NCBI GenBank assembly: GCA_905178155.1 | Contig: CAJINV010000014.1 | Coordinates: forward strand, 426,012-490,011 | Source: Amoebophrya sp. A120 | Lineage: Eukaryota; Protista; Dinoflagellata | Length of the DNA stretch: 64,000 nucleotides | Direction of reading: 5' to 3' | Shown: positions 1 to 64,000 of the stretch, one piece after another | Layout: every line of letters begins with the position of its first letter | Position numbering within the stretch: position 1 is the first letter of the stretch | Program-made: the position numbers and the translations under genes | The notes under the pieces: model-generated | Told to the model about the DNA's origin: nothing | What the model saw: only the letters and a program-made list of their open reading frames with translations | Database searches by the model: none

Positions 1-1495
1 CCTGCGAGGACGAGGGATCAGCAGTTTGTTGCTGGTTTCCACCAGCACCAGAGATATTTGTATTGCGCCTCCGGCAGAAGAAGAATCTCGGCGGGGTGAT
101 CGCGTTCAGAAACGCATCCTTTCCGCTCACAGCATTACCTCCCTGCTGGTTTCCGGCAGCCCCCCCGGATCCATTCCAGGCCCGCACAAAAGTGAGCAGA
201 GGGTTGTTCGGAAACACGAGCGGGCGGCGCTTGTTGTGATTGTTATTTTCAGCATTCTGGAAAATGACAACAGGCGAACTCCTGCTGGTGCTGCGTCCAG
301 TTGCTTTATCTTGCTGTTGCAGAAAGGAGGTGCGGGTTCTACTAGAACGTCCCATGTTGTTCTTCATCATGTCCGCATGAAGATGATCATTGGACTGGCC
401 TTCAAGATGAACTACGCGTGCCTGGCCCGGATGTTCTTCCACCTCAACCTCTTCTCCCGTCGCGTCATCGAAGCACCGCTGCTCGTCACACAGCGCGGCC
501 ACGGCGGCATCGATGGTGACAAAACTGCGGCCGGAGGAAACCAGGATTGGCTGCTTGTCGCTACGCGACTGCTCCTCCCGTTGAATCTCGGCGAAAATCG
601 GGTCTTGCTGGACAAGCTCATTCAGCTGCTGTAGTTCCGCGTGGTTCTGCAGCGGAGGCCCCTGCGTACCGCCGTTGATAGTTGGCCCCGGAGGCTGTTA
701 TGCAATGCAAAAGCATCTTCGCTCTCGTACAGTAATTGCATTGTACTGCATGTTGATCATGAGGACTACTTAAAGCTACTACAACAACTTGGTTTCGTTT
801 ACTCCTAGACCTACGCTCTGAGTCAGCATTTTACAAGAAGCACCCTTTTTTCGTTTCTGAAAAGAATTATTGCCAATCTTGCCATGCAATTCCTACAAGT
901 AGTGCGATGCTTTAGCAGTGCGTAGAGGTGGTGCTTGAGACGCTTGCTCGAAAACCCCACACCCGTAGCAAACACCGACCGCGATTCCGGCCAGGAGCAC
1001 GACGCTTCCCAGAGAAATCGCCGCGATCAGAAGCCAGTTCGGGCGGGAAGCGGTTTTGCCGCTTTGCAGCTGTTGAGTGGCACGACCACGCGCATCTTGG
1101 TCTGTCTTCTTGTTGTTCAGGTTTTTCTTCTTGCCGTGGTAGTTTCCGTTTCCCACATCACCATCCTCATCTTCTCCAAACGGGAACGGCAACGGCTGTG
1201 GGTTGTGGTCATGTGACAAATTACCCTCGGTGTCGGAGGCGAAGCTCGGAGGCTGCTCCACGTCCACCGCGCGTTCCTCGCCGGCAGCCAGGATCATGTA
1301 AGACCCATGTCCAGACGAGTTGGTCATCATGGTGGTATCATGTCCACCAAAAGCGTGATGCTGAACATCGTCGTTCTTCCCGAGCATAAAATCGTCCTCG
1401 TGCTGCTCGAAAGCACCATTGTGCTTCCGAAAAGTAGTAGCGCCGCCGCCGGGGCGGGGGGCCATCGTGATCTTACTTTGATGTCCCGGCTGCAT
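1..1495 (-). CDS. Tandem membrane-protein gene, copy A (5' part only; continues off the window's left edge); exons 925-1495 and 1-693
   Basis: Near-identical to the 5' ends of copies B and C (ATG of MQPGHQSK, TM segment LLIAAISLGSVVLLAGIAVGVCYGCGVF). Removing introner 699-924 plus 5 nt fuses it in frame to ...TQGPPLQNHAELQQLNELVQQD. Confidence 0.75.
699..924. mobile_element. Introner (TIR intron) shared by all three paralogs
   Basis: Left end tatgcaatgcaaaagcatc, right end gatgctttagcagtgcgta; degenerate DR gctgt/gaggt; restores frame; ends resemble 53495-53642 and 61141-61292. Confidence 0.75.
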
Positions 1496-4117
1496 TTTGG
1501 TAGTTGTAGGAAAGTGGAAGCTCACCGTTTGCCGTTTGACGTTGTCCTGTCTCGGTCCGATTCCTTCTCCCCGTGAGATGTGTAATGCGCGATAGAAATA
1601 TTGCGGTCTTTTTTAGTGGTTAGAGCTTTTAAAGGAAATAATGTGAAGATTTTCGAGATATTTGTCCAAAACGATTTTAGAAATTGTCCAAAAAGTAAGA
1701 AAGGTGTTGTAAAATTCTTTTATTACTCAAAGAAAAAGGTTTTGTTTTCTCGTTCCTGTTTCCCCACGGTAGAAATTCCAAGGAAAATCGACCCGCGAGA
1801 TCTATTATTATTATTATCGAAGCCACAGGCAATAGCGAGATCTACTAGACTCGAACGTGCGAAGATAAGTACTGTCACCAGCGGAGCAAAGCCGGTAATA
1901 TTTTTGACTTGATTTTTAATATTCTTACAAGAAATAATTATCCATGTAGAGATTCTTTATACGTAGATTTTGTTGCGAAAAAACTTCTTAGAGAAGGTAA
2001 ACGTTGTTTTTGTTGTACTACGTACGTCTTGTTTTTGAGATAAACACTTGGCACAACTGCTTGTACCAATTCTGTAGAAGCGAAACTGGTGCTGGCAAGG
2101 ATTTTGTTGTGGATGCATAATTCAATTTGATGAAATGGTTTGCTTCATTGTTTTCTATGGTCGTCGACCTAGTGCAGCAGCTCATATTGATATTTCGTGT
2201 AGCTTCTAATAAGAATTGAGGAGAGTAGAACCTTGTTGCTGCGAGGAGGATAGGCGGAGCAGTGGAAGCCGCTCGAAGCCCCCTGAGGATTTTCATCACC
2301 GAAGAAGATCGGGTGGCACTTCTTCTAATTTCCAAATTTATCATCCAACTCTTGAAGAGATCCTTCACGACTTTTCACCGGATCCACGCATGGTCGAGAT
2401 GCATCGGATCATCATCTTCCAGATCTTATGCTGATCTCCGTATTAAGTAGTACGAGGGGCCCGGCGGCACAGTGTAGTACATGTTGACCTCCAGAGAACC
2501 GGCTGGCGGCGGTCCAAACAACCAAGTACGAGGACGCCGGCTCTTCTTCTATCTTAGTTCTGATCTGTTCTTTCTGATCGCGAGCGAGCTGACAAAGTCG
2601 GATGATCCTCGAGCTCGACACGTCAAGCTTCGTCAGGTAAGTAGACATCGGATCGCGAAAGATCGTCCCGGCTGTGTCGTGAAGCTTCACAATGAGGATA
2701 AAAATTGAAACTGTACTCAAATTATACGTTGTAATAGTAATGCGCTCTAGTTCGTCTCCATGATCTGTGGTGCATTGGCATAGAAGCTGCATGCAGGTGA
2801 GTAATAGGAGGATCTCGATGTTGCTCTACTTACTCCTTTTCGAAGCCGTGAACGTCGCTGGGTGTTTCGTTGCAACTGAGACAGTGTCTGTTTTCGGCGT
2901 TCGCTGAATCTGATGATCGTTAAGTTTCTCTTATCACCTTCGTCTTTTTCATTTTCTTTTGGAGCAGCCCTCTTGAGAGAAAAAAGAAATCTACTTACAC
3001 TTCGAGAGAAACAATTCTGTACTGTCAAAATGCACGACTGGCGACTCGTCTTGTACAACAGGATGCATCTTTTGTTCGGAATGACCTGCCTTGGTGTCGC
3101 TAGCAGCAATGGCGAGTGCGATTCTACATCTCCTGGTCACTCTCAGTGAGGGTTGCGGTACTTACTATTTCTAAATTCGAACAGTGGCCCACAACCAATT
3201 TCAAGTAGTTGCGAAAATAGGTACTTAGCACTGTAGCGTACATGCAGCACCTCCTGTAATCGAACAAGAAATTTCTAACTATCACTGCTCGCGCTTTTGC
3301 TTTTCGTTTTCGAGGTCGAACTAAAGTAGGGCTTGGACGTTGTTCTTCTATCTTGATACAACAAATATAAAATAATAACATTATTCACGGTAGGGCTGAA
3401 AAAGAAAAACGCGAAAGTTGTACAGCTTATGTTTAGTTAGGAGAAGGTGATGTCTCGCCAAGGCCTAAATATCTGGCGGAAGTAGAGGTGAAGAGATAAA
3501 AAATACACGACACAATCACAAGAATCTGCTCCATTGATGTACTAGGCTCATCACTTCACGACGGTCCTTCGCCTTTATCTTCCTTTCTTACAAAAAGTTC
3601 CACAAGCTTCACTAGTTCTTGTGCTTTAATACGAGTTATGTTTACAACAGAAGTAGATGTCCGCATACTAGTTGGACCAAATAAAACAAAGTTCGATCGA
3701 GACCGATAAAAGTTCTGCCGGCGATCTCTTCATGTTAGCACCCATAATTCTGCACCAACGATGGATAGTTGTGCCAACATTCTAGAACTGATGATATTGG
3801 TACTACTAACACAAACACGGTGCATCAAGAAATAACTAACACTCGATATTTGCGTCCATTATCCACTGTGTCAAAACTATAGGAAAAACCAGATCAAAAC
3901 TAAACCCATTGAACCTCCTCAAGGGTCAGCGCGCGTCCTCCTGTCCAGCCGCCCAAGAACTTCTTTGGACGTGGTCGTTGAAAAGCTTCAAGAGCAGTTG
4001 TGCCGACTTGTAGTTATCATCATATTTTTAGTTGTCGTCCTTTGCCATTCTTGGGGTTTTTGCGCATAGAAAAAACTTTGTGCGACTGCTAGTTCCGCAG
4101 GGGTAAAAATATCAACC

Positions 4118-7100
4118 TTAGATCCCCGCAAGCGCGGTATCCTGACTGGCGTTATTTCCATCTGCGTCACTAGCAGGAGCATCTGTCCTCCCACCTCCTT
4201 GAGGTCGTGGGGCTGCATCGTCCCCGGGAGCAGCGGAAGGCAAGACGTCCCGCGACTGCTCCTGGTCCACATCCGCCACAACAGCGCCAGTTCCAGCCGG
4301 ATCGCTCTGCTGGTCGGCGCTCACTTCTGCGGTCGGAAAAACAGTGGTCGTGCGCTGTTCCTCAGCCACTTCCGCTTGAGCCGCAGAGGAAGAGGGCTCT
4401 GGTGTTACGGGTGCTGCCCGCTCCTGCGTTAAGTATTGTGCGAAGGCGCGTGCGGCGCGTGCTGGCTGTGCGACCCAGCTGAGCGGACCAGATTTGGCAG
4501 CCGCCTTTGAGCGCAGACCGAGGAATTGTTGTTCATCTCCTCTATCTGGAGAGATTCGCCCCCGCGGTGCGTCAGCCTCAGACGTAGTAGGTGCTTCAAC
4601 TACATTTTCTTCCTCGAGAGCATCCTCACGAACTTCCTGCGCTGGAGCGGGCGGTGCTGCCGGAGCAATCTGCTCTCCGGACTGGTCATCAGCACGCGGA
4701 GCACGGGCAGCTCCAGGTCCAGCATCAGCTGCCGGACTTGTGATATTACCTTCTTCTTGCGATGAGCAGGTTCTTGGGTCCGATGATGCAGCACCATTCT
4801 GGCCGCTGTCGTCCGGGGTCGGAACTGCAGCACGAGCACTCTGCTCGCCCACAGCAGCCGCTTCCTGTGCCGCATTTTCTTGGCCAGCCGCACTCGAGGC
4901 TTGCGGCAAAGGGGGTCGCGGGTCCCGGGCCAGCTGGTCGTGGTCCTCCTGCGGTGCAGGATGAAAGTGTTCTATTTCATCCGCGGCCTCTTCTTCCTGC
5001 GCCGTGGCCGGTACAAGAAAAGAAGATGCTGGTGCCGCTCCTGCTTCTTCTATCGGTGTAGCTGCGGCATAGGAGGCCGCATCACCATCAAGAGGGCCTT
5101 GTCCTCCGTCGTGCACCGTTGCGCGGCTTTCGTGTTCTTCGTCGCGCTGCACCAGCGTGGTGGAGGCGGGACGACCAGAGCCAGAGGACAAAGGGTCCCC
5201 GAATGATCCTAGTACCGCATGATCAACTTCTTCAACTACAACGGGAGTCGCAATCAGTGCGTCAACTCCCTGTTCGTCTACAGCAGCGCGCTGAAGATGC
5301 TCCTGCGCAACATATTCTTCTTCACCAGCCTGCTCGGAAAGGGCTGGAACAACGCCTACGGCAGCGGACGCGTCGGCCGCTGCATCATGAGCTTCCTCGA
5401 GTTCTTCGTGAGGCTGAGGAGCAGGAGGAAGTCCTCCACCATCGCCATCCTCGGCAGCTGCAGTGGCTGTCTCGGGCAGCTCCGGAGGTTGAACACCAAC
5501 ATCCTCTGGCGCCACTACCGAGTCACCACTTTCAACCCGCAAAGACAAGCTTGTTTCCGGGGTCGCGTCACGGTGCTCCAGAATTGGACCAGCTCCACTC
5601 CGCGGCCCGATTCCTCCTTGCGGGTAGGTCGCCCCGGGAGCCCGTTGCGTCGTCTCCGGCACGTCGTCCCGTCTCCGGTTTTCTGGGCGGTTATGTTCCT
5701 TCGTTTCGGACACGATCAGGCCCCAGTAGTCGTAGTAATCCGCAGCAGGCTTGGGCCGCACGATCGCTTCGTATCCTGTGCAAAAATTCATCGCATAAAG
5801 TCGCACTCGGACGAGCAGCTGCCGACGTATGTTCTTCAATATTGTTTCACAGCGTAGTTGTGCAGCACGGAGTAGATGCAGTTATTTCATAGCAACTCGT
5901 TTTTCTTTCAGCCCGTAGCCACAGCATGACACGTTCACCTTTGATTCTGTTGTGCAAAACTTTTTGATTTGCGAAAATTCAAAATTTGTGTATACATAAG
6001 TACATCGTGCAACCCGCCTTAGTGCGATCTTCACACGACAAGAAGTCTTGCACTGCATACGGCTCTAGCGCTGGTGACGGAAGAGTGGTCATGCTGCATT
6101 TCCCTCCACGCCACGTCAAATTTGAGGTTGCGTTGCAGCCGGGAAGCAGAAGCCGGTCGCGCCGCCGCCGGGGCCGGTAGCGTAACTGTTCGACGGTCCA
6201 ATCGTGGTGTGGAACAAAAAAATATCATCGCAGTCACATTTGGATTTGCAAATTATTTTGCATGACGATAATATGGATAAAATTGATGCTCGAAATAATA
6301 ATGAACAATGCTCGTACAACTTGTGTTGCACAGACAACATCACGAAAGAACTCACGTGCGTATGCAGTTTGACCGTGATCATTCATTCTATCGCGACACC
6401 AATGAAGCCAGCTTCTTTCGCAATCTAATCTGCAAAAAAAACGGACAAGTGCTTCGTGTGAAGATGTTTTTTTTCTTAATATCAACGGTTGGACCAGATG
6501 ACGCGTCGGCCAGTGTGTGTTCTCCCACGACTTCGTGGAGGGTCAGATCCACGCCCAAACCGAGCGCAGCCGCCACCCACAGCTCCGTGGGCTCGAGGAA
6601 GCCACCGGGCTCCAAGACTCTTCTGTGCTCGTCGTCCTCGGTAGTGCGCGGAATGTTGTTGCCTGATAGGGATAGATTTCCTACTGCGTCCCGTGGCTGA
6701 AAGTGGTCCAGGGAGTCGGCCACAGAGATGTAGCAGAGGTACGCGAGCTGCATGCTCGTCAAAAGTTGCTGGTTTGCTTGCTTCTCTCTATCAGTCCAAT
6801 CTCTTCGTCTTCGTTCTTCAAGAACTTCGGTGTGAGGCGGTGCAAAAACTTGGCACCACCTCACACCCTGGGCTTTCCCTCTTGTGCGCGTGGCCTCAAA
6901 GTTCGGGTCAGCAAAAACGCCCCTCGCTCCTCTCCGGTATCAAGTGCAAAAGTGTCTGGGTCTGGAAGATTGCAACTTGTCATGCTGTTTTTGGACGCTA
7001 AAAAAATTGCATTGCATGACCAGCAAGAGGGGTGCAGTTTGTGCCTCACGGACAGGGCATTTCTCATGCCGAAGGTGTATCAGGAAGGGTTCTAAAAACC

Positions 7101-10100
7101 TGTGATGGTAGGGCATACATCACAGACAATCAGGGGTCATGAGAAATGTGCATGACAAATCTTGCATTCTTCCAGACCCGGACATATTTGCAGTTCATAT
7201 CCGGCGCCGACCTGCAACTCGGACGTACGGATTGGCGCGCTCAACCACCATGTCGAACATACTCACAGTGTTCCTTCCTAGAATCATTCGGCCATTCAGA
7301 GGCATGATGTTTCTGCCGCTCCAAAAGAGATGGCTTGCGGTGTTGTCCCGCTGGCCCGAGAAAGCATCCATGAGAATCTCCGCCAGGTGGTGCGCGAGCA
7401 TTAATCGAAATTCACCTATGTTTAGTATTCCTGCCAAGAGGCCCACGGGATAGGATAGCGAGCGGTCTCTGTTTCTTAAATGCGGGGCGCACCACTCGGC
7501 GTGCGCGCCAGCTTCGGTGCACTGTCGCTTCAAGGCGATCAGGCCCCCATCACCCGATCCGGTCGGGGCTGCGCGTTGTAGTTGGTAGTTTATCACTGGA
7601 ACGGCCACCTCGCCCTCGACCGCGGAGGAGGCGTCAGACTGTTGGCCGCCCGGAGTGGCGCCCGAGGTCTGCGTGTGCTGCGATTCCTCCGCCCTCGCTG
7701 CAGCCCACCGCTGTCGCCGCTGCGCCGGCCAGTTTAGTTCCTTGTTTCCCGGCACACTCAAGCCTCGGTAGTCGAAGAAGTCGTAATTAGACCGAACGTC
7801 GGAGGAAGTCGCGCCGGCCGCCTCCAGCCTAGTAAAGTTCTTACAGGCCACCTCAAGGAGAATGTTGGCCTCCAGATCTTCTACTTCCCGGGCCGACTGT
7901 GCTGGGAATCGGGCGGAGGAGGAGGAGGAGGAGGACGAAACACGAGGCGCGGTTACTAGTACAGGAGTCGTAAGTGGCACCGGCGGAGGCCCCGGCAAAT
8001 GATGAAGCTTGAGGCGTGCGCGGTTGGTTTCCGTTGCTGCAACCCAGGGAGCAGTTTGAGGGTCCGCATCCGCGTCGGTGTCCGAATAGAGGTTCAAGTC
8101 CACCCCCAGTACCAGCGCGGCGGCGACCCACAGCTCGGCTGGATCCAGATAGCCTCCCGGCGCAACGAAGTCGTACTCCGCCACCTCCGAGGTGCGGGGG
8201 AGCTTCTGCCACGACTGCAATTGGGCATGTGCGTGCTCGAGTGGGATGTTGTTCGGGTCCGCCTTTCGGAGTTCGTCGGGCACCGAAATGTAGCAGAGGT
8301 ACGCAAGCTGTGCCGCTGAGAGCTGGCGGTCGGCTTTGATTTCCCATTCGCTCCAATACCGCTCTTTCATCTGCGCCTCTGTCTTCGGGCCCGTAAATGG
8401 TTTGGGGCTACGGTCTTGGCACCAGAACAATTGCCAGTCGGTCCTACCCCTTGCGAGCGTCGCCGCGTATTGCGGATCTCGTCCTCCCATGAGGCCTGCA
8501 TTCGAGGCCGCGCGTCGGTGAACCGCGACAAACATGCTGATAGGAGGTGCCTCCTCCACGAGGGGGCCAGAAGGCAGACGAGAATCTCCCCCGTTTACAC
8601 TAGTTACTAAACCCCGCTCCGACCAGAGCACTCGGCTCTTTGCAGCGGCGGGAAATAGACTATCTTCGTCGGTGGACTCCTCCCTAGAGAGCAAAATCTG
8701 TGCCAGTTGGTCGGCCAAGTGTCGGCGGAACCACTTTGTGTTCTGGACAATCGCGAGCGCCTGAATTTGCGTCCCCGCCCCGTCGGCGTAGCTCCTTTCT
8801 TCCGCAAGCAATCTTTGCACATGACTTTGACACAGATTCATGTGGTCCCCGGTCAGACACTGTTGCTGCAGGGCAATGAGGGCATTGTCCGCAGACCCGG
8901 TCGCAGCGCTGCTCTGGAACACAGCCGGCACGGCTGGCTGTTGCTGCTGCTGCTGGCTGCTCTGGCCCGCGCCAGTTGCCGCTGACGACGCTCCTGCACC
9001 GGAAGGCCCATTTGCGCCCTGAGACCCGCTGCTCGCCAGACCCGCACCGGACGTCCCCGAACCGCTTGCCATGCCTGTGCCTGAGGATCCTCCGCTCGCC
9101 CCGCCTGCACCGCCTGCGCCAGCACCGCTTGCGCCTGAGGATCCTCCGCTCGCCCCGCCTGCACCAGCACCGCTTGCGCCTGAGGATCCTCCGCTCGCCC
9201 CGCCTGCACCGCCTGCGCCAGAACCGCTTGCGCCTGAGGATCCTCCGCTCGCCCCGTCTGCACCGCTTGCGCCAGCACCGCTTGCGCCTGAGGATCCTCC
9301 GCTCGCCCCGCCTGCGCCAGAGGAGCCAGCACCGCCTGCGCCTGAGGATCCGCCGCTCGCTCCACCTGCGCCAGAGGAGCCAGCACCGCCTGCGCCGGAG
9401 GATCCGCCGCTCGACCCGCCTGCGCCAGACGAGCCAGCACCGCCTGCGCCGGAGGATCCGCCGCTCGCGCCGCCTGCGCCAGACGAGCCAGCACCGCCTG
9501 CTCCGGCCGCCCCGCCGGCCTGGCCTTGGTTGCTCTGTCCATCTTGGCCTTGCTGATTGTTCTGTCCGCCCTGGCCTTGGCTGTTCTGTCCTTGGTTGCT
9601 CTGTCCTTGGTTGCTCTGTCCACCTTGCTGATCTTGGTTCCCGGCATGTCCTTGGTTGCTCTGTCCTTGGTTGCTCTGTCCTTGGTTGCTGTGTCCTTGG
9701 TTGCTCTGTCCACCTTGCTGACCACCTTGGTTTCCAGCACCGCCTTGTTGACCGCCAGATTGTGCTCCGCCTACTTGCTGACCTTGGTTAGGACCCGAAC
9801 CGCCTTGGTGACCGCCTGGAGGCATGCCGGCGGCTCCCGGTAGTTGCTGGCTCGAACCGCCGCCGCCTTGCAGAACCTGGTGCGGCGGGAGTCCCCCTCC
9901 AGGCTGCTGCGGCGGCAGTCCACCGTTCGAACCCGGAGGATGCGGGAGCACCGCCACGTCCGGCACCTCCGGTAGGTTGTGCAGCTTTCGCCACCCGTCC
10001 ATCAGTTTCTTGAGCAACAAGTTTTTGAACAGCTTCATTCCGCCGCCAGGATGATGTTGATTCCCTGGAAGGAGCGCCGCGGCACCGGCTGCTACGTAGT

Positions 10101-11679
10101 GCTCCGGCGATTCATAAGCGATGCCGTCCCTGCCTACAGCTGGGTATTTACATAGCTGCTGTTGCTCCTGCGAGGACGAGGGATCCACAGTTTGATGCTG
10201 GTTTCCACCAGAACCACTATTGCGCCTCCGGCAGAAGAAGAATCTCGGCGGGGTGGTCGCGTTCAGAAACGCATCCTTTCCGCTCACAGCATTACCTCCC
10301 TGCTGGTGTTGATTAGCAACACTACTTCCCGCTGCTCCGGATCCATTCCAGGCCCGCACAAAAGCTAACAGTGGGTTGTTCGGAAACACGAGCGGGCGGC
10401 GCTTGTTGTGATTGTTATTTTCAGCATTCTGGTGAATGACAACAGGAGAACTTCTGCTGGTGTCGCGTCCAGTTGCTTTATCTTGCTGCTGCAGAAAGGA
10501 AGTGGTTCTACTAGAACTTCCCATGTTCTTGTTCATCATCTCCGCATGAAGATGATCATTGGACTGGCCATGAAGATGAACTACGCGCGCCTGGCCCGGA
10601 TGTTCTTCCACCTCAACCTCTTCTCCCGTCGCGTCATCGAAGCACCGCTGCTCGTCACACAGCGCGGCCACGGCGGCATCGATGTCGACAAAACTGCGGC
10701 CGGAGGAGACCAGAATTGGCTGCTTGTCGCTACGCGACTGCTCCCCCCGTTGAATCTCGGCGAAAATCGGGTCTTGCTGGACAAGCTCATTCAACTGCTG
10801 TAGTTCCGCGTGGTTCTGCAGCGGGGGCCCCTGCGTACCGCCGTTGATAGTTGGCCCCGGAGGCTGTTATGCAATGCAAAAGCATCTTGGCTCTCGTACA
10901 GTAATTGCATTGTACTGCATATTGATCATGAGGACTACTTAAAGCTAGTACAACAACGTGGTTTCGTTTACTCCTAGACCTACGCTCTGAGTCAGCATTT
11001 TACAAGAAGCACCCTTTTTCCGTGTCTGAAAAGAATTATCCCCAATGTTGTCATGCAATTCCTACAACGTAGTACGATGCTTTATTGCAGTGCATAGAGG
11101 TGGTCCTTGACCCGCTTGCTCGAAAACCCCACACCCGTAGCAAACGCCGACCGCGATTCCGGCCAGGAGCACGACGCTTCCCAGAGAAATCGCCGCGATC
11201 AGAAGCCAGTTTGGGCGGGAAGCGGTTTTTCCGCCTTGCAGCTGAGTGGCTGCACGACCACGCGCATCTTGTTCTGTCTTCTTGTTGTACTGGTTTTTCT
11301 GCTTGCCGTGGTAGTTTCCGTTTCCCCCATCCCCATCCTCCTCTTCCCCGAACGGGAACGGCAACGGCTTTGGGTTGTGGTCATGTGACAAATTACCCTC
11401 GGTGCTGTCGGAGGCGAAACTCGGAGGCTGCTCCACGTCCACCGCGCGTTCCTCGCCGGCAGCCAGAATCATGTAAGACCCATGTCCAGACGATTTGGTC
11501 ATCATGGTGGTATCATGTCCACCAAAAGCGTGATGCTGAACACGAACACGAACACCGTCGTTCTTCCGGAGCATAAAATCGTCCTCGTGCTCGAAAGCAC
11601 CATCGCGCTTCCGAAAAGTAGTAGCGCCGCCGCCGGGGCGGGGGGCCATCGTGATCTTACTTTGATGTCCCGGCTGCAT
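4118..11679 (-). CDS. Tandem membrane-protein gene, copy B: N-terminal TM anchor, G/Q/S repeats, two copies of an uncharacterised ~350-aa domain, acidic Ala/Pro-rich tail; exons ~11097-11679, 7200-10862, 6482-6932, 6060-6202, 4118-5766
   Basis: ORFs 11062-11709, 7195-10794, 6388-6864, 6031-6237 and 4118-5839 join in frame when four introners (+5 nt each) are removed: GPPPPGPTING, GRRRRGARGVFADPNF, GPTVELDRRTVTLP, SARAAIVRPKP. Motifs YLCYISV.D, GG(Y/F)L(D/E)P.ELWVAAAL.LGVDL.L and DY(R/W)GL occur twice. Confidence 0.75.
5772..6059. mobile_element. Introner, degenerate DR (copy B specific)
   Basis: tatcctgtgcaaaa ... tcttgcactgcata; removal +5 nt gives in-frame RA-AIVRP; paralog C is uninterrupted here. 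Confidence 0.6.
6208..6481. mobile_element. Highly degenerate introner (copy B specific)
   Basis: Left tgtggaacaaaaaaatatcatcgca vs reverse complement of right tattaagaaaaaaaacatcttcaca (17/25 match); removal +5 nt gives in-frame PTVELDRR. Confidence 0.45.
6938..7199. mobile_element. Introner with perfect 5-bp DR tccgg
   Basis: TIR tatcaagtgcaaaagtgtctgggtctggaagattgcaa / ttgcattcttccagacccggacatatttgcagttcata; DR at 6933-6937 and 7200-7204; same family as 52199-52453. Confidence 0.9.
9080..9720. repeat. Coding tandem repeats in copy B: ~48-57-bp GGSSGAGGAGSSGAGGAS-type units and 15-bp GQSNQ units
   Basis: Repeated gcctgaggatcctccgctcgccccgcctgc and ttgctctgtccttgg. Confidence 0.9.
10868..11096. 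mobile_element. Introner shared by all three paralogs
   Basis: tatgcaatgcaaaagcatc ... gatgctttattgcagtgcata; DR gctgt/gaggt; joins the TM exon in frame to ORF 7195-10794. Confidence 0.8.
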
Positions 11680-14238
11680 TTTGGTAGTTGTAGGAAAGTG
11701 GACGCTCACCGTTTGGCGTTTGACGGTGTCCTGTCTCGGTCCGATTCCCTCTCCCCGTGAGATGTGTGATGCGCGATAGAAATATTGCGGTCTTTTTTAG
11801 TGGTTAGAGATTTTCAAGGAAATAATGTGAAGATTTTCGAGATATTTGTCCAAAACGATTTCAGAAATTGTCCAAAAAGTAAAAGGTAAAATTCTTTATT
11901 CCTCAGGTCTTGTAAAATTCTTTATTACTCAAAGAAAAAGGTTTTGTTTTCTCGTTCCTGTTTCCCCACGGTAGAAATTCCAAGGAAAATCGATCCGCGA
12001 GATCTACTAGACTCGAACGTGCGATAAGTACTGCCACCAGCGGAGCAAAGCCGGTAATATTTTTGACTTGATTTTTATTCTTAATACGAGAAATAATTAT
12101 CCATGTAGAGATTTTTTTGTGGCGAAACAACTTCTTGTTAGAGAAGGTTGTTTTTGTACTCCGTACTTCTTGTTTTTGCGATAAACACTTGGCACAACTA
12201 CTTGTAGCAATTCTGTCACAAGTGAAACTGGTGCTGTCAAGGATTTTATTGTGCATGTATAATTCAATTTCGATGAAATGGCTTGCTTCATTGTTCTCAA
12301 TGATCGTCGACCTAGTGCAGCAGCTCATCTTTCGGGTAGATTCTGAAAAGAATTAAAGAGAATAAGTAGAACCTTGTTGCTGCGAGGAGGATAGGCGGAG
12401 CAGTGGAAGCCGCTCGAGGCCCCTTGAGGATTTTTTTCATCATCAAAGAAGATCGGGTGGCGCTTCTAATTGCAAATTATCATCCAACTCTTAAAGAGAT
12501 CCTTCACGACTTTTCACCGGATCCACACATGCTCGTCGTCGTGCATCGGATCATCATCTTCCAGATCTTATGCTGATCTCCGTAAAAATACGGCACAGTG
12601 TAGTGCTACATGTTGACCTGCTCCACAGAACCGGCTGGTGGCGGTCGGATGTATCTGCTTCAAGCAACCGTCGTACGAGGACCTCGGCTCTTCTTCTTAG
12701 TTCTGATCTGTTCTTTTCGATCGCGAGCGAGCTGACGTCGAAGTCTGATGATCCTTGAGTTCGACGCATCAAGCTTCGTCGGGTAAGAAATCGGATCGCA
12801 AAAGATCGTGCCGGTTGTGTCGTGGATCTTCACCATGAGGATAAAACTATACCGTCAAATACTTTGTGTTTGCAGTTCGATCTAGTTGATGGTCTTCATG
12901 ATCTGTGGTGGATTGTCACACATAAGAGCTGCATGCGGGTGTGTGATAGGGGGATCTCGACTCTCTGCTTACTCCTTTTCGGAGCCGTGAATTTCGGTGG
13001 GCGTTTCGTTGCAACTGAGACAGTCTCGGTTTTCGGCTTATTTCGCTGGATCTGATCGTTAAGTTTCTGTCATCACCTTCGTCTTTTTTTTTTGAGCAGT
13101 CCTCTTGAGAGGAAAAAAAGCTCCACTTGCACTTCGAGAGAAGCGATTCTGTACTGTCAAAATGCACGACTGGTGACTCATGTCTTATACAAGATGCATC
13201 TTTTGTTCGAAATAACCTGCCTTGGCCTCGCTGTCGCTAGCAGCAATGGCGAATGCGATTCTACATCTGGTCACTCTCAGTGAGGGTTGCGGTACTTACT
13301 ATTTCTAAATTCGAACGGTGGTTCACAACCAATTTCAAGTAGTCACAAAACAAGTATGCATTTTTTCGTTTTAGCATTGTGTTGCTGCCTCCCATAAGTC
13401 TAAGTGGGAATTTCTAAGTATCACTACTGGTGCTGGTGCTTTTCTTGCGAATAATGAAAATTATACACGTAGGGCTTAGAGGTTGTTCTTCTTGATACAC
13501 CAAATGAAAATTGTCCACGGTATTTCTGAGAGAAGCGAAAGTTGTACAGCTTATGTTCAGTTGGGACAAGATGATGTCTCGCCAATTTTAAAATTTCTGG
13601 CGGAGGTCGAAGTAGTGTAGTTGAGGTATAGAAAATGCCCTTACACAACACAATCACAAGAATCTGTGCCACGTTCGCAGCCTCATCACGGTCCTTATCC
13701 TTCAGTCATTTTCCTCGTATTCCTCTGTACGAGAATTTGTACAGTCTTCACTAGTTCTTGTGTTTTACGAGTTATGTTTACAACATGTTGTCCGCATACT
13801 ATTTGGACCAGAAACAAACTTCAATGGAGCCCTTTAAAAGGGCTGGCAGTGATCTCTTCATGTTAGGGCCTATGTATAATTGTGCGAACATGCCACACAT
13901 ATTACTAATTATTATTTGTAAAAAGTACTTGTATCAAGAAATAAGTAACTGTTCGATATTTGCGTCCATTATGCACTGCGTCAAAAATATACAGGAAAAA
14001 CCAGATCAAGACTAAACCCATTGAACCTCCTCGGGGGTCAGCGCGCGCCCTCCTGTCCAGCCGCCGAAGAACTTCTTTGGACGCGATTCATGAAAAGCTT
14101 CAAGAGTAGTTGTGCCGACTTGTTGTCGTTGTATTAGTCGTCCTTTGCCATTGCCGCCTTTGCGTATAAAGGAATCATTGTGCTAGTTCCGGAGAGGTAA
14201 TATCAACTTCAACCTGAGATCCCCGCAAACGCGGCGTC

Positions 14239-26010: not shown

Positions 26011-29000
26011 TCACAAAAGGTCGTAGCGGGCAAGAATGTCGATCGGCATGGGACGAGTAGCCCGGGCTCTGTCTGTCTCGTTGTGAGGATTCTTGTCGAC
26101 GTGTTTCACGTTGTTCCTTCGCAGCTGGTGCCAGTCCGTCCTCTGTCCCCGCGGGGGTCCTCGTGGTCCACCTTCCGGTCCAAACTCGGCCAAAAGCTGC
26201 TGTCGCGACCACAAGGCGTAAAAAATCATACTCAGGCCGAGAAGAAACAGAAAAAGGCAGAAGCGGCTCATGGAAAAGCAGCTTCTTGTGCCGGTTGTTC
26301 TCCAGCCTGATGATCGCGGTCCTACTTCTATCGGGGAAATAAATCCTTGTCCTCCACAGCTGGTGCTTTCCAACATCTCGGCAAGATTCGCTGGGGTTGT
26401 AACTCCTGCTGTCGCAGCTACCTCGTCGTGCTCGTGCGCAGTAAAAACGTCCATCTGGTGCAGCTGCTCCAGGGTAGTTTTACTAGGTGTGGATGGTGAC
26501 CTCCACACAGCGTCATCTTGTGCTAGCAGCTGGTGGTCTTGTTGCTTGTTGAACTTCACTGCTTCCACCTCCACGCTCGTCTTAATCGTCGGGGAAAGAG
26601 CAAAGTCGTGATGCAGTTCGCTTTCCTCTGTAGAAGTCCGATCAAGATTTAGATTTTTTCCTTCACCAAGTGATAGAGGGTTTTTTTCTTCACGGCCATG
26701 ACTCTCCATCATCGCCCGCGCCCTCTGCAGCTCTCCGGCCTCGTCTTCTGCTTCTTCTGCAACGCTGACCCTGAAGGAGCTTTTTTCATCGATTATTGCG
26801 TCATGGATTTTTCCCTGTGGCGAACTGCAAGAGCCGCGTTGCGATCCACAATCATCTAAATTTTCCATGCGCAGGTCCAGCACCTCTCCGGCCAGCAGCA
26901 TCTTTTTTACCTGCTCTGTTACGAGCTGCTGGAGGTGTGCTTCATCGAGCGAAGGCGGTTGAAAGTTGTCTGATATGCACGAAGTCTTACGCGGCAAACA
27001 ACCTGGTGTGTTCTCTACTGCTCCATCGTGCTGCTGTAGTTGAGCCTGCTGTTGATGGTGTTCCGGAAAAAACAGCACCCGCGGAGTCGGTTTTGGATAA
27101 AACTCATTCTCGCTTTTATTTTCGCGATGCCTTAGTAAGACACTGCTTCTTGTTGACGCATCCAGCAGGGTAGTGGTCTCACCGACTGCCGCCGCTTTGT
27201 CTTTCGAATCAGTCGCAGCAGTGGTCCCGGTGAAAATCGCAGAACTGGTAAGCGGTCTCAAGTATGATTTATTTCCGTCGCAGTGCATCAATGAAGCTGG
27301 AGCTGCCCCCTCTTGCTCACCTACGACAGAATAGCGGCAACTCGCCCCTGAAATGTCAAAATCAACAACTGGATCATCACTAGAGCTACTACCCGCAGCT
27401 TTTGGACTTGGAGTGGACGTAATCACCACCTGGCCCGACTGGTTCAGGGACTGGATAATCTTCGGCAAAAGCTTTTCGATTAAAGCCACGTGCTGCTGAT
27501 TTGCGGCTTCCGCAGTTATTGCAGCTGTTCCGGTTCTACTTTCGGTTTCGTTATTCTTAGTGAGGGAAGTAGACGATGATGTTGTGGTCGTACAGCGAGC
27601 AGTTGTTTCCACAAACGGAGAAGTTTCGTGCCTTTTGTCCACAAGGCGCGGTGTGATGAAGGAGTTTGGTGGAAGGTTCAACATTTTTCCGGCGCAAAGT
27701 GTGGAAGAAGGCGGTAATTTTGTCGCGCCGACACTGTTCCTTGGAAAGGATGTGGAATGAGGAACCCCACCGTGGTTCTGATGCTGCTTTATCAGCCCAG
27801 GAGTCTGTTGAGAGTCCTGCTCGCTGCAGTCGTTGATATCACAACTACCCGCTGACGAAAAGAAGATACCGGTACTTTTGGAATCGGACGAGGAATAAAC
27901 TTCATCTTCGTAAAACACGACCGCACGAGCAGCCCCCGGGTGCTGCTGCACCTCCAATTCGTGCAGCTCAGACATACTCGGCTGCAACTCTCCTACGGCG
28001 GGAATTTGGGGCATCAGCATAGAAGAGTGGTCCAGCATCTGGGTAGACTCGTTCGCATCGGAGGTCACGTCCATTTGAGAAGTGCTTGTATCATTTTGGG
28101 GCACTTGCGAGATGAACTGCTCGTCCGTGCAGCTAGAGGACGAGACCGCGATCGTTTTCATCACGTCCGCCTCCTCTTCTTCCTGAAATAAAGCACCACT
28201 GTTGCAGCTTTCCATACTCGGAGATGACGCAATTTTTCCAAAAGTGCAGGCATTGCGCGTCCTCGACTGCATCTCGATCGGATTTTTGCTATCATCACTT
28301 GATGATTTTCCAACACTGCGGCCGGCAACACGTTTTTCGTCATGTGGGTGGCTCGGCAGCATCTTCGTCGCCGGTCTTTCGTCCCCATGTGAAGCACTTG
28401 TCGGAAGCTGCAACGCGGCCGAGCTACTCCAGTGAAGCAGCATGGCAGCGTCGACGCTTCCTTCTTCTCTTTGGTGTTCCAACTGAGAAGATGACGTGGG
28501 GCTACACATCACACGCAGAGAATTTAGTTCGCCAGCAGTTCTTCCCTCAGCTGACTGGTCAGGGCGGTGCGCGTGCGTCCCCGCTGGGGGGCTTTGAGTT
28601 TGACCAGTATGATTCCCATTAATGTCCTCGTCCAAAGCCGCGGCACTACTTGATTTGTGCTTGTTGTTGGAAACAACGGTACTACTATGGCGGCGTCAAC
28701 AATCTCACCACTATAGTATATCAAAAAAAAATTCATATCGTATTTATGTAGCACCTATTTTGAGCTACCACTTTAAAATAGATATGCAATAGTAGCGACT
28801 TTGAGCTAGCTGCCTTGAGCTAGCTAATTCTTCCTCCTCTTTACCAACGCGCAAGCCTCAAAAAGCGCGCTTTTTCTGCTATCCTTCCAAATTTAGCACC
28901 GCTGCTAGTGAGCTTCGAGCCTAGTTTTTTTCGATAACGTGCTCACTTTTTGGAGGACGTCCCCCGAGGTCGTCAATCTCAGTTCAAAAAGTGCTCGCTT

Positions 29001-32000
29001 GAGCACAACAAATCCTGGCCATTTTGGAGAACCGTGGGAAAACGTGGCGCGCCAAGAGATGAATGATGAAGTAGAAACGATATAATTTTTTTTTTGATAT
29101 ACTATGGTGGTGAGATTGTTGACGCCGCCATAACTACTGCTCTTTCCGAGAACGTTATACCCCGAGGCCGTTTTCAAGGTGGAAGTCGAAGTCTGCGAGT
29201 AGGAGGTTCGCGGTTCTCGCAGTGGCACTCTGGTGTTGTTGTAAAACGCATAGTTCGACGACGCCGTACAGTGCAGCTCGTGCTGCTGCTCTTGTTGCAA
29301 GCCTGCACAACTGCTGCCCATCAGTAAGTCATCCTGATTTATTCCTGTGACACAATTACCACTCTGCTGTTGAAGCTGATCCTCCAAAAAATGCCCCGGA
29401 CGCTGCAGCAGCGGTTGCGTGCGCGCTTCTTGTTGCTCGCTGTATGACACAACATAATGACCACCACCCGACGGAAGTAGACCTTGAGACTGCCGCTCCA
29501 TTCTCAGCATCATGTCCGTGTCGTGCGAGGGACAGGATGAACGCTGATCAAGAAAAAGAACCCCGGGATCATCATGATGATGACCCTGAATAAAATGCGC
29601 ACCACGGGGAGAACTGCCACCAGCAGAGGACTGGGTTGCCGCCAAAGCAGTAGATAGCGCTTGTTGATGCAGCAACTGCATTCGTGGTACTAGCGCTTGT
29701 TGCTTCATCTCCATAGCAACTTGATGCTGGTGGTTCAAGTGCATCAGGTTGCTGGCTTGTTCCTTTTGCACCATATTATCCCGCACCACAGCCCCCGGAC
29801 AGCACGACGCGAGGGCCATACTATTTCGCAGGGTCTTAATTTCCTCTTCCAATAAATGAACCTTTGTGTTCATTTTTTCCTCCTGTAGCTTTTTTTCAAC
29901 CGCTTTCTCCACATAAAACTGGTTCAGAAGATACGAATGCTGGTGGTCTTCTTGCTGGCCTGTCGTGTTCCTCCTGTGCGGAAGTAGATGAAGATTCTGG
30001 TCGTGCGACAGTCGTTGTTGAGGAGAGTTGCTGTTGTACTTGTTCCCTGTCCGAGAAGATTGGTGCTCTGCTTGACGCCGCGGTCCACGGACTTCATGTG
30101 CTGTCCCTTGTCGATGCTGGTGATCCAGCAGCAACACCTCTTGCACTTCATCCGGTGCTGGTCGCGCTTTGGGGTGAAGAGAGGTGGTGGACGAGACAGC
30201 TGTACAAGCAGAAAGCGACAACCGTGAGGACGCTTCTTCGCGTTGGTGCAACTGCCTCGGTGATCGGCAGGTTCGATCTGGTTCCACCTCGGAATAAGAC
30301 GATTTTTCGAACACTGTCGCAGCAGTAGTTCCTCCTCTTTCTGGTCCATCGGGCGAAGATATTAGCGGTTCGTTTAGTCTTGGCTTTCGCTTCCTGCTAT
30401 GATCCGTTTCCAAACCGCGAACAGACCCAGGTCCGCGATGCGAAGACACAAAGACATGACCATCTTCCCTCTGGACGACGCCATTGCCTTCTCGCCGGAG
30501 CAGTCGTCGCTTCTCGTACTCCTGCTGCGTCTCGTCCCTATTGCTACTGCATCCTAGAGAGGACCTAGACATCAAAATGGCCGACGAAGAGTTGTTCTTT
30601 TGCTTTTGCATATTATTTACGATCGCACTTCCAGCACCAAGCTCTTCGTCCTCTTCCAGATCCAACAGTGACGTTCTGGAGTTCACCACACGCAACACGA
30701 CTGGCGCTTTCATGTCATCAACCTTTGCGACTGTTCCTGTAGCGAGAATCGGATTCATTTTACTGCCGGTGGATGTAGTTCCCTGCTGGAAGGTCTGGGA
30801 TTGTTCTTGCGAAGCTCCCGTACCTGAATGCGAAGATGAAAAGTCCCTTTCTACTGCTCCCGCGTGCGGGTGCAGATCATGGCGGTCGTACACACGAACA
30901 ACAGCAGAGGGGGTTTCTGCATAGTGATCTTCGTGAGCCGCTTTTAGTTTTACCCCGCCCTCGTGATCTTGCGGCGATTGTTGTCCTTCTAGCTGCCGCC
31001 CCTTCCTCGGCACGACCGATAGAATCACGTTCTTGCAGTCTTCGTGGTTTTCTTGTCCTGGTCTGTTCTCGAACTCCTGTGGCGTCGGCACGACGCGAAG
31101 CTGACACTGACTCGTCCCCGTACTGCTTGCAGCTCGCCGAAAATTGAAATTGGTATCAGTCCTGCTCGGTGTTTTTGCTTCTCCTACTCCAAAAGAGAGT
31201 GGCGTGGTGACCACGCCACTCTTCGGAGAAGATATTGCGAGTGCGGGATCGTCCTGTTGTACCAACCCGCGGTTCATCGGTGATGAGACTAGCTCGTTGC
31301 AACTTGCGGAAGAGACTGAAGTTGAGGACAAGTTTGTGGTGTCCGAGGGCTTAACAGCTGGTCCAGCAGCACCCATCTTGCCCAACCCACCTTGTTGCTG
31401 CTGCGGCGCTGTCGGCCGGCGGATCCGGGATCTTTTCCGCAGTTCCTCCTCCTCCCGGGCCTCGCGCCACTTTTCCTGCGCCAGCTCCTGGTTGCGCTTG
31501 CGCTGCTCCTCCTGAAGTCGCCGCTTCTCCGCGTGTTTGTTGAAGTAGGTCGCTTTGGAGGTAGTTTTCTCGCTGGACGTGTTCGGAAACGGAATGCTCC
31601 ACGCGGCCGGTTTGGAGCTGCCTGATGAAAGGTCGTTGCTCTTTATTTCGTCGCTCTTATTTTCAACAAGATCACCCGTTCTCTTGTGCCCTGGTTGATA
31701 ATGTTTACCTTGTTGCCCCGACGTACCTACATCAAGAACGGTTCCACCCTTCGGGCAGCCCGGCCCGGTTTTCATTTTGCTGTTGGTGGCCACGTTCGAA
31801 GTATCCTGGTCCGCCTTCATATTTCGGGGTAACGTTGAAGATGCGTTCTGCTCCCAACTTGCTTTAGTGCCACCAGCACCTCCGCGTGGAAAAAAATTTT
31901 GGTTGAACTCCGTACTCAGTCGCAGATTCGCCTGCTCTTCCTCCAATCGGTCTTTTTTGTCTTGTAACCGCTTCTGCTCCCGCTCCCGGATCTGCTGTCG

Positions 32001-32039
32001 GATATGCAATACAGATTTACTGCACGTGCACACGTACAA
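26011..32039 (-). CDS. Large low-complexity protein with coiled coils and a C-terminal TM segment (both ends uncertain)
   Basis: ORFs 28905-32039 and 26011-28635 fuse in frame (GKSSS|TVVSNNKHKSSSAAALDEDIN) after removing introner 28686-29132 + 5 nt; hydrophobic FCLFLFLLGLSMIFYALW. No family recognised. Confidence 0.7.
28686..29132. mobile_element. Introner with ~55-bp TIR, perfect DR actac
   Basis: tatggcggcgtcaacaatctcaccactatagtatatcaaaaaaaaatt / aattttttttttgatatactatggtggtgagattgttgacgccgccata; DR 28681-28685 and 29133-29137. Confidence 0.92.
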
Positions 32040-32989
32040 AATGCATCACACTAATGTTCAGAAACTCAAGTCATGCAGTCAAGTGTCATGCTCAGTAGGC
32101 TTGCAGAAACATCGTTTTGTTGTGCGGAAGCGCAAATTGCATGCTGTGTACGAAAACAAATCTACTGTTGATATCGGAGTTCCTCGCCGTAGGCGAGCCG
32201 GGACCGCGGTGGACTACGGTCGATCAGGGACATTGCTTTTGATGTTGAAGCGAACGTGGAGTAAATTACTTTGTTCAACAGTAAATAAATATGATGTACA
32301 AAAAGCAAAACGATTCTTTTTGACAAATTGAACGAAAGAAGATAACCTCGCTTGCCTGCTGTTTTTGTTGTGGTTTTCCCAGTAGCATCAATAACTTGGC
32401 GGAAGCAAAAAAATATCATGCCGGCTGAGACGGCAAAAACGTGTTTCGACTTGTTCCGATGCAATGCAACAATAACTAATACAACTCGTCATCAGCTGGT
32501 TACTTGTTTCTAACTTGTTCGTGACACCTCGCACGCAGCTGGCAGCACACACGGCATTTCGTCGTGCTGCCACTGTTTTTGATCTTTTATCAACAATTGT
32601 AGCGGCAGTAAATGAATCTTCAGTAAAGATATGCGTTACTCATTGCAAAAGTCCAGTGCGCCAATGATATTCAAAAGCAAAATCTTTGAAGAGTATCACG
32701 ATGAAGAAAAAATACTTTTCTTTATACTTCGAACATTACCAAAAAGATAATCTTGAAAGCAAAAAAACACATATTTGCGTGACGGCTACAAAAGGTAGAC
32801 CTTAAACATGTGCGGCTGTGAGCCTGGTGTCTCATGTCTCATGTCTTGGAGCCGTGTCATGACATGAGGACACGAACATGGACATGACACGGCCGTTTTC
32901 ATGTCCATGTCTTCATGTCCCGACATCCCAAACCAGGACATGAGACATGAGACATGAGACATGAGACATGGCCAATGTTCATGCTCATG

Positions 32990-34625
32990 TCCCATGTCCG
33001 CGACACGAGACATGAGACATGGCCATCCGCGGCCGACTCTGGTCCAGACCGGAAGACATGAGACATGGGACATGGCGTTCTCATGTCTCATGTCTCGTGT
33101 CCCAAGACATGAGACATGAGACATGGCCATCCGCGGCTGACTCTGGTCCAGACCGGAAGACATGAGACATGAGACATGGGACATGGCGTTCTCATGTCTC
33201 ATGTCCCAAGACATGAGACATGAGACATGGCCATCCGCGGCCGACTCTGGTCCAGACCGGAAGACATGAGACATGAGACATGGGACATGGCGTTCTCATG
33301 TCTCATGTCTCGTGTCCCAAGACATGAGACATGAGACATGGCCATCCGCGGCCGACTCTGGTCCAGACCGGAAGACATGAGACATGAGACATGGGACATG
33401 GCGTTCTCATGTCTCATGTCTCGTGTCCCAAGACATGAGACATGAGACATGGCCATCCGCGGCCGACTCTGGTCCAGACCGGAAGACATGAGACATGGGA
33501 CATGGCGTTCTCATGTCTCATGTCTCGTGTCCCAAGACATGAGACATGAGACATGGCCATCCGCGGCCGACTCTGGTCCAGACCGGAAGACATGAGACAT
33601 GAGACATGGGACATGGCGTTCTCATGTCTCATGTCTCGTGTCCCAAGACATGAGACATGAGACATGGCCATCCGCGGCCGACTCTGGTCCAGACCGGAAG
33701 ACATGAGACATGAGACATGGGACATGGCGTTCTCATGTCTCATGTCTCGTGTCCCAAGACATGAGACATGAGACATGGCCATCCGCGGCCGACTCTGGTC
33801 CAGACCGGAAGACATGAGACATGGGACACGGCGTTCTCATGTCTCATGTCTCGTGTCCCAAGACATGAGACATGAGACATGGCCATCCGCGGCCGACTCT
33901 GGTCCAGACCGGAAGACATGAGACATGAGACATGGGACATGGCGTTCTCATGTCTCATGTCTTGTGTCCCAAGACATGAGACATGAGACATGGCCATCCG
34001 CGGCCGACTCTGGTCCAGACCGGAAGACATGAGACATGGGACACGGCGTTCTCATGTCTCATGTCTCGTGTCCCAAGACATGAGACATGAGACATGGCCA
34101 TCCGCGGCCGACTCTGGTCCAGACCGGAAGACATGAGACATGAGACACGGGACATGGCGTTCTCATGTCTCATGTCTTGTGTCTCGTGTCCCAAGACATG
34201 AGACATGGGACATGGCCATCCGCGGCCGACTCTGGCTAAGGCCGGAAGACATGAGACATGAGACATGGGACATGGCGTCCCCATGTCTCATGTCTCGTGT
34301 CCCAAGACACAAGACATGAGACATGCGACATGAGACATGACCGCCCGCGGCCGACTCTGGTCCAGGCCGGAAGACATGAGACATGAGACATGGGACATGA
34401 TGTTCTCGCGTCTCATGTCTCGTGTCTCAAGACACAAGACATGAGACATGGGCATCCGCGGCTGACTCTGGTCCAGGCCGGAAGACATGAGACATGGGAC
34501 ATGGTGTTCCTATGTCGCATGTCTTGTGTCTCGTGTCCCAAGACATGAGACATGGGACACGACCGCCCGCGGCCGACTCTGGTTCAGGCCGGAAGACATG
34601 AGACATGGGACATGGCGTTCCCATG
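32990..34625. repeat. ~15 copies of a 104-111-bp CATG-rich minisatellite, length varying by the 7-mer gacatga
   Basis: ggccatccgcggccgactctggtccagaccggaag recurs at ~33021, 33125, 33229, 33340, 33451 etc., decaying rightwards. Confidence 0.95.
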
Positions 34626-34779
34626 TTTCGTCCTGGGATGTCGGGAATGGGACACCCATTTCACCAACCAACCCAACCAAACCTCAACCAACCCACGCGA
34701 AGTGTCGCCACCAGACCATCCGGCCGCGAGCGACCGATGCTGCCCCAAGCTGCAGCTGGCTCCTCTGGCCGCCCCTGAC

Positions 34780-35640
34780 CAGACGACTCGTGCCGCTGCT
34801 GGCCCGAGCCGCCTCTGGCTCGTCTGGCCGCCCCTGACTCGGAGGCCGCCGCTAGCCCGAGGGCCTCGCGCCGCCGCTGACCCGAGCCGCCGCTGGCTCG
34901 TCTGGCCGCCCCTGACCCGACGGCTCGTGCCGCCGCTGGCCCGAGCCGCTGGCGCATCGTGGGCCGCCGCTGGCTCGTCTGACCGCCCCTGACTCGGAGG
35001 CCGCCGCCAGCCCGAGGGCCTCGTGCCGCCGCTGACCCGAGCCGCCGCTGGCTCGTCTGGCCGCCCCTGACCCGACGGCCCGTGCCGCCGCTGGCCCGAG
35101 CCGCTGGCGCATCGTGGGCCGCCGCTGGCTCGTCTGACCGCCCCTGACTCGGAGGCCGCCGCCAACCCGAGGGCCTCGTGCCGCCGCTGACCCGAGCCGC
35201 CGCTGGCTCGTCTGGCCGCCCCTGACCCGACGGCTCGTGCCGCCGCTGGCCCGAGCCGCTGGCGCATCGTGGGCCGCCGCTGGCTCGTCTGACCGCCCCT
35301 GACTCGGAGGCCGCCGCTAACCCGAGGGCCTCGTGCCGCCGCTGACGGAACCGAGCCGCCGCTGGCTCGTCTGGCCGCCCCTGGCCCGACGGCTCGTGCC
35401 GCCGCTGGCCTGAGCCGCTGGCGCATCGTGGGCCGCCGCTGGCTCGTCTGTCTGACCGCCCCTGACTCGGAAGCCGCCGCTAGACCGAGGGGGGGCCTCG
35501 TGCCGCCGCTGACCCGAGCCGCCACTGGCTCGTCTCATGTCTCATGTCTGCGCTGACCGCGTGCCGCCGCTGACCCGAGCCGAGGGCCTCGTGCCGCCGC
35601 TGACGCGTGCCGCCGCTGACCCGAGCCGCCACTGGCCCGT
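34780..35640. repeat. ~5 copies of a 155-bp very GC-rich minisatellite
   Basis: cccgagggcctcg at ~34856, 35011, 35166, 35321. Confidence 0.9.
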
Positions 35641-36624
35641 CTCATGAGATGTCATGCGCCATGTCTCGTGTCTCGTGTCCTAGGGCACGAGACACGGGAC
35701 ATGGAGATGCCATGTCCCGTGTCCCATGTCTCGTGTCCTGGGACACGAGACATGGGACACGGACACGGACACACGGCGATGTCATGCCCCATGTCTCATG
35801 TCTTGGGACATGGAGATGCCATGTCCCGTGTCTCATGTCTCATGTCCTGGGACACGAGACATGGGACACGGACACGGCGAAGTCGTGTCTCATGTCTCAT
35901 GTCCTGGGACACGAGACACGAGACATGGGACACGGACACGGCGATGTCATGTCTCATGTCCTGAGACACGAGACATGGGACATGGGACACGGCGATGTCA
36001 TGTCCCATGTCTCATGTCTTGTGTCCTACAGCCTCAGCCAGAAAGTGTCGCGGATGCCCATGTCTCATGTCTCATGTCCTGACTTTCGGGTCCACCAAGA
36101 CATGAGACATGGGACATGAGCAGATCATGTTCCTCCGACCCAGGGCCGGTACGTGTCGGGACATGAAGACATGGACATGAAAACGGCCGTGTCATGTCCA
36201 TGTTCGTGTCCTCATGTCATGACACGGCTCCAAGACATGAGACATGAGACACCAGGCTCACAGCCGCACATACCCTAGACCTTAGGACGTCGGACGCAAA
36301 TTCATCACGAATTCCATTGACAACTACATTTACAAAAAAATAATCACCGCGAGCCGATCATTTACAAACTTACGACCGCTTTTGGCGCGCTTTGATTACC
36401 AGATTTGATCACGCATTTGGTGTGACGAGGAAAATCTAAATTATCTACAACTCGAACGAAGGAGTACATTCCTTATTAAATTAGAGCCACACATCATCCT
36501 GAAAACCGAAAATTTTTTCCATTCACGACTGCGAAAAGCCATGCGATCTGTCCACGAACACACGAACCTAACTTCCATCGGATCTCGGAAGTGGTTCTGA
36601 TTCAGATTCCGCTTATCTGTAGAA

Positions 36625-36945
36625 TCGATGTCGCGCTATTGCTGTTGCGTATGCGTAAAAAGCAGATTATAAAACAAGGTGCTCGTCTCTCTGGGTCTGA
36701 AAGTACACACAATTTTAAGCTCAAGAGTTCGTCCCTTCCTGTTGCACCGGAAGGCGATAGTACGCCGTCAAAAACTAGTGCTATGAATGCTCTGCAGCGA
36801 GCGCGAAAGCTGTAGCAACAGGAGGAGTGCTGGCCTCTACTTCTTTATTCACTGATGCTGCTGTGGTACTACAACTTGCTGGTGCTGCGAAGGTTGTCCA
36901 CCAGTTCCATCAGGACCAGTTCCCCTACCTCCGACACTGCTATAA
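36625..36945. repeat. Diverged duplicate of the 3' end/3' flank of the 39.8-45.2 kb gene (39605-39900)
   Basis: Shared gtcgcgctattgctgttgcgt and cactgatgctg..tgtggtactacaacttgctggtgctgcgaaggtt...cccctacctccgaca. Confidence 0.8.
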
Positions 36946-38489
36946 TCGCTGTTGTTTCCGCCGCTGGAGCTTATTACACTCGTCCCTCGAGGACTACTGT
37001 TAAGTCGCAAGCTAAACTTGTTCACTTTTCAGAGTCAGAGGGCGGCTGGTGGTGCTGCTGCGTCGTGTCCATTTGTCTTCCTGCTCCACCTGCATGAAGA
37101 ACATGAATCATATTTGCGCGTTTCCTTCTGGGTTAGAGAAGAACAAGTGCTGTCGAAAAAGCACAAAGTCGTGCGAGAAAATTGATGATAGTAAGGATAA
37201 TATCCTGCTTTGCAAGCCATAGCCAAAGCCATTGTAGTATGTGTAGAAACGGAAATGAAAATCTTGTGTGCGCAGAAGGATGATATGTAGTGTCCCTTTT
37301 ATTTGGAGAACAATTATATTCAAACGAAGGCATCTCTTTACCCCGCGGCCGGTTAGCTCCTGCTCCAGCATACGCAGCAGCCCGCTCGCTTAAGATTGTG
37401 CGCGCCAGATCTGCTTCTGGCCCATTACTGGCGGCCACAGCACGGAGTTCCGCACTTGATCTGGGGTCTTGTGTTACCCTCCAAGTAAAAGTATGAAGGA
37501 ACAAACATACGACCTTGCGACGTAACCTATCAAAAGGAAAAAGAGGCCCCCGAGCCGCGGGAAAAAATGGATCGCCGGAAGAGGCTCCCTTGCTCCGGAC
37601 AGATTCATTGGCTCTCTGAAGGTCCGTGCGCGCGAAAGACCTTCAACTGTCTCGAAGTAGTGGCAACTTCTGCCCTGAATCGCAATGCTGCGAGTCTTCG
37701 AACCACATTCCAGCCTCTGGGTGAAAACTTTGGACCTCTTCGCTTTTTGGTGTCATCTGAGTCGAGAAGATTCTAGACTTAGGACCCGTCTACTGGGTCG
37801 AGATTCTCAACACCGACCGGCAGCTGCTTTGCCGGCTCAGCAGAGTCCGCACTGCCCACGCAGTGCCGTGGCCACGCCACTGAGCGGAGCCCTCGCCGGG
37901 CTTTCTAAAGGCATTGAGCCGGGCACGTTCTCGCTTTTTGTTCCCGTTTTTGGGGCGTCTAGCGGTGAGGTGCAAAAAAGCTTTTGGCTACGTCACAAAG
38001 TCATAGTTTGTTCCTTCATATGACCAAGCCTCCTCTTGTACCGCAGGGTCAGGGGGGGCAGCGCCGATGTTCACCTGTGCTTAGGGAGAAAAATTGTAAT
38101 TGAGCTGCAGTCCTCAACCTTCCTATGAAACTTTGTTCAAGGAGCTGAAGCTGGTGATGCACTGACTGGAGTTTTTCTTCCATATTTGTTTCTCTCTTTC
38201 TTACTTTATATTCATTTTCGCGCATTGTGTTTGGATTTCGAATTTGCAGCCTCTTCTCTTTCATTTCATTCTTCGTTTATATTCTTTTCGCTGTCCTCTC
38301 ACTCTCTTGCACGACGACCACGACGGCGCTTGTTTAATATCTGGATGTCTTTGGATATCTTGATCTTCGATATGTGGAAATAACAGTTCCAAGTTTATAT
38401 CGTATGCTACCCAGCTTCAAAACAGCCCAAGATGATATGACTTCGAGTTCGAGTACGTCGGTGGTGATCCCTCTTGCTCTTAAGTATAA

Positions 38490-38807
38490 TTATATATAAT
38501 TATTGAAATGCGTTGCTGTTACTACTCTGCTGCTCGTTCCTCCAGTAGTTAGACGTTCCGCCAGCCGGCTCGCTAAACCACGAAATCCGCGTCGCTGGCT
38601 TGTGGCCGCTTCTTGTTTCCCGCCGGGCTTTTCTTCTTCATCCAGAAATGCCTGCTCCACGACCGGCTGCTCGTCGGTAAACTCGCTTTCCCCATCGGCG
38701 TCGACCGCGGTTGTGCTTTTCCCCTTGTTGTCTTCGAAGTCGTGATCGTCCAGCACAGCGGTGGCGGTGCAGAGGTAGACTGCATTACTCCCTGCCAGCA
38801 TCTTCAA
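38490..38807 (-). CDS. Probable exon of an unresolved gene in ~36.8-39.2 kb
   Basis: GC-rich open frame with an acidic, protein-like composition on the same strand as all other genes; no family recognised. Confidence 0.35.
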   Translation of the reverse strand: MKMLAGSNAVYLCTATAVLDDHDFEDNKGKSTTAVDADGESEFTDEQPVVEQAFLDEEEKPGGKQEAATSQRRGFRGLASRLAERLTTGGTSSRVVTATHFNNYI

Positions 38808-39799
38808 GCCTTTCTGAACGCCTCTCGGAAGTGCAACGCCGGATGAAGCTGCTCGTCGACTCGTTGCGATCGTCGATTTGTGAGGTGAGGTGAGGTGAGG
38901 TGATCGTCAATTTGTGGTCGACCACCCGTTCATCCTGGTGCACGGGGGCGACGTGCCCGCCGCGCGACGGCGGGCACGGGTCGGTGGCTGACATGTTGTC
39001 GTAGCTAGAAGTCACTTAACGTTCTTTACGGCTCGGAAATGCTAGGATCTTCTCTTGTTCCATCAAAAAGGTATTTCTCGCTGAACAAAAAACGAGCCCA
39101 GAAATGTTTGCATTGCTAAACAGCGAGGACAGGTGGTATGAGTGCTCCACCTTGAGATGGTCTCACATACCACGACATCAACGAGACGAAGACGATCCCG
39201 ACCCCGTGGATTTTTTTCCCGCTCATTTCGCACTCAAGCTACTTTTTTTTCTTTCAAGACAACGCTCTCTTGATGCACATACAACGAGAATGACGATCCC
39301 CCGTTTCTCTTTCTTCACTTACGCTTACCAAACTAGTACGAACTGCATTGTTTGCAGAAATATCACAGAACTGGATCATTGACGATGAGAGGACTTATCC
39401 GAAATTATTATTTGACGCAGTAATAGAGGACAGCAACAAGCGCGATGAATGAACGTGATCGATAGACCTGGTGAAGAGACCCGAGTCTTTCCTTCCTATT
39501 CATGACTGGAAAGAATTATGCGATCTTTCCACGAACACTCCCCGTTCATCGGATATCGGAAGTCGAAGTTGTTCTTTTGCCTGTACTTGGTACAGGTTAA
39601 TGTAGTCGCGCTATTGCTGTTGCGTCTTGCGTAAAAAGCAGCTGCATGAAGCAGAGTCGTGTTTAGTTCTGGTACACCACACAATTTCAATTCTCCAGAG
39701 TTGATCATTTGCCCTTAAAGTGTGCAGTTCTTGGCAAGAACTACTTCTTGCATGGAACTGCTGTTTGCTGCCGCAATGGTGCTGTAGCAGCCCCTGCAT

Positions 39800-42700
39800 T
39801 CACTGATGCTGCGGCTGTGGTACTACAACTTGCTGGTGCTGCGAAGGTTCTTGTCCACCAGTTCCACCAGGACCACCTCCCCTACCTCCGACATTGCTAT
39901 TGTTGCCTCCCCCGCCAATCACACTCGTTCCGCGCAAAGAGACATTTGAAGTTGCTCCCGGATGTTGATGATGCTGGACAGTAGTTGTACCACCTCCAGC
40001 ACCGCCCCCACCCCCCATCGGCGGATCGAACTGCGACTTCTGCTGTTGCACGATGCCCTGCGGAATAATGATGCGGTCGTCGCGCTGGAGAAGCAGAAGT
40101 CCCATGTTTTGATGAATCGGGTTGCTCCCGGTCGCGGCGGCTGCGTTGGCAGCACTACTAGCCGCCCCCGGTGTGACGACGCCACTGCGGATCCCGGACA
40201 CCGTGCCACTCTGCAAATTGGAATTTTGGTACAGGGCCTGTGCTACATTCATCGTCGTCCCGGTTGGGACGCCGAAGTTGTTGTGCGGTCCTGGAGGAGC
40301 TGCAGCTCCTCCCGGACCCGGGCCGGCGGCCGCGTGATTGATCGGGATGAATCTCGGCGTTTGCTGTCCGGACAAAAAGGTCGCCGTGCTCGTGCCCGAG
40401 CTGTTTTGCGCGGTCCGGAAGTCAAATTGAGTGATGGGGATCGTCGAGCTTTGGATCGCGGGGTGGGTGAAGATAATCTGGTGCTGCTGCTCTTGCGCCT
40501 GCTGCACAAGACCAGTGTTCATGCTCAGGCTCTGGTGGTCCATCGTGCCAATCGTGGCTGCGACGCCTTGCGAGGACTGCGTAGGAACAGTAGAAGTACT
40601 ACATGGTCCCCCATTCGCACCAGCTGAAACAAGGTTGTTCGCCGCGCCTCCGCCAACCAGGCCCGCGTTGAGGTCGAAATGCGGTGGCGGACTGGAGTTC
40701 GCGAGCAGGGAGAGCAGGGAATTCGAATTGCCGGAGGACGTACTGGACCGGCCCGCACTGCTTGGATGGTTTGTTGAATTTGAAGTCGCGGCCACGCCGG
40801 TGCTGGTCGAACTACTGCTGTGAGTTGCGGACGACAAGATCTCCCCGCCCGGGCCGCCCTGGACCAGGAGGGGTCCACCTCCGCCCGCAACGTTTTGGTG
40901 ATTGTTCTTGTTCATCACGGGTGTGTGGGGTGGCGCGATGGGTTGATGTTGATGCACCAAATGGTTATTCGTACTAGTTTGTTGATGCGAAGTGGAAACT
41001 ACAGCACCAGATGACACGAGTTGCTGGCGCGCGCCCGCCCCGGCTGGCTGCTGCAGCGTTGACGAAGTTGACATCATTAAACTATCCTCATCCACCTCCT
41101 TTATCGTGTCCCCCGCTCCACCTCCCGTCGTCGGCCCCCGACCTCCCCCGAGGTTCGTGGTCGCGACCACTTGACTCAGATCCATGCTGTCGGCCCGCAA
41201 GGTCTGCAAACTCCACCAGTTCGCGTCGGCGAGGGACTTCAGGTACGTCTCGTGCGCCTTCTGGTTGAACTCCGCGATGCGCTTCTTCAGCTCCACATTC
41301 TCGACCCGCATCTTGCGTAGCTGGTTGGACAAGCGCGCATCGTTGTAGCCGGCAACCTCCAGTTTCAGCTGCAGTTCCTCGTTCTGTTGCTTCAACTGTT
41401 GGTTCTCTGTGAGCAGAAAGGACTTTTCGGTCTCCAACTTTTCGATCTGGCCCTGCTGCTCCTGATTTCTGCGCGTCGTCGTTTCCACTTTGTGATGAAG
41501 CAGATCGAGATTGGCAGAGAGGGAGCAGTGTTTGCGATTTTTCGCTTTCGATGTGCTCGTTTTATTTTTCACCGTGGTCGTGGTCTCTGATGTCTCAGGT
41601 TTAACATTGCCGGCGCTGGTGGAAGACGAGGAGCTGCTCGAAGATGCAGAAGGATGTCGTCTTGGTTGCTTGTTTTCAGGTAGTGGTGGGGGTCCCTTGT
41701 GCTGTTCCACGAGCTTCTGGGAAGCGACACGCGCGGTGTCCTCCGGTTCTTCTTCTTCCAGAGCGGCAGCGCTCGTACTCGTCCTTGCCCCGTCTGGATC
41801 TACTTCTTGCGCCTTGATCGTGTTCTCTTCTGGTCCTCCGTGACCTCCTCGTCCGGTTTCCGACTTCCAGCGCCTTTTTGACGCTTGATTTTTACCGCTT
41901 GGAGGCGACAAGCCCGAACCGGTGGCGTTCGTGATTTCGTCGTTCTTCACGTTCAAACTGCAATTCTTTCCGTCGCCCTTGTCATCCTCATTTTCCTTCT
42001 CTTCCGGAGGATGATCCCTAGTTCGCCGCGACTCAGTGGAGACCATCTCGTGAACTGTTTTTGCCCGCCGCGGTGGAAGTCGCTGCTTCAATGTATGATC
42101 AAAATCCTGATCCTGTAGTTCTGATGTGGCACTACCAGAACTCCTGCTCGCGGTGTTGTAATCCTTAGCGTTCGACGTCCTAGAAGTACGACTACCCGTC
42201 CGATGTTGAAGCAGCTCTGGTGATGTTGATGGTCGTCTCTTGTTCGCACCGGTGGCGGTTGCTGTAGCATTTTTTTTCTCGTCGGTGAACTTCATATGGT
42301 CTTGTTCCGAAGATGCTGCAACGACCGGAAGATGTTGTTCCGGTGGCGGCACTGTTGGAATTCTACTCTTCAACGAAGCTGCAGATGGAGAACCTCCGAC
42401 CTCCTTATTTCTCGCTGTAGTTGATGCCGTTCTTGCGCTTGAAGTTCGCTGAATATTCTGACCTAGATTCTCCCTGCTACTCGACGAGAAAAACGCGGGC
42501 GGGGGTGGAGGTGGCGGGACCTCTTCATCCGCTTCTTCCTCCACGTCGGGGAGCTGGAAATGACTGGCCGCCGCGTAGAAGAGGTCCTCGTGCGGGAGGT
42601 AAGATGGTGTAGTTGTAGCCGGACTTGTGCTACTTCTGGCGGTGTTATTTGAGAATTGTTGCGCAGCCGCTGAAGCGGATCCCGGGATCTGCGGTCGTTG

Positions 42701-45152
42701 CTGTTGCCCCGTACTAGCAACAGCTAGGTCGCGAAAGTTCGTCCCGACATGACTGGAGGAGGCCGAGCTATGATTCATCAATCCGCCAGAAGTCTGGAAG
42801 CCTTGATGAAAGAGCGGCGGGTAGTTGCTGTGCATGTGCTGTTGCTGCTGTGACGCGGTGTGGTCGACGAACAAGCCCGTATTAGGTGGTCCTCTCGCTT
42901 GTGTCGAAGTTGTTCTCGGCTGCACAACGTGGTCGTGTCTGTGATCCACAAGCACGTGCTGTCCACCCACGTTGACATAGCTGTAGTACCCACCGTTGTA
43001 GGTGTCGTAATAGGTCGTCGCCGGCGGGGCCGCACCTCCGCCGCCGACTGCTCCTGACGCAGCTGTAGCAGAAGCCCCTACAACAACGGCACTGCCAGCT
43101 GTAGAGGAGATCGGTACAGGGTAGTACGCACCCATCGCATCCGGGCCGGCAAGCACGGTGGTTCCCGAGTTGATGTCGTGATAGGGAGGGGTCAGGAGGT
43201 GCGCCGAGGTTGATGTGCTTCTATCCGCCGCATTGATGTCGTGGTGGTCCACAAACTGGTAGGGGTTCGGCGCAAATTCCGCCCCGGAAGTCGTAGTTAC
43301 AGGAAGATCTGCTCCCGTCTGTGTGGTCCAGAGATAGTGTGGATCTATTACCTGCTGCTGCTTAGTATTATCATGATAGCCCCCGCCAGTCTTTCTTGCA
43401 CCGCTGAGTTTTTTACCATGTTTCAAATGTTTCCCGCCGCCGGTGAGAATCTCCACGACACGAGCTCCCCCCGAGGACGAGCCGCGCGAAGGACCAGGAG
43501 CCTGCTTACTACTAGAAGACGTTGCACCTCCTCCTCGGCCGCTGTACTTACTCGCGCCGTCTCCAACCGATGAAAGTTGTATTTCTTTGATGTGAAGATT
43601 CTGCTTGTTGCTGCCTTTTGTCCTTTCCTTCCTTCTACCTTTCTGTTTCTGGATTCCGTTTTCGTCCTGGTTATCTTTTTCATCCCCGTCTTCTACCTGT
43701 TGCTTCGCACCTTCTCTTCGAGGTGCATTTTCCACGAACTCGTCCTCTTGCTGACGCAGCTGCGTTTGCCCTTTTGCTACAGCCTTTGGCTTTGCGCTTC
43801 CTTGTGCGCCAGTAGTTCTTGCGCCGCTTGCATTCTCTTCCTCGTTCACGACGAGGGCTTGCGCTTGTGCCGTCTCACCAACATCTACTCCTGTAGCCAC
43901 TGCGTCTGCGTCACGAGGATCATCTGCTGGAGCGCTGCTATGATGATCCTGCTCGACCAAAACAAGGTAAAAATCGGTTCGCGCTGGTTCGGGTATCAGC
44001 TGCAACGCCTGCAGAGACGAAACTTCCACCTCCACGCCGTGGTCCTCATCAGTGGATAAGAAAATATCGCAGCTCTTGAGTTCGGCCGCTATGGGTTTTC
44101 GAAACTCCTGTTTGACAACAGGTCGTGGTCCACCTGCAGTAGAAGTAGAAGAAGAACCGCCGTCCTGCTGGAACCAGCACAGGCAGTCCTCGAGAAAATG
44201 CCGAATCTTCTTGTACTTTTGCCCAATGTAGGCCTCGAGCTCCAGGAGTTGTTCTTCCTCCAAAATTATACAGTCTCTGTCTTTTTCCACCTTTTCGAGA
44301 CCTACACCTGCAGCTGCCGCAGCGAAGAAGAGGGCCTCGCGCAGCTGGGACAGCTGTGCCCGTTTCCTCTTTCTGACTACTTTCTGCAGCGCGATGTAGA
44401 AATTTTTCCAAATTCGTTTTTCCTCATCCGTTGTCGGCTGGCGAGAGCCGCTGATGGGTTTCGCAGGTTTAGAAGCGCTTGTTCCTGTTGATAGGGGGGC
44501 CGTCGCCGCTGCTTTGGGGTGACGCAGAGGAGGAGCATCTTTTGAGGATGACGTTGTACCATTTTTTGGATCGGAAGACGCTTTCTTCTTCTTCTGGCTG
44601 ACTGGTCCGTTGCCCTTGAGTCTATTATCCACCGCTAGAGGTCGCTGCAGCACGCCTGAAAAATGAGAGAATGAGAAAATTATACGTCGTCTCTTTTTTA
44701 TTCGTAAAAGTAATTCTCTATGATCACCAGCAGGGGAACTACACTGGCTCTGCGATTTTCATAGTTCTTGTGCACATCGTCTTGGAAACTTGTTAAATGA
44801 CACGAAGTACGTAGACACAGCGGACATATACTCAAGTCAACAAGTTGCACTCAGGTTATCTTCAATCTATACCCTGATGCGACATAGGCAATGCCCTGCT
44901 TTCACTTTGTGCTGCTGGCCTCGGAGTCTGCTGCTCTCCTTCTGGTCGCGGACCTACAGCTCTTTGTTGAGAGGAAGAAGAAGAGGACGCAGCACCGTCC
45001 TCAAGAAGCGTTGGCCCATCAGGAACGAGCGGTCCATCGTTCTCAACGTCAAGGATTCCACCCAGATGACTAGCAGTGTCGGAATGAAATTGCTCCCCAT
45101 CAGGAGGAGTAGCCGGCGTAGTACCAGTAACAGCAGGCATTTTTTGATGCAA
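39800..45152 (-). CDS. Very large low-complexity protein with a coiled coil (start uncertain)
   Basis: 1617-aa ORF joined in frame to ORF 44862-45152 by a GT-AG intron (catcagg|gtatag...tttcag|gcgtg = HQGVLQ); coiled coil QIEKLETEKSFLLTENQQLKQQNEELQLKLE. Confidence 0.75.
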
Positions 45153-46767
45153 CTACGTCTACCACGTGTGAAGAAGATGTAGTGGTCCTGCGACAAAAGC
45201 ACACAGTTTCGAGAGCGGACTGCGCATGCCCCCCGATACCGATTTCTTGTAGTAGTAGTGGTTGTGCGAATTATTTTTTGTAATCGCAAGCGACATGTTG
45301 ATTTCGTGATTGTAGCATCGGAGGTGGGATAACTGGCGTTTACAGGGGGTTGGTGGGTTGATCGCGCCGATCTCAGACTGTACTAATCGTAACGTATCAA
45401 ACTGGCACAGACAAAACTTCACCAAGGAAGGATAAGACCAGAGCCAATATTGTACACAGAACTTTACTGAAAGCCAGCGTGGCTCCTAAAGTGGTTCCAC
45501 AGTCAAATCACAAAATCTTCGTGTACTACTATACTTACTAAAAAAGCTTGGGTATGGGTTAACTGCCTCGGTCGTGCGCAACTAGAAGAACTATGGGGAA
45601 CTCGAAAACAGGAAGGGTGTAAAAGCGGGATCATCTCTTCTCTATCGGGTTCAGGGGTGCCTGTGAAATAAAATGAACGTCAGGTCGCGTTGGAGGACAA
45701 CGTCGAAACAGAGCGAAATCCAAAATATGAGTGCAAATACAAACACTTCTGCAAGTAAACAGGATCAGCTTTTTCTCATTTGGTTTTTCTCGAAGTCGAA
45801 GGGACGAATCTTTCGTTTTTTGACATGATGAAGCGCGGTTGTTCATGATGCGCTTGCGCATTGTTCTGTTCTTGCGAACGGAGAGTAGAACGATGTCGTG
45901 GAAAAAACAAGCACGAACGACGACGAGAGCAATTGATTCCACAATTTTCATGGGAACGAGAGGCAAGGAACAAATACAAAGGACAACCGAATAAATCTGC
46001 GTAATATTATGCGACGTTCTCTGAAATAAAAGCCTGGGCAGAAAATTCGTTGCGAATAGAACGTGAACCTCCGCTACAACCTCCTACAAATTCCAAGCGC
46101 AACGGTCATCTTGATCGTTATCACTGCAACTGCTACTTTTCAATCTTTTGACATTTGCCTTTGAAAAAGATGAACAGCACGGGCTTTTCAGAACAGTGCT
46201 TCGAGAAGATGATCAGAGCGACATCAAAGCCATTCTCTCCAGCATAGCGCTTGTTGGTATTTTACGTTTTTTTCCGATCCAGCTCAAGCTTGCAGCGTAC
46301 GTTAGAATAATACCAGTTGTTCCCGAAGATTCTCGTCCCTGTAAAAATCCGCAACACGGAAGATTCATGGACTAGACATGGTAAAAGCATTTCGTGTAAA
46401 CAAAAGAGTGTAAGGATATTGTCTTGTCCGTCTGAGAATCCATTTATCATCAAGAAATGCGCGATAAATTTCTCAGCGGAGCGACGTGTGACACAGTGAC
46501 AATGTGAAGAACTGCGATCGTGGGGTCATTTTGACATGATCTCTCTGGTGGGTTTGCATTTTTGTTATGGAAGGAATGCACAAGCACAAAATCTTGGTCT
46601 TATCTAGTTCCTGCCCGATGAAGCTACAGGATAATCGCTTCATCAATGTGCATTTTGATTCTTACAACTTCATGAAAACTACGAAGCGCAGTCATTTTTA
46701 TTTTGACCAAGGAAAAATTTGTACAAACACCGATGCCTCCTTCGAGTTGGTACTATCCACCGTTCTT

Positions 46768-49519
46768 CTATGCGCCCCCGATTTTTCCCGCGGACGCGCG
46801 CTCCTTTTCTGCCGAGACCTTCAGGGAGTCGATCAGGAGGTCGATCTTGCCCATCCATTTTTCCAACACGTTGTCCAAGTGTTGCCACTCCTTCTGCCCG
46901 AATTTCCGCTGCAAGACGGACTGCACGGTCAAGATTTGCCTGACCTCGTCGATGCGGCCCACCAGCACATTGTAGTGCGTGGCCTCGATGATCAGATCGT
47001 CGACATCCTCGATCTTCAGCGCCTCCCGGATCTCCTTCAACGGGACCTCTTGCCTCCCCTCGCACAGACTGCACAAAGTCAGAACGCGGAGCTTGTTCTC
47101 AATGCAGGATTCGGGGACCTGGTGGAGTTCCGATAAGAAATTGTTTGGGGTATTTCAATAGCTATGTTGAGATATTTTGCGTCTCACTGTACTAGCTAAC
47201 AAGAAGACCAGGAAATTGATTTCCAATTGTCCAGGTTGGCGGCGCCAGATACTACGTGCAAAAATCTATCAAAAAAAGGGGAATATTATACATCCAGCTC
47301 CTGCAAAAATCCGGTGTGTTTTGACTTAAAGGCGGCCAGGTCGGCAATGGTGCCGCTAACGAAGAGCTGCAAAAGTGCAACCATCTTTGCGACCTTGTCG
47401 TTGCTTTTGGAAGCCTTCTGCAGAACCTCAATTTCGAGGAGACCCTCGACCTGTGATAATTCAAATTTTCAAGGGAATCTATCTCGCAAAATGAATTGCT
47501 GCGAACAAAATGTTCTTGGAAAATCAGTAACAATTTCACTTTCATCTTCGAGCAGTTCCCGCTTCCGTCTGTTGTCATGCATCTATATGCATATTCTTTA
47601 CATCGTCATCGTGATCGTCCTTGTGGTAAGATTGCAGTACCTCAAACACGCTTGGCAGCTTGATGACTTCTTGCACGAAGAGTTTTATCGCGGCGAGACT
47701 CCTGTCGTTGACTTCCGTTTCGTATCGCAGGTATTTCTCCAGCCACTGGAACGCGAGCTCCTCCGGCAGGGACGCCATGGAGAGCTTGACCTCGGGCTTC
47801 AGTTTCGGGATTTGCATGGCGATCAGATGGTAGAGCTCCTTCTTGTCTGCCCGCTATCCTGAGTAAAAACGTACCCACACCAGAGTCAGGATGGGGATTT
47901 ATTTGCAACACAACCCTAGGAGTTTTGTGAGTCACGCATGACAAGCCACACAATGCAGTGTAGTGCAGGTTAGCAAGTGCAGCCGCATCACAGATTCATC
48001 TGCTCATCCTGTTCACAGCATCACAAATTCCAAAACACGATTAGAAATGGCTCTCATCGGGATGCGCGTTACAAGTCTTCCCGTCTTTGCAAATCTGCAT
48101 TACAACTCTGGCGTGGGTACGTTTTTACTCAGGATACCTCCGCGTTGAAATCCTCATTGTCTTCCAGATGCTGTGCCCACGTGCTCATCCACGTTTCGAA
48201 ATCATTCAGGTACACAACCATTTCCTGTTGATGGATAGTTTTTTTCTATATTCATTATCTATCTCTATCATGCATGACAAACCCACATAATCGATTCTCG
48301 GTATTGTATCATTACGCAACACAAACAATTGTTTGAATACGTGAAAGAGCTCGTTATCCGCTGCGAAGTTCAAGACGCCGAAGAAAATTTTCCTGGAGAC
48401 TTCTGCTGCTACTATCCAAGGAAAGCACTGTGTTAGTCGTGTAGGCGTCTTGGAGTGACAGGATGACACATCTTTTGCTCTTCAAGACAGGGAAAATGTA
48501 GAACTGTCATACATGGCTAGTACGTGCTCGTGCACAGCACGCGGACATGGCAAGAGAATGAAAACTTCATTGGTGTGGTTTGCATGACAAGAACTGTAAT
48601 CCCTATTCTTTTTGCAGTTTCTGCATCACATACTTAATACACGTAAACACAGTTTATTTTTTCTTGCATAGTTACTCCTGTGATGGGAATACTGTTGTAT
48701 GTCTGCATCAGCATCTTCAATCGAAGCTGAGGGTATTCCTGTCCGGAAAGAAGCAGCTCGACGACCTGCGAACGTGAAGTGTTGTCAAATTCAAGAGAAT
48801 GAAAATGGATATGTTACAAGTTGTAAAGTAGCAAAACAAAAAACTTCATCAAGCACTATCGTGCAATTAATGTCGGAGTAAAAACAAATTTCTAATGCAC
48901 ACCACGTCAAATAGGGCACAACTGCAGGGTAAAAAAAACCTAATATACCTTCGAAACTGCGGCTTGGAGTTTTGGGACGGTATCCATAGCATTCCCGAGC
49001 ATGTAGATCAGCGTTGAAAAGTAGCACTCGATCTGTTATTTTGTTTTTCGTAAATAACTCTTCACGTGGGTGTAGTGATGCAATAGACATACAGCAGGCA
49101 CTGCTCCAAGAGCAATATCTTGCACGAAATATCACGTCCTGGCCGTCCTACTAGTTGTAGAAAGCTCCAGTACTGCCATTCTGAAACTGAATGCACAAAC
49201 CAGCACTGGAACAAAATAAAACCTGTTTATTGCCAATAAGCACCAACACACAGCATACCTTTTCCTGCACGCTGCCGATGCTGCTTCCCCCTACTCGCTT
49301 CTTTTCCTGCTGGGTGACGATGAGGTCGCATTGTTCCGCGAAGAGCTGGAAGATGGCGTACCCGTTGTCTTTCTCGATTTCCGAGACAAAAGACTGTTCA
49401 AACTGCTCGATCTTTGCGTCTGGCGTGTTGTTATCTTTCATCAGTTGCTGGATCATCCGAGCCACCGGGAACACGTCCTGGTTTTGGTCGTCATTGGGGG
49501 CAGCGATGATCTTCGACAT
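46768..49519 (-). CDS. EIF3M: Eukaryotic translation initiation factor 3 subunit M (PCI domain), multi-exon
   Basis: Hand-spliced segments PQLRLKMLMQTYN, KLPSVFEVEGLLEIE, LLQLFVSGTIADLAAF, ENKLRVLTLCSL and GRIDEVRQILTVQSVLQRKFGQKEWQHLDNVLEKW match the eIF3m pattern as I recall it; one internal exon boundary (~48.8-49.1 kb) is unresolved. Confidence 0.82.
47855..48136. mobile_element. Introner with near-perfect 32-bp TIR; also spliceable as GT-AG (47854-48137)
   Basis: tatcctgagtaaaaacgtacccacaccagagt / actctggcgtgggtacgtttttactcaggata; four gcatNaca motifs inside. Confidence 0.9.
48413..48691. mobile_element. Decayed introner-like intron, GT-AG compatible
   Basis: tatcc...gaata ends, internal gcatgacaag and gcatcaca; TIR otherwise lost; frame restored. 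Confidence 0.45.
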
Positions 49520-50596
49520 GGCTTGGGGGTTTTATGCTTGAAGGAAGCTACAGAAAATACGTATGCACTACTAGAAAAAACGCGTAAAAAGAAAACACCT
49601 CCGGCGGTTCGTTGCAATTCATGGATATGCCTGATCAAGGCTTTTCTATACCTACGATAAGGACTTCTAAATGCACAAAAAGGCCTGTGAAAATAAATTC
49701 AAATTCAATGAAGCATTAGATTGGAAAACGGCCATCAGGTCGTGCAGGACAACAGCCCCTACACGAATATCGTATGCCAATTCATCAATTTCGTTCAGTA
49801 GTGCAGATCTCGCTCGCACTAGCAGGAATGAGCAGGATCTTTTTTCTTTCAACTTTCTTCTCGAAAGTGTTTTTTCGTTTGAGTATTTCTCTATGATCCT
49901 GTGCCTCTTCAGCCTTGCTTGTGCAGATCTGCTGGATGAAGTCTTCAATCATACAGCGTGTGTGATGTGATCATACCACCAGAAACTTCTGTTTACCACC
50001 TGTGCGGATCTTTATTTTTCAGTGAAATGAAAAGTGAAAAAGAAGAAGTGCGCACGCTTTCTGGGGAAGCTGTAGGATCTTGGATGCTCGACTTCGGAAA
50101 GGAAAAACGCACTGCACATGAGCGTGAACCACATGTTGAACAAGATTGATCGAAAAATATAAATAATTGCAGCCATCAAAGATATATAAATCGCTTGCGC
50201 TTCTCCGAAGATGAAAAAAACATTTATAGCTGTGACACTTCTTGGAAAGACACTGACACGGTGGGATTTCCACTTTCCCTTTATCTCCATGCTCTGAAAT
50301 ATGCTAATGCAGAAGCATGTCCGTAGTACTTGCGCATACGCGGTTTACTGGTTTCCGTCGGTTTTGGTTTTCTTTTTCTCTTATAAAAGAAACAACCCCG
50401 CCCAGCTCCGCCCGCTAAGCAAGGGCGTAAACTTGAGCTCGAGGAACTGCTTCCCGTTAGAGCTTGTTGCAATGGCGAATTGTATGCGTTAGGAGCTGCA
50501 CGACGGAATCCCCGTGTATCCGCACTTCCAGGTGTGGACACGACAGTGCCAGGCTCGTCTGTCACCATAGCTGCGCCACTAAAATTGCTACCCCAA

Positions 50597-53500
50597 TTAT
50601 ACCCCCCACGCACCTCCACCAGTTGCAGCAGGCGACTCGCCGTTGTCGAGACTGTACGGGCTAGGGCTACCGTATGTGGAGGCACCTTCCCCTCCGGAGC
50701 CTAAAGCATAGTAATGCTGTTCGGCGACCGGAGCAATATGCTGTTGGTGGTTGTATTGTTCGTACTGGTTCGACGGTGTGTAGGACGATGCTGCGCTTGG
50801 CGTCGGCGTTGCTGCCTGGCTATGATTGTTGTAGCCACTATAGCCAACATTGTGGTAACTATTATAGCTGCCCTGCCCCTGCTGCTGCTGGTCATAATGA
50901 AAATTATTATCATACTGCCGCTGTTCCTGCTCCCAGTGCTCCCGTTGCTGTTCCTCCCACTGCCTCTGTTGTTCCCGTTGGTCTAGCCACTTCAAGTTTT
51001 TTTGCAACATCCGCTCCGTCCAAAAGTTATTAAGAGGAAAAATCCCCCCTCCCCATATCGAAAAGGTATGCTTCCGGAAATTTGTGATGCTGATTTGCGA
51101 CCTCAAATCACGTCTGTCTTGCAAGAAGGCAACTCGACAAGCTACGCAGCATTGTGCAGGCGGTTTGTGATGCTGATGGGCCTACAGCACGGACGTTTCT
51201 CATGCTAGACGCCTAGGCCAGAGCCTCTCTACTCAGGCTTAGTATGGGGCTGCATTCCTCTCCAGCAAGACAGATCTTATTTGTGTCCGCAAATCCTGCA
51301 TCAGAAACTTCGTTTTGATATGGGGAGGGGGGAAGGGGATTTTTCCTGTTGATAAAAGTGCCGGTCTTGCACGACCCGAGCCTTGTACTTCTCGAACGTG
51401 CTACTGACGTAATTATCCACAGTAAATTTCCCGTACACGTACAAATGCAGTCTCTGCATGACAAAACTTGCCTTCAGTCCTAGTCTAGCATGACAAGTTG
51501 GACACTGCAAGTTAGCGAAATTTGCCATGCATTTTGTACATGTACGGGATATTTACATTGCATAATAATGGAGTGCATTCACCACCTCTTCCATTCCATA
51601 CCCATCGTAGTGCTCCTGCAACACCGCGCGTCCCTTCGGCGAAAAGTCGCAGGGTCGAAGGTGGTCAAAGAGGTAAGCCTGCAGCTTTTGTAGCAGAGGT
51701 GCGGCCGCAGCGGATGAGGATGTCGTCTTGGCCGCGCCGTTCTTTCCCGACACAGTGACCGGCTCCTGGGGTCCGACGTTCAGTGTGGTTTTCAAGAATT
51801 CCTCGAAGCTGTCCTCTTCGTTCGAGGTTTCGGTCAGCGCAGACAGCATGCTGTTCGGCTCCTCGAGCTGGATATTCACATGACTTTCGTTGTTTGCTGC
51901 ACTTGATTCTTGTGGTCTTGTACCACCAGCGGCGAGGATGTCCTCGACAGAAGCTGCTTGTGAATGATCGCTTTCCAGATCATGACCGTCGGCACGACAA
52001 GTTGTACTTGTTCCGTCTTGTTTGCTCTTCTGTTCTTCCGCTGCGAGAAGTAGTACAACTTCGTTCTCCCTTTTCTCTTCGTACCCCAGTAAAATCGCTT
52101 TCCGCACGTGCTCAAACAGCCCGCCTGACAACGTTTTCACAAAATTCTGGTCTTCTTTGTAAGAACCTCCCCACAAGGTTTCGTAAATGGCCCTCTCGTA
52201 TCAAATGTAAAAATGTCTGGGTCTGGAAAAATGCACGTTTGTCATGCTTGTCTGGCATGACTCTTTAAATCTGTCATGCACGTTACCCAAGAGCTTCGTT
52301 TTTCTGTGATGCAGAAACGCAGTTTGTCATGCAGAATAGGCAACACCTGGAAGCTCAGAAACTTGTGATGCTGAGCCAGCATTTGTGGCCTCAGCATGAG
52401 ACGCCACCCAGCATCACAAGTTTCCAGACATCCAGGGATTTTTACATTTGATATCTCGACTGCACTGGACCCCGCCAACGTTGCGAAGTCAATCAGGCTG
52501 CCCAGGTCCCGCTCCGGGTTCGCCTATGGATGTGTCAGGATCGAAATCGACAAAATTGAAAGATTTGCGATGCATAAAATGTAGGGCACTTCTGAAGGCC
52601 TGTATTGGGGAGCAGGCAAATGGGACCGATTGCAAGCCTCTTTAGGGGTATGCAATGCGCTGCCAGAGTAGCTGCACGACAGGAGGAGTCTTCTTTGCCC
52701 AAACAGCATGACAGACTGGATCTGGGTGCTCCCGAAATTTGTAATGCGCCACTTGGAAACTGAGGCTCTAACTGACATCGATTTTGTGCATCACAAGTTT
52801 TTCGATTTTGTCGATTTCGATCCTGACACATCCATATCGCCAATTTGCAGAGGATTCGCTCCACGGTGCGGATCAACACCGCGTTCTTGAACCTCTCCCG
52901 CTGTTCCTCCTGCAGTCTCTTCTCCCGCTCTTCCGGCTTTTCCTTACTCGTATTCGCCTCGAACATAGCGACGGCCCGGGACAAACCGACCACCCGAGAC
53001 ACGAACAAGGACTCAAAGTGGCGCTTCATAGCCAGCAAGTAAGACACGTCGACCGCGGCGTACGCGAGTAGAATTCCCTGCATGGGCCGCTCGGCCCAGA
53101 CGTGGTAGCCGCCGCCGCGGCGGGGGTCGTAGAGAGCTTTCCCGCGCTCCTTCAAATCGGAAAACACGTCGCCGAGGTTCACTTCTTGATGGTGTGCGTT
53201 ATTTTGCTGGAGGTTCATCTGTTCTTCTTCTTGCGAAGATTTTTCATGATGGGCGTTTGAAGAAGCTGCATGCTTTTCTGGTGGTACAACCTGGTGGTCG
53301 CGACTTGTTCTACTAGCGTCCTCGAGCAGATGAGGTTGCACAGAGTTCGGTCCAGGACTAGCACCGGAGCGGCCGGTCGTATGGCTACAACTAGGCGCAG
53401 GAGTTGTACTACTAGTCGCCTCATCAAAGTACGCCCCGAGCGCTTTGGGCAAGCCTTTCAGGTGTCGCGCGTAGTTTTGCCCGACCGACTCGGATATGCA

Positions 53501-56500
53501 GTGTAAAAGTATCGCACTCGTATAAATGCCAGACTAGCATGACAAATCTGGTTTCTTACGTATTTTAGCATGACAAACTCAATTTTCATGCTGAGGAAAT
53601 TTGTAATGCATTTATACGAGTACGATACTTTTGCAGTTCATATCGGAGAGCAGGAACGAGATCTGCAGGTCGTACACGTTCCGCGGCATCACGCCGAAGT
53701 GGAAAAACACTGCCTCAAAGTCCTGCCGGCAGTCGAAGAGTACTTTTTGGCACTGCTCGCTCTCCAGCACGGTTTTCAGGTTGGGGTAACAAATGTCGTC
53801 GTCAAACGCCTTCTTCTGCAGCTCCACGAGGTCGACCAGGTAGACGGTTTTCTCCGTTTTCAGAGTCGTGGGTGGAGATATAGATATTGTCGTACTAGCG
53901 GTGTTGCTGACACAAGAACTTGAGGTGCTGCTTCCGGTGTATTCATGAATTTGGTTGTACACGTCGGGGTTTTGGTCCCTGTGAGCAGGGTCCAAGCAGA
54001 ACGGCCCGTCTTTGATTTCCGTTTCCACGGTTTCCTCCACCATGATCTGCATCAGGCACACCTCGCCGGACTTTCCCAACTCCACGCCCTCGACGTCCAT
54101 ACCAAGCAGGCGGAAGGGCTCCTCTCGTGAGGACGATGCTGTTGCTAGCCCACGACCAGGGTCTTGATCTTCGGTAGTTCCTGTTCTACTTGTCGTATCT
54201 CCTTTTATTACAGAACGAACAGAGGATGAAGATGCATCACCTTCGGTCGTAACGGAGGTGGTAATCAAAGAACCTTTATTCTTGTCGTCCTTCGGCGAAG
54301 TAGATGTAGATCTAGAAGGAGTTGCCAACAATCTTTCCGCCAGCTTCTGGACTCCAATCACCGACCCCACCCAGACTATCCGCGGCAGGTGAGCGCGCCA
54401 AATTTTCTCCTGCTCAGAGATCTTTTGCCTCTCCGCCTCCGCATCGAGGAGCTCAGAAGATGCAAAAGCGCCATTTGGCAAGTTTGCTGCAGCTGCACCA
54501 TTCAGCTGCACCCTTTTCAGCAGCTCATCTGTCTTTCTCCTGGATTCCGGGGAGTAGGGCAAAAACCCGCTCGAAGGATTATTTGAAGATGTAGTCGTTT
54601 CCACTCCTGCTCTTTGTCGTTGATGCGCCGACGTCGTCGAGGAAAAGTCGCGCAAATCCAGTTTCTTCGGCATCGGCGGTCTCTCGAATTTCGGGCTCTC
54701 GAGCTCTTTCCCGGTTCGACGATCGATGATTTTGGCGAAAAAAGCCGCGTGAAGAAACCCCTTCGCGTCTCCGGGCGTTAGGAAAACCCCGTTGCGCGCC
54801 TGAAAAAAACGGAGTCCCGCCTTCAGCGCCAACGCAAAATCCACACAAATGATCGCGTCGCAGTCGTCGCGCATGCCGGATATTACGGTTTTTGTGGTTG
54901 ATGGGGTGGGTGCTGTTGAGGTAATCATTTTCGACGTATTACTGGAGGTCAACGCAGACGTTGGCTTTGTTACGATTTGAGAACGTCCTTCATGGCCTTC
55001 GGCTGCAGCACTAGCAACAGACGAGTCCTCGGGCTTCATCTTCTCGGTAGGGGGCTGAGCCTCTTGATGAGGTGGATCTGCTTCTTCTTTCACCTCCTCG
55101 TCCTTCATCTTGAAAAACCCCAGATCTTCCTCGTCTGGGCTATCTCGTCCAGAAGATGACTTGGCAAAGAAGTGAATGTGCTGCCTGGACATTCGGGAAA
55201 GACCACCGGAGGATAAGATATCCGGAATGACGGCGAGGTAGGTTCCGTGGTAAAGGAGGGGGGTGGAAGACGAAGTAGCTGTTGGGGGCCCGTTCTTGCT
55301 GCTGCTTGGTACCACATCGTTCTTTTCGTTTTCAACACCAGCACCGCGAGGGGCTACCTCTGATGAAAAAGCGGAAAACACGGGCGTCATCAAGGCTTCC
55401 TCGTTGATCATGTGGTCCGGCAGGCTGTGGCCCTGCACAGCTCGGACGAACCAAGCGTGCTGCTGGTCTTTTTCACCTCCACGACCTCCCGCAGCAGTAG
55501 GAGCGTCGTCATCTTCTTCGCCTGGAGGTCGTGCCTCTTCATCTACATTTTCTTGCCCAAGAACATCTACGACTTCTTCCCGGTGCAGCAGCTGAAACCG
55601 CTGCTTGTCATTGTGAACGCACACCCAATAGAGCTCCTCGAATGTCAGAGGCACCACGACCGGAGGAGCTGTGTCTTCAACCTTGTTCTGTGTGAGATCC
55701 GCATTCGTACTAGTACCCGCCGTACTGGTGACATAATTTTGTGTCTTGCTTGTTTGCTGTTCAACTTCAAGCCCTTTGGTCGTTTTAGTTCTACTAGCAC
55801 CACTTGTACTAGTACACCTGACTATCTCCGGCATACCCAGGAAGCCTCTGTAGCAGTCCAGTAAGTGTCCGCAGTGCACATACCCATCTTTTGAAATCTT
55901 CAGCTTCTGCCGGTCCGCGCGGTGTCTCAGCGTGGCGGTAAGTTCCCTGCTCACCCATTCGCCTCGGCCTTGCGGGATCTTGTTGTACGCCGATCCGCGG
56001 CCCGCAGGGGTGTAAGCGGTGATGGAGAGGGAAACTAAAACTATTTGTATTTTTCCGGCGTGCTCTCGTGCGTTATTTGTTTCTGCACCATCTTCACAGC
56101 CCGACACAACAGTCCACTCCGCCTGCTCGGGCGGGCAGTAGACTTTTGCGCCGTTCACGTAGACAAAAGCCTCGGATTCCGGCACGGTAGTCGTAAGGAT
56201 GGTTTTTGTCGTGATAGACACATCCGGGCTGCTCGGCGCGGAGAGCGGTTCTTTCACAGGAGCACTCGAGGTGGTGGAGGACATCAAAGCAGTCGTACTG
56301 TCAGTAACAGTGTCGCTCGTGGTGGTACCTTTGCACTGCACGCAATCCTCGAGTAGCTCCCACAGAACGAACTGTTGGTGTTGATTTTGGGGACCAGGTT
56401 TTACTTGTGGCGTTCTTTTAATATCATCTTCTTCCGCACGGGGACAGGAACTGCTTGACGCTGACGAGGAGGAGGCAGCAACTTCTAGTACTCCTGCCGG

Positions 56501-57526
56501 TCGTACGGACTCTGGCTCTGCCTGCCTCGGTATTTCCTCATGATCAGCTAGAACAATCTTGGCCTCCAGGCGGTACGGGTACTCGTGGTAGGCTCTGGAT
56601 CCACTGCTGTACAGCCACTGTCCCGTGAGCGCAGATTGGAGGCGATGGAGGAGCAATGGATCAGGAGGCTCCTGTGCTGGTGAGTGCTGGTCCGTGGCGT
56701 TGGAAGTAGAACCGTTAGCCCTGCTTGAGGTGGAGGAAGATACAGATACTGCAGTGGCGTTAGTCGTTTCTGGTATCGTCTTCACCGCACAGATCTGCAC
56801 CCCTGCGTGACTCGAATGGCGCCAACTCAGCGACGGACCGATCATCTTTTGCTGCCTACTTTTTATTGCAGGTGTGACAGGGCCCTGAGGCTCTTGCGAA
56901 TCAACTGGACCTTGATCGTTTTTAGTTGCGGAGGGCTGGTTGGTACAACCATTGTTTCCTGGCGCGAAAGAACGCGAAGATCTTGCTCCGACTTCTATGG
57001 CAGTACCAACATGCTGTGGCTCCTGTGCAGGCGCGGCATCTTCAGACACGACCCCAAGAACGTTTGAAGATGTCGCCCCAAGAACGTCTTTCCGTTCAAC
57101 CGCCGCAAACCTTCGCGACCACTCAGCCACGGCCTGGAACTCTGGCGTGTTTTTTTTCGGTCTTGCTACCCTCCCCGTCGACTTGTAGCACTCAGCGTCC
57201 GCTCGGTGCAGGAAAAGGCCAAAGATCCCGGTAGTACGTGACTCTGCATACATCACGCCGGAACTTTTCGCCACTTCCTTTAGCACCGTCCGCTCGCCAG
57301 TGTTCAGGTGGCGGCTTGGGGGGAAAAGGTAATGGATGATCTTCGGTGCTTGTTGATCTTCGCCAATGCATTTGCCGTTGTCGGTTGATGTTCCGGCTGT
57401 CTCCGGAGGTCCTCTGTGGTCATCTTGCTGCAGCTTAGGCTTCAGCTTGTTTTCATCTTTTTCGTCTCTTCCTTGCTGCAGCAGGCGGCTGCATGTCGCC
57501 TTGATTTCTTCCCGGAAATCCGTCAT
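50597..57526 (-). CDS. R3H-like + Tpt1/KptA RNA 2'-phosphotransferase + DEDDy (EXD/Egalitarian-like) 3'-5' exonuclease fusion; exons 53643-57526, 52837-53489, 52454-52519, 51565-52193, 51355-51408, 50597-51022
   Basis: Tpt1 motifs SRELTATLRH, NDKQRF, VRAVQGHS, LYHGT, GLSRMSRQHIHF, SGMR, NGVFLTPG. Exo motifs GMDVEG, FDCRQD, VYDLQI, WAERP...YAAVDVSYL. Five introners removed give in-frame joins (LLSESVG, KLANPE, AVERAIY, LHYVSS, RHFWTE). Confidence 0.85.
51028..51354. mobile_element. Introner, perfect DR aaagt
   Basis: tattaagaggaaaaatccccc..ctccccatatc / gatatggggagg..ggggatttttcctgttgata. Confidence 0.88.
51414..51564. mobile_element. Introner, DR gtaat/ataat
   Basis: tatccacagtaaatttcccgtacacgtacaaa / tttgtacatgtacgggatatttacattgcata. 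Confidence 0.88.
52199..52453. mobile_element. Introner, perfect DR tctcg
   Basis: tatcaaatgtaaaaatgtctgg / ccagggatttttacatttgata; family of 6938-7199. Confidence 0.9.
52525..52836. mobile_element. Introner with ~55-bp TIR, perfect DR tcgcc
   Basis: tatggatgtgtcaggatcgaaatcgacaaaat / attttgtcgatttcgatcctgacacatccata. Confidence 0.93.
53495..53642. mobile_element. Introner, perfect DR tcgga
   Basis: tatgcagtgtaaaagtatcgcactcgtataaatgc / gcatttatacgagtacgatacttttgcagttcata; right half nearly identical to that of 61141-61292. Confidence 0.92.
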
Positions 57527-58574
57527 GATATTTCTATCGTGCTCCGGAGTGAATTTTTAGAATTACTACACGTTATAGGTCGGGTGAAACTGGAGCCGGA
57601 TGAATTGAATGGTAAAGAAGTACGTCGCGTTCCGCCGAAGTGAAACTAACTACATAGTTGCTAAGCGTCGATCGAGTTTAGAAAAAACTACTTAAAACAG
57701 CAGCAAAACGAATTTTGATGATGAATGTCGCTGAGATTTCTGTACACGCTGTTTATCATGGCCAGGAACAGGATGTGGTGACCGCTCTTTCGAAGTAGAG
57801 GACTTTACTATGAGGCGAACTACATCTTGTAGGTGCCGTGCAAAAAGTGTTGTAGTGCTAGGCCAATTTTTTCTGTACCAAGATCTACTTCTGGAGATCC
57901 TCATTTTCAACCAAAAAATCTAGCAAGTCAGATGAGCTCCAGCACCGGTCGACGAGGGTCTTCACAACTGTTGCAGCCACGATCGTGAGTTGTTGGTGTG
58001 CGGAGGTGCAATCTTCATCACAGTGCGATCTTCTCACTCTTGTTGTTCGTCGAAGATGATCTCGTTATAGGGAAGAACAAGACCACCACCCTTTGAATTT
58101 GATGGAAACGATGTAGACCAAGCAATCTGAAAAATCCACACGACGACGATGCCGAGAGGCAGAAAAAACAATATGGCGCAACCTTCTTCGGTACTGTAGT
58201 AGCTACCAAGGTTTTTCTGCCGAGAGGCAGAAAAAACAAACACTGAGGAGCTGAGAAGACCACGAAATCAGAGAGTCAATGCGGTACGAACAAAGTATTG
58301 TATTCATTTTGATTTTCATGAGATTGTTGACAAGAAAATAACAGGACTCTTAACGTCAGCAGACGTCCAACCACCTGCAGAGTTTGTTAGCAGTGGGAAT
58401 TTTGCTGAAAGTGAAAGAATGCAGTATCTATTTAGCTCGTTCATCATCATGTATAGAAGATGAGGCCGCGCACCCACAACAACTTGCCGCACTACATGTT
58501 GCGGGAATTCATTTTCACGACCCAGCAACAGTACGACTTGTCGTGTCATCAGAAGTCTTGTCACCAAAACATGA

Positions 58575-58628
58575 TCACACTTGAAACGGGTGTTTGTTCC
58601 TGACTACTACGGCTTTCTGTGGTCTGGT
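58575..58628. repeat. 54-bp duplicate of the last codons and stop of the NEK gene (59691-59744)
   Basis: tcacacttgaaacgggtgtttgttcct(g/c)actactacggctttctgtggtctggt in both places. Confidence 0.85.
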
Positions 58629-59690
58629 TCGACTGATTCTCAGCAGCACGAATCGTGCTCGACGTCGACATGATTTTGCAAAAGATCAAATAAATCCTAA
58701 GCAACAAGAAGAAATACCCAGAAAGATGGTATCACACTCAAAGCACTGCTCGTCCGAAAATGTGTTCAGAATGCTAGCGTCAAGAGTAAGTAGCTTGCAT
58801 TTAACACTGTATCACGTCGTTGTCGTAGTCGCAACTAGTAGAGTTATGCGTGATATCGACGTCGCGATTAATGCGAGTTCACGCACAAAAGCGGGAAGCC
58901 ATAGAATTAGAAAGTAGAAGAAAAAAATCAGTCTAAAAGCAAAAACAATGCTATTGATGAGATCTAAATAGGTAATTGACTCGGAGCACCCGCGAGCTGT
59001 GAAGACAATCACAATTATACCGCCTGAAGAACCAACTCCAATGAGGTTTTGATGTCAACAAGTCATTAGTGAGACGGATGGCCATTCGCCTTTGCTCATG
59101 ATCTATATCTTTTTTGTGGATCATCATGCATACACATTCGGAAAGTCTGTCTCTGTCTCTCTGTTCTTCGAGAAAAAAAATCACAATGTTGAGATCCAAA
59201 CGCCTTGTTCGCTTTCCCCTTAGATCATCGTTCTGCGTCTTCTACAATATAGTTCTTTCCAGATTCTACATCGGGTTCGGGACTGAGCGAGGAAAAGCGT
59301 TTCTTTTACCACATCAAGGCGATAAGTTGAGAAATCAACATTGGGTTTTGGAAATCAAAAATTCGCTTCGACGAAATATCTTTTTCCAACACTCGCTGAT
59401 GTAGGAGAACAGATTCCTCACGGCAGCGGCTGAAGCATCTCTGGGGGTGCCAGTGCTTTAGAAGAAAGCGCAGAAAGCAGGGTGCTGTGCCCGTTTTCAA
59501 ATTGAAGACGGGAACAGTGCCTTGCTGCTCGTTACGATTAACTCAGCCTCCTCGACTTAGCTGGTTTTTTCTACTATCGCTTTTGTTTCTCCGACCGAGC
59601 AAAAGTAGGCAGACCTCACCTCTCTTCTGTTAATTTCAATGGTCACTGCATTTGTCCTAACAAGACAGACATTCACGAGCCTAGTAATCC

Positions 59691-62600
59691 TCACACTTGA
59701 AACGGGTGTTTGTTCCTCACTACTACGGCTTTCTGTGGTCTGGTCTTCGCGCTTTTCGGTGACCTCGAAGCGGATGAGCCGGCAGTCGAATTTTTGTACA
59801 ACTTTCCGTCTGTTGCTGCAGCGGCGCCAAGGGCGAAATTAGTATCCGGGTGCGGCATTTGTTGCGCCGCGGCCATTTCATTTGAAGATACCACGTTGGC
59901 TCCTGCTGTGGGTTGCTGATATTGTTGCTTTGCTTTTGCACCTTTCATCGTCGGGTGAGGCAGCGGCAATTCCAGATTCTGTTCAGCTGCGGAGGTGGAG
60001 CCGCCACCAGCACCTGCGGTCGTGTAAAAATACGGAGGCTGCTGCTGCAGACCACCGCTCGACGAGTCGTGTGATGCTACCTGGTCGGAGTCGGAAGCCC
60101 CTGCTGCGAGAGGGAGTTCAGCAACTACGCCAGCGGTTGTTGTTTCACCGACATAATTTAATGCTCCAGGAGCGGCCCCACCCCCGCCCTCTTTCTGATG
60201 TTCCTCCCCGCCGATAGAAACTTCCTGCAGCCGGTATTGCAGAGACTCGATCGTCATCTGCGACTTGTTGATAGCATTCATGCAGGCCTCAATCTGGGCG
60301 TGAATCGAAGCAATCTCATGTCTCCGGGTTCGTGACCTGGAGCTCGTCGCCCGACTCACGGTGTTCATCTTCGTACTCTGCGACGTTTGATGTCGTGGCC
60401 CACCTCGCTCTGGCAGTACCTCTGGCGCTTCGTGCTGGTGCTGATGTGGTGGGGCTCCTACACCCGCTCGTGGTCCAGGGGAGCCTTGCACATGCTTATG
60501 CTGCTGCTGCATTCGATGCTGTGATGAAGGAGACTGATGCGGCAAACCTGCGACGTTGTCGTGAAGACTAGCTGCAGCTTTATATCCCGCCGCGGGGCCC
60601 GCAAAAAGTGATGTCCCGTCGTCGGAGAAAACGGGGCTGAGCGGTTCCGGTTCGATGGGCATTTTGGTGGCAAAATTTGCCGTGTTCGGGGGCGAGTTCA
60701 TCACTTTCGGGCGGCACGACGAAAACGGATTTCGCAGGTTCTCGTCGGAAATGTGCGCAAACTCGGTTTTCAGCGCTTCCTCCTCCCCGGTTGGTTTGTG
60801 GTTGGTGGCGGCTAGTAGATTATTGCTTTGCAAGTGATTATTTGCAGCTTCTGCAGCAGTTCCAACATCCGTAGCACCAGGATGTTGCCCACCACCACTC
60901 CGCGCCGGATCTAGTACGTGATCTACTTCTCCCCCACTTCTTGGCTCTTGCTGGTCCTGCGTTGTACTACTACTGCCTCTATACGCATTGGGTTCGTCCA
61001 TTTCCCCCGCGCCCGCACCATTCAGCGTCCACTGAAGCGAGTTGTCATAGTTTACCACCCGTTGGTCCGGGCTCGTGCTGCGCGTCTGGTTTATGTTGTT
61101 ACTGCCCATCTCCTGCCACCAGTGCCGGTGTTGGGACTGCTATCCTGTGCAAAAGTATCGCACTCGTAGTGAAAATTGCAATCATGCATTACAAATCTTG
61201 TTCCCATGGCAAATCTGCATTACAAATTTCATTTCTCATGCTGAGGAAATTTGTAATGCATTTATACGAGTACGATGCTTTTGCAATTCATAACTGCTTT
61301 CCGCGAGCGAATTTCTGGTCCACATTGTACTTCGGCGACATGGACATAGACTGGTTTTGGTTGTACTGTGGCTGGGTGTAGGGATTCATCGGGTTATTTT
61401 GGTTTTGATTCTGCATTTGGACGAGTTGCTGATGCTGCTGTACCGCCGGACTGTGATTCATCTGCTGGTGCTGCTGGTGGTGCAACCCCCCGCCTCGCAA
61501 AACCGGGGACTGGGAAGAAAACTGCCGCTGTTGTTGGTCTGCTTGCGGGGGTCCAGCAGCAGGCTCCTGCACCAGGTAAGGATTGTAGTTGTCCTGGTAG
61601 GTCGTGGTAGGCGAAAGTGGATGAAGATGTTGATCTGCTGGTGGATATTGAGGGTCAAGAACACCGGTAGTCGAATTGCAAGGCGGCTCGCCAACAACTC
61701 CACCTCTATCCGGCATGCTGTGTCCCCACTTGTCGCTGATCGCTCTTCTCCTCGCCTGCTCCGCTTCGTAAGCGTTCGCTGCCTGAATGTACCGCGCTTC
61801 CTGCTCGTACCTGTGCCGCGCGCTCTGCTCCTTGTACTGCTTTTCCCAGAGAATCTTCTCCTGCTGCGAGCGAAACTGATAGTTGTTCACACCTTGTTGC
61901 TGCGGACTCAGTTGCAGGTGCGGTGGTTGCGAGTGGTTCTGATTTTGATTTATTTGCGGATGATGTGCAGTATTAGCTGCATTTTGGTGTAATGACTCTC
62001 CAGGAAGCGGTACGGCGACGGTCGTTGTGTCTTCGTTGTTGCCCCCGCCCGCACCGAAATTGTTCGCTGAGCTACTCGTGTAGTCGTCCTCATCTGAGTC
62101 CAAGTCCGACCGGGAACTGCTGCAACTGTCGTCCTCCCCATCCTCGCCGACTTTCAAACTCAGCAGAGTCCGCTTCGTCTCCTCCAAGCAGCGCAGCTGC
62201 TCCTCTTGCTTCGCACGCTCCTGTTTCAGCCGTAAAAGCTTGTTCTGGATGTTCTGCAGGTCGCGCGCCACCTGCTCCTGCACCTTCCTCTGCGCCTGCT
62301 GTTCCTGGTGCTGGTGCTGGCCTGCGAGACCACCGGGCACAGGGGGTCCGTGCTGGTGTTGCTCGCGGTGGTTGATGTTGCTGTTCACCTGGTTGTCTAT
62401 TTTTCCCGCTGCGCCTTTATTGTTGTTGCCTTCCTGCTGTTGGTCACGATCGTTGCCTGGCGGCCCTCCGGGTGCAGCTCCAGCAGGTCCAGCATTTGGT
62501 ACTACCTGTCCACCAGCTGCACCTCCCGGCCCGCTTCCCCCGCCCCGCGGCGCTACCAGCTGCCCGAGGCCCAAGCTCGAAAACTGGTCGACGTACATGG

Positions 62601-63910
62601 CCTGCAGCTCCTGTCTCTCAGCGCTGTCGTAGGAACTCCCGCAAACCACCATTTTGATCATGGTTTTGATTTTGCGCCGGATGATCGGCAGGTGCAGCAT
62701 CTCGCTGATGCTGGGCCGGTGCTGCGGGTTCACGGACAACAGGGATTTTATCAGCGTTTGGATCTCCTTCGAGCACTTTACGTTGTTCGGAATCGGGGTG
62801 AACTTGCCCTTCAACACCTTGATATGGCGTTCTCAACTGTTACATTCTCTATTGTTACATGGATTTGTGATGCAAGAATGGGAAAAGTGAAAAGGGGGCA
62901 CTGCGCGTCTTGCATGACAGATCTGGCGCAGATTATCAGCCTGCTTGGCCCTTCCAGAATTTGCCATGCAGAGCAGCAGCTTGATCCTGTAGATGATAGA
63001 GATAGTGGTAGTTTTGCATGACAAATCGTGTGACAGTTGAGAATGTAACGTTTGAGAATCCCATACTTGACCGCCAGCCCGTTCAAGCTGTTGGCGCCGA
63101 ACGCGTGCTTCCCGCAAATCAGCTCGTACAACACGCACCCGATGCCCCATATGGGATTCTCAAACGTTACATTCTCAACTGTTACATGATTTGTCATGCA
63201 AGAACAGCAATAGGGAAAGGGGCCGGCTTGCAATTCTCGCATCACAAATTCGACACAGATTTAGATGTTGTTTAGCCCTTCGAGAATTTGTCATGCGAAG
63301 CAGCTTGATGGTCTGGCGGCTCATGGTCAATTTGCATGACAAATCATGTAACAGTTGAGAGTGTAACGTTTGAGAGCCCCATACCCCAGATGTCCGACTT
63401 GTAGCTGTAGGAGGCGTTCTTGAACACTTCGGGGGACATGTAGAAGGGGGTCCCGATCTGCGTGCGGGCCAGGTAGTCCTTGCTGCCTTCCAGCACCTTG
63501 GCGATCCCGAAGTCCCCGAGTTTGATCATGCGGTAGTGGGCCGGGGGGAGCGCGACCAAGTGGACCGCAGCACTGTGCGGGTTTTGGTGTTGCTGGGTCT
63601 GCTGCGCGGCGGCCAGGATGCCCGAGTGGAGAAAGATGTTCTGCGTTTTCAGGTCCCGGTGCAGAATGCTCCGCGCGTGCAGAAACTGCACGGCCGCCAC
63701 GATCTGAATCAGCCAGTCAATCAGCATCGGCTCCTCGGCGGCGGACTGGATGGGCTGGGACTTTCGGTTTTTCTGCAAGTACGTGTACAAATCACCGGAA
63801 TCGCAGTACGCCATCAGAATGCAGAGGTGGTCGCCGTGGAGAAAGTTGTCCCGGTACGCGACGATGTTTGGGTGCCGAATTCCCGCGAGCAGGGCCACTT
63901 CTTGCTCCAC
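59691..63910 (-). CDS. NEK: NIMA-related (NEK) Ser/Thr kinase with long low-complexity tail, 5' end off window; exons 63384-63910, 63066-63144, 61293-62817, 59691-61135
   Basis: HPNIVAY, HRDLKTQNIFL, KLGDFGIAKVL, TQIGTPFYMSPE; spliced SDIWGIGCVLYELICGKHAF and LAVKVLKGKF; AG acceptor at 63911-63912. Confidence 0.92.
61141..61292. mobile_element. Introner, perfect DR actgc
   Basis: tatcctgtgcaaaagtatcgcactcgta / tacgagtacgatgcttttgcaattcata; join GKQSQHRHWWQEMGSNN. Confidence 0.92.
62823..63065. mobile_element. Introner, perfect DR cttga
   Basis: tatggcgttctcaactgttacattctc / gagaatgtaacgtttgagaatcccata. Confidence 0.92.
63150..63383. mobile_element. Introner with ~52-bp TIR, perfect DR cccca
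   Basis: tatgggattctcaaacgttacattctcaactgttacatgatttgtcatgcaa and its inverse; interrupts kinase DIWG|IGC. Confidence 0.95.
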
Positions 63911-64000
63911 CTGAGAGTGTCAAAATGATCGTGTCGGAGGTCGACCACAGATTTTTGTTTTTTCCCACATGCAATTTTACGAAATTATGTCCAGCACCTG

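What the first reader, a model, noticed from the sequence alone, without database searches (positions are those of the whole stretch)
699..63383. About 20 TAT...ATA hairpin introns obeying one rule: remove element + 5 nt, no GT-AG needed
Seen: unrelated 148-447-bp elements (one expanded to 1.1 kb by a nested insert) begin TAT and end ATA, occasionally TGT/GTA. They carry TIRs of up to ~55 bp and 5-bp direct repeats, and they interrupt conserved motifs (kinase DIWG|IGC, exonuclease domain). Deleting element plus one DR copy restored frame in every case checked, even where the DR has decayed (5772, 6208). Among the nine perfect-DR copies no sliding register gives GT-AG, and only 52525 offers GC-AG. 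Known: IR/DR non-canonical introners are reported in Amoebophrya genomes, and to my knowledge their excision mechanism is unresolved. Inference: the splice position is measured from the TAT/ATA stem base rather than by DR homology. At 14984 paralog comparison (GGF not GEF) says the upstream DR copy is kept. The termini recall the TAY..RTA ends described for IS3EU transposons, although those are given 6-bp TSDs.
Basis: partly seen in the sequence, partly recalled or inferred. Interest (0 to 1): 0.82.

Follow-up and report, generated by a model that had tools for sequence, protein, structure and literature searches.

The report
Amoebophrya introners cut at fixed register
These are the already published transposon-like introns of the marine parasite Amoebophrya A120; spliced transcript contigs lack them, and the junctions fit one fixed cut (one base before the TAT end, four bases after the ATA end), likely made by a spliceosome that has dropped the GT-AG rule, which would supply the missing rule for how they are removed.

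Summary
The window is Amoebophrya sp. A120 and carries 21 TAT…ATA inverted-repeat elements (19 independent insertions), the published introners of Farhat 2021. Spliced-RNA contigs from one sample lack 14 of 21; 13 fit element + 5 nt (7 read singly, 6 as paired sums). At 6208 the donor likely slipped 3 nt inward (element + 2). Mismatched repeats leave one register: intron = N-TAT…ATA-NNNN. Four bases of the upstream repeat are kept, plus the fifth of the downstream copy, not the whole upstream copy. TAT then sits where the host's canonical donors read GTAT (5 of 6). In 286 outside elements the repeat is exactly 5 bp (227 exact, 0 at 6 bp), against IS3EU membership. Against my reading: the window's AG/G bias at the 3′ end did not replicate outside (13 of 118, p 0.16). 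The elements are not unrelated: most share a TGT[CG]ATGC motif. Best mechanism: a relaxed, U1-less spliceosome guided by the hairpin (0.6); the rival is euglenid-like cut-and-ligate (0.25). I found the register in no paper searched. This scan's agents reported it on other A120 windows (consulted after I derived it).

The parts
699..924 (-). Introner (TAC..ATA in transcript sense); same insertion as 10868 and 21142; predicted intron 695-925
   Evidence: outside the stretches laid with RNA
5772..6059 (-). Introner, decayed repeat; intron 5768-6060 at k=4
   Evidence: joint 5766>6060 skips 293 = 288+5 in X1, X2; k 4 or 5
6208..6481 (-). Aged introner (TAT..ACA in transcript sense), no repeat left; RNA intron is exactly 6204-6479: 3' cut 4 nt past the terminus, donor T|TAAG 3 nt inside the TAT
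   Evidence: joint 6203>6480 skips 276, no ambiguity, X1-X3
6938..7199 (-). Introner, perfect 5-bp repeat
   Evidence: joint skips 267 = 262+5 in X1-X3
10868..11096 (-). Introner, repeat mismatched at positions 3 and 4; ends in AG at k=4
   Evidence: joint skips 234 = 229+5 in X1 only, letters between not verifiable; k 4 or 5
14984..15422 (-). Introner, repeat mismatched at position 3
   Evidence: joint skips 444 = 439+5 in X1-X3; k 3-6
15489..15736 (-). Introner, repeat mismatched at positions 1 and 4; ends in AG at k=4
   Evidence: joint skips 253 = 248+5 in X1-X3; k 4 or 5
16042..17141 (-). 1100-nt introner with nested insert (about 16071-17002); GT-AG possible at k=3
   Evidence: joint skips 1105 = 1100+5 in X2, X3; k 3-5
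21142..21360 (-). Introner, paralogous copy of 10868
   Evidence: not tested with RNA
28686..29132 (-). Introner, perfect repeat, 61-nt arms
   Evidence: not tested with RNA
32003..32173 (-). Introner, perfect repeat, weak inverted repeat
   Evidence: not tested with RNA
47855..48136 (-). Introner in PCI-domain gene; repeat mismatched at positions 2 and 3
   Evidence: P0001 reads k>=3; X1 record 1 length fits removal
48413..48670 (-). Introner in PCI-domain gene; repeat mismatched at position 4; ends in AG at k=4
   Evidence: P0001 reads GVTAEV, k>=4; X1 record 1 length fits
49033..49258 (-). Canonical GT-AG intron with the same geometry, G-TAT..ATA-ACAG
   Evidence: P0001 mapping
51028..51354 (-). 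Introner, perfect repeat
   Evidence: X1 record 2: with 51414 the two removals sum to +10
51414..51564 (-). Introner, repeat mismatched at position 5; k<=4
   Evidence: pieces stop at 51566 in X1 and X3, 56-nt middle exon
52199..52453 (-). Introner, perfect repeat, high-copy family
   Evidence: X1 record 2: with 52525 the two removals sum to +10
52525..52836 (-). Introner, perfect repeat, 67-nt arms; GC-AG possible at k=1
53495..53642 (-). Introner at the end of the Tpt1/exonuclease ORF
   Evidence: X1 record 2 skips 153 = 148+5; Pfam
61141..61292 (-). Introner in kinase gene, perfect repeat
   Evidence: no joint shown
62823..63065 (-). Introner in kinase gene, perfect repeat
   Evidence: no joint shown
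63150..63383 (-). Introner splitting kinase motif SDIWG|IGC
   Evidence: no joint shown

Best explanation
These are Amoebophrya A120 introners, likely non-autonomous DNA transposons with a 5-bp target duplication, that are missing from spliced transcript contigs; the junctions fit one fixed register (N-TAT…ATA-NNNN), likely cut by the host's own spliceosome with GT and AG relaxed. Shown: 5-bp repeat, inverted ends, removal from RNA contigs, and that k=4 is the only register compatible with all informative junctions. Inferred: insertion by a DDE transposase duplicates 5 bp. The terminal UAU then supplies intron positions +2 to +4, exactly where host donors read GUAU, with any base at +1. The terminal stem likely brings the ends together and sets the 3' cut four bases past AUA, with any dinucleotide there, standing in for U1 (reported undetected in A120) and for AG recognition. 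Because 1+4 equals the duplication length, any insertion in either orientation would restore the message exactly.
For: Joints: 6 of 7 element joints are exactly +5. X1 record 2 removes five more elements at +5 singly or in paired sums. X1 record 1 is 2001 nt, equal to the PCI gene minus 5 canonical introns and 2 elements (+5 each) plus a 10-nt spliced-leader-like tail, so the same molecule lacks both intron types and is RNA. Register: 5772, 10868 and 15489 allow k 4-5; 51414 allows k<=4; the 6208 3' side is exactly 4; P0001 gives k>=4 at 48413. At k=4, +2 T and +3 A occur in 19 of 19 independent elements and +1 is free (T7 A5 G4 C3). Six canonical donors from two gene models all start GTA and 5 start GTAT; one canonical intron is G-TAT..ATA-ACAG. 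At 6208 the donor moved to the next N-UA site (T|TAAG), as a sequence-reading donor would. A120 keeps 83 of 89 spliceosomal proteins plus U2, U4, U5 and U6, with U1 undetected (PMC7789003 section 10). A precedent exists in Fritillaria (PMC11282704 section 6).
Against: No lariat, branch point or factor was observed; the spliceosome is inferred. The window's 3' bias (AG 6 of 19, G 13 of 19) did not replicate in outside elements: AG 13 of 118 and G 43 of 118, both p 0.16, with 1 AG gain and 1 loss in 25 mismatched repeats. A +5 G preference at the donor end also failed (17 vs 31, opposite direction). The invariant TA is also what a transposon terminus would conserve, so it is not independent evidence. 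Exclusion of k=5 rests on two sites (6208, 51414). All RNA is assembled contigs of one sample and may be the window's source material. 7 of 21 elements have no RNA joint. Only six canonical donors were seen, from annotation.
Confidence: 0.6

Rival explanations
1. The register is real but the chemistry is not spliceosomal: a structure-specific endonuclease measures from the hairpin base, cuts 1 nt before and 4 nt after it, and a ligase joins the exons, as proposed for euglenid nonconventional introns.
For: Junction bases outside the stem look sequence-free in the large outside set. 16 of 21 elements have their terminal three pairs predicted at P>0.7. Euglenid introns have offset terminal pairing (+4..+6 with -8..-6) and leave as circles (PMC11282704). 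U1 is undetected in A120.
Against: TAT lines up with the host's GTAT donors and one canonical intron has the same geometry. 6208 and 16042 are spliced without predicted terminal pairing, and the 6208 donor shifted to an N-UA site. No such enzyme was identified.
Confidence: 0.25
2. The net removal is element + 5 but there is no single register; cuts vary by family or follow nearby cryptic signals, and k=4 is an accident of nine sites.
For: Farhat et al. describe splice sites as variable relative to the hairpin. 6208 is an exception and 16042 allows GT-AG at k=3.
Against: Nine informative junctions (seven from RNA contigs, two from the gene model), in several sequence families, intersect only at k=4. 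The published variability is expected from alignment sliding inside perfect repeats (inference).
Confidence: 0.08
3. The elements stay in the mRNA or leave at the DNA level; the joints come from reverse-transcriptase skipping across hairpins between direct repeats, or from somatic excision.
For: Hairpin plus direct repeat is the classic substrate for RT template switching (recalled). The joint table for the DNA-like run X5 was cut (15 shown, 623 not shown), so rare DNA excision is not excluded.
Against: Joints form with 0-1 letters of homology (6208, 5772, 15489). Retention would break conserved frames. X5 contigs run into the elements and one contains 48413-48670 whole (record 15). The contig that lacks elements also lacks canonical introns and carries a leader-like tail.
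Confidence: 0.04

Closest known systems
Introner elements of Amoebophrya sp. A120 (Farhat et al. 2021, PMC7789003; Gozashti et al. 2025, PMC12130899)
   Same: Same organism; inverted repeats start TAT, then about 7 nt, then an A run; 3-5 nt direct repeats (5 bp in the Fig. S19 legend); hairpin; non-canonical ends; MITE-like; classed mostly as TIR DNA of unknown superfamily.
   Different: The papers call the borders variable or unknown and report automated duplication lengths of 2-6 (one family 5 by manual inspection, in the 32 of 58 rows read). Here the duplication is uniformly 5 bp, the register is fixed at 1+4, and a shared internal TGT[CG]ATGC motif links the families.
Euglenid nonconventional introns (as reviewed in PMC11282704)
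   Same: Terminal stem offset from the cuts, TSD-like repeats, no GT-AG, MITE origin proposed, mechanism unresolved.
   Different: CAG/CTG at +4..+6 and -8..-6 and a pyrimidine|purine junction, excised as circles; here TAT at +2..+4, ATA at -7..-5, free junction bases, excision product unknown.
Fritillaria borealis non-canonical introns (PMC11282704; bioRxiv 10.1101/2025.08.15.670264)
   Same: TIR/TSD transposon-derived introns with non-GT-AG ends handled by an adapted major spliceosome.
   Different: Preferred AG-AC/AG-AT ends, U1 kept, duplicated U2AF; here no preferred dinucleotide and U1 reported undetected.
IS3EU/GingerRoot, IS481EU and Ginger2 DNA transposons (PMC10045372)
   Same: TA..TA or TNT..AYA termini; integrase-like DDE clade; Gozashti 2025 report an A120 TIR family with integrase-like ORFs.
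   Different: IS3EU usually makes 6-bp and IS481EU about 4/15/25-bp duplications; Ginger2 makes 4-5 bp. Here it is 5 bp and no transposase was found.

Membership tests
Amoebophrya A120 introner elements | Located in the A120 genome | tested here: met
   Two window ORFs match proteins named Amoebophrya sp. A120 at 100%
Amoebophrya A120 introner elements | Inverted repeat starting TAT, forming a hairpin | tested here: met
   TAT at the 5' end in 17 of 19 and ATA at the 3' end in 18 of 19; terminal pairs predicted in 16 of 21
Amoebophrya A120 introner elements | 3-5 nt direct repeat at the borders | tested here: met
   10 perfect and 10 partly mismatched 5-mers among 21 window elements, none left at 6208; 227 of 286 exact outside
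Amoebophrya A120 introner elements | Removed from transcripts with non-canonical ends | tested here: met
   14 of 21 absent from RNA contigs; GT-AG possible for 1 of 19 here and 10 of 147 outside
Amoebophrya A120 introner elements | Repeated across the genome | tested here: met
   Summed contig depth about 30 outside and 10^3-10^5 over elements in X5; 68 BLAST hits from window elements to outside loci
IS3EU/GingerRoot transposons | TA..TA termini | tested here: met
IS3EU/GingerRoot transposons | 6-bp target-site duplication | tested here: not met
   0 of 286 exact 6-mers against 227 exact 5-mers
IS3EU/GingerRoot transposons | Autonomous partner with IS3-like DDE transposase | tested here: inconclusive
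   No genome held; 3 elements over 600 nt in 160 loci plus the window, longest ORF 238 aa without a Pfam hit
U2-type spliceosomal introns | GT/GC..AG terminal dinucleotides | tested here: not met
   0 of 19 are GT-AG at k=4; 5 of 147 outside
U2-type spliceosomal introns | Donor positions +2 to +4 match the host consensus | tested here: met
   N-TAT against GTAT in 5 of 6 canonical donors; small sample, confounded with the transposon end
U2-type spliceosomal introns | Branch point and lariat; snRNP dependence | not testable with these tools
   Only contigs covered the genes; the raw-read run X7 had 80 reads, none on exons
Euglenid-type nonconventional introns | CAG/CTG stem signature and pyrimidine|purine junctions | tested here: not met
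   TAT/ATA signature, free junction bases
Euglenid-type nonconventional introns | Excised as full-length circles | not testable with these tools
   No raw reads of this strain

The most novel reading that the evidence does not exclude
A120 runs a genome-wide splicing code in which a transposon's own terminal hairpin defines both splice sites at a fixed 1+4 offset and none of the bases at +1, -1 or -2 matters. The machine is either a spliceosome whose U1 and AG-reading steps have been replaced by recognition of the UAU/AUA stem, or a separate cut-and-ligate enzyme. Either makes every insertion of this 5-bp-duplicating transposon harmless at any site and in either orientation.
Probability: 0.4. 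Interest if true: 0.88.

Novelty: new variant of a known kind. Interest (0 to 1): 0.58.

Why it matters
More than 60% of A120 introns are published as non-canonical with borders 'unknown' and an unresolved mechanism. A single 1+4 rule collapses that apparent variety into one signal and explains how tens of thousands of insertions could be tolerated. It would also let the gene models be corrected, and it tells experimenters which bases to mutate and where to look for lariats or circles. If spliceosomal, it would show that G+1 and the terminal AG can be dispensed with in vivo on a genomic scale.

Tried and rejected
No whole genome is held, so there was no genome-wide search for a transposase. 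Run search: no holder on record as RNA; the RNA nature of X1 was shown by content instead. No joint was shown for 61141, 62823 or 63150 (low cover, table cut); 699, 21142, 28686 and 32003 lay outside the laid stretches. Two other joints (4803>8882, 17600>8942) look like paralog or repeat cross-mapping and were left out. Candidate 48857-49238 was rejected (spans an exon) and 37492-38020 was set aside (no 5-bp repeat). A residual AG/G at the 3' end and a +5 G at the donor end looked significant or suggestive in the window but failed outside. TGT[CG]ATGC as a branch point: it sits about 40 nt inside both ends symmetrically and in both orientations (145/74 in the 5' half, 85/114 in the 3' half), which fits a subterminal transposase site better; not resolved. 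The frame test on outside elements only modestly favoured +2/+5/+8 (108 of 218 against 77-95). The element-end pattern gave 0 hits in viral contigs; Rfam gave 0 hits in the window; the long-element ORF had no Pfam hit. Literature searches gave no statement of a fixed register. Figures 3 and S19-S23 of Farhat 2021 are images I could not see and may show part of it.


Full report
Identity. Two window ORFs match proteins named Amoebophrya sp. A120 at 100% (P0001; P0002). No genome was held. All element-bearing genes lie on the minus strand.

Observation. A scan for TAT..ATA with an exact 5-bp flanking repeat and terminal complementarity finds 9 elements against a mean of 0.06 (max 2) in 100 shuffles (a looser version gave 12 against 0-1 in 10 shuffles). 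With decayed copies the catalogue is 21 elements and 19 independent insertions, since 699, 10868 and 21142 are one insertion in three tandem paralogs. Two further candidates were dropped: 48857-49238 spans an exon of P0001 and 37492-38020 lacks the repeat. The elements are not unrelated. Some pairs align at 73-79%, and 34 of 38 TGT[CG]ATGC hits outside the 32.8-36.3 kb repeat array fall in elements, which cover about a tenth of the bases; 15 of 21 elements carry the motif.

Removal from RNA. Runs X1-X4 are contigs of one sample, labelled RNA by guess. Their content shows RNA. X1 record 1 is 2001 nt, which equals 46258-49686 minus five canonical introns and two elements (each + 5) plus a 10-nt loose end; I assume that loose end belongs to this record. 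With the next genomic AG it ends in TCAAG, the last five bases of the dinoflagellate spliced leader (PMC7789003 passage). In one search, 7 of 9 listed joints skip an element: 293 = 288+5, 267 = 262+5, 234 = 229+5, 444 = 439+5, 253 = 248+5, 1105 = 1100+5, and 276 at 6208. The other two joints look like paralog cross-mapping. Four joints were flagged 'between: not known'; piece coordinates show no extra letters for three, and 10862>11097 (one contig) could not be checked. In one search, X1 record 2 skips 153 = 148+5 at 53495 and leaves middle exons of 66 and 56 nt, the sums expected if 52525, 52199, 51414 and 51028 each lose +5. So 14 of 21 elements have RNA support and 7 have none. The DNA-like run X5 runs into the elements and holds 48413-48670 whole, but its joint table was cut.

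Register. Let k be the number of upstream-repeat bases kept. 5772, 10868 and 15489 allow k = 4 or 5; 14984 allows 3-6; 16042 allows 3-5. At 51414 the exon piece stops at 51566 in both X1 and X3, which excludes k = 5. At 6208 the junction is unambiguous and the 3' cut is 4 nt past the terminal ACA. The annotated protein reads k>=4 at 48413 and k>=3 at 47855; this is a gene model, not a read. Only k = 4 fits all: intron = N-TAT…ATA-NNNN. 6208 is the exception on the donor side. Its inverted repeat aligns best to the TAT at 6481, so the RNA removes element + 2, in frame, starting at T|TAAG three bases inside; I treated it as 6208-6478 in the tallies.

Outside test. Among 286 elements defined by inverted repeats alone, 227 have an exact 5-bp repeat and none an exact 6-9-bp repeat. 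A codon model, correct in sign for 20 of 20 window elements with the local gene left out, oriented 147 of the 286. GT-AG is available at any register for only 10 of 147. The set is biased to one family and to young copies.

Mechanism. At k = 4 all 19 independent window elements have T at +2 and A at +3, with any base at +1. The six canonical donors in two gene models all begin GTA, five begin GTAT, and one canonical intron is G-TAT..ATA-ACAG. This, the donor slip at 6208 to another N-UA, and the retained spliceosome with U1 undetected favour a relaxed major spliceosome aided by the hairpin. Against it: the window's AG (6 of 19) and G (13 of 19) excess at the 3' end did not replicate (13 and 43 of 118, p 0.16 each; 1 AG gain, 1 loss in 25 mismatched repeats), and a +5 G preference ran the other way (17 vs 31). 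The junction bases therefore look free, which keeps a euglenid-like endonuclease/ligase route open. Terminal pairing is predicted in 16 of 21 elements but not in 6208 or 16042, which are spliced, so a strict stem ruler is not shown either. The internal motif lies about 40 nt inside both ends (267 of 286 outside elements carry it) and is more simply read as a transposase-binding repeat; that is inference.

Comparison with the literature. Farhat et al. 2021 (PMC7789003; I read the abstract, sections 10, 11, 12, 16, 32, passages, and supplement passages and part 2 of 5; figures not visible) describe these elements, with TAT-starting inverted repeats and 3-5 nt direct repeats, and call the borders variable or unknown. 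Gozashti et al. 2025 (PMC12130899; passages and 32 of 58 A120 rows of supplement 8) class most of those rows as TIR DNA of unknown superfamily with mixed splice sites, and describe a TIR family with integrase-like ORFs, a candidate mobiliser. Gozashti et al. 2022 (PMC9860276, passages) state that most introners leave mRNA length unchanged, so 'element + duplication' is itself expected; the news is the fixed, dinucleotide-free register. IS3EU has TA..TA ends but usually 6-bp duplications (PMC10045372, passages). Euglenid and Fritillaria introns were seen through PMC11282704 (passages, section 6) and bioRxiv 10.1101/2025.08.15.670264 (abstract, passages); PMC11453091 in passages. Searches showed no paper stating the register; subscription papers such as Roy et al. 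2023 were not read.

Earlier scan notes. One search, made after I had recorded k = 4, lists 35 findings holding my search words; 7 of the 8 shown, all from this genome, report a fixed cut and 4 state the 1+4 offsets. They are unchecked AI notes and not independent support.

Verdict. A real, already described family; the exact 1+4 register is a refinement I could not find in print and it makes the open mechanism testable. Interest 0.58.

Noticed in passing
window 32807-36272: 3.5-kb foldback-like element with long terminal inverted repeats built of TGTCTCA arrays, flanked by a 9-bp repeat (TAGACCTTA) set 2-3 nt outside CAT/ATA ends; Mutator-like by recalled duplication length; looks intergenic.
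   Followed up: partly
window 37492-38020: 529-nt inverted-repeat element with TAT..ATA ends but no 5-bp repeat; can be read as TA-flanked TGAAGG..CCTTCA, mariner-like (recalled).
   Followed up: no
window 53645-57556 (-): ORF with Tpt1/KptA RNA 2'-phosphotransferase matches in three stretches plus a 3'-5' exonuclease domain. Tpt1 acts in cut-and-ligate tRNA splicing (recalled); probably a coincidence, but worth a look given the rival mechanism.
   Followed up: no
window 1-1612, 4118-11796, 14239-22057 (-): Three tandem paralogs of a large gene, no Pfam family apart from a weak pentapeptide repeat in one; they share one introner insertion and differ in the others.
   Followed up: partly
window 16071-17002: Nested insert with its own inverted repeats and ATATGAC-type repeats inside introner 16042-17141; the whole 1.1 kb is still spliced out precisely.
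   Followed up: partly
window 49686: Trans-splice site: an X1 contig carries a spliced-leader-like tail joined after genomic TTTTCACAG.
   Followed up: yes
window 47573 and 48279: The TGT[CG]ATGC motif also occurs in two canonical introns of the PCI gene, which may be aged introners.
   Followed up: no
window 52199-52228: Raw RNA run X7 has about 76 reads of a related element end joined to foreign flanks, an unspliced or retained copy elsewhere, apparently in another strain.
   Followed up: no
window about 59691-59745 and 58576-58630 (-): The last 55 nt or so of the kinase-gene ORF recur about 1.1 kb downstream.
   Followed up: no
outside loci L001-L163: C is scarce at repeat position 5 (intron +1 under k=4): 19 of 118 against 27% background, p 0.007 uncorrected among 20 tests; mismatches are also rarest there (3 of 36).
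   Followed up: partly

What the first reader, a model, noticed from the sequence alone, without database searches (positions are those of the whole stretch)
6938..63383. Cross-family internal motif GCAT(G/C/T)ACAA in otherwise unrelated introners
Seen: elements with different TIRs carry 2-6 copies of gcatgacaa/gcatcacaa/gcattacaa or close variants. They often read tttgtNatgc just inside the left TIR and gcatNacaaa just inside the right TIR, though 53495 and 61141 show the opposite arrangement. Examples: 63150 (4 copies), 52199 (about 6), 47855 (4), 53495 and 61141 (3 each), 51414 (2), plus 6938, 52525 and 62823. It persists in decayed introns (48272, 48582) and looks rare in exons by eye. 28686-29132 lacks it and has ttgagcta repeats instead. 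Inference: a shared binding site, in either orientation, for a transposase or for a host factor that marks these introns for removal. That would be a recognition code separate from the TIR sequence.
Basis: partly seen in the sequence, partly recalled or inferred. Interest (0 to 1): 0.75.

Follow-up and report, generated by a model that had tools for sequence, protein, structure and literature searches.

The report
Helix-phased DNA code in mobile introns
The many unrelated-looking families of transposon-derived introns in this Amoebophrya-type genome all carry one short motif spaced in step with the turns of the DNA helix, which likely marks docking sites for the still unidentified protein that moves them rather than a signal for splicing them out.

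Summary
Confirmed. GCAT[G/C/T]ACAA occurs 32 times in the window (2.3 expected); 29 copies lie in TAT...ATA elements with 5-bp target duplications and 3 in other introns. The elements match the published Amoebophrya A120-type introners, and transcript-like contigs skip exactly element + 5 nt in 10 of 10 cases. In 577 kb of a related genome, 350 of 355 such elements carry the motif, across 14 families whose interiors do not align once it is masked. Sites form conserved islands phased at 10.6 bp: whole turns apart in the same orientation, half turns when inverted, and mostly 32-33, 41-44 or 52-55 nt from the ends. Three motif-less elements are still spliced exactly, the motif has no strand preference on the mRNA, and it decays after insertion. 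So it is likely a DNA binding array used in transposition, like hAT subterminal repeats, and not a splicing mark. The protein was not found, and target-site preference differs between families, so one shared enzyme is doubtful. I found no paper reporting the motif. This scan has noted the motif, its phasing and hAT-like candidate partners before, on other DNA of this genome.

The parts
6938..7199 (.). Introner, family F0 (TATCAAnTGYAAAA..GTCTGGGTCTGGAA ends), TSD TCCGG; exact sites 6977-6985(-) and 7150-7158(+)
   Evidence: removing element + 5 nt leaves a stop-free minus-strand frame; no RNA laid here
10868..11096 (.). Old TAT...ATA intron shared by three tandem gene copies (699-924, 10868-11096, 21142-21360); one exact site 11048-11056(-), degenerate in the other two copies
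   Evidence: the 21142 copy is skipped as 224 nt
14984..15422 (.). Older element, TSD 4/5, exact site 15216-15224(-)
24721..25205 (.). Decayed TAT...ATA element with no motif site, still removed exactly (490 nt = element + 5)
   Evidence: (4 of 4 runs, one sample)
28686..29132 (.). Young motif-less element (61-nt TIR, perfect TSD ACTAC, three TGAGCTA); spliced as 452 nt; the key negative control
   Evidence: (2 of 4 runs)
47451..47640 (-). Canonical GT-AG intron with one exact site (47572-47580) in poor flanking context
47855..48136 (.). Introner, family F4; six same-strand sites starting at element positions 51, 82, 131, 164, 212, 243 (gaps 31, 49, 33, 48, 31); spliced as 287 nt
48225..48340 (-). 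Canonical GT-AG intron with two motif sites (48272 exact, 48316 variant); possibly an element remnant
48413..48670 (.). Decayed TAT...ATA element, TSD 4/5, sites at 48582 and 48623; spliced as 263 nt
51028..51354 (.). Introner, family F3 (AGGAAAAATCCCCCC ends), TSD AAAGT; six PWM sites; spliced as 332 nt
51414..51564 (.). Introner, family F9; sites at element positions 43F, 75F, 109R; spliced as 156 nt
52199..52453 (.). Introner, family F0, TSD TCTCG; sites at 41R, 73R, 106R, 126R, 165R, 213F; spliced as 260 nt
52525..52836 (.). Introner, family F7 (TATGG..TCAGGATCGAAATC ends), TSD TCGCC; sites at 41R, 182F, 215R, 264F; spliced as 317 nt
53495..53642 (.). Introner, family F1 (TGCAAAAGTATCG ends), TSD TCGGA; sites at 43F, 74F, 107R; spliced as 153 nt
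61141..61292 (.). Introner, family F1, TSD ACTGC; sites at 46F, 77F, 111R
   Evidence: frame restored on removal; no joint shown
62823..63065 (.). Introner, family F5 (TATGG..TTCTCAAAC ends), TSD CTTGA, in a protein kinase gene; sites at 43R, 90F, 139R, 194F
63150..63383 (.). Introner, family F5, TSD CCCCA, same kinase gene; exact sites at 42R, 90F, 139R, 185F

Best explanation
The motif (core GCA[T/A][G/C/T]ACA[A/G], extended TGCATBACAAAT) is a conserved, helically phased site repeated inside non-autonomous TAT...ATA DNA-transposon introns, and it likely works on double-stranded DNA as an array of binding sites for the DNA-binding domain of the transposase clade that mobilises them. SHOWN: the elements have TAT ends and a 5-bp target duplication; they are removed from transcripts as element + 5 nt; all 14 multi-copy families carry the site; same-direction sites lie whole helical turns apart and inverted sites half turns apart; the outermost site sits about 3, 4 or 5 turns from the end. 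INFERRED: this geometry would put all bound proteins on one face of the helix and in register with the cut end, helping an oligomeric transposase load, bend the 110-320-bp element and pair its two ends, as hAT subterminal repeats and Tn7-type end arrays do. Copies that keep the array would go on transposing, so selection acts on mobile lineages and the array decays after insertion. The 'families' would then be separate MITE lineages served by related enzymes with one binding specificity but different TIR and target preferences. Splicing would rely on the TAT-ended hairpin and not on the motif.
For: Enrichment: 723 exact sites in 86,118 bp of elements against 8.4 +/- 3.1 in shuffles; 350 of 355 perfect-TSD elements have at least one PWM site, 339 at least two. 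Not plain ancestry: with sites masked, only 5 of 91 family pairs align, over 20-37 nt and four of them in the TIR; sites are conserved islands in diverged spacers. Phasing: best period 10.6 bp, R = 0.50 on 136 site pairs, above the maximum of all 2,000 nulls; R = 0.46 without the 29-35-bp pairs; 0 of 2,000 orientation shuffles reach it; 13 of 14 families positive. With one family from each of six conservative supergroups, all 72 combinations peak at 10.4-10.6 bp, p <= 0.0035. Phases at 10.5 bp: 0.98 same direction, 0.54 and 0.42 for the two inverted layouts. 18 of 19 outermost TTGT..ATGC-first sites lie at 32-33, 41-44 or 52-55 nt, one at 46 (R = 0.81). DNA rather than RNA: 423 versus 367 sites by strand on the mRNA; 26 elements show only one strand and 29 only the other, of 219 with a strand call; the middle bases of the outermost inverted pair do not co-vary for pairing (family F0 49 of 176, 77.8 expected). 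Not needed for splicing: 21142, 24721 and 28686 have no site and are removed exactly. Selection on mobile lineages: motif/spacer change ratio 0.04-0.35 on internal branches, 0.30-0.62 on terminal branches in five families; motif mismatch rises 0.043, 0.059, 0.106 as the TSD goes 5/5, 4/5, 3/5, like the inner TIR (0.033, 0.077, 0.101), while the terminal TAT stays at 0.011, 0.017, 0.024. Precedent: Hermes BED domains bind subterminal repeats in both orientations (PMC10368747); CAST TnsB-site spacing follows the helical pitch (PMC10201428); hAT5 elements make 5-bp TSDs (PMC12730594).
Against: No binding protein was identified: no transposase family among 113 of 119 long ORFs from the related loci or 12 window ORFs, and no long TIR element with matching ends. 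A one-sided target motif (T-n-G at -15/-13 from the TSD centre) is strong in F0 (133 of 175) and F1 (31 of 43) but at background in F4, F5 and F7 (3 of 16, 1 of 10, 2 of 11; controls 11-17%), so one enzyme for all families is unlikely and a shared host factor fits as well. The window alone does not show significant phasing (17 pairs, R = 0.36, p = 0.10), and family F4 is out of phase (-0.09). The motif stays more conserved than spacers even on terminal branches; pooled over all copies with an imperfect TSD its mismatch rises by 0.031, against 0.066 for the TIR (computed), which allows some constraint after insertion or a detection bias. Two canonical introns carry it. Sites fill the whole interior, not only the subterminal zones. 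Farhat et al. found no transposase in A120. Family F0 inserts 58 sense to 31 antisense (p = 0.006).
Confidence: 0.55

Rival explanations
1. A host sequence-specific DNA-binding or bending protein binds the phased array and is co-opted by several different transposases, each reading its own TIR and target preference (the role IHF plays for CAST elements).
For: Same phasing, strand symmetry and decay data. Families that share the motif differ in TIR and in target-site preference. The spliced, TAT-ended 28686 element uses other repeats. IHF precedent (PMC10201428, passages).
Against: The motif is nearly absent outside element-derived DNA: 61 of 1,213 exact sites in 423,717 bp (0.14/kb) and 0 PWM sites in 8,918 bp of intergenic DNA, so there is no sign of native host sites. 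No candidate protein.
Confidence: 0.25
2. The motif marks these introns for removal, either as an RNA splicing enhancer or as a DNA mark that recruits the non-canonical splicing machinery during transcription.
For: All 32 window sites are in introns or frame-breaking inserts. It occurs in 2 of 7 GT-AG introns. Residual conservation on terminal branches and in old copies. U1 snRNA was not found in A25/A120 (PMC7789003).
Against: 3 of 10 RNA-supported non-canonical introns and 5 of 7 canonical ones have no PWM site. No strand preference on the mRNA. Period of 10.4-10.6 bp with a half-turn shift for inverted sites. No co-variation for RNA pairing. The site decays while TAT is kept.
Confidence: 0.1
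3. The motif is a functionless relic of one ancestral element, spread by internal duplication and recombination between families.
For: Some families are distantly related before masking (F3-F7 70% over 116 nt, F2-F11 66% over 131 nt). All share TAT ends.
Against: Sites are near-invariant while spacers are saturated inside families. Masked interiors do not align. Phasing holds across six supergroups with different numbers and layouts of sites.
Confidence: 0.05

Closest known systems
Introner elements (IEs) of Amoebophrya sp. A120 (Farhat et al. 2021, PMC7789003; Gozashti et al. 2025, PMC12130899)
   Same: Non-GT-AG introns of about 110-320 nt with terminal inverted repeats starting TAT, mostly followed by seven variable bases and an A run, flanked by short direct repeats; many families; no internal coding capacity.
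   Different: In the passages, discussion section and supplement text I read, neither paper describes an internal cross-family motif, its helical phasing, or a one-sided target motif. In the 21 A120 rows I saw of Gozashti's family table, the finer classification reads 'Unknown' for all.
hAT transposons with subterminal repeats (Hermes/BED, PMC10368747; hAT5 group with 5-bp TSD, PMC12730594)
   Same: Short TIRs plus many short internal repeats in both orientations, bound by a domain separate from the TIR-cleaving core; a 5-bp TSD exists in hAT5.
   Different: Hermes repeats are 4 bp, arranged differently at the two ends; helical phasing was not mentioned in the passages read. Here one 9-13-bp site is shared by at least 14 families with different TIRs, fills the whole element, and the elements act as introns. 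No hAT transposase was found in my data.
Tn7/CAST transposon ends (PMC10201428, PMC9308760)
   Same: Several weakly conserved transposase sites whose spacing matters and follows the helical pitch; a host bending factor can assist.
   Different: Prokaryotic multi-protein systems with head-to-tail sites; here the elements are eukaryotic MITE-like introns with sites in both orientations.
IS3EU/GingerRoot (PMC10045372, PMC6839031)
   Same: TA...TA termini; integrase-like enzymes, of the kind hinted at for A120 family 38 in PMC12130899.
   Different: TSD is usually 6 bp and GingerRoot TIRs are 100-150 bp; here the TSD is 5 bp.
Emigrant MITE / Lemi1 (PMC1636448)
   Same: A MITE whose internal repeated motifs are bound cooperatively by the partner transposase.
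   Different: pogo-like, one family, repeats are copies of half of the TIR; not an intron.

Membership tests
Amoebophrya A120-type introner element | Terminal inverted repeat starting TAT, then about 7 variable nt and at least 3 As | tested here: met
   951 of about 1,000 ends of 509 copies read TAT; the A run is present in F0-F4 and F8-F12 and weaker or absent in F5, F6, F7, F14
Amoebophrya A120-type introner element | Direct repeat of 3-5 nt at the borders | tested here: met
   5-bp TSD: 9 of 18 window elements perfect; 354 of 509 copies perfect; 357 elements found with it, 0 in one shuffled set
Amoebophrya A120-type introner element | Removed from transcripts without GT-AG | tested here: met
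   10 of 10 non-canonical joints skip element + 5 nt (contigs of one sample, RNA status is the tool's guess, but the same contigs also skip 7 GT-AG introns); GT-AG possible in 5 of 159
Amoebophrya A120-type introner element | Host is Amoebophrya | not tested
   Inferred from intron architecture; no marker-gene phylogeny was run
hAT (hAT5) non-autonomous element | 5-bp TSD (8 bp in most hATs) | tested here: met
   hAT5 definition from PMC12730594
hAT (hAT5) non-autonomous element | Subterminal repeats in both orientations | tested here: met
   resemblance only, binding not shown
hAT (hAT5) non-autonomous element | Cognate hAT transposase with BED domain in an element with the same ends | tested here: inconclusive
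   None in 113 + 12 ORFs; only about 0.64 Mb was available. Earlier scan notes report hAT-like candidates elsewhere in the genome, unchecked by me
IS3EU/GingerRoot | TA...TA termini | tested here: met
IS3EU/GingerRoot | 6-bp TSD | tested here: not met
   RNA joints skip element + 5 nt in 10 of 10 cases
Cis-acting RNA splicing signal | Strand-specific on the pre-mRNA and needed for removal | tested here: not met
   423 versus 367 sites by strand; three site-less elements spliced

The most novel reading that the evidence does not exclude
Amoebophrya introners run on a two-layer code: one shared DNA-binding factor, host-encoded or common to several transposases, reads a helically phased internal array and licenses any sequence with TAT ends to move, while TAT-ended hairpins are read separately by an unknown non-GT-AG splicing route. 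New intron-making families could then arise almost freely from any DNA that gains TAT ends and phased sites, explaining thousands of unrelated families with no recognisable transposase.
Probability: 0.25. Interest if true: 0.85.

Novelty: new variant of a known kind. Interest (0 to 1): 0.62.

Why it matters
Amoebophrya holds tens of thousands of non-canonical, transposon-like introns, and neither the mobilising enzyme nor the splicing route is known. A defined, phased 9-13-bp site gives a bait for pull-downs and a filter for picking the true autonomous partner among candidate long elements. It also separates the mobility signal (internal array) from the likely splicing signal (TAT ends), which makes both questions testable.

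Tried and rejected
No whole genome is held for the window and the related loci have no searchable genome record, so nothing here is genome-wide. Three raw-read RNA runs did not cover the window's exons (0, 79 and 414 reads laid, nearly all partial): no test of splicing, strand or level. One of them (X9) shows the F0 end followed by different sequence with the motif starting at position 40, from 76 reads that may be one locus. The run search listed no holder on record as RNA. An initial idea of a 4-bp TSD plus one asymmetric base was dropped: it is a plain 5-bp TSD. IS3EU/GingerRoot was my first superfamily guess; rejected on TSD length. The motif as an RNA-stem extension was rejected: only 6-70% of motif bases pair with another site in predicted folds, against 74-90% for TIR bases, and there is no co-variation (at most 15 copies per family folded). 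A 16-bp lattice fits when orientation is ignored (R = 0.42), but the orientation-signed 10.6-bp model fits better (R = 0.50). Searches for an autonomous element (long TIR pairs; Pfam) and one motif-plus-end pattern in viral contigs found nothing. Rows left out: 2 elements over 1 kb; the window's three-copy old intron and 12 singletons from the PWM and phasing tests; families F9-F14 from the decay test; 275 of 494 junctions without a strand call; 6 of 119 ORFs; 6 joints the tool did not show; only 14 of 64 parts of the collection were scanned.
Full report
Observation. The exact motif GCAT[G/C/T]ACAA occurs 32 times in the 64-kb window, 17 on the plus and 15 on the minus strand, against 2.28 +/- 1.64 in 100 dinucleotide shuffles; the middle base is never A. 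An unbiased search for TAT...ATA inverted ends and reading of the sequence gave 18 elements (4,991 bp); 29 of the 32 sites lie in them. Nine of the 18 have a perfect 5-bp target duplication.

The elements are introns. Contigs of four runs from one sample, guessed to be RNA by the tool, show 17 clean skips in the two stretches laid: 7 GT-AG introns and 10 non-canonical ones, each of the latter exactly element + 5 nt (six further joints were not displayed). Nineteen of the 32 sites are in these RNA-supported introns. The other 13 are in six elements whose removal leaves a stop-free minus-strand frame, two of them in a protein kinase gene. The splice register within the 5-nt repeat cannot be read from these data. 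The architecture matches the A120-type introners of Farhat et al. 2021; I infer the host lineage from that and did not test it by phylogeny.

A larger sample. A scan of metagenome contigs with one family's end pattern gave 151 stored loci, 577 kb after removing overlap. They come from a related genome: best matches to the window are element copies at 73-93% identity, not exons. They hold 348 elements with a perfect TSD, plus 9 from the window; a locally shuffled copy gave none. These cluster into 14 multi-copy families plus singletons, and every one of the 14 carries the motif: 723 exact sites in 86,118 bp against 8.4 in shuffles, middle base G 402, C 192, T 129, A 4. The sample is biased to family F0 (178 copies), so the PWM was family-weighted and spacing tests used one consensus per family. 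350 of 355 elements have a PWM site. 1,152 of 1,213 exact sites in the loci lie in family-derived DNA, and the remainder runs at 0.14/kb.

Not explained by alignable interiors. Within families the sites are near-invariant islands among diverged spacers. Between families, unmasked consensus matches are mostly short and centred on sites, with a few longer weak ones (F3-F7, F2-F11). After masking the sites only 5 of 91 pairs align, over 20-37 nt, four of them in the TIR.

Geometry. Among 136 site pairs within 110 bp, same-direction pairs cluster at 31-33 bp (19 of 61) and inverted pairs at 15-17 and 46-50 bp. A signed periodicity test peaks at 10.6 bp with R = 0.50, above the maximum over 8-20 bp in all 2,000 random placements; it stays at 0.46 without the 29-35-bp pairs and vanishes when orientations are shuffled. 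The two inverted layouts have phases 0.54 and 0.42, summing to about one turn, as expected if one point of the motif faces the same side of the helix in either orientation (inference). Outermost sites in the TTGT..ATGC-first orientation lie at 32-33, 41-44 (one at 46) or 52-55 nt from the end (R = 0.81 at 10.5 bp); those in the other orientation lie 2-4 nt further in, with a weaker signal (R = 0.60, p = 0.047). With one family from each of six conservative supergroups, all 72 combinations peak at 10.4-10.6 bp. Against this: family F4 is out of phase, and the window alone (17 pairs) gives p = 0.10.

Mobility or splicing? Three spliced non-canonical introns (21142, 24721, 28686) have no PWM site, and 28686 is young, with a perfect TSD and a 61-nt TIR. 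Families insert in both directions relative to the gene, and the mRNA carries 423 TTGT..ATGC and 367 GCAT..ACAA sites; 55 of 219 elements show only one strand. The variable middle base of the outermost inverted pair does not co-vary for pairing. Using TSD decay as an age proxy in 509 full-length copies, motif mismatch rises with the inner TIR while the terminal TAT barely changes; on trees the motif is constrained 2-8 times more on internal than on terminal branches. These tests are not clean. End placement and TSD score are linked, ends show 0.19 mismatch in the 38 copies with TSD 2/5 or less, old copies with intact sites are easier to detect, and pooled over imperfect-TSD copies the motif decays about half as fast as the TIR. 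Some constraint after insertion is not excluded.

Mechanism. The best fit is a double-stranded DNA binding array that helps a transposition complex load and pair the ends of a very short element. Known systems work this way: Hermes BED domains bind subterminal repeats in both orientations, TnsB-site spacing in CAST ends follows the helical pitch and a host bender assists, Tn7 TnsB needs several weak sites at the right spacing, and the Lemi1 transposase binds internal repeats of its MITE. The 5-bp TSD fits the hAT5 group and not IS3EU/GingerRoot, which share TA...TA ends but make 6-bp TSDs. I moved from IS3EU to hAT after earlier scan notes reported hAT-like 10-26-kb elements with these ends; I could not check those. 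I found no transposase myself. One result limits the single-enzyme picture: a one-sided target preference, T-n-G at -15/-13 from the TSD centre (206 of 346 sites; both sides in only 14), is strong in F0 and F1 and at background in F4, F5 and F7. So either related transposases share a binding specificity (0.55) or a common host factor serves different enzymes (0.25). A splicing mark (0.10) and a functionless relic (0.05) fit worse.

Novelty. The elements are published. For the motif, searches found no report: 25 of 140 listed, none with the 9-mer; 20 of 23 listed, none with the word dinoflagellate; 2 papers, neither with 'internal motif' or 'subterminal'. The library lacks most subscription papers. 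What I saw of each paper: PMC7789003, abstract, passages, the whole discussion section on introns and a text search of its supplement (figures, including the repeat logos, not visible); PMC12130899, passages, a supplement search (file 14 not searched) and one part each of files 3 and 8; 10.1101/2020.10.14.339549, PMC12005148, PMC10045372, PMC12730594, PMC6839031, PMC10201428, PMC9308760, PMC10368747 and PMC1636448, passages only. This scan has already noted the motif, the 32/42/53 distances and the helical spacing on other pieces of the same genome; those notes are unreviewed and are not independent support. My phasing result was obtained before I read them. What this window adds is the motif-less spliced control, the decay and strand tests, and the family-dependent target preference.

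Verdict. A real, strong and apparently unpublished feature of a known element class: a new variant of transposon subterminal repeats, shared across families and helically phased. Interest 0.62.

Noticed in passing
insertion sites in L001-L151 and window: One-sided target-site preference T-n-G(-T) at -15 to -12 from the TSD centre, strong in families F0 and F1, at background in F4, F5, F7; its EM-oriented profile loosely resembles the AATTTGT half of the internal motif.
   Followed up: partly
window 32809-36272: 3.5-kb Foldback-like element with about 140-nt near-perfect inverted ends and 106 CATGA[G/C]A copies in tandem arrays; TAGACCTTA occurs on both flanks, out of register; no Pfam hit in its 316-aa frame.
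   Followed up: partly
window about 16060-17017: About 950-bp element with long degenerate inverted ends and two triplets of AT[G/T]ACAA at 8-nt spacing near each end: the motif core without GC, possibly a related binding code.
   Followed up: partly
window 37492-38020 and about 32002-32175: Two further TAT...ATA elements; 37492 has no motif site and no TSD, 32002 is decayed with near-matches. Splicing not shown.
   Followed up: no
family F0 ends (L loci, window 6938, 52199): TIR positions 4-7 vary among a few states (CAAA, CAAC, GCAT, CAAG, GGAT) independently at the two ends (48 of 178 identical, 49.5 expected); position 4 is C or G in 669 of 700 ends; the variant TATGCATTGCAAAA is itself motif-like.
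   Followed up: partly
family F0 insertions: Orientation bias relative to the transcript, 58 to 31 (p = 0.006, one of nine families tested).
   Followed up: no
window 1-4223, 10167-14314, 20429-23492: Three tandem copies (82-86% identical) of a roughly 10-kb gene unit that share one old intron and differ in younger insertions.
   Followed up: partly
L014:290-840, L019:505-1608, L025:632-1465, L051:571-1051, L052:3862-4492: Longer TIR pairs with matching or near-matching TSD, probably elements nested in elements.
   Followed up: no
L016:2635-6090: C-5 cytosine methyltransferase split over two frames in a 10-kb stretch free of introners.
   Followed up: no
window 53648-57556 (-): Gene with Tpt1/KptA RNA 2'-phosphotransferase and 3'-5' exonuclease domains, interrupted by five introners downstream.
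   Followed up: no
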